The notes beneath the pieces were generated by a model that was given only the letters and a program-made list of their open reading frames with translations, was not told the DNA's origin and searched no databases. This document shows positions 1 to 64,000 of a DNA stretch of 64,000 nt, one piece after another. The stretch's first letter is position 1. Each line of letters begins with the position of its first letter. The stretch covers positions 59,693,622 to 59,757,621 of the forward strand of contig NC_057718.1 in the NCBI RefSeq assembly GCF_004010195.1. Direction: 5' to 3'. The DNA is from Chiloscyllium plagiosum (lineage: Eukaryota). The position numbers and the translations under genes were made by a program.

Positions 1-195
1 ACAGCTCTATACCAGGCGATGACTTTGCAGTATGATGCTGTCACAAAGTCTACATTTGCCTGCGTTAGGTATGGTGTAAGTGAAGTTTGTTGGAGTGGTT
101 GTTAGAGTTCAGTTCAGAATTGGTAGCAAAATCATAAATGTATTCTGTATATTCTGATTTATAATTTACTTATAATTTTATAAGTAAATGCGCTT

Positions 196-436
196 AAAAA
201 TGTGTTGCTGGAAAAGTGCAGCAGGTCAGGCAGCATCAAAGGAACAGGAGAATCGATGTTTCGGGCATAAGCCCTTCTTCAGGAACACATTTTTAAGCGC
301 ATTTACTCGCAATATATAGTGAAATCATAAGTCAGAATATACAGAATACATTTATGATTTTGCTACCAATTCCTTGAAAAAGCTCTCCTCCTCCCTCTCT
401 CCAGCATCTGCAGTCCTCACTTTCTCCTAGTTGATT
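196..436. mobile_element. Short Penelope-like (PLE) insertion: antisense arm (196-285), inverted copy of upstream flank (284-372), sense 3' tail (~400-436)
   Basis: Arm and tail sequences recur at 4012-4111, 34385-34460, 37813-37963 and 46452-46570. 117-206 is repeated inverted at 284-372. Degenerate TSD AGTAAATGcgCTT (183-195) / AGTAAATGatCTT (440-452). Confidence 0.75.
252..285 (-). ncRNA. Minimal hammerhead ribozyme motif (PLE-associated)
   Basis: Minus strand reads CTGAAGA-a-GGGC-ttat-GCCC-GAAA-ca-TC: hammerhead core boxes around a 4-bp stem II. Loop III CG has decayed to CA. Confidence 0.7.
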
Positions 437-1020
437 GAGAGTAAATGATCTTTCTCAATTCACAATTAGTGAAAAATATATATTTTCTGATGAAAAACTT
501 TCTTCTCTTTTACTCTGTGTTGTTTCAGCAGTTCTTTCTTTTTCATGTATTTGTCTTTTATCACTGTCCCAATGGTTTGCATACAACAGAATTCCATCAC
601 TTTTATGAGTATTTAGAGATGAAATACATTATTTTTCCTGATATTACAATTCTTCAAATACACAAATAAACCAAATCCAATCACTAATGTATAATTTATG
701 GCTAAACATAAAAAGGACATGACCATCTGTGTAGTGTTTTGCTGTGGACTCGTAATGTACTCATTGCAGTGATCCACAGTGCCCAAGAGAGGGCATTAGT
801 TTGTCTTCTGACAATAATGCATAAACATTAAAGACTGAGAAGCAACTGAAATTTAAACTTGAAATTCTTTCTCATTATCAAAAGCTATTTCAGTGTTGAC
901 CTCTCTGATTATAAACCTGCAAATATCTCTAATATTATACTGATAGTTATTTTTAATAGTTCATGATTATGAGAACACATTATTTTTAATGATTATTGGG
1001 TTTTGGTTGATAGTGTTAAT

Positions 1021-1600
1021 AGAGTCATAGCATTGTACAGCACAGAAACAGACCCTTTGGTCCAAATCGTCCATGCCAACCAGATATCCAAAATTAATCC
1101 AGTTCCATTTGCCAGCATTTGACCCATATCCCTCCCGAACCTTTCTTATTCATATACACACCCAGATGCCTTTTAAATGTTGTAATTGTACCAGCCTCCA
1201 CCACTTCCTCTGGCAGCTCATTCCATACACCATTTTGCATGAAAATGTTGCCCTTAGGTCCCTTTTAAATCTTTCCCCTCTCACCTTAAACATATGCCCA
1301 CTAGTTTTGGACTTCCCCACCCTGGGGAAACTATTTTGGCAATTCACCCTATCCATGCCCCTCATGATTTTATACATCACTGTAAGGTCACAACTCAGTT
1401 TCTGATGCCCCAAGGAATATTGCCCCAGCCTATTCAGCCTCTCCCCATAGCTCAAACCCTCCTTTTCTGAACGCTTTCAAGTTTAACAAAATTTTTCCAA
1501 TAACAGGGAGTCAGAATTGCATGCAATATTCCAAAAATGGCCTAACCAATATCCTGAACAGTCACAACATGATCTCCCAACTCCTACACTCAATGCACCG
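1021..1600 (-). mobile_element. 5'-truncated CR1-type LINE, 3' end
   Basis: ORF 1150-1455 resembles the CR1 ORF2 C-terminus (SYGERLNRLG...VRGERFKRDLR). 3' UTR and CTATGACTCT tail match copies ending at 5787, 33795 and 47570. Confidence 0.9.
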
Positions 1601-2217
1601 ATCAATACAGGCAATTTGCTTTATAATTTCATTTTGAGAGAAAGATTATGGGTAACTCAAGATGGAGAATGGGAAAAACGTGTGGCTGTAAGAGTTGCTC
1701 CTTCATTGAGGCATTTTAGGTGCTAGTAATTACTGCTTATGAGCTGTTGCATTGTTTTGGAAATTGGGGAGGAAAAGATCAAAACAACAGCACGGTATAA
1801 AGGAAGAAGAGAGACAAAGGCAGTGACCACATGGTCAGTGAATCAAATGAGAAAGAGACCTAACTGCTGCCTGACACAGCAGTGAATCTGCACAGCTACT
1901 GCCTTTGCTGTTTAATTTCAAGAATCTCTGGACATCTGGACATCTCGGAAAAATTAACAAACAACAAAATTCACAGCTGACCATGGAGGAACCTGTGTGG
2001 GAGAGCAGTTATGTGCATAGTTTTTAAGTGTAACCTTGCTGTAAATCTACAGTAGTGAGTACAATGGGTTTTTTTATGATTTTATGTTTGATTGAGATCA
2101 GTTTCTTGATTAAATTTTAAAAATATAAACCATAGGTACTAAGTTAGCCTGGAGCAGTGTTTTCTGAGCAGTACGTCTATACTATTTTCTGGGTTTGTAG
2201 ATTGTTAAGGCGCAAAG

Positions 2218-2920
2218 ATGACTTTTAGTTGAGTGATGTGCTCTTCCTGTCAGATATGGGAGATGAGGCAGAGTTTCCATGTTACTGATGATAATATCTG
2301 AAGGAAGTGTGATTGTTTGCGAATCCTATCAGATCACATGGATTAGTTGGAGCAGCAGTTAGAGGCAATCAGGAACTTACAGAAGCTAGGAGGTGTGATG
2401 GATGGTAGTTATAGGAAGGCAGAAAAAACACAGTCAGGTAGATAGATGACCTCCAGGAAATGTAAGAGAGGGAGACAGGTAGTGCAGGAGTCTCCAATGG
2501 CCACCCCATCTCAAACAAGTTTGCTGTTCTGGAAAATGTAAGGGAATGTAGAATGAACAGCCAGGTTCCTGATACCGAGAGTGGCTTTAATGTAATGAGG
2601 GGTACATCAGGTTCCAAGCAATTGATTATGATAGGGGACTCTCTAGTCAAGGGCTCAGAAGGACATTTCTGCGGCCAACAGCGAGACATCAGAATGATGT
2701 GTTGCCTTCCTGGTGCCAGGATCAAGGATATCTCAGAGAGGGGGCAGAATATTCTCAAAAGGGAGCAGAACCAGCTGGAGGTCGTTGTATACTTTGGTGT
2801 AGGACCCAAGAAGATAGTGAGGAAAGAGATCAGCCTGAGATTGTTACAGTTGGGAAAAGAAGCAAGTCAAACAGTCAGGGCAGGCAAGAACAAAACAGAG
2901 AATGAGATGGGACTGGTAAA
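2218..2920 (+). pseudogene. CR1 ORF1 remnant: Cys-rich N-terminus, coiled coil, SGNH/GDSL esterase-like domain
   Basis: From ATG 2218: VMCSSCQIW...RKCDCLRILSD...LEQQLEAIR with in-frame stops. ORF 2553-2924 has IMIGDSLVKG and CCLPGARIKD, typical of CR1 ORF1 esterase. Confidence 0.8.
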
Positions 2921-2929
2921 GTAAACCGC

Positions 2930-5693
2930 ATTTATTTCAGTACTTGAGGCCTAACAGGGACGGCAGATGAACTCTGAGTATGGTTAGGAACATGGGATTG
3001 GGATATTATAGCAGTTACAGAGAGATGGCCTAGGGATGGACAGAAATGGCAGCTTAATGTTCCAGGATACAAATGCTATAGGAAGGATAGAAAGGGTGGC
3101 AAGAGAGGAGAGGAATGATGTTTTTAATAAAGGATAACATTACAGCTGTACTCAGGGAGGATATTCTTGGGAATATGTCCAGGGATATTATCTGGGTAGA
3201 ACTAAGAAATAAGAAAGAGATGATCACCATTTGTGGGATTGTACTATCATCCCCACAATAGTTAGAGGGAAATTGAGAAATAAATAGGGTGGTAATGGTA
3301 GGGGATTTTACCTTTCCAAACATAGACTGGGACTGCCACGGTGTTCAGGGTTTAGATGGAGAGGAATTTGTTAAGTGTGTACAAGAAAAAATTCCAATTC
3401 AGGATATGGATGTATCTACTGGAGACGTTGCAAAACTTAACCTACTTTTGGGAAATAAGGCAGAACAAGTGACTGAGGTGTCAGTGGGGGAACACTGTGT
3501 GGCCAGCAACTATAATTCAATTCGTTTTAAAACAGTGATGGAAAAGGATAGACCAGATCTAAAAGTTAAAGTCTGAAATGGGAGGAGGGTCAATTTTGAT
3601 GGATTTAGGCAACAACTTCCAAAACTTGATTGGAGGTGAACCTTCGCAGGTAAAGAGACAGCTAGAAAATGGGAAACCTTCAAAAATGAGATAACAAGAG
3701 TCCAGAGACAGTACGTTCCTGCTAGGGTGAAAGTCAAGGTTGGTAGGTGTAGGGAATGCTGGATGACTAGAGAAATTGAGGTTTTGGTTAAGAAAAAGAA
3801 ACATGCATATGTCAGATATAGACAGCAGAGATCAAGTGAATCCTCAGAAAAGTATAAAGAGCATAATATTGGGGAAATCAGGAGGGCAAAAAGGGGACGT
3901 GAGATAGCTTTGGCAAATTGGGTTAAGGAGAATCCAAAGGGATTTTATAAGGACAAAAGGGTAACTAGGGAGAGAATAGAGCCCCTCAAAGATCAGCAAG
4001 GCAGCCTATATAGGCCAAAGTGAGGACTGCAGATGCCGGAAACTGAAACGTCGATTTTCCTGCTCCTCCGATGCTGCCTGACCTGCTGTGCTTTTCCAGC
4101 ACCACTCTAATCAAGGCAGCCTATATGTAGAGCTGCAGGAGACTGGACAGATATTAAACAAGTATTTTTCACCAGTGTTTACTGTGGAGAAAGGCATGGA
4201 GAATATAGAATGTGGGGAAATAGATGGTGACATCTTGAAAAATATCCATATTACAGAGGAGGAAGTGCTGGGTGTCTTAAAATGCATAAAGGTGGATAAA
4301 ACCCTGGGACTTGATCAGGTGTACCCTGGAACTCTGTGGGAAGCTCCAGAAGTGATTGCTGGGACCTTTACCATATTTGTACCATAAGTAGTCACAGGTG
4401 AGATGCCGGAAGAATGGATGTTGGCTAATGTGGTGCCACTATTTAAGAAAGGTGGCAAGGAAAAGCCAGGGAACAATAGACCAGTGAGCCTGACATCAGT
4501 GGTGGGCAAGTTGTTGGAGGAAATCCTGAGGGACAGAATGTACATGTGTTTGGAAAGACAAGGACTGATTAGGGATAGTCAGCATGGCTGTGTGCATGAG
4601 AAATCATGTCTCATTAACTTGATTATTTTGAAGAAGTTAAAAAGAGGATTGATGAAGGCAGAGCAGTGGACATGATCTGTATGGACTTCAGTAAGGTTAC
4701 TCATGATAGACTGGTTAGCAAAATTAGGTCACATGGAATACATTTGGATACAGAACTGGCTCCAAGGTAGAAAACAGAGGGTGCTTTTCAGACTGGAGGC
4801 CTGTGGCCAGTGAAGTGCCACAAGGATCAATGCTGGATCCATTGCTTTTTGTCATTTATATAAATGATTTGAATGTGAACATTGGAGGTATTGTTAGTAA
4901 TTTTGCAGATTACGCCAGAATTGGAGATGTACTGGACAGTGAAGAAGGTTACCTCTGAGTATAACGGGATCTTGATGAGTTGGGACAATGGGCCAAGGAA
5001 TGGTGAATAGAATTTAATTTAGATAAATGTTTGTGGCTGCATTTTGGAAAGGCAAATCAGAAAAGGACTTATACACTTAATGGTAGGTGTTGCTGAACAA
5101 AGAGACCTTGGAGTGCAGGTTCATAGTTCCTTCAAAGTGGAGTCTCAGGTAGATAAGAGTTTGGTATGCTTTCCTTTATTGGTCAGAGTATTGAGTACAT
5201 TGAGAGGGCAGCTGTACAGGACGACAGTTAGGTCAGTATTAGAATATTGCATGCAATTCTGGTCTCCTGCCTACAGGAAGGATGTTGTTAAACTTCAAAG
5301 GGTTCAGAAAAAATTTACAAGGATGTTGCCAGGGTTGGAGGGTTTGAGCTACAGGAAGAAGCTGAATAGGCTCGGGCTGTTTTCTCTGGAGCATTGGTGG
5401 CTGAAGGATGACTTTGTAGAAGTTTATAAAGTCATGAGGGACATGGATAGGGTCTTTTCCCTAGGGTGGGGAAATCCAAAACTAGGGGGCATAGGTTTAG
5501 GCTGAGAGGAGAGAGATTTAAAAGGGACTTAAGGGGCAAACGTTTCACACAAAGGGTTGTGAGTGTATGGAGTGAGCTGCCAGAGGAAGTGGTGGAGGCT
5601 GGTAAAATTACAACATTTCAAAGACATCTGGATGGGTATATGAATAGGAAGAGTTTAGAGGGATATGGGCCAAGTGCTGGCAAATGGAATTAA
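2930..5693 (+). pseudogene. CR1 ORF2 remnant (APE endonuclease plus reverse transcriptase)
   Basis: Motifs VGDFTFPNIDW, ANVVPLFKKG..PGNNRPVSLTSVVGK, QRDLGVQV, LEYCMQFWSP and QRVVSVWSELP across shifted frames. Confidence 0.9.
4012..4111. mobile_element. 100-bp PLE-derived insertion inside CR1 ORF2
   Basis: Perfect 15-bp TSD CAAGGCAGCCTATAT (3997-4011, 4112-4126). Inverted tail followed by a sense arm that starts at the GAAACGTC of the hammerhead. Confidence 0.85.
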
Positions 5694-6065
5694 ATTAATT
5701 TTGGATGTTATTAATGCGATCGGCATGGGCGAGTTGGACCGAAGGGTCTGTTTCCGTGCTGTACATCTGTATGATTCTATGACTCTAAATAGCAAGGAAA
5801 AGTCATAGACCTAGTTTTTGTTTTTAAACATAGTTCTAATTATTTTTTTCTGTTAATTAATTAGTTGTAAAATATGTAATATAAATTATATTACATCAGC
5901 AGTTGTTCACAGTGTTGCATTATGTCTCATGATCAGTGTGTCAGTACACCTTTAAGAGGCATGTTCATGGCATCATTACTGATTGAAAACATGTGACCTG
6001 AGAATATAAAGGTCTCATATTCCATCTTAAGCTGGGATTTAGTGAAGTATGATGTGATACTAGAA

Positions 6066-6122
6066 TGGGTGTGGGTGTGGGTGTGGGTGTGGGTGTGGGT
6101 GTGGGTGTGGGTGTGGGTGTGT
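6066..6122. repeat. (GGGTGT)n hexanucleotide microsatellite, about 9 copies
   Basis: Directly visible. Confidence 0.95.
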
Positions 6123-7609
6123 TCATGTATAACAGCATTAGTCTTGTCACATCATTTAAAATACCCTACTGGAGGCAAACTCACATCAGCAAGACAAACA
6201 GTTTGGGGCATTTTCTTTCTTTTCATTTGAAGTTTTCTGTTTATCTCTCCTGTGCTTAAAGCAGCAGCTCACATTAAAATACAGCTCTAAAAGCATTAAT
6301 TAGGAGCGCTTACATTATGGATTAGGAGTAGGAGTTATGCAATTTAGCTTAACCCTACATAAAATTCTAGTAGATGTTGATGGAAGCTATTTTGAATGGG
6401 AAACCATGACCAGTATTTCATTCCCCAACCTTAAGATGAAGATTTATTTATACCATAAGCTATGAATAATCAAACCGGGTTATGTCCCAATTAGTCATTT
6501 ACTAACTGAACAATTGATAAGGCGATGATGCTGTGTTCACCCCACATACTCACTATTTGTTAGGGTGACACCAAACAAACTCATTTTAGTCATAACCCTT
6601 GGACACAGCAATTGATGAGACTGTCATCCCATTAGTGTAGGTTGAATTCAAAAGAAGCTGGCAGAGTTAAAGTGAACATATGGATACACTATACCAGCTA
6701 ATCCCTGGGTTTTTAAAAAAAAATTGCAATGTATTTAAAGTACTGTATATATTTATAGCAGCACGTTAACAAGCAGTGACTCGAAGTATGTTTTGGAATT
6801 TCTTTGACATTAATTAGGGAATAAAGAAATAATAATTGTAGAACATCGTCTGCAATTTAATTTAACAACATTGTACATGTGGAAACAAAATGTAACACTG
6901 AATAATACATATAATTAAACTTACACTTATTAGTAAACACATTAAGACCACACTAAACAGGACATATATTTATCTTTCTTTTAAAGCAATATCCTCCGAG
7001 TAACCTAATTTGATAACCAGCTGAGCATCAAGCAAAACTCAGCCCATATACTAAGTAAAACAATTTGTTGTTAGTTGAACCCTGCATCTTTTGATTTAGT
7101 GTATTCCTTATTGTAACTTCTCTGTTGATAAATGCTAATAATTAAATCTATCAAGAACACTGTGTGAATGACCAGGAGTATAGAGATGTAACTTTGGTGC
7201 AATGCAAGGAGTATTAATTTAGTTTTAAGAGTGATACAAACAACTTTGGATTCCTAATGAATAATATGTACATCTTTATGATATGGCTACAGATTTGATA
7301 GTATAGATTCATTGAACTGTAACCATTCAAATTTAAATTTTAGCAAGCCAAAGCTACTTAGGCTATAAAGTGAAGATTTCTAAAATTGCTTCAAGCATTT
7401 ACTCAGTGGTTATCAACTTTTACTATTGTATTAAAATAATTCTATTTCTGATTACATGACAATGAAGTGCTTTCTCAGAAAGCATTCTAGCTTGTATTCC
7501 AGTTTTACAGTCCTTCACAATTGAAAATAAACCTTGCATAAAGATCTTAAATGCTATACATTTTATGGATGTTCAGACAAACCTGATTTACCTTTTCATC
7601 TTAAATACA

Positions 7610-8833
7610 TGGGCCTCAAAATTCAGCTTTGTAATTTAGAACTGATGTTTGAGAATCAGGAGTCTATCAAACTAGCATACTCCCAGCCTCTTCCACTGTG
7701 TCTATATTAATGCCGATGTTGGGGAGAAAGCTTTGGATGTTTCGTGTGTGCACCAGAAAAATTGAAAGTGGGCAGTGAATCAGCCAGTCTCTCATACTAA
7801 TTTAAGGCAGTTTTGAAATCACCGACTACTCAAATCCAAAGAATGTCATTTTCCAATCATCATGTTCAGTGTCTTCATTTTTGAATGGGTAGATGTGCAG
7901 TCTTTCGGCTGTCATGAAAAAGATGGTGGCTACTTGAAGATAAGTGATATCCCCCCCAAATCATACTTATGGCTCGTGACAGTTCTGAAAAAGGACTCAA
8001 AATATTAATTTCTGTTTCCATAGGTGCTGCCAGACCTGCTGAATTTCTGTTTATGTTTCATGACTCCCTCCACCACATGACCTTGCAAGATCAACACACC
8101 TGCAATAAGAACCATGCTGCCCACAGGAAACTGTGAAGCAGAACAATGGCATTCTCAAACAATGGATCAAACCAGATGGAATAGATGTAAAAAAACTATC
8201 TGAAGCATCTTGCCAAATTGTTGGTGGTCTGCTGCACAACCTCATTATGATGACCCAAACTTTGTCATTGAACTTACAGAGTTGAACGTCAGAGGAAGAG
8301 GAGGCAGTCAGAAAGGATCAGAGAACCGTTCACTCGGGACAAACTGCCTGTGAGTATCGACACACGCTTCAGTTTCCTTGGGCCACTATTCCCAGCACCA
8401 CAATTGCTCCACAATTCTGCACCTTTCAAGCCTTTTTTTCTATACCACATCTGAATAATATGAATAATTACATTTATACTTCTTAACCAAAACCTTGAAT
8501 TAAAAGTCATCAATGAAAAACCATTTTATGGTAAGTTAACACAATAAGACATACAATAATAAATACAGAAATGAACTATTTCTCCTTTTCCATCCTCTTT
8601 TTGTCTGCTTCGGAGGTATCTTTGCTTGTTTCAGCATGATACATGCTATACATATAAGCAGCTGTTGACACTATAATGCACACTGAAGTGCACACAGTAC
8701 CAGAATTTGAGCATAAGAAAGCAAGCATCAGATCAACTTACAATGCTTTTTCCTCTGCATCAGTTCTCATCTTTCTTTTTGGAATTGCTGAGGTTGACCT
8801 AGTGACAATTCTTGAATGTCAGAAAATGTGAAT
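7610..8833. mobile_element. Old PIF/Harbinger-like transposon remnant (probably continues 11646-~12030)
   Basis: 8090-8255 resembles the HARBI1-type DDE C-terminus (NHAAHR..VKQNNGILKQ...IVGGLLHNLIM, compare HA.TR..VEQTIGILK...CC.LHN). Heavily decayed. Confidence 0.5.
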
Positions 8834-8845
8834 TTAGAATGAGAG

Positions 8846-9144
8846 TTAAAAATCACACAACACCAGGTTATAGTCCAACAGGTTTAATTGGAAGCACACT
8901 AGCTTTCAGAGCGACACTCCTTCATCAGGTGATTGTGGAGGGCTCGATTGTAACACAGAATTTATAGCAAAAATTTGCAGTGTGATGTAACTGAAATTAT
9001 ACATTGAAGAATTGATTGTCTGTTAAGCCTTTCATCTGTTAGAATACAGTGATAGTTTCACTTCTTTCACGTGTAAATCACAAAACCCTTTTTTTAAAGT
9101 TGCATTCTCGGGTTAGCTGTTAACAATGGTAATAGCTAGACAAT
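8846..9144 (-). mobile_element. PLE pseudo-LTR, left inverted arm (runs into the gap)
   Basis: Reverse complement of 11292-11591 with few mismatches. Contains a hammerhead motif. Confidence 0.85.
8897..8931 (-). ncRNA. Minimal hammerhead ribozyme motif
   Basis: CAC-CTGATGA-a-GGAG-tgtcg-CTCT-GAAA-GC-TA-GTG: intact core, stem I CAC/GTG, palindromic AGCT in place of stem III. Confidence 0.8.
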
Positions 9145-9356
9145 NNNNNNNNNNNNNNNNNNNNNNNNNNNNNNNNNNNNNNNNNNNNNNNNNNNNNNNN
9201 NNNNNNNNNNNNNNNNNNNNNNNNNNNNNNNNNNNNNNNNNNNNNNNNNNNNNNNNNNNNNNNNNNNNNNNNNNNNNNNNNNNNNNNNNNNNNNNNNNNN
9301 NNNNNNNNNNNNNNNNNNNNNNNNNNNNNNNNNNNNNNNNNNNNNNNNNNNNNNNN
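9145..9356. other. Assembly gap (N run)
   Basis: Run of N. Confidence 1.
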
Positions 9357-11221
9357 TCAGTTTTAAACAAATACCTCACTTCTCATACATTCGAAAAATG
9401 GCAAGCACTTGTTACAGTTGGTCTCTCAAGGCCAGAAAAACTTGCACTCACATATGCTACAACAACAGCAGGAAGTGCCAAATAAAGTCAATGGGCTGGG
9501 CAGCAATTGTGGAAAGGCAACCAGAGTTAAAGCCTTGTGTCCAATATGACTCTGATATAGTCACAACTTTATTTATTAGCCACATCTGACTGACCATTTT
9601 TGAGTTCTTCACCTTGACGAAATGCATAGTTTCTGAAAGCCACGTCGTAGTCCTTGAAAGACTATCCATTGCTTATTTACAGTCATGCTTTAAGTGTGTT
9701 TTTCCAATTCACATCAATAAATTGTACTTCTTGACTTCATAATTTCCCTTAATCCCCTAAATTTTAAAACCCTCAGTTCATATTTAAATACCTTATTTTC
9801 AAACATTCAAATGCAATTCTATCATATTGTGGTTACTTATCCTCAACATTTTTTACAGCAAGTTTATTCATTAGTCATTTTACATTATTCAACAATAAAT
9901 TTTAAATAACCTATGTTCTGGAAACTTTCTTTGGAATACCAACCTATCTCATTCCTGTATCGTATCGACACCAAAGATACTAAGATGAAATTTGTCTGTG
10001 CATGCAGCCTTTGTTTTTTCCAAACTAGGTTAGCTGAACTGAAATGAGAAGAATAAACATATGAAGCTTGGTGTTAAGCTAATGAAAAGAAAGATCACAG
10101 GATTCAATGTGTCTGAAAGAATGTTTGTGTTTAATTAAGTTGTGTAACTCAGCCATATTGGTCTCACTGTCATAGCACACCTAAAAATACTGGAATCTTA
10201 TTCAAAATTAAACGGAATAAATTAAGTGTAATGTGGACTGTTTATCAATCAACAGGGTGCATTGGCCATATAATTGTGCTGTGTAAAAATCATACACTTG
10301 ATGAGTAAACGAAGATTGCAACAGAGTGAGCAGATAGTGGATAGCAGATTTGTGACGTTTGCCACTGGTCAAACTGATCATTTGTTGGTGACTGGACAGT
10401 ATCAGAGTTTGAATGCATAGTTTCTTTGTATGGAAAAACAGTATAAGAAAGCTTGCCTCAGAGCATATTTGGCTAGTTCAGAGGCTGGAGAGTAGGATGC
10501 AGCAGACTGATGACACATTTCAGTTTGAACCTCAGGGAACAAGTTCACGGAAACCTGTTTCCTTGTGATTGTAAGCATTAATTAGTGATGACATTTTGCA
10601 GTATTTTGTAGAATCATTGATTTAATAAAGAATAATGCAAATATTCCAATGTTAGAACTGCCTTGGGTTATGGGTGAGCAAAGGGAAGAACCAGGGAAAG
10701 TAGGAATAAATGCCTGTGGTGCCAATGCTTCTCGGTGGTAGCAGGCATATCCTTAAATAAAATATTTCAGCTCTTTCTGTCTCAGTCAATGCAGCAAGAG
10801 TCAGCACGGATTTGGTGATTGAAATTAATTATGAGTTAACTTGGATTCTTCCTGGAAAAATGGTGTGTTTATCACTTAAGAGGTGCTGTTTGTGATCAAC
10901 AAGTAATTTCCTCCGAGTTTACAATCATGAAATCTCCAGTGTTCCCTGTAAAGCTCCACTTAATAAAAGGTTTATGTAAGTCGTTGAGCCATAAATGTTA
11001 CATGAGTAATGATGTATGCAATAATTGCATGCAAGGGGAATGTTGGGAATTTACTAAGTTTAGGCATTTGCTATGTTCTAGGATATGTTATATATATTCA
11101 GCGTTGTGTTTACGATTGTGTGTCATGTTGGGTAGACTTCAATTTGTGATATCACAACTGGTCCACTACAATTGCCTCATCTCACTAGTGATGCCTCATC
11201 CACACAGGATAGTTATCTCGC

Positions 11222-11633
11222 TTTTTAGATTAGAATCAATCTAAACATCAGGTCATAGACAGAGAACACAGGGGGCTAACACCTTCAACATATTGTCTAG
11301 CTATCACCATTGTTAACAGCTAACCAGAGAATGCAACTTTAAAAAACAGGGTTTTGTGATTTACACATGAAAGAAGTGAAACTATCATTGTATTCTTACA
11401 GATGAAAGGCTTAACAGACAATCAATTCTTCAATGTATAATTTCAGTTACATCACACTGCAAATTTTTGCTATAAATTCTGTGTTACGATCGAGCCCTCC
11501 ACAATCACCTGATGAAGGAGTGTCGCTCCAAAAGCTAGTGTGCTTCCAATTAAACCTGTTGGACTATAACCTGGTGTTGTGTGATTTTTAACTTTGTACA
11601 CCCCAGTCCAACACCGGCATCTCCGAATCATGA
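11222..11633 (+). mobile_element. PLE pseudo-LTR, right arm with 3' tail
   Basis: Same family as 44645-44908 and 55970-56582. Ends CGGCATCTCCGAATCATGA, as at 44891-44909. Followed by TTAGAATGAGAG (11634-11645), identical to 8834-8845. Confidence 0.85.
11506..11540 (+). ncRNA. Minimal hammerhead motif with catalytic G12 mutated
   Basis: CAC-CTGATGA-a-GGAG-tgtcg-CTCC-aAAA-GC-TA-GTG. Confidence 0.7.
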
Positions 11634-14244
11634 TTAGAATGAGAGGGTTGTGATAAAGGAAGAAGGGAGGATTGGAAAACCAGGAAGCACATGGTCACAC
11701 AACATACAACTTACACATCATGCCAGAAAGCTGATTTAGGGTGAAGGGGAGTTTGAGAAGATGCATAAAGCAAAATAATATTGTAATCTTAAATGTTTTA
11801 AGCTGGGCTGGATGCAAACGTCTATGCTATAGTTATCCCTGCTTCTTAGTCCCTTCTTGCAAAAATCATAAATTATTGAGTGGAATTGCCTCTTTGAACA
11901 CAGATGTGCCAAGTGTGACCCGCCTCATTTGCCCATGTGAGGATGTTGGGGGCCAGGTTCAGTGATGGGACTTCTGGATTTGGGCTTCCAACGCCATTTT
12001 TACTGCGCAAAAAGTCAGGCCTGAGTATTCCTGTTCTGTGGATCCTCAGCCCAGAGTTTTTAAAAATGTTTAACTGATATCACAGGTCTTTCCGAATTAC
12101 TATAACAATATTCTCTCAGTTCTGCATTGGAGGTCCAGCTTAGATTATGCATTCAAGACTTTGGAGTGGATGTGAATCATAGTCATCTGACTCAAATATG
12201 CAGTTTTATCCCAGGTCATGTTCTCAAACATCTCGTAATTAGCTGGAATTAGAGCAGAGATTGTTCAGGTAGTCTTTCCCTCTCCCTACCTACTTGTCTA
12301 ATACTTCACCAGGATATCTTAATTAGAGTCAAGAGCTTTTCTGATCTGAATTAGTTTCATGTAGATAGTTACTGGCAATGTTAAAATGATGCTGGTCAGA
12401 AAATGTAAAATGTGTGGACTCCAAAGCACAAATAACTTGGATGATAAACATTTTCTAATCAAATTATTTGTGTATTTGTTGACATTCTAGACTTTATTAT
12501 AAAACCCAACTTTTAAAAAATCCATTTATGATGGATTGACATATTCTTCATCTTTAGAACTTAAACGAATCATCATGATAATTTTATTTTCAACTTTAAG
12601 TGAGAATTTATCCACTCGCATTTTAAATCCTTATGGCTCAGAATTGATTAAATGTAAGTCATAATAAGAATATGATAGCAATTAGCAATTAAACCTCTGA
12701 ACAATCACAAAATATATTTGTCAGCTGTCACAATAACAACACTTGTATCACATAACAGAAACAACCATAAGCTTACAATTTCTGATACTGTACAGGAGTG
12801 AATGTTATAACTTGGCAAATGCATGGAATCATGAGACATTTTCATACCTGTTTCTTTGCTATTACATATTTGAGCATCTATTGAACACAGTGTAACTTTG
12901 TAATCAAATATGGCATTTATTTTTGTTGTTATTATGTTCCTGCACTTATTCCATGAAGAGAAATAATTGACAACATTTCAGATGGATTAGCCATAATTTT
13001 CTAAACTTCCTACCAAGAAAATGGGGATTTGGAGACATTTGGCTATGCCCTAATCATGCGAGTTGCATTGCACTGTAAAGCTGATGGTGCCAGTTTTCCC
13101 CTGAGATACGTTCTTGAAATGCATTCCCTGTAACTATTTAGCCAGTGAGATTGCCTATTGCAAAGTTAATCTAATTAGGCCATCAATTGAGGTGGGTTTT
13201 CTAAGTGATGACCTTTGGAAAGGAATTGAGGACTCCACCTCCATATCTACAAAGTGTGGTAACTATGAGATGTGATATGCAGGCTGAGAAATTGGATAGT
13301 ACAAGGACCCAATATGTACGTAAGCGTACCACATTTATTAAGAAATTGCTACACAAATGAAGGCACAGACAAATATAAAAGAAAAATTAAGTTATTCAAA
13401 TGATAGTTCTGCCCTGGCGCTATGAGATAGGATATATTGTGAAGCAGTTCAACTAAGTCAGAACTCCAATTCCCTATTCACCAAGAATCCTGCATTCCTT
13501 ACTTTGCCTTTTTCCAAATATCACTATCGCATTGTCCTTTTTCTCTATACACATTAGCCTTGCCCTCATTTGAAGACAACGTTAAATATAACACCAAATG
13601 TTAACCAATGTTTATCAAATAGCTTCTCATTCTTCACAGTTAAAAATAATATCATTCACTGTCATGTATTCCCTTTGTTCCTGCCTTGATCTGACCTGGT
13701 TCCCATGTGGTACTGCGCTGGCATTGTGATGTGAGCTTTGCCTTCATCAGAGTATTTATACCTGATGCAGCAATGCTTATTTTAGCTCCTGTAACATAAG
13801 AATAAAATGTGGAATTGAAAGATTCAACAGACCATTATAACAGTTTTTGATATTTGGGTATACATTTGAGTCCCAGATACTTAAGTGTCTAGGCTAATAT
13901 GCTTCCATTTGATTAAAAAACTCCATGTTTTTTCACCAACATGTCATGTTTGAGATAGTACTAGTAAAGTGGAATCTAAGCCCTTTATACCCTCAAACCA
14001 CATGCTATGATACAGTGATGATATCATGAACTTTTCTCCAAGAACTATATCATGCAAACTGTGAGACAGAGCACAACAGTTATAATTGAGGAGATACAAT
14101 GCTGCTGAGCTGCCATTGAAACTAGGACATGGGGAATGATTTCAGCAACACTATGTCAAGACCTCCTGTATACAGTATCATTTGAACACAGTCTGTAGCA
14201 TTTTGGAACAGTTACCTGGCAGCAGACAAGGGCTGGTAGGGAAA

Positions 14245-14395
14245 GTAACAAAACAGAACTTGCGAGAAGAACTCAGCAGGTCTGGCAGCATCGATGGACA
14301 GAAATCACAATTGACGTTTCAGGTCTAGTGAACCTTTTTCAGAACTATTTTTGATTCTAATTTCCAGCATCAGCAGTTTTCTGGTTTTTTTTTCT
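14245..14395. mobile_element. Older short PLE-derived insertion with degenerate hammerhead (14311-14345, minus strand)
   Basis: Minus strand CTGAAAA-AGGT-tcactag-ACCT-GAAA-CG-TC. Sense tail TTCCAGCATCAGCAGT. Degenerate TSD CTGGTAGGGAAAGTA / CTGTTGGGGAAGGTA. Confidence 0.6.
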
Positions 14396-14754
14396 GTTGG
14401 GGAAGGTATCCATGCTGCCATACTGAGGAAGGATGGCAGCTTTCTTCCTCATGGAGTTATTAATTATCAGTCTCTTGGGGTGATCATAGAACTTTTAGTG
14501 CTCTGTTCGTCAAAAATGCACTGAGGAGATAGAGCCTTCAAAAGCCCATTTCAACAATGGTTTCTAGAGTCAAGATTGCAGCCATCTGAGCTGTCACATT
14601 CATCACGAGACTCTTCGTCATGGTGAGCATCATTGTGGTACTATGGTGATGAGCACATGGAAGAGATTGACATTATGTCTTGCACTAAACTTCAAGCAAA
14701 AACAGAGATGGACTTGTGCATGTTACATGATATCAAGCACAAGCTCTATTTATG

Positions 14755-14908
14755 AAGTATTTAGAGGTGTACTTGCAATGCCAAGGCACACAAGGCTATG
14801 GGCCAAGTGTTGGAAAATGGGCTTAGAATAGTTAGGTGGTTGTTTTTGACTGGTGTAGACTCAATGGGCCTTTTCTTCTGAGCTTTAAACCCCTATGACA
14901 CTGTGACT
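14755..14908 (+). mobile_element. CR1 3'-end fragment
   Basis: GGCTATGGGCCAAGTGTTGGAAAATGGG...CTATGACACTGTGACT resembles the CR1 3' UTRs in this window. Confidence 0.65.
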
Positions 14909-15061
14909 ATCTGGCAGGCTACCAATGCTCTAAGCCTTGTTTTCCTTTGGCTTTCTTTGGTAACCCATCAAAGTCAGCATTGGAACCTTCTGACTGATAT
15001 GTGGTATCAATATCTGATTAACATCGCTGTGGTTCTGTTCGCCGAGCTGGAAGTTTTTGTT

Positions 15062-15101
15062 GCAAACGTTTCGTCCCCTGGCTAGGCGACATCATCAGTG
15101 C
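15062..15101 (-). ncRNA. Minimal hammerhead ribozyme motif
   Basis: GCA-CTGATGA-t-GTCgCCT-agcc-AGGgGAC-GAAA-CG-TT-TGC. Confidence 0.8.
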
Positions 15102-15365
15102 TTGGGAGCCTCCTGCGAAGCGCTTCTTTGATGTTTCCGCCGGTGTTTATAGTGGTCTGTCCCTGCCGCTTCCGGTTGTCAGTTTCAGCTGTCCGCTGTA
15201 GTGGTTGGTATATTGGGTCCAGGTCGATGTGTTTTTATAGTCTGTTTTATCTCATGTTCCTTGTAACAGAGGGAGTAAGGTGGGATAAAAAAAAATTGTG
15301 CTCTGTTTCACAGTCCTCCCTCTAACACTTACTGATACATCCTGCATTTCTCAGTATTACTATAA

Positions 15366-15560
15366 CATTGATAACAAGCAACATGAATTCGACTGGGACA
15401 ACACTACTATCATAGGGCAAGCCAGACAGAGAACAGCCAGGGAATTCCTAGAGGCATGGCATTCATCCACAAACTCCATCGACAAACACATCGACCTGGA
15501 CCCAATATACCAACCACTACAGCGGACAGCTGAAACTGACAACCGGAAGCGGCAAGGACA
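15366..15560 (+). pseudogene. Penelope/Poseidon-type GIY-YIG endonuclease C-terminal fragment
   Basis: HEFDWDNTTIIGQARQRTAREFLEAWHSSTNSIDKHIDLDPIYQPL fits the H.FDW....I......R...EAW pattern. Confidence 0.8.
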
Positions 15561-15616
15561 GACCACTATAAACACCGACGGAAACATCAAAGAAGCGCTT
15601 CGCAGGAGGCTCCCAA

Positions 15617-15656
15617 GCACTGATGATGTCACCTAGCCAGGGGACGAAACGTTTGC
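15617..15656 (+). ncRNA. Minimal hammerhead ribozyme motif
   Basis: GCA-CTGATGA-t-GTCaCCT-agcc-AGGgGAC-GAAA-CG-TT-TGC. Confidence 0.8.
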
Positions 15657-16389
15657 AACAAAAACTTCCAGCTCGGCGAACAGAACCACAGCAACGAGCA
15701 CCCGAGCTACAAATCTTCACACAAACTTTGATCTGATTAACATCATTTGTGGCCACCTATCTCCCTGCCCTAGTTCCTGTACATTTGTGCCTTGTGAGTC
15801 CTGCCTCAAATGGATCATCTGTTTGCCTTACAGAGCATGGGAAATGAAGGTGAGTCATAAGAAGGAGGGATAGGTGTAAGTAAACCTTGATATGATGCCT
15901 AGCATTGATAGTAACCACAGCCTCTATTATGCCCCATTTCCCTTACTAAATAAGCACAATCTCCTTAATGGCGAATAGGCAATGCTGACAGGCTAGCTTT
16001 CCACCTGTGGTTGCCTCTTCACTCCTTCTTCACCACTTTCTCCCCAGAGACAAAGATGTGCTTGTGCTAGTCTTGTAAGATGAGCGGATTACATGGTCGT
16101 CATAGTTGAGTAGAAGCATGTGTGTGCATGTGTCTGTGTGTGAGATACCAGATATGGATGCAAAATTTGTAAGTGTATTTAATGTGAAAGGGTGGCATAA
16201 ATATGTTTGAGTGAAGTTTATTGTACTGTTTGCAACAGAGTACAAATGCTGGGTCAGGGAGAGTTTAGGGTGTTTCAGTCAGCTAAATTGTGACTAGAAA
16301 CTAATTGAACAGAATTCTTACCTAATATAGTTAAATATCAATTAAGATTAACACTGAAATATTGTATAGGATAAAATTTGTTCTGAATT

Positions 16390-18700
16390 CTCATATAGAA
16401 GGGGCCACAGTGGACCATGTATTAGCTAATGAGCCTGGGCAGGTAACTGACTTTTCAGTGGAAGAGCATTTTGGAAACAGTGATCACAACTCCTTAAGTT
16501 TTAATATAACTATGAATAAAGGTAAAGTCAGGATCTTGTGGCAAGGTACTAAATTGGGGGAAGGCAATTTACAACAGCATCGGGCAGGAGCTAGGGAGAA
16601 TTAATTGGGAGGAACTGTTATCAGGCAAGTCCACATTTGACATGTGGGAATTGTTTAAAGGCCTGTTGATGAGAGTTCAGGTGCAGCATGTTCCAGTAAG
16701 GATGAAGGGCAAGAATGGGAAGTTAAGGGACCCTTGGATAATGAGAGAGGTTGTGAACTTAGTCAAAAGGAGGAAAGAAGCAAATGTAAGGTTCAGGAAG
16801 CTAAAATTGGACAGGATCTGTGCGGGATATAAATAAAGCAGGAAAGAACTTAGGCAGAGAATTCAGAGAGCAAGAAGGGGGCATGAAATGACCTTGGCAA
16901 GTGGGAGTGAAGGCAATCCTAAGTAATCCCAAAGCATTCTATACTACATTAAAAATAAAAAGGGTAACTAGAGAGAGGGTAGAAACACTCAAGGATAAAG
17001 GAGGGAACTTGCACTTGGAGGCAGAGGGTGTGGGTGAGATCCTAAATGAAAACTTTTTGTTGGTATTCACCCAGCAGAAGGATATGGAGGATAATGAGAT
17101 TTGTGGGGACCATGCTAATATGCTAAGGCATTTTGAGATCAAGAAAGAAGTGGTGTTGGGTCTCTTGAAGAGCGTTAAGGTGGATAAATCCTCAGGGCCC
17201 AATGGTATCAACCCCAGGTTAATGGGAGAGGGAAGAGAGGAAATTACTGGGGCCTTGACCAAGATCTTTGTATCCTTGCTAGCCAATGGAGAGGTCCTGG
17301 AGGACTGGCGAATAGCTCGTGTTGTTCAAGAAGGAAAATAGGGAAAATCCAGGAACCTATAGACCAGTAAGTCTCATATTGGTGGTTGGGAAGCTCTTAG
17401 AGAGAATTCTAAGAGCAAGGATTCATGCGCATTTGGAAATGTATGAATTAATTAGGGACAGTCAGCATGGTTTGATGCAGGACAAGTCATGTCTTATTAA
17501 CTTGATTGAATTTTTTGAGGAGGTGACAAGGGTGATCGATGAAGATAGAGCAGTGGTCGTTGTCTACATGGATTTTAGTAAGGCCTTCGACAAGATTCCT
17601 CATAGTAGGTTCATCCAGAAGGTTAATGCACATGGGATCCACAGTGACTTGGCCGTGTGGATTCAGAATTGGCTTGCCCATAGAAGGCAGAGGGTAATGG
17701 AAGGGTGTTTCGCTGGCCTTGGGTCAGTGACTAATGGTGTTCCCCAGGGATCCATTCTGGGAACTCTGCTGTTTGTGATATGTATTAATGACTTGGATGA
17801 AAATGTAGCTGGGTGGGTTAGTAGGTTTGCAGATGGTACAAAGGTTGGTGGAGTTGATGATAATGAAGAAGGTTGTCAAAGGCTACTTTGGGATATAGAT
17901 CAGTTGCAGATATTGGCAGAGAAATGGCAAATAGAGTTTAATCTGGGTAAGTGTGAGGTGCTGCACTTTTGATCTCCCAATTTAAAGGAAAAGCATACAG
18001 TTAATGTCAGACCCTCAACAGCATTGATGTACAGAGTGATCTTGAGGGTAAAGTCCTTAGCTTCCTGAAAGTGGTCATGTAAGTAGATAGGGTGGTAAAG
18101 AAGACAAATAATATGCTTACTTTATTGTTTGGGGAATTGTATATAAGAGTCAGGATGTCATATTGCAACTGTATAAGATGTCAGTTGGCTCAAACTTAGA
18201 GTATTGCATTCAATTCTGGCTGCTGCCTTACAGGAAAGATGTGGAGGCTTTGGAGAGGGTGCCAAAATGGTTTACAAGGATGCTGCATGGATTAGAAGGT
18301 ATGAGCAAAAGGAGTGGCTAGAAAATATCAGGTTGTTTTCTCTGGAGCGGTGGAGACTTGATAGAAGTCTATACAAGTTTATGAGATGCATAGATTGGGT
18401 TGACAATCAGAATCTTTTTCCCAGAGCTGACATGTCCAAAACTAGGGGACATGCATTTAAGGTGAGAGGGTAACGTTCAAAGGAGATGTGTGAGAAACAG
18501 GTTTTTTTGCACAGCGAGTGGTAGGAGTCTGGAACGCACTGCTGAGGTGGTAGTGGAGGTAGATAGAATAGGGGTAAATAGATAAACACATGAATGTTCA
18601 AGGAATAGAGGAATATGGACCAAGGGTGGTTTCAAGTTCAGCACAGCATCATGGCCAAGGGGCCCATTCCTGTCATGTACAATTCATTGTTCTATTCTCA
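16390..18700 (+). mobile_element. 5'-truncated CR1-type LINE (second subfamily), ORF2 remnant
   Basis: EHFGNSDHN (APE C-terminus), YRPVSL, YMDFSKAFDKIPH, GVPQGSILG, FADGTK, KCEVLHF. Frameshifted. Confidence 0.92.
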
Positions 18701-19879
18701 TTGCAATATTTTGTTGTAATTTTATCTATGACCTGGATTATAATTCACAGTTTCAATTATCAACACTACAGTAAGTTTAGTTTTAGTAAGTTGCATCTTT
18801 TTGTTTTAAATTTGCAATTGTTTGGAAATAAAATAACTATCTACTATATGTGAAATTTGTATCGAGGCACATTTCATTGAAAACTCAACATCTTGGATTT
18901 TGCATTTCTATGGTGAACATACAGCACTCACCATTCATTATGCTTGCACTTGCTTAGGTTATTACACTACTATTTACTGCTATCACAATCAAAACAATGT
19001 GGCATTCTCTACTGGAGATCTGAAAGTTGGATGGACAAATTGTGGTCCAGAACCTGTATGTTCTGTTGCAGTAGGCATTTTTAGTTTTATGGTGTCACAG
19101 AGTGTAATAGAATGACTATTATTTAATGGGTTTGTTACTCTGAAATTGTGCAGTCTGGTCATAAATTGCTCAATATGTTTTCTGAAAATGATTTCAGCCA
19201 CTATTTTTTCTAAAGTAACTGATTTTTTTCTAATACCCTAGATACAAGTTTAAATGATTTTTAAAATTACAAAATTTAAGAGGTCCAGTTAAATTCTGTA
19301 CACTAATTTGTTGTTGTGTAGTATCACTGTGAACACTATTTCCCGAATGTCTCTGCTCACTTGAATGGCTCAGTTTGGATGTGATGTTTTTGGCTGGATA
19401 TATGATCTTATGAATTTGGATTGTGCAGCATAATTAGATGCTTTAAATCCAAGTTTCAAAGCTCCAATGGTATTGTTAAGTCAAATGTATTAATGTTTTA
19501 TTTTCTTATCTCCCCTGGTTACTCCTGTCCACTAGATAAGGAAAGTAAGTTTGAAAGAAGAGCAAGGGAAAAACATTCCAAAAATTTGAAAAACACACAC
19601 TCGCTCTCTCTCGCTCTCTCTCTCTCTGTCTTTCCTCCTCTTTGATCCAACATCTGTGTATGAACATTGAAGTAAATAGTCATTTAGTAGGACAGAACTT
19701 GATCATGTATGAAAAAAGATACATTCTGTCAATTTTTTATCTGTATATTTTGGGTGTGAATGAATAACAAAACTTAGAATGTTTGGGCTGCATGGATATT
19801 GTTACATTGTCAGAAACCAGAAGTGTATTAAACCAGAAGAACAAATGGGAAAGGGAAAGAGAAAAATTGGAACAGTGAG

Positions 19880-20115
19880 TAAATAATTCCACAGTGGCCA
19901 GTATCCAGTCACCAAGTCACCCTTCACTGACATGTGGAGGGTCCTTGACACTGATCCAACTCCCTCAGAGGCAGCTCTCAATGTGAACAGGAGTCTGACA
20001 CTCCTGATTTTATTTGTCAGCCAGGGCTCCTCCCTGATTAGACCAAATTAACGCCCTAATCAGGTAACACATATTCTATGAGATCCACTTGGCTGACCTC
20101 ATTACAATTACTACA
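19880..20115 (-). mobile_element. Short solo LTR (~236 bp)
   Basis: Minus strand starts TGTAGTAAT. Homologous to 50723-50950. Flanked by a 5-bp direct repeat GTGAG (19875-19879, 20116-20120). Confidence 0.7.
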
Positions 20116-20910
20116 GTGAGGGGGGGGAAAAAGGAAGTGTGCAAACTTCAAATTTCATTGGACGTTTAAGTTTGAAGCCGATTAATTATCTACCTCTCTG
20201 AATGATGAAAGATTAATGCCAATCATAGACAGAGACTTTAGGGATTTTTTAACTCCCTCTTCCTTCAATAGTGGGAGTAAAGTTGCAGGATTGGATTGAT
20301 GATTTGTCACCCTTCTGACACCATATTTCTTTGTGTTTTCACTAACTCAGATGCCACAAGGGGAAGACCACAAAGTTATGCAAATAATAGTTCTGATACA
20401 TATTTAGATCTCTGACTGCAAGTTGAATGGCTACTGAGTAAAGTGTCTGCTGTGATGTTCACTTAGTGCAACATCAAAGAACAACAAAAGTGGTAAACTT
20501 TGAAATTAGTTTTAAGAAACCAAGAGGAGTGGGATTGCTACCCTGGGCTCCCATAGAATAACATGGCCTGCTGCTACCTCTGACTGTCCCTCTCCACCAC
20601 TGAGGAGAGAATGGAAATGCATTTGATTTGAGGAAAGTTTCAGAAATGAGAGTAAGACTTCCCTGCAAGAATCAATCCGAATGTAGCATGCAACCACTGA
20701 AGACTCTTTTCTCTCCATCATAAAACCAATGACTTTCCAGAAGGAGGGAAAGATGAGGAGAGAACAAGATGATAAAAAGGAACAAAAAACAAAATATTTG
20801 CAGTGAAGGGTGTTTAAATATCTATCAGGCATGATATTTAAATCATGATCGTGAGTTGTCGCAGTGATACATAACATTCTGTCCGACCATCCTTTGGCAT
20901 CATCCATGAT

Positions 20911-21270
20911 CATAGAATCACTACAGTGTAGAACCTGGCTATTCAGCCCATCGAGTCCACACTGACCCTCTGAACAGCAGTCCACCAAGACCCATCCCGC
21001 TACCCTATCCCTATAACTTTGCATTTTCCATGGCTAATCCACCTAACCTGCACATCCCTGGACACTATGGGCAATTTTGCATGACCAATCCACCTAACCC
21101 GTATGTTTTTGGACTGTGGGAGGAAACCGGAGCACCCATTGGAAACCCACACAGACATGAGGAGAATGTGCAAACTCCACACAGATGGTCGCTCAAGGCA
21201 GGAATCAAACCCAGGTCACTGGAGTTGTGAGGCAACAATGCTAACCATTAAGCTACCATGCTGTACCATG
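20911..21270 (-). mobile_element. HE1-like tRNA-derived V-SINE
   Basis: Reverse-complement homolog of 41956-42305. Has TGTGTGGAGTTTGCACATTCTCC, the V-SINE-like core and a CR1-like 3' tail. Confidence 0.85.
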
Positions 21271-23243
21271 CTGATGGTCGATGGCTTGACATCCTGCACA
21301 TAGATTTGCCTTTACCAATCTTCCATTTGCAGAATTTGCTTGTTGCTACCTAACCCGTCCATTAAGCAGTACTTTTTGCATTCCTTGCCCCCATTCATCC
21401 ATTTCATCCCTTATGTCTCTTACCAACAACCATCCCCTTTCTCTCTATCACTTGTCATTTCTCCTTTCTTCTAGACGACTCCCTCTTTTCCCCATTTATC
21501 TCCTTTCTCCTTAACCCTCCTCTCCCAGGCTATTATTTCTCACACTGTAGCTTGACCTGAATACAGTATTGTGTTTTAATGCTCTGAGGCCAATACAATC
21601 CAAGATCAACTCGAATATTAAATTAGGTACAAGTGCCATGCTTTTTAATAGAAGACTCTTACAAAGATCTGCAGAGGTTGTTGCTCCTGTAGGTGGGAGA
21701 CTGATAGACATTTTCAATATTAAAGGTGTCTTGTTGTGTGACATACAATAACTGCTAGTGTACACTGACAGAATAGCACCCTGTGATTGTAATACCTGGC
21801 AGATAGTTTCACACAAAACAGTCAAAACGCACTTTGATTGTCTTAGTTTGTTGCTGGAATTTGTTCAATAAAATTTCTAAAATCCAAAGATAGGAGTTGA
21901 AATAAAATTCAAAAAATTATATACTTGAAGATTTTAATGGTAGAAAAGTTTGTTGGGTTGTGTAACAGGCAGGAAATTGATGAAACTAGATTATGATATG
22001 TGGAGTGAAGTCAAAAAGTTCTTTTATTAGGTAGTCCCTCAAGATTGAGGATGATTTGCCTCAAAGCTGGTTTATTGGGTTCGGATGTAACTGGCAAGTT
22101 CAATGCATGATCTGCAGAATGTACCACACACAGAGCAGCTGATGCTGATGCTGCCATCTTGAACTGCTCCAGTCCTTGGAACGTAGATATTCCCAGGGTG
22201 CAGTTAAAAGGGGAGATGTAGGATTTTAACTCAGTGACAATGAAGGAACAGTAATGTGGTCCTATGGTGTTTGGCTTGGAGGGGAATTTGCAGGGGGTGA
22301 TTGTCCCATGTACCGAAAAGAATAAGGAGAAGGCCTATGGTGCAACGTGGATGAGGATGATGAGTTGAAAAGTAAGGATCATTGGGTGAGGGGGAGGGGG
22401 TGCAGGAGAAAAAAACAATCAGTTGTGTTCGGAAAGCAAGCAATGCTGGCAATAAGAAGATAGCAAGCAAGAGCCACATTTTCCCACTCTGAATGTGAGC
22501 TTTGGGCCTTTCTCAACTTCAGTACGCTAGCTACCCTCCTCGCATTGCTACATGCTCCATATGAGCTGCAAACAAAATTCAAAGAAGAAACTAAAACATG
22601 AGAAAGTAGGTAAGAATGAAGGAGTAGGAACATTTTAAAAAAGAAATAAGGAAAGAAGAAATGAATAAGAAAAGCAAAATAAGACTAGAAACAGAGATGC
22701 AGCAATAAAAAGGCACCAGAGGTGGAAGAGCGTTATCATCTTATCTGATTTACTTATCTCGGATTGTTCAAAATCCCTTTAAGATATTGAAAAGAAACCA
22801 CCTACAAGATTTTTGATATGACCAGTCAACATATCAATGAGGAAATTCTGAGCTGGATTTCTAATATCCTCATCATAACATGAGGGTACTTATACTCCAG
22901 TGATATGGAGGATTTGTGGCTTTATAGGAGAAGCCTGAGCTCTGGACTCCAAACCCCTCAGGGACTTGATGACCATGGAAGGTGTGTTCATAACACCCGA
23001 TCAAACAAAGTGATAATCAATCAGTAAATTCTTCCAACATGCCTTGGGCAAGCAGTAAGAGGACATGAGCTTCCTGTTCAGCCATGTTTAATCCACACTG
23101 GCACATCCTCAAGTTATAACCTCTGGTGACAGGTTGGCAACCCATTCCCAGCATAATTACTCATTGAAATAGATATAAATGCAAATTTTGTCTGCTCTGG
23201 GTGCCATTGGAAATAGAAATGCACCTTTGCGTAATACTCTGTA

Positions 23244-23572
23244 GGCAGGTGATGGCCTGGTGGTATTATTGCTGGATTGTTAATCCAGAGACCTAGACAA
23301 TGTCCTGGGGAACTGAGTTCAAATCCTGTCATGGCAGATGATGGAAATTGAATTCAATTTTAAAAAATCTGGAATTAAGAGTCTAATAATGACCATGAAT
23401 CCATTGTTTGAAAAAACCATCTGGTACACTAATATTCTTTAGGAAAGGAAACTGCCGTTCCTTACCTGGTCTGGTCGACATGTGACTCCAGACTCACAGC
23501 AATGTGGTTACTCTTAACTGTTAGAGATGGGCTAGCTAGCAATGACCTCATTCTGTGAATGAATAAAGAAAA
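23244..23572 (+). mobile_element. tRNA-derived SINE with LINE-derived tail
   Basis: A-box-like TGGCCTGGTGG, B-box-like GAGTTCAAATCC. Homologous to 40395-40747. Ends TGAATGAATAAAG. Confidence 0.8.
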
Positions 23573-23944
23573 CTCTAGTGAGTAATGAAGTATAGCCATC
23601 TCCTACTTGCAACCAATATCAGCAGCTCTTGTTGCCCTCATGATGAGTAAATGGCACTCACCACATATCGCTGCTACATGCATGCACTGGGGAAACTGTG
23701 TGCAACTCTTCTGTTTTCCAATAACCTCCATTGCTCCACTTAGGTGAATCCTCCACACCACTGTCCTGTTTTGGGCTCACATGTAACAAAATGGCAGGGT
23801 GCATCACATGAAGCAGGAATGATCACCTCTGCAGTGGCAAAGGGGTTTGGCAGCGACATATTACTTCGAGTGTACAGTGGCATCTTCACAGCCATCTGTC
23901 TCTTTTTGTTTGATGCCAACTACATCCCATTTTGTGAAAGGGAA

Positions 23945-24240
23945 ATCATGTTTGATATGTTTGCTAAAGTTCTTTGAAAGAGAAGTGGTAGATGTAGTAT
24001 ATTTGAATTTCCAGAATGCATTTGATAAAGTGCCACATAAAAGATTATTGTAGAAGGTAGGAGCTCATGGTAATGGGGGTAAAATATTTAGATGGAATGA
24101 GGATTGTTGAACATACAGAAGACAGAGAGTCACAATTAATGAATCTTTTGTTGGGTTGGATAGATGTAAGGAATGGAATGTCACAAGGATCTGTCTCAGG
24201 GCCTCATTTACTGATGACTTGGAGGAGGGGCCAAAACTTC
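23945..24240 (+). mobile_element. Degenerate CR1 RT fragment
   Basis: VDVVYLNFQNAFDKVPHKRLL and GMSQGSVSGP. Confidence 0.8.
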
Positions 24241-27200
24241 TCAGAACTTAATTACAAAACACATGTATTATTAGGTAACAATAATAAGTGTATGAATATA
24301 GCATTTCTTTATAGGCAAGGGTGTTAATGAATAATTCATCCTGGGCCCAAAAGGTATAAAATTCTACTAATCTTTCAGAGGCATTTGTGTAACTCTTATA
24401 CATAAGCATTGATTCAAATAACCTTAATATAAGTAGGTCCATGAACATCTCTCAGATGACCGGTTTTCTTTAGTTGCAGTATATAGTTTGTATTGCAAAC
24501 ATTAATTGCACAGGTGATCAGCTAATTACTTAGAGAAGGTTGGACCCTGAAAAAAATTAAGAGTAAATTAACTCTTGTTTGTAATGCAAAGAAGCAAATG
24601 TCCACATCAACTACAACACTCTTCATAATACATTGCAGACAAATGTGCTGATAAATTAAAAGTGGTGTTGAAGTATTCACTGCTCAATGTTACAGATGAT
24701 TAATACCTTTGATGTAATTAAATTCCATTAGACTGGGTTCAGATGCCCAAGGAATTGGTGCCAGGCTTTAGCAGTTCTCTAGCGAGGACAAAAGACTAAT
24801 GCTTTCTAAAGCCGTGTTTCACAATTAAAATCCCAGGGAAGTCTGCATTAACTTAGGACATCTGCTTGTTGTGATTGTTTGAGCTATTGATGCATTGGAT
24901 CATTAGCAGGGCAGCATGAACCAGTGTTTTCCTGTTGACAAGGATCTCTCACCAGGAGCTGGAGCTGTTGCAGGGAATGAAGCAAGGCAGAGCAGCCAAG
25001 TCATATCTTGCACATTCACTTTGACTCATAGAATTATTGCTAACTACAGTCTCTGATGATAGGAAACAGCATTTTGCCTCCAGCCATTTTCACCAAGATC
25101 AGAGCCAAAGTGTCTCTGGCTCCTGCTGCTTTGTAACTGAGGAATCTTTAAGGCTGGCATTAGTGTAGACGATGAACAGTTTGCCCCTTCAGATGGCCAC
25201 AATAATGACCCACATGGGAGTTGTCAGTAAGGCTATACTACCAATATGACCAGGTGCTGCAACATAAGCATTTCATTAAATATTGAAGGATTTGTTTCTA
25301 GTTATAGTGGTGAAAGGAAATTTGGCCACAGTCCAAAAGCAACTAAAAATATGTGTCTGTTGTTTTTTTTCTTTTGGCTTCTTCTAATCACATTCTGGTT
25401 TGGTGTGACCTTTTTTGCTGCTAATTAGCTGCCTTCTTGAAAAGCATCATGGGTAATGTGTCCTAGGTATTACATGCTGTCACTGTATGTGTTGTTAATC
25501 ATTCTTAATATATTAATGACTTATTTACCATAATACTTATGACTTACAAATAATCTGTACAATAAAATATCCATTTTGATTTGCTAACACAAAATTCATA
25601 CAGAATAGATACACTGTTAACAATTTCAGAAAACTAAATTATTTGATTTCATACAATTCTTTCTGATATGAATATATAGAACAGCAAACCACAATGGTTC
25701 TGTCCTATTTTAATACATTGTCCTTGACACTCCGTAACCTGGACATGAATCTCACCCGGTGAGAGAAGTTGATGATTCCTTCTCATTGATGTCTATCGGA
25801 GAGCCCAATAATTTATTTTAAATAGATATAAATGGTTACTATTCTGTTGGGAAATTAATAAATGACAATAATGAATAGATGGATTGTGTTTGATCTAAGT
25901 GAATGCCATAGGCATGACGCTGATATAACAGTTTATCTGAACATCCCATCTGTCTCTTCTGGTCTGTGTAACATAATTACCATTCAGATGTAAAAATAGT
26001 TAATGTATTATTCTTTATCAATATTTCACACTTTTATATGTGTTAGCTATGCGTGCTATTCATTCAACAATCATACCTGTGACAATCCAGGTCAAATTTG
26101 CGCATTTCTTCATTGACTGTATCGCATTGGTGGAAAAATATTTTAGATACTGAAGAAACACCCTAGAATATCCCTATGGGTTTTAGCCTATAACTGAGAA
26201 TAATGGATGAGACGTTATTATTAGTGTGCTGGGGACCTAGTGCATGTGTGTTTATCTAGCTTGGAACAAAATCTTCTGCATTTCAGTTAACAGGAGCAAG
26301 TTATGTGAATTACACATGTATTAGAAAGCACAGATAAAATGTTTCCAAATGAAAGTATCGATGTGTTTGTTTCAGTAAGATTGTTCTGCACTTTATAGAT
26401 GAAATACGTTCAAGCCACATGATGGGACAGCCATTAATTATCACAAGTTTTTTTTTTACACTGATTGTCATGGTACTGACCTCACCATGGCATCTCAACA
26501 AGGAAATACTGTAGGAGTTTGATTGCTTGTATTGGAACTAGTGCATGCACATAAACACTAGTCTTATTATGATCTAAAATTATATCAGATGGTAAAATAA
26601 TGTTAAGGTCAATGCTGAGACAGGTTGTTACTTGCACTGAGAGTTGATTCTCAGTTAAACTTCCAGCTGCAGCTTATAGTAAGGCAGTAAATTGCAGCAA
26701 TGATTTCCTTCATCAAAATGGCAAACTTTTGGTCATTTAGCCTCTTGGGGATGAATTATTAATTTAATGTGAAGAGAGATAAAAATGAAATGAGTTATTG
26801 ATAGTTGAATTATATAGGTACAGGGATATTTTGAATATTTTACCATCTAAGCTCACTTATTTATTTAATGTTAAAATACTATTAACAATAAAAATCTCAA
26901 TATGGTAGTTACTAGTCATACTTCATTACAGTGGCAAATGAACAGAAAAATGTACTGAAATTCTATTTGTCATTTTTCTGATTAAAAGAAACAAAATAAT
27001 AGAATTGTGTGTAATTGTTAAAACCTGATCAGTTTTAAAGTAAAAATTGAATGCCATACAATCCTAATATAGTTGTTAATAGTTGGAGAGGTAAATGTTT
27101 GTCAGAAGTAATGTCTTATAGGTAAAATTGTTCAAATAAAATAACCAAAGCAGTATTGTTGATTTTACAGTAATAATGAAATGCTAGTGTACTGGAGGTA

Positions 27201-30200
27201 GATGGCACTGTAGTTAAATACCATTTTGACCTTTCCAATATACTGTACTTTCATCTTAATTGCATACAATAGTGTGTGATCCAGATGATGATAATAGCAT
27301 ATCAAGATAATTTAACAATTTGCCAAAAATGTTGAATTATGTCCCCAGTATTCAGTGAAAAGAAAACATGTATTCACCTTTTTCAGCAAGCTTATAAACT
27401 GCAGTGTGGTTTTGGATTCATCCATGTGAATTTGTTAACATAATTTGGATGGAAATGAATTCATAAAACAGTAAAATAATTCTTATAAAAAAGTGCTAAA
27501 CATATTTATAAATGTAAAAATGATTTCTTTACAAACTACACCTTTTAAAGTGAATTAATTTTCTTATACACTTATTTTGCACCTACTTTTCAATTGGTTC
27601 ATATAAAATATTCTGTGAAAAACATTTGCAGATAAAATATTGATGCAACTGAATTCTACTAACAAATAGTATTAATGTTTGTCTCTGTAGACTAAAACCT
27701 AAAGGTAAGCATGAAACTAATTTTATCCCATCCTGGTGTGGTCAGATTGATGATGACAAAGTAGGGTGAAAACAAAATATCAGATATTTGACATTGAGAA
27801 AATGTTCCTGACTTTCCCTTCAAGCCTTAAATGGTGATTTCAGAATCTGTCTTGAGTTGCAACCACGTCATTTCCATGCATTTTTATTTTCATTAAAATT
27901 CCTCCTTTTTACATCCCACTTTTAATTTTCCTCTCCTCTACCGAGAAATTAGATGGCTCACATTTCCAATAAGTAAAACAGAGCGGTATATGAAGTCTGC
28001 AGCTCGGGAATACCTATCCCAGCCATCATGCCACAATATCCCTGTACCCTCAATGGCCACCATTTTCCATTTTACTTCATCCAGACATAACCTCACATTG
28101 GCAAAATAACAGCCTCATCATATCACCATGCTTGCTCTTGGACCAACTGAGCCACTGTTACAGGCCTTCAGAAAGCTTTTTGCAGCTGAGGAACACCTCT
28201 GACTTGCATGTTTCTGCCTGGTAACTTTATTTGGAGGTACAGCCAAACATCTCTTGCATCTTCACAGCATGCTTTTGCTTATGGCTCTCAGTTTGCCTTC
28301 TTAGCATTCACTGACTTTGGCACGGAGTTACAGACTTCTAGCTCCTGTATGGTTACATTCCTAATTTAGTACATAGTATCTTGAGTTCCTCAGTTACAGT
28401 TAGATCTTTTCTGTGGTTTAATTTGTCTATTAGCACAAAGAATGAGAGGCAGGCCATTTTTGAGGGTAGGGAGCACTGAAGAGTAAATGTTTTGGTCAGA
28501 AAAGGGCTAGCCATGTCACTGTTTAAAGGCACCATACTACGTCAATGTCACGACTACCGTCCATGTCAGCAGCTCCAAAGCAAAAGACACTGCATGTTCT
28601 TCAAGTAAATAGCAAATTGGGAAAATCAAAGAGGAAGACTCCTCAGTTGACAATATGAAGAAAGACAGTCAGTCAGGGGATACCATCTCAGTTAGTCAAG
28701 AGGCCAGCCTGGTTACATTTTAAGAGATGGACATGGTAAGTCCCGCAGATCAATTGGAAGAAATAAAGGAGTACTAGCCTTGTCGATGTGATGTAGCTAA
28801 GAGAAGATAGTGGCATTTAACCTTGTGGAACGCAGAAGATCAAAGACTTTCTTGTACTGCTGGACATCTTTTTCACTTGGGATGCAGCACTAACCCCTGC
28901 TGCAGTTTGGGTTCAGGAATGCTGAGTCTGTTGATCTGGTCTCTTTTAGAAGTCAACAGAAAAAATGGAATCATCCTATGCACCATCCCATCCACCAGCA
29001 GCTGTGGATCTATGTACTGCAAGTGGATAGCTGGTTGTCTTTCCCTTGTGTTAGTTTTAGTGCCAAGCACCAGTATTTGAGAAGTTATTCCTAGCTTGCA
29101 GTATCTGAAGTGGTATGTGGCTGGGGTCTAAATATGGCACCAGAGATGTATAAAGCAGAATGTCCCCCCAGTGGCAAACACTTCTGTCTCTCTGGCCATG
29201 CGATTCCCTGAGAAATGTGCCTAACCGATTGGTTCCCTAAGCAATGAGGTGAAAAACAGTTATTGCCTGAGAATCTTGCAAATGGGAAAATTCTGCTCAT
29301 TATGCTGACAAATTAATCTCACAAAATTCACAATATTCACCAAATTCACTGTTTTTGACAATATTTGGATTATGTAAGTATCTGTAACGTTTTAACTGTT
29401 ATGTCAAATGTTTATAATTCGAATAGTTTGATTTTCACCTGTCTAACATCTGTTCTATATATTTTATTTTATTCCCAGAATTCTAAGCAAGTTTAACAGT
29501 TAGTGACTCAATAAAAATAAAATTCAAGTTAGGAAAAATCTATGGGCAGAAATGTGTCAGGTTCTGAGAAATTTGGGCTGTGGCGAGATATGGGGAGAAA
29601 TGGAGGACAAATCAGGCAAGGCCCAACCTGATGGTAAAATCATCTAGTTCTACTATTTATGCTTTTCACAAATGATGTGACAAAATTCTTGCTAGGCAGT
29701 GGTGAGATGCCTGTTGATGGTTCTTATTAATTATCAAAGGGCTTGTTCAGGCAGACCCTTGCCTCACTACACCCACTCTGCCAAACTTGTCAAACAAGCT
29801 TGGTGTCAGGAAGACCCAACAAAGAAACCAGAGAAAGCACCTCATGGATTCTGCTTGCTGCTTGCTCTGAACAACCTTCATACTGGACACCAGACCACCA
29901 CCATCTCAGGACACACCCCATGGGCCCCTGCTACACGCACCCCATGGATATTGGCATCCGACCCTTATGGCACATCTCCAATTCACTTACAGTTTGCTTC
30001 TGCACTTCAGTGCTACACCTTGTGCCACACTGATAACTATCATTGTAATACTGCAACAAGATCATTGTGCTCGGAGCCATGCATCTATTCGTGAACTGGA
30101 CCAGACTGCATCTCTGGGTTCTTTTTCCCTCTTCGCTTGCTTTCACAGCTTTTACTCACTCTATGCACAGCGGAATGCTCAAACGCACCTCTGCCTTTTC

Positions 30201-33200
30201 TTTTTGCGCTTTGCCCCTTCAACCAGAAAAAGCAGCCCCCTATTACGTCTGTTCTTTGCCATTTAACACAGACACAAAAGCAGGAAGCTTGTTACTTTTG
30301 TCAGCAGGCCTCAGTCAATTCAAAGGGAATATACATTACTCAGAGGGTCATGGGCAGCCACCGATACTACTCAAGGGCTTGGACATTGTCAGTGAGCAGC
30401 TCAGGCTGGTCAGAATCAGGATCCTGTATTCATAAGGGATGAGGAATTATGTGACAGTCAGCACTCCATACCTGTCTTGAATCATTCTACCTTATAGTGA
30501 GTTGCTGCCTTATAGTGAGTTGTTTTCTTCCTGGAATGAGAACGAGAGGCAGGTATTACTGGAGATGACAGAGGGTTGCATAACTTGTTAGTTTTAGTAC
30601 AAGTGGAGAAGTAACCCAAGGGAGTGAGTAGGCAATGCAGAGAGAATGTCAAGGGTTGAAGAATTTGAAGATGGCACCAGCCCAAGGGATGATGATGAGT
30701 TCTGGGATATCTACTGAGTGGTGAGTTGTTCTGGGAACAGCATGACGTAAGGCAGAGAGGGAATCAAACCTGAGAGCTACCAAAGGGCATTTTCGTTAAT
30801 TAATAAGGTGAACTAAATAAGATAGTGAGAGAACCTGTTAAGCCTCAAGGTGACAAACACTGCATATCATGGTGCAACCTGGACTTATGCAAAAAAAGTA
30901 AGATTTAAGTCCAATGTAGTATAATATTGGCAGTGCTATTTGCTTTAAATTAAGCATCTTTGTCATATAATTTGTTAATTTACAAACTTTTTACCATATG
31001 GCCTTAAATCTTGCCACTCAGATTTAAGATAACAAATGAGTCTTTTATGTGCATCTCAATTTTTTACAGATGTCGTTGATCAATTCATAACACCTTTTGA
31101 CAGTTCATAAATATCTTGATATTTTACAAGTCATTTGAAAGAGTTTCTTCCATTCAAAAACTTGTAACCTATGTCAAGTGAATAAACAAATGAGATAAAC
31201 AGACCTGAATAGAAATTGTGTCTAAAATTTAGTATGGCCAAATGATTTTCCATGGAAAATATTTTATCTAAAAATTTTCAACATTCATGATAAAATGTTA
31301 AACATGATGCGGATTATGTTTTCAGGATTAATAGATATATCAGACAAAAAGTCAAATTCTAATGAGAAATAAAACAGAACATGCAAGAAATATGCAGCAG
31401 CTTAGACAGTGGACAAGAGAAATACTGTTAATTGATTTTGATTCAAGACATTAGACTACTCTGCAGTATCATTCTCTCTTGCAAGAAATAGTTTGATTAA
31501 TTTTTAAAAAGAAAATATTTAAAAAGGAACACAATTTTTTGACATATATTTTGATTTGAGAATAATGTGATGGATGTTGAATGTCTCAAACGAATGGAGA
31601 GTAAAACATTTACAATTTTATATTGCCATGCAATAAATGTACCTGGAGACTCAATTTTAATGTGTGCTCAGATGCATTTGTTTACAGATGCTGTGACAAT
31701 CTGAGAATATTGTGACACTCAGCAGGACTTCTTCTGTGCCGATTTAACAGGACGTTGTGAAAAATAAATGAAACAATATGAAGTCGGTATAACATGTCCA
31801 TTTTCTCTACAGTCCCAAGGATTATTAGCAGCCCATAATGCATACTAATCATTAAGTTGGCAGAAGCATGCTTTTACAATCATGCATTCATTTAAGGAAC
31901 TCTTTGTTTACTATCCCTTTCTGTAACTATAAAATTTTAATTATGCACTGACAGGAACTGTGTGTGATACAGTGCTCTACATTTATCACTGGGAGAGGGC
32001 CAGTTGCATATCTGTTTGACTTTGGAGAAATCCTGATGTGTCTGCAATGTTGAGCAGCAGGTGCCACATTATTATGTACAGAAAAGCAATTAGGAAGCAT
32101 ATTGGATGAGTGGGGAGTGCATTAATATTAGCAAGTACATTTGTCAGTGGTTTTGATGCAAGTCTTTTCTTTTCTTTATGCAACATTAAGATTGTGGCTA
32201 TCATAAATTCTGTCCTTAAATTGCCATCTGTTCACTTGTCATGCAGCAGTGAGATGGAGAAAAGTTTTGTTGACAAAAAATGTATTTAATTAGTTTTATT
32301 TGAAGTACATGCAAGCAAGCATGTAAGTAATGCAGAAGTGTAGTCATGGCAAGTGAAGTATGAATATAAAAAGACCAGCATGATGTACAAGATTTTAGTA
32401 TCTTTTTACATATTAAGAGCATCATATCTAGGAGAGGATGATTTATTTTTCATGCTGTAAAACCATATAAAATAATGCTTTATTTTATCTTGAAGCAATT
32501 AGAGAATGCTGAGTCAAGTAGGGAACACAAAACAAAGAAAGCAGTAGTCCATTATATTAAATTGCGGGCTTGGATATTCTGCTTTATCTCTCTGTCTTTT
32601 CAAAGTGCCCCTTTACTCTGTTAGTTAAAATATGCTGACAATTAAATGTGTTTTTTTCAATAAAAAATAGATTGTGAAAATAACTTAAAAGTAATTAATT
32701 GTGGCACACAGTAATAATGATTCTTTAATACTTCTCAATGCAGTCAAAAACAACATAAATTACACAAATGGAGATTTCTCTTAATCTGGTTATTAGATTT
32801 TCAAAGTTCTGTTTTTACGTTTTCTGGAGAACATTAGCTTATTCTTCCCATAAGATTCTACCATCGCCTGTAAATATTGAGATGCAGGAATGGAAAGATC
32901 TTTAAATCTCATCATTTCCCTGCAAATATTTGGTCAGACAAAAACATATAGCAGTATGCCACATAATATCAGTATGTGTCAGAATGTGGCTGACAGTATG
33001 GAAGAAGTTAATCATTTTGTAAAAAATGGTGTGAGAGAAAGGCATTGCTGTCAGATATCAGGTCAGTATGTTTATGGAAACAGTGAAAAATTCTACTTGT
33101 TACAGATACAATGTAATAAAAAGCTGCACAAAATGTAATCTTGAAAGGATATGGCAAATAAAATGTTTGAAAGCCAAAATAGTGACGCAATTGATATTAC

Positions 33201-33578
33201 AAATGCCTTAATGGCTAAGATAAATTATGGAGGAATTCAATTTCAATCATCTAAACATTAATTGTCATATTCTACAGAGTAAATTCTAAATAGATATTTT
33301 CCCAAGATTATGTGGTGGTAGAAACTTTGTTCACTAAGTATGCCCAAGCAAGGAGTGACTTCATCATCTTTGGTCAGCCCTCTCTAGTTTGAAAGCTGTG
33401 CAACAGGATCATCACGGACATCCACAGAACTGGTAGTTCATATTGTCATTATTGGTACTTAGGGGAACTTCAGCATTAATGCCACCTCTAGCCTTTCTCT
33501 GGGCATCTTGGAAATTGGTGTAGATGATCATTGAAGCATACCAAATCAAATTTCTCTGCTTAATTCCAAATGGACTAT

Positions 33579-33795
33579 TGGAATGCGCTGCCAGAGGAAT
33601 TGGTGGAGGCTGGTACAATTGCAACATTTAAGAGGCATTTGGATGGGTATATGAATAGGAAGGGTTTGGAGGGATATGGGCCGGGTGCTGGCAGGTGGGA
33701 CTAGATTGGGTTGGGATATCTGGTCGGCATGGATGGGTTGGACCGAAGGGTCTGTTTCCATGCTGTACATCTCTATGACTCTATGACTCTGTGAC
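33579..33795 (+). mobile_element. Young CR1 3'-end fragment
   Basis: Closely matches 47367-47570. (CTATGACT)n tail. Confidence 0.9.
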
Positions 33796-33799
33796 AGTA

Positions 33800-33885
33800 C
33801 AGGTGCACAATCCTTTATCCAAAGTGATCGGGACCAGCTGGTTTTCGGAATTCAGAATTTTTTGAATTTCAGAATAAGTGGCAGT
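33800..33885. mobile_element. Possible Tc1/mariner (Tigger-like) terminal fragment
   Basis: TA followed by CAGGTGCACAATCCTTTATCC resembles a Tigger-type TIR. The other end is not seen. Confidence 0.35.
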
Positions 33886-33961
33886 TAATTTTTAAAAATC
33901 TTTCTGAAGAATTAGACTTACTGTGAGTAAAATAGGCCCTGAAACAAAATTGAGGCCTGCC

Positions 33962-34465
33962 AGGGAGCCTCCAGGGTGGAGAAATAATTGGGTATGGCGG
34001 GGTGGGGGGGGGGAGGAGATGGGGTGGGGGAGGTGGGGTGGCNNNNNNNNNNNNNNNNNNNNNNNNNNNNNNNNNNNNNNNNNNNNNNNNNNNNNNNNNN
34101 NNNNNNNNNNNNNNNNNNNNNNNNNNNNNNNNNNNNNNNNNNNNNNNNNNNNNNNNNNNNNNNNNNNNNNNNNNNNNNNNNNNNNNNNNNNNNNNNNNNN
34201 NNNNNNNNNNNNNNNNNNNNNNNNNNNNNNNNNNNNNNNNNNNNNNNNNNNNNNNNNNNNNNNNNNNNNNNNNNNNNNNNNNNNNNNNNNNNNNNNNNNN
34301 NNNNNNNNNNNNNNNNNNNNNNNNNNNNNNNNNNNNNNNNNNNNNNNNNNNNNNNNNNNNNNNTCCACCCTGGAGGCTCCCTCCATCTTTTCCTGATGAA
34401 ACGTTGATTTTCCTGCTCCTTGGATGCCACCTGACCTGCCGTGCTTTTCCGGCACCACACTAATT
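33962..34465. mobile_element. PLE insertion with inverted arms spanning an assembly gap
   Basis: Perfect 19-bp inverted repeat 33962-33980 / 34364-34382. 34390-34460 is the short-PLE arm with hammerhead stem II deleted (CTGATGAAACGTT). Confidence 0.65.
34043..34363. other. Assembly gap (N run)
   Basis: Run of N. Confidence 1.
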
Positions 34466-35212
34466 TTAATCAAAAACATCCCTTTGTTCTCCGAGGACAC
34501 TATCGTCTTTCAGCCTTCCTCAGAGCAAGTCAGCATTGACCAACCACTAACATTAACTCAGCTACTACATCAGCCCGTTCAGGACTTCACTTTGGAAATC
34601 AGGGACACCTACGACTTGCACACTTCTGCTGGGTTGCTTTGCATATAGGAACATTCATGTGTTTCATACATCTACACAGAATACAATTTATAGCGTTAGC
34701 TTAATTCCTTCACACTCACTCAATTTGAGCTTACTTGGAGGCTGCCAGCCTCTGTGGCATGCATTGGCTTTTAGTGTAAAAGGAGAGCTCACAGCTCATT
34801 ATGGCTCAGAGTACTGGACCAGTTGTTGTATGGCACTGTGCTATGTCATGTTCAGGCATGCACTGCATGCTGGTAATGTACATGCTAACACATTACATGA
34901 GCTTCAACCACCCATGAATGTCAAAGTGGGGTTGAGGAGGACTACAGTCAGTCCAGGGTACCACCCAGTCAGTCAAGAGCTGGTCCAATTACACACTGGG
35001 GGTGGTCATGGTCTGTCCTGCAAGTTCAGATACAACAAGTCCAGGGATTACAGGTACATTAATCAGAATGTTTCGGAGGTATCAGTTCAGGGGGTGGATG
35101 GAGGGGGAATATATTTTTCCTGCCATGTGACTAAGCGAGGGACTGAGTTTGATGGTAGTGCATAGAATAGCAACATGACAGCAGAAATGGTAAGGTAATC
35201 CCAGTGAGTTAA

Positions 35213-35306
35213 AATTCAACCACCTGATGAAGAAACAGCACTTTAAAGGCTAGTGCTTCCAAATAAACCTGTTGGTCCAAAACCCGATGTTATGTGATTT
35301 TTTTAA
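35213..35306 (+). mobile_element. 94-bp PLE 3' fragment with decayed hammerhead
   Basis: Matches 11500-11592. 11-bp TSD CAGTGAGTTAA (35202-35212, 35307-35317). Confidence 0.75.
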
Positions 35307-36414
35307 CAGTGAGTTAATAGGAAGCTCAGAGGGCAGGAATATAGAATAAAATAACTTGGGAGAATGAGGTGGGGCAGAGCCAATGAGTGGATATGTTGCA
35401 TGCAATGGTAAGAGTTGTAGTCTGTGAGCCTTGGTGAGTGATGTGTGCAGCAGTAGAGTTAAAGTGAATTGTTGCCTTATAAGTCTGAAGTAACAGGGAG
35501 AAAATGGTGCAGATATCATTGAAGATCCTTTAAAGATCATTGACCTTCTTCATGCACTGCTGTGCATTGTTACACCAGACACACTACACTGACTTGGGTC
35601 ATTAACTCCATCTAGCCTGACTGACTCCAGTAGCATGGACCTCCTTTGGTGGTCAGCAAGAAAAAGCATTGTTCTCCTTTGCATTACCCCATCTGTCAAC
35701 ACCTCCATATAGCTTTACATCTAAGCCAAACCACAGTTATTATCATCAAGAATAAACATATATAGAAACTACTTCGAATTTACGGTCTGTTGTGAAATTT
35801 CTTTTGTAATTTTGAGTATTGATTGAATCAGTGCTTAAAAGGTTAACCAAAATTTTCCATAATGGCTCTACATATGCTAATATGCTTCCAAAATTATGTG
35901 AGTATGACATATGCATACCTTTGATGCTGGCCACACTGGATGCCATTTTGTTGAGAATGTTACCACAAACACAGGGAGCATGCACCAAAATTAAATAGAA
36001 TAAGTAGTTCTGATATCAATCAATGTGCAATACTCAATTTTGGACATCAATGCTCCAGCTAAGTTCCTGTCTCAGTCTTGCACAGTTGAATAGTGGGAAG
36101 GAACCCCACTAGCATTTAGTCCTGACCTCAAAGATTCTACTTAAACCACTGGCTTCCTGACATGGATACACTTTATCACCTTAGCTGCAACATGGTTGGG
36201 AGACTGAACAGAGGGGATACGAAGGAAGACAAGTTGATGAAAGAGGGAGGAGGAGAAGGACCTTCAGCATGGGGTGTTATTTGTCCAGAATCTTCAGGGA
36301 GAAATCCTTTGTTCATCACCCTCAGTGAGAACACTTTATCACTATCACTTCATTGAGGTGGCTGTTTTTGAACTCAAGCACCTGATGCAGCCTTAGGGCA
36401 GGACAAAAATAGGA

Positions 36415-36905
36415 TGATAGAAAATAGGAGCAGGAGGAGATAAATTGGCCCTTTGAACCTGCTCCACCATTTAATCAGATCACGGCTGACATTTTATCTC
36501 AACAATATTTTCTGACACTATCCCCATATTCCTCGATGTCTTAATATCTGGAAATCTATTGGTCCCTATCTTTAACATGCTCGATGACTGAGCCTCCACA
36601 GCTGCTGGGGTAGAGAATGCTTAAGATTTCCCACTCTCTGAGTGGAGAATTTTCCTCATCTGATTCATTTTTGGCCTGCTCCTTATTGTGAAATTGTGTT
36701 GCCAAGTCCTAGACTCCCCCAGCCAGATGAAACATTCTTCCTGCTTCTTCCCTTAACCCTTTAAAAAGTTTGTAAATTTCAATGAAATCACATCACATTC
36801 TGTTAAACTCTGGAGAACACAGGTCCACTTTCCTCAGTCTGTCAATCCCAGGAAGTAGTCCAGTAAATGACTGCTGCACTCCCTCAGTGGAAAGTATATC
36901 CTTTC
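36415..36905 (-). mobile_element. Older CR1 3'-end fragment
   Basis: ATAGGAGCAGGAGGAG...CCCTTTGAACCTGCTCCACCAT is the reverse complement of a typical CR1 3' UTR, followed by ORF2 C-terminal-like sequence. Confidence 0.7.
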
Positions 36906-37812
36906 TTTGCTTTGTGGGATCTGCATTTTAAATCTGATCATACTACAAATGGAAAAGATTCAAATCTTTTAGTTGTTAAAAGGAGTGTGATTATTCAGAG
37001 TGTACCTTGCAGATGAATTCATTCTGTGGTATTTTACTTGTGTCTTACCGACCATGCAATGCCTGTTGTATGCTACAGAAGCTCACTCTCATGATGGTCC
37101 AGTGGTGGAAGTAGAGTCCTTGAATATATTCAAGCCAAATTCTTGATAAGGAAAGAGTGCAAGGTTATTGGGGGGGAGGGGAGAATGTGGAGTAATCACA
37201 TCAGCTGTGATTGTATTGAAGGTTTGCATGGCTGTGTTGTTTATTCCTGCTCTAATTTGTATCATTGTATGTACCCGTGCACCTGCCATGAACTTATGAG
37301 CATAATGGGAGGTGTCAAGTGTGTCAACCATTTCGGAAGCTATTAAAGGCTTCATCCAGTAGCATTCTGATCAAATGGGTAGGGAGCAAGTATCCAACAA
37401 TCAGCCCAGCAGATTTAATCAGAAGGCTGCTGGTCACCAACAGAGGAAATGTGCGCCTTTTGCTCATTTGAGATTCTCCACCCCTTACCCATGCTCACCC
37501 TTGTCCGAACCTGTTACCCTGTTCCCAGAGAGATCTCAGACACAGTTGAATGTCTAGGCTCATTGGTGATTGCCACCTCTTGACCTCGGTACAGTACAAG
37601 CAATAGCCACCTTTCTTGTTTGTTGCAGTGGGAATGGGGAGCCTCTTGGACTGTCTCATGGAGGCAGAGGGTCCTCACCTGAAAAATTAAAGAGAGTCAA
37701 ACTGACTAGGTGGAGGAGGCAGTTTCATCTCAAAATTGATGCTGGGTTAGGGGTGCTTGCCCTCAGCATAACTTCCATCCTGTTTTCTTCTCTCTGCTCC
37801 TGACGTGCATAG

Positions 37813-37963
37813 AGGTAAAAACAATGACTGCAGATGCTGGAAACCAGATTCTGGATCAGTGGTGCTGGATTCCTGATGAAGGGCTTTTGCCCGAAACGTC
37901 GATTTTGCCTGTCCTCGGATGCTGCCTGAATTGCTGTGCTCTTCCAGCACCACTGATCCAGAA
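37813..37963. mobile_element. 151-bp PLE-derived element: inverted arm with tail, intact hammerhead, sense arm
   Basis: 15-bp TSD TCCTGACGTGCATAG (37798-37812, 37964-37978). Perfect 23-bp inverted repeat 37847-37869 / 37943-37965. Confidence 0.9.
37869..37904 (+). ncRNA. Minimal hammerhead ribozyme motif
   Basis: CTGATGA-a-GGGC-tttt-GCCC-GAAA-CG-TC: intact core, GUC cleavage triplet, palindromic ACGT. Confidence 0.8.
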
Positions 37964-39449
37964 TCCTGACGTGCATAGCAATGTCTTGGCTGCAATAGTA
38001 AAATAAAACTCACCAGAATACAATATTTCCAAACCACTTTATATAACTCAAACCATCCAATAGTTTAGATGATTTTCAATTAATCATTCTTGTCTATTCC
38101 TTTCATGCTTGATTTCTCAGTACCATGACTACACTGGTGCTCCTATACAGTGTTACCTCAGGGGCTGTAGCCTGCCTCGTGAAAGACTGCCGACTATCAG
38201 TAGAGGAGACTTGCAGGATAACCTTAGGCAATTCTGATCCTAGGAGGTCAGGTTTTGGACCGCACCACTTTGGTCACATGGGTAGGAGTAGTTTTAGCTG
38301 ATTGACCGACACACATTGCTGGAGTTGTACAGGTGAGGGGGTGAATGGTGTCATTCTGAGAGTGTTGTTCACCATGCAGCCACTGTAAATCCCACATGGT
38401 GACTCCTCAGCAATGTAACCTTTGTACCACCTGCAGCTTGTAAATTGGAAGAGTGTCTGGCATCTGGGGAAAGTGGGATGTGAGAAGAAGCATCAGGTAC
38501 GATCATATTCTCACCTTTAACCATTTCATTCTCTGCTCATGATCCCAGTCCCATCTGCCGCAGTAACAGCAAGCACCATCTCCTCCATGGTCAGGACATT
38601 CAGCAGTGTCCGGCTGCCTCAGTTTGGAGCTTTGTGTTTTAGTTTTGTGCCAAGAGGGAGTGGGTTGCAAACTGCTTGGTTAATGTGGCTGACCTGATTG
38701 AATAACTGGCAGCATGTGTAAGCTGTGAAATGTGGGTGGTGAGGCTTGGAGCAGAAGTAAGTGGGAGAGGTTCATGTTAAGCTTCAAATGTGAAGTCTGA
38801 GTCACGAATGATGGAACATTTGGTAGCTCAGTGTTGAGGCTCCAATACAATGTGTAGTGTGTAAGGCTAGTGGATCAGTTGATCAGAAGTAGCAATTAAA
38901 AATTGATTCACTGATCTTGATCATACATGTGAGGCCATTGAATATCTTGCCAAATCCAGATTCTTGTGAATTGCAGTGACCTGATCACCATCATCTTCTG
39001 TCAGGATCAGCAACAAATACTTGCAAACATCATTCATCCCAAGAAAGAGTATTTTTAAACAATGGTGATCTAACTGCTTATACAATGTATGCCCAGATAA
39101 TTGTCTCGTCTCCCTTTTACTTTCCACCTCCTGTAACAAGGCTGCCAATCTGTCAAGCCATAGTCACTCACCTTGAATATTAGACACTTCCCCAAGTACT
39201 TGCAGCATCTACTCCAGCCACTGAATGTCAAGGGATAATGCTTGGATTTTCTCTCATTGGAGATGGTCATTGCCTGGCACTTGTTTCATTAATGTGATTT
39301 GTCACTTAACAACTCAAGCCTGGATTAGCTGCTTCAGTTTCTGAGGAAGAGCAAATTCTTGTTGCTGAGGTCAGTCAAATGCTACCTCGATGTCAAGGGA
39401 CCATGGCCAAATTGATAAAGGAGCTGAGTGACCCACGCAGAACCCAACT

Positions 39450-40250
39450 CCATGCATCATTCCTTGACATTTCAGTGGCATAAGTGTTGCTGAATCCAGC
39501 CTATCAACACCCTGGAGCTGTTGTTGATTATAAACTGAAAAGGACCAGTCATATAAACAGTGTGGATTCAAGAGAAGGTCAGAGGCTTGGAATTATGTGG
39601 TTGAAATGCCAATCGTCTGACTCTCTAAAGCCTATCCAGGCTTAAGTCAGGAGTGTGATGAAATACCTTCCACTTGCTTCAGTGAGAGCAAGTCCAACAA
39701 CACTCAAGAGGCTTGAGTCTATTCAGGACAAAGTAACTCCTTGTTTGGCACTTCATCCATTACTTTAAACATTCACAGCTTCCAACACTGGCACACAGTG
39801 ATAGTAGTGTATACAATTTATAAGACGCATTCCATCAATTTACCAAGTCTGCTTTGACAGCACATTCCAAAACCAGTGATCTTCCCACTGAAAATGGAAA
39901 GGGCGATGGATACATTAGAATAGGATGCCTGCAAGTTTCCTTCTGAGCCACTCAGCATCCTGACTTGTACTATAGCACCGAGAAAGGGGACAAAACATCT
40001 GCAAATCACCTTCCCAGTTTGGTGAACATACCCATAACTATGGCAACCAGCACCCAAGCTACAAATCTTTACACAAACCTTGATCGCTGTTCCTTGTAGA
40101 TAGGTCAATAGTTTTGAACTTATTTCCTACCTCAACACCTCATAGACTGCACTGATTCAAGAAGCTTCTCACAACCATCACAAGAGCAAGTAGGGAAAGG
40201 CAATAAATATAGATCATGCCAGCAATGCACATAGCCCATGAAAGAACCAG
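39450..40250 (+). mobile_element. Degenerate L2/CR1-group LINE 3' part, interrupted by a PLE tail fragment (~39980-40082)
   Basis: VRSVMKYLPLAS..ASPTTLKRLESIQDK-like translation. Tail GGGCAATAAAT...CCCATGAAAGAA is shared with the SINE at 40395-40747. 40015-40082 matches 15665-15730. Confidence 0.65.
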
Positions 40251-40394
40251 AAAAATATTTTTCTTATATTAAGGTTATACTAATTGCAATTGTCAATGCA
40301 CAGTATAATAGTGAGCAGCCAGGCCCAGTCTAAGAAAGTAGCTGGATTGAGGATGAAATCATTAGTCTGATTAATATTATTGTTATAATAAGAA

Positions 40395-40747
40395 GGCAGG
40401 CAATGGCTAGTGGTATTATCTCTGGACTGTCAATCCAGAGACCAATTTCTGGGGACCTGGGTTTGAATTCCATCACGGCAGATGGTGGAATTTGAATTCA
40501 ATAAAAATATCTGGAGTTAAGAGTCAAATGATAATCATGAATCCATTGTTGATTGTTGGGAAAAACCCATCTGGTTCACTAATATCCTTTAGGGAATGAA
40601 ACTGCCATCCCTACCTGGTCTGGCCTATATGTGACTCCAGACACACAGTAATGTGGTGACTCTTAACTGCCCTCTGGGCAATTAGGGATGTGCAATAAAT
40701 CCTGGACTGGCCTGCAATGCCATCATCCTGTGAATGAGTAAAAAATA
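40395..40747 (+). mobile_element. tRNA-derived SINE with LINE-derived tail
   Basis: Homologous to 23244-23572. A/B-box-like motifs. Ends TGAATGAGTAAAAAA. Confidence 0.8.
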
Positions 40748-40779
40748 TTATTAATAATGTTATCATTCTGTGATGGGGT

Positions 40780-41290
40780 GGTAGACGATGGCTTTAGTCT
40801 TCCATTGCTAAACTGGAGAAAGTTATGGTCAATCAAGGCTAGTTGACAGGTGAGTAGCTAGACAACAGACACACTGGGGAAGAATGCAATGGTGACAATG
40901 ATAGACAGGTACATTTTTGTGTGACCGCTATAGGTATGGAGTGTGAGATGCCCTTGTATTGATAGGATTGCACATCCTTTGAATGTTTCCAGTGAAGCCA
41001 AATATTGGACCAGAGGTGTTGAAAAAGGACTGTGTGATTGATTGTGTCAAAGAAATTCAGAAAAGTTAAGTAGAGCAAATCTGGAGGAGTGGATGAAAGA
41101 TCAATGATGTCACAGTTAAAGTAGATGTTATCATGACTTAGGCTAACTATCATTTTTGCTCCATGGCAAGGATAGGATCCTGTTTGGAGGCATTTAGATC
41201 AGGAGTTGTGAAAGAATTATGCATGATCTGGGAGGCAACTAAATGTTCAAGTATCTTAGTGATGAAAAGGAGGGTTCGAGATTGGACACT
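40780..41290 (-). mobile_element. Degenerate L2 RT fragment
   Basis: LLYLTFLNFFDTINHTVL resembles the L2 motif LLLDLSAAFDT.DH.IL. Confidence 0.5.
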
Positions 41291-41344
41291 GTTGGGGGGT
41301 GGTGGGGTGGGGGGGGGGGGGTTATTTCAAGTGCCATTAGCTCA

Positions 41345-41935
41345 GTTTTTTTCATTCTTTCAGATAATTTGGGCACTGCTGGGCTGACCCTAGATACCCT
41401 TCAGAAGATGGTGGTGAGCTTCTTTCTTAAACTGCTGCAATCCATTCTGGAAGTACGTCCACAATACTGTGAGGGAGCGAGTTCCAGTTATTTGATCCAG
41501 CAACACTGAAGGAATATCAATATATTTACAAGTCTGTTAGGTAAGTGGCTTTGAGGGGAACTTGCAGGTGATGGTGTTCCTATGTATCAACAGCCCTTGT
41601 CCTTCTCGATGGAATTAGTCATGGGTTTGGAAAATGCTGTCTAGGGAGCCTTAGTGAATGCCTGTAATGGTAAAAACTGGTATAGTGAGTACAACTAGTG
41701 GAGAGTTTTCCCACTGATTCCAATTGACTCCAGTCTTGCTGGAGCTCCTTCGTTGTCAGGGCCTATAGTCTTTGCTGTATTCAGTGCCTCCAACTATTTC
41801 TTGATATCACATTGGTTAATTGAATTGTTTGAACACTAGCATCTGTGTTGCTGGGGACCTCTGGAGGTGGCCAAGATGGATCTTCCACTCGATACATCTG
41901 GCTAAAGGTTGTTGCAAATGCTTCATTGGCTTGAC
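41345..41935 (-). mobile_element. L2/CR1-group LINE 3' fragment (same family as 39450-40250)
   Basis: Reverse-complement similarity to 39830-40250, e.g. GAACTTGCAGG vs CCTGCAAGTTTC. Confidence 0.6.
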
Positions 41936-41955
41936 AGTCTCTGGTTCAGAATAGC

Positions 41956-42305
41956 GGGCAGCACAGTGGTGCAGTGGTTAGTACTGCTGCCTCACAGTGC
42001 CAGGGATCTGGGTGCAATTCCAACCTCAGGTGACTGTCTGTGTGGAGTTGCACATTCTCCCCGTGTCTGCTTGGGGTTGCTCCAGTTTCCACCCACAATC
42101 CAAAGATGTGCAGGTTAGGTGAATTGGCTATGCTAAATTGCCCATAGTATTCAGGGATGTGTAGGTTAGTTGCATTAGTCAGGGATAAATATAGGATAAT
42201 AGGGTAGGGGAATGAGTCTGGGTTGGTTGCAGAGAGTCAGACAGTCAGCATGGACTTGTTGGGCCATAGGACCTATTTCCACACTGTAGGGATTCTAAGT
42301 CTATG
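41956..42305 (+). mobile_element. HE1-like tRNA-derived V-SINE
   Basis: GGGCAGCACAGTGGTGCAGTGGTTAGTACTGCTGCCTCACAG head, V-SINE-like core, CR1-like tail. Confidence 0.88.
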
Positions 42306-42439
42306 TATAAGCATGAGACCAATTCCCATCTCAATTGAAGTGGACTTGGATCCTGTCTCCTCATGGGAGTGTGAAAGACAAGAGCACCACAGCCAAAAAC
42401 TCCTAAGGTAATGACTCAGATTGAAACTGCAGCAAACAA

Positions 42440-43150
42440 TGAAATGAAGATCTGCTTTTTGGGACAAATTTTAAACTAGGGAATAACATATTAGCATGGA
42501 CAAAGGATTGGTTGGTTCATAGATAGCAGAGTGTAGAAATAAATGGGTCATTTTCAGGTTGGCAGAATGTGTTGAATGGTGTTGCATGAGGATCAGGGTT
42601 GAAACCTCCATTATTTATAAATAATCTCAATGATTTGGATAGAAGAAGTGAACTTATAGTTGCTAAATTTGGTGATAAAACAAAGGTACGTAGGAAAGTA
42701 AGTGAAAAAGGCATAAGATAGGAAAACATGAACTTGTCCATTTTGGCAGGAAGAGTACAAAACCAGAATATTGTATAAATGGAGAGAGATTACAAACTCT
42801 GAGGAACAGAGGTATCATGGTGTCCTGGCACATAAATCACAAACAGTTAGAATGCAAGACCAGTAGATGATTTGGAAGTCACATATAATGCTGTCATTTA
42901 TTTTGAGAGAATGGGATATAAGAGCAAAATGTTTTTTAACTGTTAGAGTTATATTGGTGAGACTACACCTGGAGTACTGTGCGCATTTTCCATCTCCTTG
43001 GGCTTGCACACTTAAGATTGAAGTTAGGATGATTTTTATTTTCTCTTAGAAGGTAATAAATCTTTGGTACAATAAATCTTCTTCAAAGAGCAATGGAGAT
43101 GGCATCATTCAGTACTTCTGATGGAAAGGTAGAAAGAGTTTCTAAAACAA
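42440..43150 (+). mobile_element. Degenerate CR1 RT fragment
   Basis: GV..GSGL.P.LFINNLNDL...AKFGDKTK and LVRLHLEYCAHF. Confidence 0.75.
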
Positions 43151-43876
43151 AATGGGGTCCATGAGAGTAGGTATCTCGAGGTGGGCAGTATTTGTTGTCC
43201 TTCCCTAGTTTCCTTTGAACTGATTGGTTCTCCAAGATGGTTATGAAGGCAGTTAAGAGTCAATCACATTTCTGAGTATCTGGAACCAGATTTCCATCCC
43301 TAAATGACATTATAATTTTTATGAGTTGTCAATAATTACAATTGGAAAAGCTTTTAAATTCCCCCAAATTTTCATCTAATTTAAATTTCACTATCTGCCA
43401 TGTAGAGGGGCGATCTCATGCCCTGAAGGTTATTTGAGGTTTAGGGAGAGGGACAGAGTTAGGATTACTCGTCCAGTGACATTATCACTATGTCTTGGGC
43501 TGCTCTATTGGCGATATTATTGGAGGTCTGGAGGCACATGTATATCAGCTGGGTAAGAACAGCGGATTTCCTTCCCTTGACAAATATGGGAATCAATTTT
43601 TGTTCGGTATAGGTGAGAATTTGTTGTTGAGGCCTCAATCAGATCAGCCAGGATCTTTTTGAATAACGGATACTTTGAGGAGCCAAGTGGTTGACTCCAG
43701 CTCCTAATTTTCATGTTTGTACATTTGTATTTAGGTCAAATAAGAGGTTTCTCTCAGCTTAATCTTTAACTATGTCAAACCTATCATGGAGTTTGTACAT
43801 TCTTATACCTTATTTTACGTTCCTATGTATGATATTTTGAACATATTTATGCTCAATCTAAGTCACCATTCTTCTG

Positions 43877-44908
43877 TTAAGTCCCTCATCTGTTAGAATG
43901 ACCATGATAGTTTCACTTCTTTCATATTTAAATCACAAAACTTGTTTTTAAAAGTTACATTCTCAGGTTAACTGTAACAATTGGTGTCAGCCCAGAGAAG
44001 ATGTTGAAGGTGTTAGCCCCCTGTGTTCTGCTGTCTGTGCCATAATGTTCAGGCTGATTCTAATGTTAAAATGAGTTAACAGAGTCTTACATGGATTCAT
44101 GCAGTTTTTGAGCAAAGTACAATGTAATTCTGCAAGTACAAATTCACCTCACAAACTTATATGTGTTTGTGGGTTTGTGTGTGTCTGGGGTGGGGTGGGG
44201 GGTTGTGAGTGTCAGTGAGAGCGATTGTATATGTGTGTGTGAGTGTAAAGGGGTCTACATCTGTGAGAGGGTGCATGTGTGAGTGTGGGAGTGTGTGTGT
44301 GTCTGTAGGAGTGTGTGTGATTGTCTGTGTGCGTGTCCATGTAAAGGAGTGCCTGTGTGTGTGTGTGTGTAGGAGCGTCTGTATGTGTGTATAGTGCAAT
44401 AGTAGTCACCTGTAGTGTGACATGAACCAAGGACCCGGTTGAAGCCCTCCCTATGGGTACCGAGGACCAAGGTCACTCCTAGACACACACACACACACAC
44501 ACACACACGTACCATCTCACAGACGTAGACCCCTTTACATTCACATACACATACACTCTCTCTCACAGACACTCATAACCCCCCACGCCAAACACACACA
44601 CACACTCCTGCAGACACACACACTCCCACATTCCCCCATGATTAGGTTAGAATCAGTCTAAACATTTTGGCACAGACAACAGAACACAGGAGGCCAACAC
44701 CTTCAACATCTTCTCTGGGCTAACACTAATTGTTACAGTTAACCTGGGAATGTAACTTTTATAAAAACATTTTGTGATTTACATATGAAAGAAGTGAAAC
44801 TATCATGGTCATTCGAAAAGATGAGAGACTTAACAAACAATCAAGGTATTTTTCAATGTATAACTTCAGTTACATCACAATGTAAACTACCGGCATCTCC
44901 AAATCATG
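43877..44908. mobile_element. PLE (Neptune-like, CA-rich 3' region) with long inverted arms
   Basis: 12-bp TSD ACCATTCTTCTG (43865-43876, 44909-44920). 43877-44065 is the reverse complement of 44645-44833. Minus strand at 44405-44463 encodes GTHREGFNRVLG, a GIY-YIG C-terminal TH..GLN.D.G-like end. Confidence 0.85.
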
Positions 44909-45099
44909 ACCATTCTTCTGATGTGTGAATTCTTTGTCAAATTCACTCAGCGATTTTTGAGCTGCTTCCTTCAATTTCAATGTACCTTCCAGTTTTATAA
45001 ATTTTGATCACAGCATTGAGTCTGTAATCCAGGTCATTTATGTAATTCAGAGACACCAGTAACCTCAATGCCAAACACTGAACATTTTACCCATACTTT

Positions 45100-45285
45100 C
45101 TAAAAGCAAGTTACTGCAGATGCTGGAACCTGTACTGAAGGCAAAAAATGCTGGAAATCACATCAGGTCAGGCAGCATCCATGGAGAGAGAGCAACATCA
45201 GAGCTCCGATGAAGCATCATCTTGACTCGGAAATGTTAGCTTGCTCTGCTGCCTGACCCATTGTGATTTCCAGCATTGTTTGTTT
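45100..45285. mobile_element. Older short PLE-derived element with inverted arms
   Basis: AATGCTGGAAATCACA..GGTCAGGCAGCA is inverted against TGCTGCCTGACC..TGTGATTTCCAGCATT. Decayed hammerhead at 45205-45240. Degenerate TSD TTTTACC(C)ATA.TTTC. Confidence 0.65.
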
Positions 45286-46451
45286 TTACCATATTTTCCC
45301 CTACCTTTATATAACTTCAACTTCTAAGCAGTAATTTTTGTTTTCTAGTCTTCATAATTTTTTTTAAAAAATTATGTTCAAGGTTTAACTTCAATTCCTA
45401 TAGTTTTGAGTTTAGCTAATAATATTTCAGGTGGAACTTTGTCACATATCTTCAGGGAGTTGTGATGCATCCTATCATAATGATTTCTACAATCACTTCC
45501 TCAAAAGCATGTGCTTGTTTTGTTACTATTTTAGAATTGACCTATTTCTAATCTGCTGATACCTTCCCAGTGCTCAGTGATGCCTGCATAATAGTTGTCA
45601 GAGCCTCACAAATCCCTAGCTTAGATTCTCTCAGAACTCTGATTTATTAGATGTTAATCTACTGTGGCCATGTAGCAGTGATAAATAATATGTGCCACTC
45701 CTTGAGTAATGTCTAATTATCTTCTCAAACTTTCTATCAAAAAAGATAGGCTTGTTGCTCCTGATGACCTTTTCCTGTTGCTATTATTTCTCATATTCTT
45801 ATAGACAGAATATGTAGAAGGTTGTGGTTGAATAGTTCAGTGTAGTACTGATTAAAATGCACTAATCACACAGGTTTGTTCACTGCTTCTGAGTTACAGG
45901 CTTTCACTGTAACTTGGAGATCTTCTTAGTTCATAATCAGGCCTCACATCAGGTTAGACATCTTGTAAAAAGACCACATTTTTCCAATGACTCAACACCA
46001 AGTCAGTTTATCCATGACCCCTGATCTTATATAGATTTGCATTGACTCTTGGTAAGCAAGTTTCATTTCTAAAATTCTCTCCCTTGTTTTCAAATCCCTT
46101 CATGGCCTGATCCATTGATGTCTCTAAGCTGCGCAGATGTGAGGCTGCATATCAGTCCAGAAGACACTGTATAGGCCAAGCCCAAATTAGCCCCTACAAG
46201 TCACATAGAACACGTAGTTACACAAAAGGGGCCTGTGCACTTAACCCACTTCCCCATGCAAAACAAGATGATAGGTTAAGTTGGCTACAAGAAGCAAGCA
46301 AGGTTTGGGTATTCTGTGGCAAGTGACTTGCAAAAGCTTACCCATCATCTAAAAAATACAAGAATCAAATTGTGTAAAAAATATGGAAGGTATGTTAGAA
46401 TTATTCCCCCTTATCTCTCTAACTTCTTCCAGCCTTGCAACCATCAAAGAT

Positions 46452-46570
46452 TGGCAAAAGTGAGGACTGCAGATGCTGGAAACCAGTGTTTAAATGAAAG
46501 TGGTGCTGGAAAAGCACAACAGATCAGGCAGCATCCAAGGAGCAGGAAAATTGACGTTTTGGGCAAAATC
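46452..46570 (-). mobile_element. Short-PLE arm with tail, truncated inside the hammerhead
   Basis: Same family as 4012-4111 and 37813-37963. Confidence 0.8.
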
Positions 46571-46579
46571 ATCCAGGAT

Positions 46580-47570
46580 GGATCTGGGTCCTCTACTTTT
46601 TGACATTTACATAAATGATTTGGATGCGAACATAAGAGGTACAGTTAGTAAGTTTGCAGATGACACCAAAATTGGAGGTGTAGTGGACAGAGTAGAGGGT
46701 TACCTCAGATTACAACAGGATCTTGACCAGATGGGCCAATGGGCTGAGAAGTGGCAGATGGAGTTTAATTCAGATAAATGCGAGGTGCTGCATTTTGGGA
46801 AAGCAAACCTTATCAGGACTTATACTCTTATTGGTAAGGTGTTAGGGAGTGTTGCTAAACCAAGAGACCTTGGAGTACAGGTTCATAGCTCCTTGAATGT
46901 GAAGTCGCAGGTACATTGGAGAGTGAAGAAGGCGTTTGGTATGCTTTCCTTCATTGGTCAGAGTATTGAGTATAGGAGTTGGGAGGCCGTGTTGCGGCTG
47001 TACAGAACATTGGTTAGACCGTTGTTGGAACATTGCGTGCAATTCTGGTCTCCTTCCTATCGGAAAGATGTTGTGAAACTTGAAAGGGTTCAGAAAAGAT
47101 TTACAAGGATGTTGCCAGGGTTGGAGGATTTGAGCTACAGGGAGAGGTTGAACAGGCTGGGGCTATTTTCCCTGGAGTGTCGGAGGCTGAGGGATGACCT
47201 TATAGAGGTTTTCAAAATTGAGGGGCATGAATAGGGTAAATAGGCAAAGTTTTTTCCCTGGGGTGGAGGGGGGTCCAGAACTAGAAGGCATAGGTTTAGG
47301 GTGAGAGGGGAAAGGTATAGGAGAGACCTAAGGGGCAACGTTTTCACACAGAGGGTGGTACGTGTATGGAATGAGCTGCCAGAGGATGTGGTGGAAGCTG
47401 GTACAATTGCAACATTTAAGAGGTATTTGGATGGGTATATGAATAGGAAGGGTTTGGAGGGATATAGGCCGGGTGCTGGCAGGTGGGACTAGATTGGGTT
47501 GGGATATCTGGTCGGCATTGACAGTTTGGACCGAAGGGTCTGTTTCCATGCTGTACATCTCTATGACTCT
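46580..47570 (+). mobile_element. Young 5'-truncated CR1 (open RT C-terminal frame to 47234)
   Basis: LGPLLFDIYINDLD, KFADDTK, KCEVLHFG, RPLLEHCVQFWSP, QRVVRVWNELP. CTATGACTCT tail. Confidence 0.95.
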
Positions 47571-48154
47571 AAAACTGTGCAACTCAGACCTCTTGAGCAT
47601 CTCAAATTATCTTTGTTCCGCTATTAATTGTGGGCATTCAGATGCTAAACCCTTCAACTCTGGATTTTCCTGACAAAATCTCCCAGGCTCTCAAACTTTC
47701 TTTCCCTACTTTTAAGATACATCTAAAAATTGACCAAATTTGGCCAAATTTATTGTCATCTCCCTAATATTATCATATATGACTTAGTGTCTAATTTTGT
47801 TTGACAAAATTTCTGGGCAATTTTACTATAGTGAAGGTGCTATATACATTCAAGGTTGTTGTTGAATGGTTTGCATGGAAGACAGAAGCTAGGCATCTGT
47901 TTCTACTTTCCATCTGTTGGTTCCATATTTTTGGCAGATTGAATGCATTGGGTGTCTACTAATGTACAATATTTTTAGTATTTGGGATACATCAATGTGC
48001 TTTTTCTAAAGAATCGTGAGGGATAATTAACATAATAAGTTGGCATACAGATATGCTATCGAAGGAATTGTAAATTCCAGAGTTTAAGCAGCCTAGGATC
48101 ACAACTCATTTTTTTCATGCAGGTAGATAACCTATAACAAAACCCATTCTCTAC

Positions 48155-48270
48155 AAATAAGTTACCATGTTTCTTTCTCAAAATGTAGAGAGAAAATTCT
48201 CTCCCTGTGAAAATAAGTTACCATTTTTCTTTCTCAAAATGCAGAGAAGAAAATTCTCTCCCTGTGAAAA
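48155..48270. repeat. Tandem duplication of a ~56-bp unit (2 copies)
   Basis: AAATAAGTTACCAT..TTCTTTCTCAAAATG...AATTCTCTCCCTGTGA starts at 48155 and 48211. Confidence 0.9.
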
Positions 48271-50609
48271 TTTCTTACATTCAGTGTGAGAAGCAGACCC
48301 GAGATGTTTATTTACAGAGATGAAAGATAGGAGAATGAGCCAAGCTTTGTCAGGATTACCCACCTGCTGGTTGCAGTCCACAAGATGCAGGCCAATTAGA
48401 TCTGCGAGGTTAATAATCAGCAGGATGTACTATTATTAAAATGGGCTGCACCTTTTGCACTAAACGCCAAGTAAAAGAGACTTAGAGTTAGAGTCAGTGG
48501 TTGAGATCCTTGCCTTCAACCACCAGTCTAATGACACAATGCAGGCCGTCTGTCAGTGAGTGTCTGAAGGCAAACACGACTGATAGAGCTGTAAGGAAAT
48601 AAAGAAAACCTTGACAAGCATTTGAAGTTCACAAGCTGATTTGTGCCAGCTGCTCTCTAGCAGGTAGGACTAGTGCCAAGGCAGACACTGCCAGAGCAAC
48701 ACATGCCTGCTGGCATTGTCAACTTGTTAGTTTTTAATAGAGTTGTATTTTATACTGGAATAATTTAATTCTGATTCCCGAGTATTAATATGTTCTAATT
48801 ACCAGTTACCATAACTTGACCCGACACTGTAACTGTTTTAAATAAAAGATGATAGAAATATTCTCCAAGATGTTTACAGGCATATATATGAAAACCCAAA
48901 ATATTTTTATATACCCAACCCTTTAATCTGATATTACTCCACACTGCCTTGGCACTGAATTTTATTGCTTAAAGAAGATATTCCTTGTGACATTTTATCA
49001 TGTAATTTGCAAGTTTGGATTATTCATTTGCACCAACTGTCTTCTCCTTCTGATGCAGAATCGCATTTTTAAAGTTCTATTCTGTGTGAATTTGGAACTG
49101 GCACAGTGAGTATTCCTCAGCTTACTTCCATAATAACGATGGCACTGAGACTTTAATGTTTTTTTTTCTTTAGCTTTTGCATCATTCCTTTCATAAGTAC
49201 CAACTTATTTAAACTTGTCCTAGAGTGCAACTTTTCAAGAAAATGTCATTGTTTTAAAGTTATTTTTAATTGTGATGAGTAAATCCTATTTAAATAAAGG
49301 TTTCTGTATCATTTGAAATGAAACAAATAAACAGAAAAATAATATCTTTAATTCCTCAATGGAACAAAACGTTGACCATGCAAAACAGAGAAAGCAACAG
49401 CTTGTGTCACTGAACCAATGTGATGTAATAAGCTGTGCTACAGAGATACAACACTTTGCAACACAGCAGATAAGAGATTAGTGTAATAATTAACACATAT
49501 TTTCTGTGCATAATTATTGTTATGAGAACGCTTCGGTCTTTCTCCTTTTGGCAACATGGGCAGAATCCTACCAGAATTGGCTAATTTGCCAAATTTGCCA
49601 AGTTTTGGAAGATTTCCTTCCAAAAGCCCTAGTGAATTTTCTCATGTTATCTTTTCAAATTTGCCTCATTACCTATGCATCACACCTCTATTGTGGCCAG
49701 ACCATCATATTCTTCCGCTTGTCACAGGCAGAAGTATTAGTCACTAATGGGAGATGCTGGGATTTCTGGTGCTAGTGCCACCTTTGAAGTCGAGCCTTGT
49801 ACTTGGTCAAGAGCTGACTGTCTATTGCTGCACTGTCCAGTTTCTTTCAGAGTGAAATAGGCAACCCACTATGGTGACAGGGACCTTGAGGTCCTGTGGA
49901 GAGCAGGCTGTGTGTACGGTCACTGCCCATGGAGAATACCCTGAGATGGTAATTGTTGGAAATCTGAAAGAAAATATAAGTGAGCTGGAGTTGTCAGTTT
50001 ACAGCTCTGAATTGTATTCATCAAGCTTCGATCCTGCAGCTGGAAGAATGGGAATCTGCACACCAATCAAACCACATTTCACAATAATGAAAATATTAAT
50101 GCATGAAGCTAGGTGTCTCACCATGCACTAGCAAGAATCTCAATGAACAACAGGTCTTGAAGATGGGAAATCTTTTGCAGTTTGAAATCCCAAAGCAACT
50201 GGCTATCTCACATGATTCTCCCAACTTTATCCCTAATGCCCACATCATTGTGGGATGATTCCATACAATGTTTCAGGCAGATGGTTGCCTGGCAATGATA
50301 GAGAAAAACTTGCATTTTAATAACTTTGAGCACATCTTTTAAGACAACTCAAAATGTAATATTTCATTTATTATGTTGAGTAAATTGGCAGTTGTTTCAT
50401 TCTGGTGGCACTCTGGTTTGCATGCACAGTGACTTGAATATTCCCATTCTGCCTGAGGTCACCATGAGGGTACTACCTTCTCAAACTGTCCCCTCACCTG
50501 AGGCACAGTGATCTTCAGGTTAAACCACCATCAATTATCGCTGTCCAATGAGAGAACAGGCTTATGGTGACTTTAGTTTTTTATTAACTAAATTCATTTG
50601 AGTTTTGAA

Positions 50610-51105
50610 CTAGAAAATTGGCAATCATCTTGTATTCAACAAGGTCTCACATACAACAATGTGATTAATAACCAGAGGCTTTTCTTGTGTATTGTTGGCC
50701 AACAGAAGAATATTGACCAGAGTGTAGTGATTATAATGAGAACAGCCAGCTGGATGTCAAGAATATGAGTTCTCTGATTTGGGCTGTTGATCTGGTTCAA
50801 TCAATGAGCCCTGGCTGCCTTATGAAAAGGGAGAGTGTCAGAGATACTGACACTGACTCTGAATGAGACAGCACTATAGTCAAGGACTGTTCATGTGTAT
50901 CTAAAGGGTGACTTGGTGACTGGATACCAGCCTCTGTTAATTATTTCACATGGTTCTGGGAGAAGTCACAGTTTGTTTTTCACTATTGCCATGATATTTA
51001 ATGGGAGAGAAAATGAAAGTCGATTTGGAACATGAATGAAATGGCTCAGTTGAAAATTGGCCATCATATTAATGCAGCACTTTCTTAATATTCACAGAAG
51101 TGTCC
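50610..51105 (-). mobile_element. Decayed Deu-type SINE split by the solo LTR at 50723-50950
   Basis: Both flanks align in order with 51885-52150. Confidence 0.5.
50723..50950 (+). mobile_element. Short solo LTR
   Basis: TGTAGTGAT...TATTTCACA with TG..CA ends. Homolog of 19880-20115. Confidence 0.7.
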
Positions 51106-51829
51106 TATTATAACTCCAAAGAGGAATGATGAATTGAGAAAATAACATAACAAGAGATCATCTTGCTGCAAAACAATTTCTTCAGTGCTCGCCTAAGTGG
51201 CAAGTGAATTTTCATTGACAATATTACATAATTCACAGTCACATATTAAAGCAATTAAAACATTTTTAATTTAGTATTTCCACTATTAGGGCATCATATT
51301 GCAAGATTAACAAACAAAAGCAGTGATCAGACTGCGTTGAGGAAGGAGGAGGTGTAGCAAAAACCTTATACCTTAGACTGATGAAGTTCTCTAACTCTTT
51401 AAAATACACACAGCATTTTACAACAAAATACTAACTGTACTTTGGGAATATTGAGTCAGATCTTCCCATCGACCTAGAGGTGAACTTTGGGATGCTCACT
51501 GCTGTTGAGCATCAAGATGTCGAAAGAGTCCTGACATGTGCAGTTTAAATTTCTGATGGGCAGCTGTACGCTGCAATGACCCCTGTCTGGATCCTTCTGA
51601 TACTGATTCCACTATTGCTGATTAGGGAATGATGCCCTGAACTTGCCTCAGAAAATTGCTGCAGGTTTTTCACATTGTTAACCAAAGGTTTAAGACCTGG
51701 ACTGAAAATGATTATAGGCAGAAACTGTACTGCGAAGGCCTCAAATGTAAATTTAAAAAAACTTGAACAATAAACACCTCATTAGCCCCTTTGGTATTTA
51801 TGTGAATGTCTGTGTTCCTCAGCAGGGAC

Positions 51830-52250
51830 AGGACGCTCTTAAAACAGTTTTCACAAGTATGTAATATAGTCAGTCTTGTATCATAGGAAGTGTGACAACT
51901 AATTTGCATTCAGCAAATTCATACAAACTGCAACTTGATAATGACCAGATTTCTTTTTTGTGTGTGCGATGTTGATTAAGGGATAAATATTGATCAGCTA
52001 ACCAGGAAGAACTCTCCTGCTTTTTCTTGGAAATAATGCTCACAATCTTTTATAATCCAGCCAAACAGGCAGATGGGCCTCAGTTAAAGCTCCATGTGAG
52101 AAAACAGCACCTCTGAGAGTACAGTTCTCACTCAGTACTGAATTGGAGGGTCATCCTTGATTGTTGCATTTGAGCCCTGCAGTGGGATTTAAACCCTGAA
52201 CCTTATAACTCACAGGCAACTGCACTCCAAATGAACCACAGCTGAGACCT
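51830..52250 (-). mobile_element. Deu-domain SINE (SacSINE1/AmnSINE-like)
   Basis: Minus-strand tRNA-like head (GGGTTTAAATCCCACT) and a Deu-like core (CAGTACTGAGTGAG..CTG..CT..CAGAGGTGCTGT.TT, GAGGCCC.TCTGCC). Recognised from memory of the family. Confidence 0.65.
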
Positions 52251-55200
52251 AAGGTAAGGGTGCAACTTTAATCACAGTCAGCAGCAAGCACCCTGGCATT
52301 GCCACTGACTGCACGATTTGGGCCATTGTGCTGAAAATTATTAATTGGACTTCAGGGACTATCAGGAACTGCATAACTCTGGAGTGTTCAGAAGTAATTT
52401 TTAATTTCCCACTGAATGGCAAAATAGCATTGTGTGGGTTTAGTGTCCATTACAGAAGGTGTTCATTTTTCTTTGTCTTGGAATAATTCCAGCTGGTGCA
52501 CTGAAGCATATCTTTCTCACATCTGAATTCCAGCCACTATTTGATAAATGCTGATAAATCCCATCAGCCATTTTCATCATCTGTTATAGCTCTACACAAG
52601 GTCTATGTGGTTTATGTACCTGGGCATCCAAATCACTTTCTTCTTCAATAATTTCTAATCACTTAGCGTTGATAAGTTAACATTCTTACACTAGGCCATT
52701 AGGCCTTCGAGCATTAAGATCCTGCTTGATCTGGTTGTGGCCTTGACTCAATTTTTTCTGCCTACCAGCACATCCTCTAAAACGCCACTGGATAAACCAT
52801 GACTCTCTTATTAATCAAAAACTTGTCTAACCCAGCCAGAGAAAACCCAGTGTGATAGATGTACTTGAACAGTTCAGGGGCATGACCAAATCTGGACCAC
52901 AAGTGTTTCGTATTATAGCCAGGATATTGTCACGGCCTTTAGTATGTCCTATGTTTTCAACTGTTTCTTAATTTTATATTTCATGAACAAAAATATCCCA
53001 GGTCTTGCATCAATGATAGTGAGGACAACAGGAGGTAAATAATTAAAATAAAATGTTCGTAGTAACTACGGTTTTACCCCTGCTGTCCAGGGAAAACTTT
53101 AAAATTGTTTATGAAGTATGCAGCCTCATTATAATACTCAAATTGCCAATCTGATCCCTTCAAGAGGATTTGCTGCCCAGTCCCATCCTGCCCCCATTAA
53201 AATTGAAAGCAGTTGGGAATCAGTTTTTTAACACTAACACTAATCACCTAAGCTCCCACTTTTGAGAGATTACAATTCTCAGCAATATCTCAGGCGGATA
53301 GTTGCTCTGTGGCTGTAACTGAAATATTTTTTTAAAAGTTTATTTTGTTAACTGTAATGGCGAGTTCAGGAATTAACTGTAAATAATAAAACCTGTTGTA
53401 ATATACAATTTTCAAAGCGAGTCTGTATTGATTAACTAGTTTGATGTGCATCGAGTATATTATGCAGATAAGCACGAAATAAATTTTGGGTGAGATTTCT
53501 CATTTTACTGTAATTAGGAATACAAATAGTTAATTCCAAACTAATCAATCCAACTTTAGTTTAGATATTACTAACAATTCATAAAATGTTTTACATATTT
53601 CTGTCATTTATCCATAAATTGAAACATATTTATCCAGGAGCCTTGTTATTCCATCACTATCTACATTTGGCAATAAATCTGATTTTGTTTTCACGACTGT
53701 GATATATACAGAAGAGGAATGATTGTGATGTTTGGTGAATGGCCCAGTAATTAAAGCAGTATCAAGTTTTTGTGTTTTACTTGCCTATAATCATACTTAG
53801 AAAATCAATTCAAGTGTCTGCGTTGAGAGAACTTTCTGTTATGAGAAAAAAATTACAGCTCAATGCCTTGCTATTATTCATAGGCTCTCAAATTGGATTA
53901 AGTTGTATTAGTTAATCTTCAAAATATGGATATTTCTAAATAATTTTTTTTGTACTCATCAGTTGACCATTATCTTTTACTTTATTTTTGTCTCTATAAG
54001 TACTCCCTTGACAGAAATTGGACAAGATTAAAACGCTTCTGCTCTGCTCTAACAATTCAGTCGAACTCTGGGGACTGGCACACCAACTTCACCAAGAGAG
54101 ATTTCCAGATTAATTAAATTAGTACAGCATCATGGCCAGTGTTTTGATGTTAGATTCAAATGGACTCGAAACTAAATAGTAACCATCTGCACTAATTTCA
54201 TTTGGGCAGCAGAATGATATCGTCAACCTACCAGTCTGTCTTGAATTCCAGTCCAGGTTTTAGAGGTGAAAGGACAGTTTTATGACAGTCTTCCATCCTG
54301 AATCAAATTATTTAATTTTTAAACACTTTCAAAGATTGGGTCCTCAAAACATTTCAAGTTATTGTGAGTATAAGGATAATTTGAGTGTCATTGATATTGG
54401 AAAGAATTACCCATCTGAAACCATCTAAAGTTTACATATACAGTAGTTGTTTCCATGTAGTGAACAGTCTGACAAGAGTTGAGTTGAATTATCCAACTCT
54501 CAACCTTAAACCTACTGAGATTTATCCAATAAAGTTACAGGAAAAATACTAAGAGAGGATGCAAACATTTACAAAGATATAGTCACTGAACTGATAATAG
54601 GACATGTAAGTCTAACTTATTGTAATAGCCAACATTATACAAACGACTTGATATTCCCTCCCATTGACTTCAATGCAAAAAAAAATCAGTCATTAGATTC
54701 ACTGATGGCTAATTCAATGTCACCCATTTCACACTAATTACCCAAAAGTAAATTTACCCCCTTATTCTTTTAAAATATTCTGCTTAACAGGTAATACTTT
54801 GGTTGCGTCAATACAAAAACATGGTGACCAAATCAGATTGAGCTGTTTCGAAGCTATGTTTTATTTTTTCTAACTTTATCTATATGGCGTGAGATGATAC
54901 TGATTCTGTAATATATATGGAGATGCACAAAGGAATATAGACTTGATTTTCTGTGGCTTTGCTTCCTGCTTTGGAGTAGTGCATTATTGGTCTTTGGGGC
55001 TTTCCTACTGTTACAGATAAACCGGAAAGTCATAATGTAGAGAATTATTGTTACAAGCTCACAGGAGAACAGTCTGACTTATTCTGTGTCTTTATTGAAT
55101 TGGTTGTAAGATAGATGCCTGTGTAATCCCTCATAGTAAAGGATATACAACAACAGCAAATCAGGGGGTACATTTATATAATATTGCAATTTTATCCCAA

Positions 55201-55969
55201 ACATTTAACTTTCCATATATAAAAAAAACTTTCCATTCCAAAACAAAACAAAAAAAGGCATGCAATATGATTTATTGTTGTGATTTTCACAAGTTATTCA
55301 ATATGCACACACTGTTCTCATGCATTATTGGTTCTTTATTCTCATCACACTCTGTGCATGCATTGCACACAGATATCTGAGACTGACCAAATTTTGGAAA
55401 ACCATCATTTCATTCAAGCTTCATGACGGTTTCTGTCGATGACGACTAATGCGTTTTCTCATGGTTTTGTTTCAAACTTGCTTCATTAACTACCTACGAC
55501 GCCACAATGGAGCCCCGCTCGTCCAATGGAAACTTGATTCTCTCACTTACCATAGGTGGGATACCTTGGGACCTCCAGTAATGACACCATTTTCAAAAAA
55601 CTTAAAAACTGATTAAGCACTGTCAGTGTGTTGTTGCCCTGCATGTTACATGATATATGTCCTGGACATGACAGATCAGGGGAAAATGGCACCCTGCTTT
55701 TCAGACAGAAACCTGGAGGTTGTGTGGTTGAAGTATTGGAAAGTAGATTTGTCCTCTTTCTACAGGAGCAGTGGAGGAGGTCATGGCACTAAACCTTGTC
55801 TGCCTGAGGATGGCATCATCGGTCAGTGTGACCTCAGTCATCTGATAATACCATGAGGGTGTGATGAGGATGGTACATGTCGAATGCCAGCACCTGTGGA
55901 TGTAAGGTGTATGTGGCTGCTGTCATGGAGAGTGACCTGAGATATTGGTTCCAGATGATATGCTCGCAC

Positions 55970-56582
55970 GTACACTCCCACACTCATACGCACCCTCTTA
56001 CAGACTTGTACCTCTTTACACTCACACTCACACACATACACATACTCTCTCACAGACACTCATAATCCCCCCCACACACACACATGCACATACACACATA
56101 TAAGTTTGTGGAGTGAAGTTGTACTTGCAGAATTACAGTTTGTTTTGCTCAAAAATTGCATAAACTGCAAAAAGCCATGTAAGATTCTGTAAATCCGTTT
56201 TTTGGATTAGAATCAGTTTGAACATTGTGGCACAGACAGTCTCGCACGGGGCACCTCACACCTTCAATGCATTATCTGGGCTGACATGACACCAATTGTT
56301 AAAGTTCACTTGAGAATGTAACTTTTAAAAAGTTCTGCGATTTACATATGAAAGAACTGAAACCAACATGGTCATTCTAAAAGATGAGGGATTTGACAAA
56401 CAATCCAGGTCTTTTTCAATATATAATTTCAGTTACATCACACTGTAAACATTTGCTATAACTTTTGTGTCTTATGATCTTATACTCCACAACCACCTGA
56501 TGAAGGAGCAGTGCTCCGAATGCTAGTGCTTCCAAATAAATCTGTTGGACTGTAACCTGGTGCTTTGTGACTTTTAACTTTG
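55970..56582 (+). mobile_element. PLE 3' region, single arm, CA-rich
   Basis: Homologous to 11222-11592 and 43877-44300. Confidence 0.85.
56494..56528 (+). ncRNA. Minimal hammerhead motif with A15.1 mutated
   Basis: CAC-CTGATGA-a-GGAG-cagtg-CTCC-GAAt-GC-TA-GTG. Confidence 0.65.
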
Positions 56583-56749
56583 TTTCCTTTTTGGTATGTA
56601 TATTGTCAATGACAATTCAAATGAAATGATGTTTCTTCTCCCTGGAATGTCAATCCCATATCACCTGCTGTCATTTATCTGTTTCTGATGTTGGGGTGCA
56701 CTGAGCCCCTGGGACTGATGGTTAATCTGTGGTCTGTACAGATAGTAGG

Positions 56750-57800
56750 TTCACATTTCCTGATCGGCCACATTCAGTTGGGAAACAGCTTCTCCAGTTG
56801 CATTTATGTGCCTGTGGTTGCAGTAGTATATCTTGTCGTTCATTTTCACACTTCAGTGACAACTGCTTCACATAGGTCCTATGTTGCCAATTGGCTGAAC
56901 ACTTACTGGGCCAATTGATGGGTTGTTCCCTCACTGGCTTTCTGATGCTTAACTCTGGCACTGGTTAGCCATCTTGTCAAAAAGGAGTTTTGGCTTTCTG
57001 CTGTTTCAACTTGATTTTGTCACTCATCCCTGTAACTACCCTTGATTTAGGAGCAATGTTTCTATTGGAAGATAGTTTGGATGCAGTGTGACATCAGTCT
57101 TTGGACTCATTTTATATGCCTACAACTGGTATGTTTCTCCATTTGAGGATTGCTTTGTTTGCTCCCATATTAGATTGGATCAAATTGTTTATTATTCGTT
57201 GGTGCTTATCATCGCTGCCTTTTCATTTGACTGTAGATAGTACTTCTACATTATCTATATTTTATGATCTATCTTTCACAAATTGGCTATAATCTTTCAG
57301 GTATTCTGCAACCACAGTGGTAATCATTGAAGTCAATTGGTCCACCTTCCAGTTAACAGAATAGTAGCTTACAGTGGCAAGTAATCACTTCCTGCAAGAG
57401 TGAGGAGGTCTATATTTACAGCTTTACCCTGGTTTATCGGAAATCTCATCTGTCACCAATGGCTCTCTTGCTTGCTTAGCTTGGTAATCATTGTAAGCTC
57501 TGCATGGGCTGATATGATTTCATTACTCTTGTTTGGCCAGTAGAGCACTTCTCTTGCCTTCCTCAGACTCGACTCATTGACTCCTAGGGACTCAATATCT
57601 TAGGGATAATGACTATTTCTGTGCAAAATATGCCATCTTGAGTTGTCAATTCATCCCTGTTTGCCCAATATGCTCTTGTGATGACAGGAATATCTATGAG
57701 GTGATTCCTTCAGCAGAAATTCTTATAGCAGTTGAGCAGTTGCTCCTTTTTTGGACGGTTTTCTTGATTTGAGCAAGGCACTAGACTATTAGGTACAATA
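56750..57800 (-). pseudogene. Gypsy integrase remnant
   Basis: Minus strand: RAYWANRDELTTQDG, LRKAREVLYWP, QAKQAREPLV, IDLLTLAGSDYLATVSYYS, KAILKWRNIP. Frameshifted. Confidence 0.8.
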
Positions 57801-57869
57801 GGAGAAATTTCCACTGGTTCGAGCAATGTGAGCAAGGGTGTGAAATGTGTTAAAACTGCAAAAGAAAAT

Positions 57870-60280
57870 CTTGAGATAAATCAAAACATTTTCAATAAAA
57901 AGTTCAGGAACTTGCTAATGGGGAGCGACTATTTTAATTGCATGCACTTGCTAGCCCAACTCACCTCATCTCTCTGCAACTAATGGATACAATCATCAGA
58001 ATGAGGAACAGGAGTGGACCATTCAGTTCCTCGTGATTGCTTTGCCATCCAGTAAGATAATAGCTGTTCTAACTGCAGCCACAAACCTGTATTTCTGCCT
58101 ACCCCAATTTTCAATTCTCTTCTCCTTCCACAACAAACTGGATGGCACTAATTCTCTTCAACCAACTCTACCTTCACCACATCCCTGCATGTTTCTGCAA
58201 TAGGGTTAGGGTTGACCCTTCTCAACCCTTCATGCAAGCAAGTTGGTAACCGAAATTATGCGCACACCACAACATCATGCCTGCTTTCAGAACAATTTAC
58301 ACACTACTTCAGTCCTTTAGGACTTCATTTTGGAGCTCTGAAGTATTTACGACATGCACACTTCTGCCAGTTTGCTTTCCATGCAGGGATACACACACAT
58401 CTCATGCATCTACACAAGATGTGTCTCTTAGCTTCATTTTTCAGTCCTCATTCCATTTATGTTTACTTGCAGGCAGTCAGCCTCTGTTGCTTGCATTGCT
58501 TTTTAACGTAGGTGTATTGTGGGAGAAAATACAGGCCCCGGCCTCCCCGTGACATGGCCATAAAACAGTCAACACAAAATGTCTCCACTTAGCCACTAAG
58601 CCTACCCACAATGCCACAATTTGGCCAAACCAGCCACCCCAGACATCACACATACCTCAGGACATGTCTCATCCAGCTCCATACCAAGAGAATATACTTC
58701 AGATTAACTGATAATTAGCTTTGTGCTCCACAATAGCCCAGTGCCTCTGACATCCTTAGGGCACAGCTGCTCCCACTAGGAGTCAAGCCTTCACAAAGGG
58801 TACCCAGACAAGGACGCACCAAAGGTACCTCACTTGCCCCCTCAACAATACAAACACATTGATACCAGGATGAAGCCCACTAACACCTACTCCAGCCAAG
58901 GATCGGAATCTCCTGAGTCAATTAAGAAACTCATTATCAGACACTGGACACTTGAATCTTTTCAATGAATATACTTTATTTCTCTTTGTTGTACAATTCA
59001 CACCATTTTCTCATCCCGCACACTTCACTGTTGTAAGAGTATAAAACTCCTCTGTATTCTCCGTTCGGGGAAGAAGCAGTGGTTCCTTCTGAACAGTGAC
59101 TGTTTCAGTGGGGTCAAGTCTCTTCCGCGATTTTGCTGTTTGTTAAATAGATCCTTGTCAGTTCTCAATCTGATCTATGTGTTTGTGATCTCTGATTAAT
59201 TGGGCTAAATTCTCCGACTAATTGGGCTAAATTCTCTGACATGTATAAACAGTGGCTTTTCATAGTCTGAAGGACTGAACAGTCAAGGGGTTGGACAAGT
59301 TTTTGGATTCAATGTTACACGTACAGTGTTCTGGCAGCTTACATTACAAACAGGCTGCATATATTTTAATCAAATGGCCATGTGTGAAAACCAAAGGGGA
59401 GCAGTGCAGTCATGGTGGACTTCTGTCAGTAAGAGGGTTCTATCTTGATCTGTCCTGCATTCATGTGCAGGGATTGCAGGTATAGCAGTCGCAGTGCTAT
59501 GCAGACATTAGGCAGGAATTTTCCTGCAACGACCCAAAGTGAGTGACTGAATATCTCAGTGGATCAAAGAGCATCTACTGGTGAAACAGGAGGGGAGAAG
59601 ATGTTAAGATGTCCTCAGTGATTGAGTAAAAGGGTCAGTAGTTTGGGAGGATGAGGTAGGTGAACAGCACTGAGTGGACAAGATGAATTCAATCATGAGA
59701 GTCGTAGTCTATGAGCCTTGTTGAGAGGTGTGTGCAGTGATAGAGTTGAAGTGAGTGGTGGATTCATGAGAGTGAGGCAGCAGGAAAAAGATGATGGCAC
59801 TTAGCCTTGTGGAGGACAGATAATCATGAACCTTTTCCCTTCACTTCTATAGGATACTGCACTGACCCAGGAAGTTATTTTGGCCAATGCTAACTCAGAC
59901 TAGAGTATCAGTTCGCAGGATAAAACATTACCCTCCTTTCCACTGCACAGCCAGCAGCATCTCCAGGCTCCTGTTGTTGAACAGCTAAGCTTACTACCCT
60001 TCCCAGGTCATTTTGTTTTGGGGTAGTGGTTTCAGACCAGTGTGTGAGGATCAGTTCTGAGTTTGCAGCATCTGAAGATGATGCGCAGCTACATTTAGAG
60101 ACGTGCTGGTGATGTGAAAATCACCATGTCCTGAGACTTCTGCCTCTCCCATCACACAATTCCACAAGAAAGGTTTAGAAGAGGCTAGTTGCATCATTAA
60201 TAAGATGACGAGCGGACAATTACATGAGAAACATTGCCAAGGGATATTGTGCCCCAGTTGCCATGATTATGGCTCTAAAA
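57870..60280. mobile_element. Old Harbinger-like remnant, hosting a CR1 3' fragment (~58000-58105) and a solo LTR
   Basis: Minus strand near 59810-59890 reads AKITSWVSAVS..R...KRF, weakly resembling Myb/SANT-like sequence. Confidence 0.3.
58518..59241 (+). mobile_element. 724-bp solo LTR (ERV-like or other LTR element)
   Basis: TGTGGGAGAA...TTCTCTGACA imperfect terminal inverted repeats. Perfect 5-bp TSD TGTAT (58513-58517, 59242-59246). TATAAAA at 59040-59046. Confidence 0.85.
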
Positions 60281-61599
60281 GAGCAAGTGAACAATCCAGG
60301 GATACAGACTGGCCCAGTCTATTAGCTGGGTGTGTATCTCTGAATGCAAAGCATCCTTTTGGCAGAATTCTAATGTTAGTAGCTATTGCACCCAATGTGC
60401 AGCATTGAAGTGCAGAAATATACTGTAAGTGGATCAGAGATGTGCCGTGAGGGACCTTAGAGACTGACAGATGGTAATGTTCCTGGATATAGAGTGTGAA
60501 AGGGCAGGGTTAGTGTGTATATTCACTTTGACCTATTAAAAAATACAGACTGAGACGTTGAGAAGCTACACTGGTGTTTACTCATGCATATGCAAGGAAG
60601 ATACTTACTTCCCATGGGGCAAATGGATCTTGCTCGAGCTGTTACAGAACTGTTATACTACTGTTACATGGGTGTTAGATTATTTGAATATGCCAATCAC
60701 CAATAATACATGAGATTCCATTCATCCAATCATGGACAAATTCTATATATGATATTTGAATAGTAAATTAACACCAGAGCAAGCACAGAAAAGAGGGGAG
60801 ATCAACTGCTATATCTTTAAACTTGTTTTCATGGGACACCTAATCTTTCTCATTGGAACATCCTATCTGTTTAATTCTTCAGTACAATGGTTTTATGTCT
60901 TAGGGTGGCACATCTGGCTGGCTTCTCAAGGGAAAAGAGCCATTTGCTGTGGGCCCAGCATTGTTCACACAGCAGTGTTGTCGCCTCACTACCCTGTGTG
61001 ATTTTCTGCACCTCTGGGACAGGACACTCTGTTTTAACCCTTTCTCTTTTGTCTGTGCCCTGTTTGTTCTAACATGCTTAACTCCAAGTAACCTGAATAT
61101 GCTGGATTGATTCAGTGATTTTTCCTAAGTTACATTGCTTGTTCCAAATGCTATCTGACCCAAAATTTATTAAACTTTCATTTTACCTGAATATTTTTTC
61201 CCTTTCTGGGTGCATGTGGTTGGTGTCTATGGAGCATGCTCTGAGATGCTGTTATGTAGGGATCAACATGGATCTTCTTCACAGCCAGTGGTGAACTGAA
61301 GTTGCCAGGTACCTGCTCTGGCTACCAAGCTTCTAGTTTACTCATGGCCAGTGGTAAGACAGGAAGCTGCATATTAATGAGATGAAATTTGCAATAAATA
61401 ATGCCATTAACGTGCAAAAACCTTCTGAGCAGACGACTTGCTGCTCTGTAGTGAGATTTTGCCTTGAAGCCTGGAGCAACATTAAAAGATGTAACGTGTT
61501 GCTCCCATAAACTACAGATATGGTCAAAATAGACATCAGCAGACCTCTTTCATGACTTTTTCACTTTTCTCACCATAGCCAATATCGCTCAGGCTGCAA

Positions 61600-63350
61600 A
61601 AAGATTCTACCCTTTGTCTCTTCCAAGTAGGTATTGATGAAAATGTTCACAACCAAAGACCATAGTCAGGCACTTCTTCTCGATCTGAATGTAGTGTCAT
61701 TCTATTTGCATTAATATCCAGGATGTAAATCAACTTATTGTTCTTTCTGCATTAGTGTTCTGCCAAGTTCTCATCTCACTAACTTCACACTGCAGTTCTT
61801 TCAGCACTTATACTGTAATATTTCAGTACTGGCGTTGACATCACTAGTTGCTCAATACTAGTGAATGCTACTTATTGTTCTGTGCCACAATGCTACTGCA
61901 GGTCATTGTCACCGAGGTAGTGTAGCAGTCGAAAATCTGGGCAAGAATTACGCTAAGTAGTTGACAAACCCAACAATGTTGGTTTCTACATCACTGCTGC
62001 AACTCTCACATTTTTAGGCTCTGGGCAAAGATCTTTTCCTGTCAGTACATGGCCTATGTACTTGATATCGAATATCTTTATTGAAATTTTTTTCTTGTTC
62101 AGCTTCAGGTTCACCTGGTGAGCTTTGTTGGGTATTTCTGCTCCATTTTGATCCTGCTCTGCAATGGCTTCTTCTATTGTTTATCTTCATCCATAAACTA
62201 GTGGATCATCGACTATGACGTCCACTCTGGGAAAATCACTAACTATCTCATGTTATCAATATTGATGCTCCTCTGGAGACTTAAAATGTCAGTAGAAGGT
62301 GCAACTATCTGTAACTCCTGACTGGCATCCATAATATGGTTAGAAAGCCGTTGCTTTCATCTAGCGTCATGTACCGTGTCACCATCCATCACTTCTAGAG
62401 TAGTGATGATTTTTGCCTTTGCAAGATTTGCAAAATTTCTTCAGTTGTTGCACAGGAGCTGTGAGATCTCTTTAAGACTTTATTGGATCGATACAGTCAT
62501 TGCATACTCTTAGTTTTCCAGGTTGCTTTTGTTCTACCATGCTACTAACTCATTCTATAGAAGTTGCCACTTTATTCCCTTCTTTTCCAGCTCTTCTAGC
62601 TTACCTTCAAGACTGGCCTTGATGGCAGCATTCCAACAATCACAAATTATTCATCACGCATTGAAGCTACTCAACCAACTTGTTTTATGGTGTAGAGTGA
62701 TTCGTCAGAAACTTCAGCTGATATCTCTCCAGTGGCTAGTTCTGCCTGTTTGTTGTACTTGTTTCTGGCCAAATAATGATTTGTTTCTTGTACTGCAAAC
62801 TCTGCTTTCTTCAAGCTAGGTATCTCTTTTATTTTTCCTTAGTGTAATCTCATCCATAGTATTTGCATACTGCCTTTTGTCCATGATCATTCTGACCTTT
62901 TGCCTTGATCAACTCCTTTTTCAATTTATTCACAAAATATTGAATACATACTATCAAATGTTCCAGCCTCTAGGGTTCCAAAGTTTGCCTTCAAGGTTTT
63001 CTGCAGTTTTTTTTGTTCTTCAGAGAGACAAAGGGTGAAATACATATTGAAAAATACACTGCCTTCCCAGTGGTGTTAAAAGTGTGGTTACTTGTAGCTG
63101 TTCTGGCTTGTTAATTAAATCTGCTGAAATCTTCTTTTTTAACCATTAAAAATTGAAAAACTGAGAATCTGTTTCATATCACCTTTCACTTCCACTGGCA
63201 CCAGGAAAGAAAAATTTGTGGTCATTATGTTTTAACCAGTGATCCAGTTGTAGCCTGCTTCTTTGTCCTTTTTTTGTTGCTTCCTTTAACTTTTTCCAGC
63301 TTTCAGCAGTTTTGAATGTTCCTGGGTTCCTTTCATATTAGCTGTACACA
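61600..63350 (-). pseudogene. Gypsy gag-pol remnant (RT and RNase H recognisable)
   Basis: Minus strand: LRVC..CIDP..LKRSH...TTEEIL, LKLNKKK, IKYIGHVL, and RNase H YIQIEKKCLTMVFGCEHFHQYLLGR. Confidence 0.8.
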
Positions 63351-63387
63351 TCTCTTCAACAATCAATTCAACTCCAGTGTGACACTG

Positions 63388-63502
63388 TGTTATGAGTTTG
63401 TAGGATAGCAGTTAGTTGTACTGTGACTTTAATGAACTGGCTGGAAGATAGATGACGACAGTGAGTGTACAGTATTGTGGTAGAGGTCATGTGGCTATGA
63501 CA
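63388..63502 (-). mobile_element. Candidate short 5' LTR of the Gypsy element
   Basis: Minus strand TGTCATAG...ATTAAA...CTCATAACA, followed by a degenerate PBS-like CAGTGTCA, upstream of gag-pol. Confidence 0.45.
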
Positions 63503-64000
63503 AAGCAGGAGGCACATTAGTACAGTATTGAATTTCTATCCCAAACAATCATGGTCACAATAGTAATTTCTAATAGAACTAGTTAAAAGAAAAATAAGGC
63601 AGATTTTGTAATACTTATTTGAAAATAAAATATTCATAGGCTTCGCTAAAAATCTCTATCTAAAACACCATAAGCATTACTAGGAACTATGCTCATTTAA
63701 ATGATAACATTAAACAAAGAGTGGCATTTCTGCAGGTAAGAAGCATTATTACATACTAATGGCTACTGTTCCTCAAAGAAGTTGTAAAGAAATTGTTTTT
63801 TTTCTAGATATACATTACCAATCCTGCAAAACATAAGTGTTACTGTTCTTTTATCCAGATTTCTACTGAACAACTTCCCCTGCACTTTGAGGAAATACCT
63901 CTGCATGTAATCAACAGCAAAGGCAATTTATCGCTTTGTATTCTTTAGACGAATGATAGATATCACTAGAACATAAAGAAACTGTCAAAAATTGATATTA

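Follow-up and report, generated by a model that had tools for sequence, protein, structure and literature searches.

How insertions of Penelope-like elements (PLEs) come to consist of inverted arms with a tail at one end is an acknowledged open question (PMC8557442, PMC11167929), and the 64,000-nt stretch of DNA analysed here, which we call the window, raises it together with a second one, namely how unrelated host DNA comes to lie between the arms. The complex insertions described for endonuclease-bearing (EN+) PLEs combine a head-to-head, inverted 5'-truncated copy, a one-sided tail of 30-40 bp, hammerhead cores in the repeats and a TSD (PMC8557442, PMC3846280).

All eight sites named in a preliminary description of the window carry two PLE-like arms, the left one antisense and the right one sense, with their 3' ends outward (one-sided binomial p=0.004). 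Perfect TSDs of 12-15 bp abut the arms at five of the eight (4012-4111, 8846-11633, 15026-15730, 37813-37963 and 43877-44908), compared with a longest direct repeat of 10 bp among 3000 random boundary pairs, none of which reaches 11 bp; the inverted-arm and TSD architecture of EN+ PLEs is confirmed in this respect, and the TSD-flanked pairs are not what chance produces. The perfect TSDs of 12-15 bp in the earlier description are those of the five sites; at 196-436 the match is decayed (11/13), and at sites 14245 and 45100 no TSD above chance was found (best 5-7 bp). The TSDs of rotifer PLE examples, at 8-10 bp, are shorter than those observed here (PMC8557442, PMC3846280). One arm runs past the other by 36 nt at site 37813, 38 nt at 15026, 42 nt at 8846 and, from the alignment, about 40 nt at 4012, so that the proposed extension of roughly 34-42 nt, which is also the one-sided tail of EN+ PLEs, is borne out at these sites; it fails at 43877. 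A census of the window yields 15 PLE-like loci. Because seven of these are single-armed, with no inverted partner, the two-armed architecture is common in the window and not universal.

The elements fall into three families, A, B and C. In family C, 15367-15633 shares 84% identity with the 88 C-terminal residues of P0002, itself matching RVT_1 (E 3e-6), and a relative, P0006, has a weak GIY-YIG match after RVT_1 (E 0.027, below the cut-off); the check for RT and endonuclease domains applies to family C only, families A and B having no ORF of sufficient length. Each of the three families has arms with putative hammerhead cores (259-282, 8904-8928, 15069-15098, 15620-15649 and 37873-37896), but the core pattern matches 12 times in the whole window, five of them in arms, against 5.6 expected by chance window-wide, and no Rfam family reaches its gathering score in the window. 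In public contigs family B shows two clusters of 3' ends, one at 11594-11597 (219-405 records per row) and one at 11633 (24 records in run X5), which lie 36-39 nt apart; all of these are among the best 24 of 4020 rows.

The features of the small family A sites, each named by its start, are as follows.

183-195 and 440-452, decayed TSD of site 196, 11/13 identical (null 1/5000)
196-285, minus strand, family A body arm of site 196, ending 3 nt before the putative hammerhead core
286-372, minus strand, filler of site 196 (about 90 bp), copied by fold-back from the left junction and flank of the same site, 117-204
400-439, plus strand, family A tail arm of site 196, its end uncertain by about 9 nt, with no sequence in common with the body arm
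3997-4011 and 4112-4126, perfect 15-bp TSD of site 4012
4012-4043, minus strand, family A tail arm of site 4012, 32 nt
4044-4111, plus strand, family A body arm of site 4012, with no filler and, in the alignment, no overlap with the tail arm
14244-14345, minus strand, decayed family A-like body arm of site 14245, also in organisms B and C, with no TSD
14353-14395, plus strand, decayed tail arm of site 14245
37798-37812 and 37964-37978, perfect 15-bp TSD of site 37813
37813-37869, minus strand, family A tail arm of site 37813, comprising the 36-nt tail and 21 nt identical to the other arm
37870-37963, plus strand, family A body arm of site 37813, with the putative hammerhead core 37873-37896 and no filler
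45101-45200, minus strand, decayed family A-like left arm of site 45100, with tail and no TSD above chance
45205-45290, plus strand, decayed right arm of site 45100

At sites 196, 4012 and 14245 the arms are not inverted copies of each other: they represent neighbouring parts of the element, oppositely oriented and without overlap. At 4012, where the target is a LINE-like stretch that we take to be of CR1 type, about 10 nt of the element are absent between them. Because the arms at these three sites share no sequence, two priming events would be needed. We consider it probable that PLE RNA is reverse-transcribed from both ends of the target and that end-joining then links the cDNAs, sometimes by way of templated insertions. 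In this scheme the cuts of the PLE endonuclease would be staggered by 12-15 nt, and each 3' end would serve as a primer for copying sense PLE RNA into cDNA. In most cases one copy would start at a distal site and the other 36-42 nt inside it, leaving a TSD and two arms of cDNA whose element-3' ends point outward and of which only one has a tail. The free ends of the two cDNAs would then be joined to each other, usually directly. The offset of 36-42 nt, like the spacing of the two clusters of family B ends, fits, and so supports two-ended priming by analogy with, the pair of neighbouring RT start sites delimiting the tail in vitro in the Poseidon PLE of Anolis, whose purified protein cuts and extends both target strands (PMC11167929); second-strand synthesis and joining are left open, and fillers not described, in the accessible text of that work. 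The earlier proposal of priming at both ends followed by joining accordingly agrees with the polarity, the TSDs, the offset and the non-overlapping arms, from which we infer the priming events themselves. The single-armed loci (7/15) and the departure of site 43877 from the tail rule count against it.

The published alternative is antisense self-priming, in which the inverted arm is a fold-back of one strand and any filler is a hairpin loop or a template jump; it has been suggested for head-to-head PLE repeats (PMC3846280). It could draw on the snap-back present at site 196, and on the many contigs that join the antisense to the sense arm near the mirror positions 8933-8937/11500-11504 (best 15 of 1587 rows). 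A fold-back, however, cannot give the arms without common sequence at 196, 4012 and 14245, and it leaves unexplained the fixed outer offset which two start sites on sense RNA explain (PMC11167929), and we regard it as very improbable. Several units in the window are only 100-240 bp long and three have no arm overlap, unlike the published EN+ PLE complex insertions; such short units with non-overlapping arms favour two-ended priming on sense RNA over self-priming.

LINE-1 twin priming is a related process, in which both break ends are extended by RT, the TSD is kept and two oppositely oriented cDNAs are joined through microhomology, in cells also with extra RNA pieces and locally templated DNA (PMC11702581). 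LINE-1 insertions differ in having a poly(A) end and a second primer that pairs at an internal position through microhomology (PMC11702581); here the start of the second arm is for the most part fixed, some 40 nt away from that of the first. The L1-like exception is site 43877.

43865-43876 and 44909-44920, perfect 12-bp TSD of site 43877
43877-44465, minus strand, family B left arm, which begins 177 nt inward of the usual short end
44474-44908, plus strand, discontinuous family B right arm, with the last 20 nt of the tail kept

The start of its left arm matches the TSD end over 2-4 nt, from its right arm some 120 nt in the interior are missing, as are some 150 nt that include the hammerhead, and only about 10 nt between the arms have no assignment.

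What lies in the seam is three different things across the eight sites. Five have no real filler. At site 196, the filler of about 90 bp that had been taken for captured cargo proves to be the left flank of the site itself, copied in inverted orientation: 286-307 is the reverse complement of 183-204 (22/22) and 332-372 that of 117-157 (41/41), the stretch between the two matches is diverged, and the arm end 271-285 pairs with 205-219 at 11/15. No source within the window was found for the pyrimidine-rich 27 nt at 373-399 (best 19/27). The 5' edge of the body arm falls on the same base before the putative hammerhead core as the arms at 37870 and 34390, and thus represents an unresected end, and the filler begins by copying its own junction; under two-ended priming, one end would here first have copied itself and its own flank by snap-back. 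At the other two sites, which are 2/8 of the pairs and 2/15 of the loci, the seam contains distant host DNA, of 135 bp and about 1.9 kb respectively. The shorter filler is that of site 15026.

15012-15025 and 15731-15744, perfect 14-bp TSD of site 15026
15026-15234, minus strand, family C left arm, 209 nt, with the short 3' end
15235-15369, filler of 135 bp, a copy of host DNA of single-copy depth from outside the window
15370-15730, plus strand, family C right arm, 361 nt, with the putative hammerhead core 15620-15649 and a 38-nt tail

The right arm carries the C-terminal end of an RT-bearing ORF. The donor is seen in record 22 of run X18, a contig of 1284 letters which holds 15232-15376 with 339 and 800 other letters on either side, and which overlaps the arms by 3 nt and 7 nt (microhomologies); there are also contigs with loose ends at 15370. 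In runs X1 and X11 the rows at 15313 have the same distance to the piece end as in X18, which suggests, from rows whose pieces are themselves unlisted, the same donor contig boundary in the window's own species. No direct repeat of at least 5 bp lies at the filler ends, so the filler has no TSD of its own, as a later independent insertion should have. The arms differ from each other at 3/209 positions, compatible with a filler-donor divergence of at least 1/145. No empty allele was found among the contigs of four runs, which hardly cover the right flank. Under the preferred reading, one cDNA end would have been extended on distant host DNA or RNA, by the PLE RT or a host polymerase, entering and leaving through microhomologies of 3-7 nt.

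8834-8845 and 11634-11645, perfect 12-bp TSD of site 8846, a single copy in the empty allele of organism C
8846-9144, minus strand, family B left arm with the short 3' end, cut by an assembly gap
9145-9356, assembly gap of 212 N, hiding the junction of left arm and filler
9357-11211, filler of at least 1855 bp, copied from a host locus outside the window
11212-11633, plus strand, family B right arm, 422 nt, with a 42-nt tail

The whole 2.8 kb insert of site 8846 is absent from two relatives: record 16 of run X18 (organism C) joins 8833 directly to 11634 and has the TSD just once, and record 10 of run X11 (organism B) has only 219 letters between 8382 and 11634, which leaves no room for the insert. 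Judging from related-species contigs, which carry it with other neighbours (2597 and 458 letters beyond its ends in X11 records 11 and 13), the filler is a copy of single-copy host DNA. Its divergence is close to that of the flanks (3.4% against 3.2% in B, 4.8% against 4.4% in C), and this, together with a donor that is collinear in DNA contigs, is not what a processed retrocopy or exon capture would look like; searches with its frame 9357-9485 (42 residues) gave no credible relative. The claim of a large filler therefore stands as regards distant host DNA, although the left junction and full length lie out of sight in the gap. The right junction has no microhomology, the donor match ending at 11209 and the element starting at 11212. 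This filler would probably have arisen by the same route as that of site 15026.

The gap of 212 N between left arm and filler, and the absence of any single contig spanning the whole insert among those listed, could be taken to mean that the large filler is an assembly artefact, or a chance neighbourhood of two independent insertions. We find this scarcely credible, given the perfect 12-bp TSD abutting both insert ends, the empty allele in C with one TSD copy and the lack of room in B, the filler/right-arm joint in continuous sequence, and X1 record 6, which is identical over the right arm end, the TSD and 2.4 kb of flank. Contig depth, a poor measure of copy number, points the same way in X1 (13-15 in the filler, 3-7 in the flanks), while in X11 the two are about equal.

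Whether the cargo was acquired during integration is a separate question. The filler would be a templated insertion made while the two-ended intermediate was being sealed, that is, a copy and not a cut-out, belonging to no element as a fixed component. Alternatively, a filler-free two-armed insertion may later have broken at its centre and been repaired with distant DNA or cDNA, the PLE supplying only a fragile site and spacers being enriched among the survivors. At site 8846 the arms differ at 9/300 positions, 4 of them CpG-type, and the same CpG was lost independently in both arms, whereas the filler differs from same-species donor contigs at only 8/1705 (Fisher p=0.0003, or p=0.03 without CpG changes), and the filler may on this comparison be younger than the arms, or the arms may derive from two RNAs. 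The gap in age is no longer significant (p=0.22) if, without CpG changes, the contigs are also treated as a mosaic of donor and copy, which halves the count, and it is absent at site 15026. Both distal fillers lie in long-armed pairs (2/3, against 0/5 in the rest; p=0.11), as expected if spacers merely allow long palindromes to survive; the filler of site 196, on the other hand, is attached at an unresected arm end, and the arms there form no palindrome. Microhomology without TSD or poly(A) is the signature of class 2 templated insertions (PMC5110952), which copy distant or adjacent DNA, and yeast breaks give local fold-backs and distant templated insertions without a retroelement (PMC11724301). 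The 3- and 7-nt overlaps and lack of an own TSD at site 15026 conform to this, and are equally expected from patching during integration; here, moreover, the patch lies exactly between two PLE arms. No filler-free allele appears in the four runs of short-read contigs, though inverted arms break contigs and could hide one. We infer capture during integration and the order of steps given above, with the age gap, the left junction in the N gap and the right junction without microhomology at site 8846 counting against it; a later repair patch, for the 1.9 kb filler in particular, is the less likely account, but one with an appreciable chance of being right.

The suggestion that capture is a routine by-product of integration goes beyond these data, in that capture is real at two sites, both long-armed, and a high rate would be based on two cases in one window, from which a rate cannot be derived. 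Two distal fillers with donors, one of them with an empty allele, nevertheless document host DNA duplicated through an insertion seam in a vertebrate. It may be proposed, tentatively, that in shark PLEs the doubly primed open seam captures host sequence in at least 10% of two-armed insertions, with the PLE RT switching to unrelated host RNA and copying stretches of up to kilobases. If this were true, and if PLE copy numbers are those suggested by contig depths, PLEs would be a main source in shark genomes of dispersed duplications that retain introns, and no prior link between element and cargo would be needed. Should the rate be high and capture simultaneous with integration, PLEs would be a general route to dispersed duplication; should the fillers be later patches, PLE palindromes would be fragile sites.

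Frequent cargo capture had been taken as undescribed; in the literature, capture between pLTRs is on record, as are the inverted arm, the tail and the TSD. In Adineta vaga a PLE captured an NRPS gene, with an 8-bp TSD and an empty site, and “a few other cases” have unrelated sequence between solo pLTRs with TSDs (PMC3846280); capture is possibly commoner here than in rotifers. As in A. vaga, host DNA at site 8846 was copied to a new place inside PLE termini, with a TSD and an empty allele. The NRPS gene, however, lies between direct pLTRs and was interpreted as trans-mobilisation of a transcript (PMC3846280), whereas the cargo here sits at the seam of two inverted arms, its donors have no arm at their visible ends, and one case has microhomologies of 3 and 7 nt. 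Transduction of the kind proposed for A. vaga, in which host DNA already lay beside or between the pLTRs of the source element and was carried along when a read-through transcript was copied in full, is therefore improbable for these fillers. Where the filler ends, the donor contigs diverge from the window sequence and do not continue into an arm (X11 record 13, X18 record 22), and at none of the three filler ends visible in relatives' contigs is the cargo joined to a pLTR, although the source copy may be private to the window's lineage; filler depth in X1, for what contig depth is worth, is about twice that of the flank and not many-fold. Over 9548-11130 run X5, guessed to be RNA, shows donor alleles, while the unique flanks are absent from it, and A>G changes are over-represented in this run (28/72 places, against 81/578 in the other three runs), which is a weak hint, and one in favour of transduction, that the donor of site 8846 is transcribed.

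At each of the eight paired sites, named here by their start positions, two inverted pieces (arms) of a Penelope-like element (PLE) are present, as the preliminary description had it, and all share the same outward polarity: in 8/8 two-armed sites an antisense arm stands on the left and a sense arm on the right, which turns the 3' ends of the element toward the flanks (p=0.004). The sites belong to three families:

Family A (short), left arm antisense and right arm sense: sites 196, 4012, 14245, 37813 and 45100
Family B, left arm antisense and right arm sense: sites 8846 and 43877
Family C, left arm antisense and right arm sense: site 15026

Families A and B are assigned to the PLEs by hammerhead cores, tails and target-site duplications (TSDs) only. 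Minimal hammerheads occur in the terminal repeats (pLTRs) of PLEs (PMC4209133); an Rfam search gave 0 matches, and the folding of 4 arm ends is not unusual in stability (z -1.96 to 0.05). Family C represents the C terminus of an ORF bearing a reverse transcriptase (RT), with 84% identity to the last 88 residues of the protein P0002, which has an RVT_1 match (E 3e-6); the GIY-YIG match in a relative is weak (E 0.027). The protein relatives of one repeat are from the carpet sharks Chiloscyllium, Hemiscyllium and Rhincodon, to which the host is therefore probably closely related.

The perfect TSDs attributed to these sites were recovered at 4012 (15 bp), 8846 (12), 15026 (14), 37813 (15) and 43877 (12), where the longest repeat in 3000 random boundary pairs was 10 bp, but site 196 has only an 11/13 direct repeat (null 1/5000), and at 14245 and 45100, as also at 34397, 39976, 46450 and 55972, no TSD rises above the chance level. 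An overrun of one arm by ~34-42 nt was likewise borne out at 8846 (42), 15026 (38) and 37813 (36 nt), but not at 43877, where the left arm starts 177 nt inside, at a 2-4 nt match with the TSD end. The right arm of that site (44474-44908) consists of several discontinuous sense pieces, which forward template jumps or later deletions may have produced; the hammerhead is missing from it and from the left arm, and 44463-44473 has no source within the window. Among the best 24 of 4020 rows, family B 3' ends in public contigs pile up at 11594, 11595 and 11597 (219-405 records per row), in records with unrelated flanks beyond, and a further pile of ends lies at 11633; these piles show that the two-position 3' end pattern is family-wide for family B. 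Joints near 11537-11545 were discarded, since the copy in the window differs there by a 2-nt indel that generates false loose ends.

Site 8846 is a real, TSD-bounded insert of 2.8 kb, which is absent from two relatives and holds host cargo with a donor elsewhere. The region 7600-16300 was compared with four public sequencing runs (X1 is organism A, X18 is C, and X5 and X11 carry the label B), using contigs only and a likeness of 90. The empty allele is found in X18, where record 16 passes from 7600-8833 directly into 11634-12732, the 12-mer being in one copy. In record 10 of X11, 8382 and 11634 are no more than 219 letters apart, and the insert is therefore absent there too; by an indel, its flank 8383-8833 is about 230 letters shorter than in the window (219 vs 451). 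The filler, which is the DNA between the arms (at least 1855 bp, 9357-11211), lies elsewhere in X11, with 9367-9686 following 2597 other letters in record 11 and 10590-11209 preceding 458 other letters in record 13. Among the listed pieces, filler and flanks diverge equally, in X11 (64/1902 vs 122/3863) as in X18 (42/874 vs 184/4215), and the filler is therefore ordinary unconstrained host DNA. Summed depth in X1 is 13-15 over the filler (bins free of small repeats) vs 3-7 over the flanks, a direction that is consistent with duplication, contig depth being a poor measure of copy number; in X11 the filler is at about flank level. When the 1.9 kb filler was searched by blastn within the window (64 kb), no donor was found. 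The right joint lacks microhomology, since the donor match stops at 11209 and the element begins at 11212; the left joint lies inside an assembly gap, into which X1 record 3 extends 151 letters. A coding or exon reading of the filler was rejected, because the 42-residue frame at 9357 has no credible relative (best E 1.4 in the PDB, 0/7 candidates in a 5.8-billion set, nothing in Pfam); a set of 1.84 billion representatives gave 3 matches, rejected as repeat proteins that sum weak matches.

The filler may instead be younger than the arms, having been patched in later as in class 2 templated insertions (PMC5110952). The divergence of the arms at 8846 (9/300, 4 of CpG type, with private changes on both arms) does exceed that of the filler from X1 contigs (8/1705), with a Fisher p of 0.0003, or of 0.03 without CpG changes; the latter becomes 0.22 if donor/copy mosaic contigs are assumed to halve the count. 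This difference may also reflect arms derived from two RNAs, or noise, and against a later patch there is no such difference at 15026 (3/209 vs at least 1/145). Distal fillers occur in 2/3 long-armed pairs vs 0/5 others (p=0.11), a distribution which the survival of spaced palindromes would also produce.

The 135 bp filler of site 15026 (15235-15369) also has a match away from the arms: in X18 record 22, 15232-15376 stands in the middle of a contig of 1284 letters, with 339 and 800 other letters on its two sides. The left arm ends at 15234 and the right arm starts at 15370 (loose ends in X1, X5 and X11), so that the donor match shares 7 nt with the right arm and 3 nt with the left. One contig each in X1, X11 and X18, at single-copy-like depth, has T at 15313 vs G in the window. 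Fillers that are later insertions with their own TSDs would have refuted the preliminary description, but direct repeats at the ends of this one are all shorter than 5 bp. Within the window (64 kb), blastn gave no donor for it and one 19-nt chance-level match; 15748-16300 has hardly any cover in any of the four runs, so that no empty allele is shown.

The ~90 bp filler of site 196, previously taken for captured DNA, is actually an inverted copy of the site's own flank: in inverted orientation, 286-307 matches 183-204 perfectly, and so does 332-372 with 117-157. The arm stops at 285, three bases short of the hammerhead core and at the same base as the arms at 37870 and 34390, and its last 15 nt pair with the arm's own start (205-219) at 11/15. 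This filler is the product of snap-back synthesis from the finished cDNA end, local and not foreign cargo. Neither 373-399 (27 bases) nor 308-333 has a source within the window. The left flank has its own 26-nt AT-rich palindrome at 164-189, at the very place from which the fold-back copy (308-331) diverges; either the flank or the copy has undergone rearrangement.

The arms themselves bear on whether both ends of the target are primed. Fold-back of a single self-primed strand is offered as the origin of head-to-head PLE repeats in PMC3846280. At sites 4012, 196 and 14245, however, the arms do not mirror each other; one consists of the tail region alone (31-45 nt), the other starts beyond the tail, and at 4012 about 10 nt of the element is absent between them. 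Since these arms share no sequence, they cannot be derived from fold-back of one strand. For an anole PLE, two RT start sites are reported, with both target strands cut and extended (PMC11167929); separate priming at these two sites would give exactly the arms seen here, one event producing a tail arm and the other an arm that starts beyond the tail. The longer arms overlap by 21 nt (37813), 209 nt (15026) and 300 nt or more (8846), and would require displacement, a tandem RNA or two RNAs. Direct antisense-to-sense arm joints at 8933-8937/11500-11504 occur in deep multi-copy contigs of three runs (best 15 of 1587 rows; sides 20-35 letters), which suggests, as an indication only, that the arms are usually joined without filler, at the hammerhead edge.

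The orientation of a filler does not discriminate between capture of RNA and of DNA, because either polarity is co-directional with one arm. In X5, which is an RNA run by guess only, donor alleles cover 9548-11130 and none of the unique flanks is covered; its listed changes are rich in A>G (28/72 vs 81/578 in X1, X11 and X18 together, p=2e-6; 28 A>G vs 8 T>C). This is a hint that the donor is transcribed, but the A>G positions are not given and alleles can mimic editing; the excess is no demonstration that the filler was copied from RNA, and no RNA record carrying it was found. Most pieces of X5, though labelled B, are ~0.5% from the window, as in organism A, vs 3.4% for X11 under the same label, and the 9548-9910 piece has 25 differences; mixed alleles, the label or RNA editing may account for this.

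Neither the structure nor capture as such is new. An inverted truncated copy with a one-sided 30-40 bp tail and a TSD is standard for PLEs (PMC8557442, PMC3846280), an intron-containing gene has been reported between pLTRs with a TSD and an empty site (PMC3846280; cited again in PMC6431247), and unrelated sequence between solo pLTRs with TSDs is mentioned in 'a few other cases' (PMC3846280). Frequent capture of cargo had been put forward as undescribed; capture itself is in print, and what is new is the seam position, the non-overlapping arms and a possibly high rate, rate and timing being unproven. In a literature search on PLE structure and capture that covered mainly open-access papers, none was listed that quantifies capture at the inversion seam or sets out a two-ended PLE model. 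L1 in cells gives the same range of joints as these PLE sites (PMC11702581), and plain breaks in yeast also give fold-backs and distant insertions (PMC11724301).

The window is eukaryotic DNA rich in repeats, interrupted by assembly gaps at 9145-9356 and 34043-34363. Queried by blastn with nine arms, it yields 15 PLE-like loci, eight two-armed and seven one-armed. A family A arm at 34390-34469, beside the second gap, starts at the usual hammerhead edge and lacks stem II, and the 18 nt at 33968-33985, on the far side of that gap, recur inverted at 34364-34381; 33960-34469 is possibly a ninth two-armed site, hidden by the gap, with a local fold-back filler. The preliminary description did not list 35202-35317, a single family B arm of ~90 nt that begins immediately ahead of the hammerhead core; its TSD (35202-35212/35307-35317) is perfect over 11 bp, and 4-5 bases to the left of the arm are unassigned. 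More one-armed pieces, with neither partner nor TSD, lie at 46450-46568, 55972-56583, 39976-40085, 8008-8045 and 31365-31400; the first has tail and body in one run and adjoins a LINE-like fragment. Two LINE-like (RT-fragment) ends at 1019-1561 and 5200-5780, inverted, ~4 kb apart and 75-90% alike, are ordinary repeat copies.

Follow-up and report, generated by a model that had tools for sequence, protein, structure and literature searches.

Two inverted PLE ends enclosing low-copy host DNA within one target-site duplication in a shark genome

How did about 2 kb of DNA unlike any Penelope-like element (PLE) come to lie between two inverted PLE ends? The question is raised by a locus in a 64,000-nt stretch of Chiloscyllium plagiosum DNA, analysed here as a whole (the window). 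The explanation that fits best, to which we give a probability of roughly 0.7, is that two inverted 5'-truncated PLE ends lie in one 12-bp duplication, and that the DNA between them is likely host DNA copied from elsewhere, likely in a single integration.

Anatomy of the unit

The sequence TTAGAATGAGAG is present twice, at 8834–8845 and 11634–11645, as a 12-bp target-site duplication; an exact 12-nt repeat arose by chance in 2 of up to 3000 random window pairs (40 nt versus 80 nt). Inside its left copy lies the left PLE arm (8846–9144, minus strand), the 3' end of the element without a tail, which is broken off at an assembly gap of 212 N (9145–9356). The visible cargo (9357–11209) is followed by a junction of two letters, TA (11210–11211), without poly(A): the fit to relative B ends at 11209, and PLE sequence begins at 11212. 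The 5'-truncated right arm (11212–11593, plus strand) carries a one-sided tail of 40 nt (11594–11633, plus strand; 42 nt if counted from 11592), which the left arm lacks. Over 8844–9144 (minus strand) and 11292–11593 the arms are 97.0% identical, with 9 differences in 302 columns, and their pairing reaches 2 nt into the duplication (8844–8845). The perfect direct repeat just outside the arms, the near-identical inverted arms and the tail of about 42 nt on the right arm only, all described in an earlier note on this DNA, are thereby confirmed, whereas its start of the right arm at 11222 moves to about 11212.

An inverted 5'-truncated copy, a one-sided tail and a short duplication, three hallmarks of endonuclease-bearing (EN+) PLE insertions, are present. 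Many other PLE copies end at the equivalents of 11592–11595 or 11624–11631 in all four contig runs, with 509–783 contigs per place among the places listed. The single ORF typical of such elements, with telomerase-like RT and GIY-YIG endonuclease, has no counterpart in the unit, which contains no element ORF; the GIY-YIG element named in the earlier note is not observed here. Two short tandem repeats in 8000–12500 both lie outside the unit. Of the differences between the arms that are not of CpG type, all 5 fall in the inner 106 nt, leaving none in the outer 196 nt (p = 0.005, a contrast drawn after the fact); counting all types, the figures are 6 and 3 (p = 0.07), the 3 outer differences being of CpG type.

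The left junction is absent from the sequence because 9145–9356 is a run of 212 N. Besides the left junction, the gap probably holds some 60–80 nt of further arm and about 150 nt of further cargo: its 212 N are filled by the 151 letters by which a contig of the window's species (X1 record 1) extends beyond 9357 plus 61 nt of arm, the latter similar to the 80 nt that the right arm extends beyond the same point.

Motif scanning located a minimal type-I hammerhead in each arm, at 8897–8931 (minus strand; core letters intact, C11.1 replaced by U) and at 11506–11540 (plus strand; core G12 replaced by A through a CpG-type change at 11530). We compared both by hand with the minimal type-I hammerhead of PLE repeats as described in the accessible part of PMC4209133, defined by the core, an extra base between 9 and 10.1, a G10.1–C11.1 pair and a palindromic 15.2–16.2; both arms agree with it except for U11.1 on the left and G12A on the right, and the right copy is likely inactive. 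No Rfam match was found at gathering score in the window, nor any up to E 5 in 8800–11700. The hammerhead regions and the tail fold no better than shuffles (hammerhead z –0.3 and –0.5), which is no test because such folding is expected of minimal hammerheads. The claim of hammerhead-bearing arms is retained for the minimal motif, without Rfam matches and with G12 lost on the right.

Origin of the DNA between the arms

None of the 15 interior frames reaches the Pfam cut-off (one, at E 0.026, falls below it), and the interior has no similarity at E below 1 to the four PLE pieces of the window and no match beyond E 4.9 to 4 PLE-like proteins. In the rest of the window, none of 150 frames of at least 62 aa (from 168 outside LINE stretches) matches Pfam, and no host gene was identified. 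Summed contig depth, which is not a copy number, is 5–182 over the interior and 4e5–2.8e6 over the arm in the runs compared, and 14–122 and 6e5–2.4e6, respectively, in X1 alone; the PLE family is very abundant in this genome. The cargo is low-copy host DNA, not PLE sequence, and is apparently non-coding; short exons or UTRs may lie in it. The earlier description of 9357–11221 as ordinary DNA without a PLE ORF holds up for its host-like character and lack of PLE similarity, but the host-like part ends at 11209. By eye, the ends of the cargo seemed similar to upstream PLE sequence; this was discarded, as 169–261 of 300 shuffles scored equally well. Neither blastn nor nhmmer found a donor inside the 64-kb window.

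We compared the locus with public contigs from 4 of 23 runs, X1 (species A, the window's species), X5 and X7 (relative B) and X8 (relative C), leaving out raw-read runs and those with a share of 0.20 or less; the comparison covers 40 of 397 letter rows, 15 of 558 joints, 24 of 4060 loose ends and 32 of 355,809 pieces. In relative B, X5 record 14 (2625 nt) fits 11634–14028 and has 214 unfitted letters ahead of that stretch, and the fit of X7 record 21 begins at 11634 with 207 such letters. The right-flank fit thus ends at the first base of the duplication in both runs of relative B, whose contigs begin the flank with the duplication sequence and have no tail there. The cargo from 9658 to 11209 is collinear with one genomic contig of relative B, X5 record 10 (2000 nt), which continues with 458 other letters; X7 record 20 runs on for 145 letters from 11209, and neither interior record has a second piece on the flank among the pieces listed. 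Because these fits end at 11634 and 11209, interior and landing site are separate loci in relative B, and from where they stop an empty site there is probable. In relative C, no listed contig reaches either boundary: among the pieces listed, the flank record starts at 12114 and the last interior record ends at 11108.

In the window's species, a single contig (X1 record 6) spans tail, duplication and flank (11608–14028) with 0 differences. Compared with the window, X1 has 0 differences in 3245 nt of flank and 8 in 1705 nt of interior (Fisher p = 0.0002). At 10 of the 12 listed interior places with a non-window letter in X1, that letter is shared with B and/or C, and at 6 of the 12 both letters occur at similar depth. 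This species has two versions of the interior, as expected of donor and copy; they could also be alleles. Longest-contig depth, likewise no copy number, is higher over the interior than over the flank in X1 (10.7 versus 3.9) and in X5 (14.9 versus 12.1). Depth suggests about 2–3 loci of the interior in all, with no second arm-cargo-arm copy seen; as a counterpoint, relative C, too, has a deeper interior than flank (7.6–16.2 versus 5.7–8.4). Divergence between A and B is 3.7% in the interior and 3.1% in the flank; between donor and copy we estimate about 0.7–1.1%. The donor-side contigs end at the equivalents of 9180 (B), 9175 (C) and 9206 (A), that is, 26 nt further left in B and 31 nt in C, a hint that a repeat begins at the left end of the cargo. 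X1 contigs enter the tail by at most 26 nt, none of those listed crosses the cargo–arm junction, and no contig record runs across the whole unit or the gap. We disregarded the joints from 11593–11631 to 14270–14273, short-sided matches between copies of the repeat.

Formation of the unit and competing readings

The contig comparison supports a single PLE integration in which host DNA from a different locus was taken up, the core of what the earlier note had proposed for about 1.9 kb. From the observed anatomy, the separate loci in relative B and the two cargo versions in the window's species, we infer both timing and chemistry. The element's endonuclease would have nicked the two strands 12 bp apart, and reverse transcription would have started from both 3' ends, in one case at the outer start site, giving the tail, and in the other about 40 nt further inward; priming on two strands and two start sites that define the tail are described in the accessible part of PMC11167929. 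Both copies would have halted after 300–420 nt with their growing ends facing inward. One of these may then have switched to a host template located outside the window and copied some 2 kb of it. The template would most likely have been DNA; nothing observed at the locus decides between DNA and RNA. Joining of the two ends, at the right junction with scant homology or none, would have completed the process. The insertion would date from after the split from relative B.

A rather less probable route to the same unit is that fresh PLE cDNA docked by homology on an older, distant PLE copy and copied its inner part together with 2 kb of unique flank. The repeat that seems to begin at the left end of the cargo, where the donor-side contigs of B and C stop, is one hint of such docking. 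The restriction of non-CpG arm differences to the inner 106 nt is another, but contig-end errors beside the gap explain it equally well. The same clustering also suits an assembly chimera, in which an ordinary fold-back insertion sits here, the interior is part of a different locus that has a PLE copy of its own next to 11209, and the crossover falls inside the repeat or the gap. That the 212-N gap lies at the left junction, that no contig record covers the whole unit and that X1 contigs get no more than 26 nt into the tail and, among those listed, do not cross the cargo–arm junction also suit a chimera; we nevertheless think it improbable, given that X1 holds two interior versions at similar depth, each deeper than the flank, that differences number 8/1705 in the interior and 0/3245 in the flank, that the gap size fits 151 nt of cargo plus about 61 nt of arm, and that the same architecture occurs without a gap at 15012–15744. 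About equally doubtful is a history in two steps, in which a fold-back insertion came first and its hairpin-prone centre broke later, repair copying the 2 kb without the element's reverse transcriptase. The arms are truncated at similar depth with the cargo exactly where they meet, and the copy at 43865–44920 has adjacent arms and no cargo, as this history would have it; the divergence of the outer arms and that of donor and copy (about 0.7–1.1%) fit one date, and X1 has a single unbroken contig over the tail–flank junction with no second form listed, both of which still allow a short delay.

Two further readings concern the cargo itself. That the interior comes from inside the PLE itself, or from a multi-copy non-autonomous family that the PLE dispersed, is very unlikely: the interior-to-flank depth of about 2.7 in X1 leaves room for a third copy, but the disparity in summed depth and the lack of similarity to PLE pieces and proteins speak against it, and the earlier note's worry that the cargo might belong to the PLE consensus is not borne out. 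An interior that was always here, between two independent insertions or turned by a local inversion, with the 12-bp repeat due to chance, is largely refuted and barely credible. The contig comparison lacks the left flank, so the inversion form is tested only indirectly; yet B contigs do not join 11209 to 11634, X5 records 10 and 14 would need to overlap by hundreds of bases, a chance repeat occurred in 2 of 3000 pairs even with loose placement, and two versions in species A are predicted by neither form. The other case that the earlier note had named against itself, an interior kept here without arms, also fails, the relative B interior not lying beside the right flank.

Relation to known systems and significance

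Capture of host DNA by PLEs is of a kind already published. In the rotifer Adineta vaga, the accessible text of Arkhipova, Yushenova and Rodriguez (2013, PMC3846280) reports host DNA captured between Penelope pLTRs, with a duplication and an empty site, and mentions that solo pLTRs, too, have in a few cases captured non-coding DNA between them, with duplications. The likeness to that account lies in unspliced non-PLE DNA between terminal repeats in one short duplication, and non-PLE host sequence between repeats within one duplication is likewise found here, subject to the gap. The rotifer proof, as given there, is the empty site; here the relative B fits end at 11634, with 214 and 207 other letters before it. 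The rotifer cargo described, an NRPS gene, has a direct pLTR on either side and one more that is inverted, and is interpreted as a pLTR-bounded transcript mobilised in trans, whereas the shark cargo appears non-coding, lies between two inverted 5'-truncated arms and has a vertebrate host. The visible arms being inverted, cargo between direct pLTRs is not what is found here, but a direct repeat may be hidden in the gap or at the donor.

The canonical EN+ PLE unit, an inverted 5'-truncated copy with a one-sided 30–40-bp tail in the consulted parts of Craig et al. (2021, PMC8557442) and Frangieh et al. (2024, PMC11167929), shares with the shark unit the inverted arms, single tail, hammerhead in the repeat, duplication and two clustered 3' ends genome-wide. 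In the canonical unit, as portrayed there, the inverted copy is immediately adjacent; in the shark unit, the joint is occupied by about 2 kb of host DNA. L1 twin priming, as outlined in the accessible portion of PMC11702581, is similar in that both target ends prime, duplications measure 12–18 bp, inner ends are joined and genomic DNA is occasionally copied. L1 is described there as priming on poly(A) and joining two pieces from different parts of one RNA, with templated pieces from near the site, whereas in the shark unit the same 3' end is the source of both arms and the window contains no donor. Two candidate parallels were set aside on what is accessible of them: the duplications in PMC9977147 go with a LINE, and bioRxiv 10.64898/2026.07.22.740005 concerns tandem retrozymes. 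We recognised no shark or vertebrate case from titles and abstract openings, a survey with most subscription papers and supplements outside its scope.

Pack-MULE-type elements are DNA transposons that hold host DNA between inverted termini with a duplication, and their ends move the cargo as a unit. The shark arms would instead have been made during integration, and no second move is observed. The term Pack-like, used in the earlier note, is best dropped: there is no sign of arms and cargo moving again, the cargo carries no protein family, and the same capture has been published for a rotifer.

If single-integration capture is right, the locus is a dated, outgroup-supported vertebrate example of a PLE duplicating about 2 kb of unspliced host DNA, from a donor at least 9 kb from the site and possibly on another chromosome. 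Lacking poly(A) and retaining introns, such duplicates escape retrocopy counts. In a genome so rich in this family, the junctions in units of this type would document, in nature, how PLE integration ends with the joining of two inward-growing copies. Were docking the true route, the many resident PLE copies would give rise in shark genomes to duplications that are dispersed, kilobase-size and blind to introns, by serving as their points of entry. Taken alone, the locus is an apparently non-coding fossil and is not known to have any effect.

Further PLE copies lie in the window. The one at 15012–15744 has the architecture of the unit, uninterrupted by a gap, and its frame 15289–15633 has no Pfam match above cut-off. 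Within the nearby cargo-free copy at 43865–44920, the related sequence at 44370–44480 encodes a short frame-broken peptide that may resemble Neptune-type C-termini.

Anatomy of the 8834–11645 unit

The unit is bounded by an exact 12-nt direct repeat, TTAGAATGAGAG (8834–8845 and 11634–11645); in a chance control that paired stretches of the window at random, up to 3000 times, an exact repeat of this length arose just twice. Within this target-site duplication lie the two inverted arms of a Penelope-like element (PLE) described in the earlier note: a left arm on the minus strand (8844–9144) and a right arm whose part paired with it spans 11292–11593, with 9 of 302 alignment columns differing, 4 of them CpG-type. 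Comparison with other PLE copies in the window extends the right arm back to ~11212, and its tail runs up to 11633. Record 6 of X1, a public run of the same species, agrees with the window at every base from the tail through the duplication into the flank, which confirms this junction; the left junction is concealed by a run of 212 N (9145–9356). The structure is real, and an inverted copy with a one-sided tail is standard for PLE insertions according to an excerpt of PMC8557442.

The arms are hammerhead-bearing, as the same note had it, in that both contain the minimal motif with features matching those in an excerpt of PMC4209133; neither motif scored in Rfam. The core is intact in the left arm and lacks G12 in the right. 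A CpG at the core edge (11529–11530 and its left-arm counterpart) has decayed on opposite strands, with the loss of G12 confined to the right arm. The best protein matches of a neighbouring PLE fragment (best 8 of 650 candidates) are in Chiloscyllium, Hemiscyllium and Rhincodon, which marks the source organism as shark-like. Judged by eye, the minus strand of 8730–8845 has the target site ~35 nt ahead of a run of mostly pyrimidines that closes with AG and of a segment bounded by AG and GT, which could be a small exon.

The interior and its counterparts in relatives

The interior (cargo, visible at 9357–11209) is not PLE sequence. Comparison with four of the window's PLE pieces revealed no detectable similarity, four PLE-like proteins gave nothing beyond E 4.9, and none of 15 frames reached the Pfam cut-off. 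Summed depth per bin in four public runs is 5–182, versus 4e5–2.8e6 on the arm, indicating low-copy host DNA. These results bear out its description as ordinary genomic DNA and contradict its being an internal piece of the PLE consensus. Record 1 of X1 extends 151 letters beyond 9357; together with 61 nt of further arm these would account for the 212-N gap, the 61 nt being close to the 80 nt by which the right arm passes the point where the left arm is cut off. The cargo would then measure about 2.0 kb. GC skew flips within the cargo, from -0.22 (9357–10000) to +0.18 (10001–11221), with flanks about 0, and 10282–10466 contains a short, moderately repeated piece.

Four of 23 public runs from three organisms (X1; X5 and X7 of one relative, B; X8 of another, C) were compared over 9357–14900, comprising interior, right arm and right flank; the boundary comparison comes from B, C having no contig listed at either boundary. 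In both B runs the flank contig stops fitting at 11634, the first duplication base, preceded by 214 and 207 other letters, and the interior contig stops at 11209, continuing for 458 and 145 other letters. At the right junction, two letters separate the end of the B fit from the PLE start, without poly(A). Had interior and right flank been adjacent in B, records 10 and 14 of X5 would share hundreds of bases and the 458-nt piece would be among the longest listed; no overlap was observed and no such piece is among those listed, which places the interior and the landing site at two separate loci in this relative. The earlier note's suggestion that relatives might keep the interior here without arms is thereby contradicted for B, and the empty site it anticipated is likely, judging from where B's right-flank contigs stop fitting. 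An X5 contig is collinear with 9658–11209 (largest indel among those listed 12 nt), which means that this part has lost no intron.

X1 differs from the window at 0 of 3245 flank nt and 8 of 1705 interior nt (three records each; Fisher p 0.0002). Among the rows listed (40 of 397 letter, 12 of 41 indel), X1 has a non-window letter at at least 12 interior places; 10 of these 12 match B and/or C, a share biased by a row choice favouring places common to several runs, and both versions show similar depth at 6 of the 12 (e.g. 6.3 of 13.5 at 11109, 11122 and 11133). Longest-contig depth in interior versus flank is 10.7 versus 3.9 in X1 and 14.9 versus 12.1 in X5, ratios of little weight since depth is no copy number and C likewise has more depth in the interior than in the flank. 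Estimated divergence is about 0.7–1.1% between donor and copy and 3.1–3.7% between the window's species and B. The two interior versions are most simply read as donor and copy, younger than the split from B; alternatively, they are alleles of one locus.

Probable capture, its rivals and a possible mechanism

We assign a probability of about 0.72 to capture of host DNA from another locus during a single PLE integration; true capture with a two-step form included is more probable still. Docking, in which fresh PLE cDNA pairs with an older distant PLE copy and copies its inner part plus 2 kb of flank, is rather unlikely. It rests on the inner clustering of arm differences and on the donor contigs of B and C, which end 26 and 31 nt left of that of the window's species, as if a repeat began where the cargo begins. 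The inner 106 nt hold 5 non-CpG arm differences and the outer 196 nt none (p 0.005, post hoc; p 0.07 for all differences), which fits a real switch to another PLE copy, gene conversion of the outer arm segments or errors at a contig end beside the gap. This confinement also fits a chimeric assembly join between two PLE copies, as does the fact that no record from the four runs spans the unit; we consider such a mis-join improbable.

Capture of host DNA by PLEs is already known, and the unit is most likely a further, non-coding case. PMC3846280 describes a gene with introns between terminal repeats (pLTRs), together with a duplication of 8 bp and an allele in which the site is empty; it also mentions a few captures of non-coding DNA. 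PMC6431247 reviews the gene capture as PLE transduction. Compared with that gene capture, the host here is a vertebrate and the cargo lies between inverted, truncated arms. A literature search of incomplete coverage yielded no recognised shark or vertebrate counterpart. What makes the unit useful is that it can be dated, has outgroup support and took its cargo from a donor that is not close by: the second copy that the earlier note proposed to seek is absent from the window, 8.8 kb to the left and 52 kb to the right. Nothing indicates a second move of the unit, as its label "Pack-like" would imply.

PMC11167929 shows in vitro that the PLE protein of an anole acts on both target strands, cutting and extending each, and that reverse transcription begins at two adjacent sites defining the tail. 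These resemble two clustered ends in the unit's family, whose contigs end at 11592–11595 or 11624–11631 in all four runs (509–783 per place listed). Several contigs in three runs (2–11 per row) also join the short 3' end at 11595 to the tail end at 11631–11633 on opposite strands; such fold-backs meet tail to tail at the start sites, the opposite of the usual arrangement. Two truncated copies growing inward would need joining, and the cargo is located at that joint; one growing end may have switched to a host template before the ends were joined. A DNA template is tentatively preferred by analogy with L1 insertions, which can carry templated genomic DNA (PMC11702581, in part); unspliced RNA, including a transcript reading into the donor pLTR, is somewhat less probable.

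Other elements in the window

A gap-free counterpart from a second PLE family (15012–15744; protein matches of 78–84% to shark RT-bearing proteins) has a 14-bp duplication, a one-sided tail and arms 98.6% alike over 209 nt. It encloses about 111 nt of non-PLE DNA (15235–15345), for which blastn and nhmmer found no clear donor in the window; the best match is an inverted 18/19 at 14058–14076 (E 0.009 and 3.6, respectively). At 43865–44920, the family of the 8834–11645 unit forms inverted arms without cargo inside a perfect 12-bp duplication. These are 91% alike (17 of 191 columns differ, 0 CpG-type) and may derive from different source copies; the right one lacks the hammerhead region, skipping to the final 21 nt of the tail. 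Older single-arm copies of this family lie at 55972–56583 and 35217–35302, a second gap (321 N) at 34043–34363, and CR1/L2-like LINE fragments at about 1000–5800, 16900–18500 and 46500–47600.
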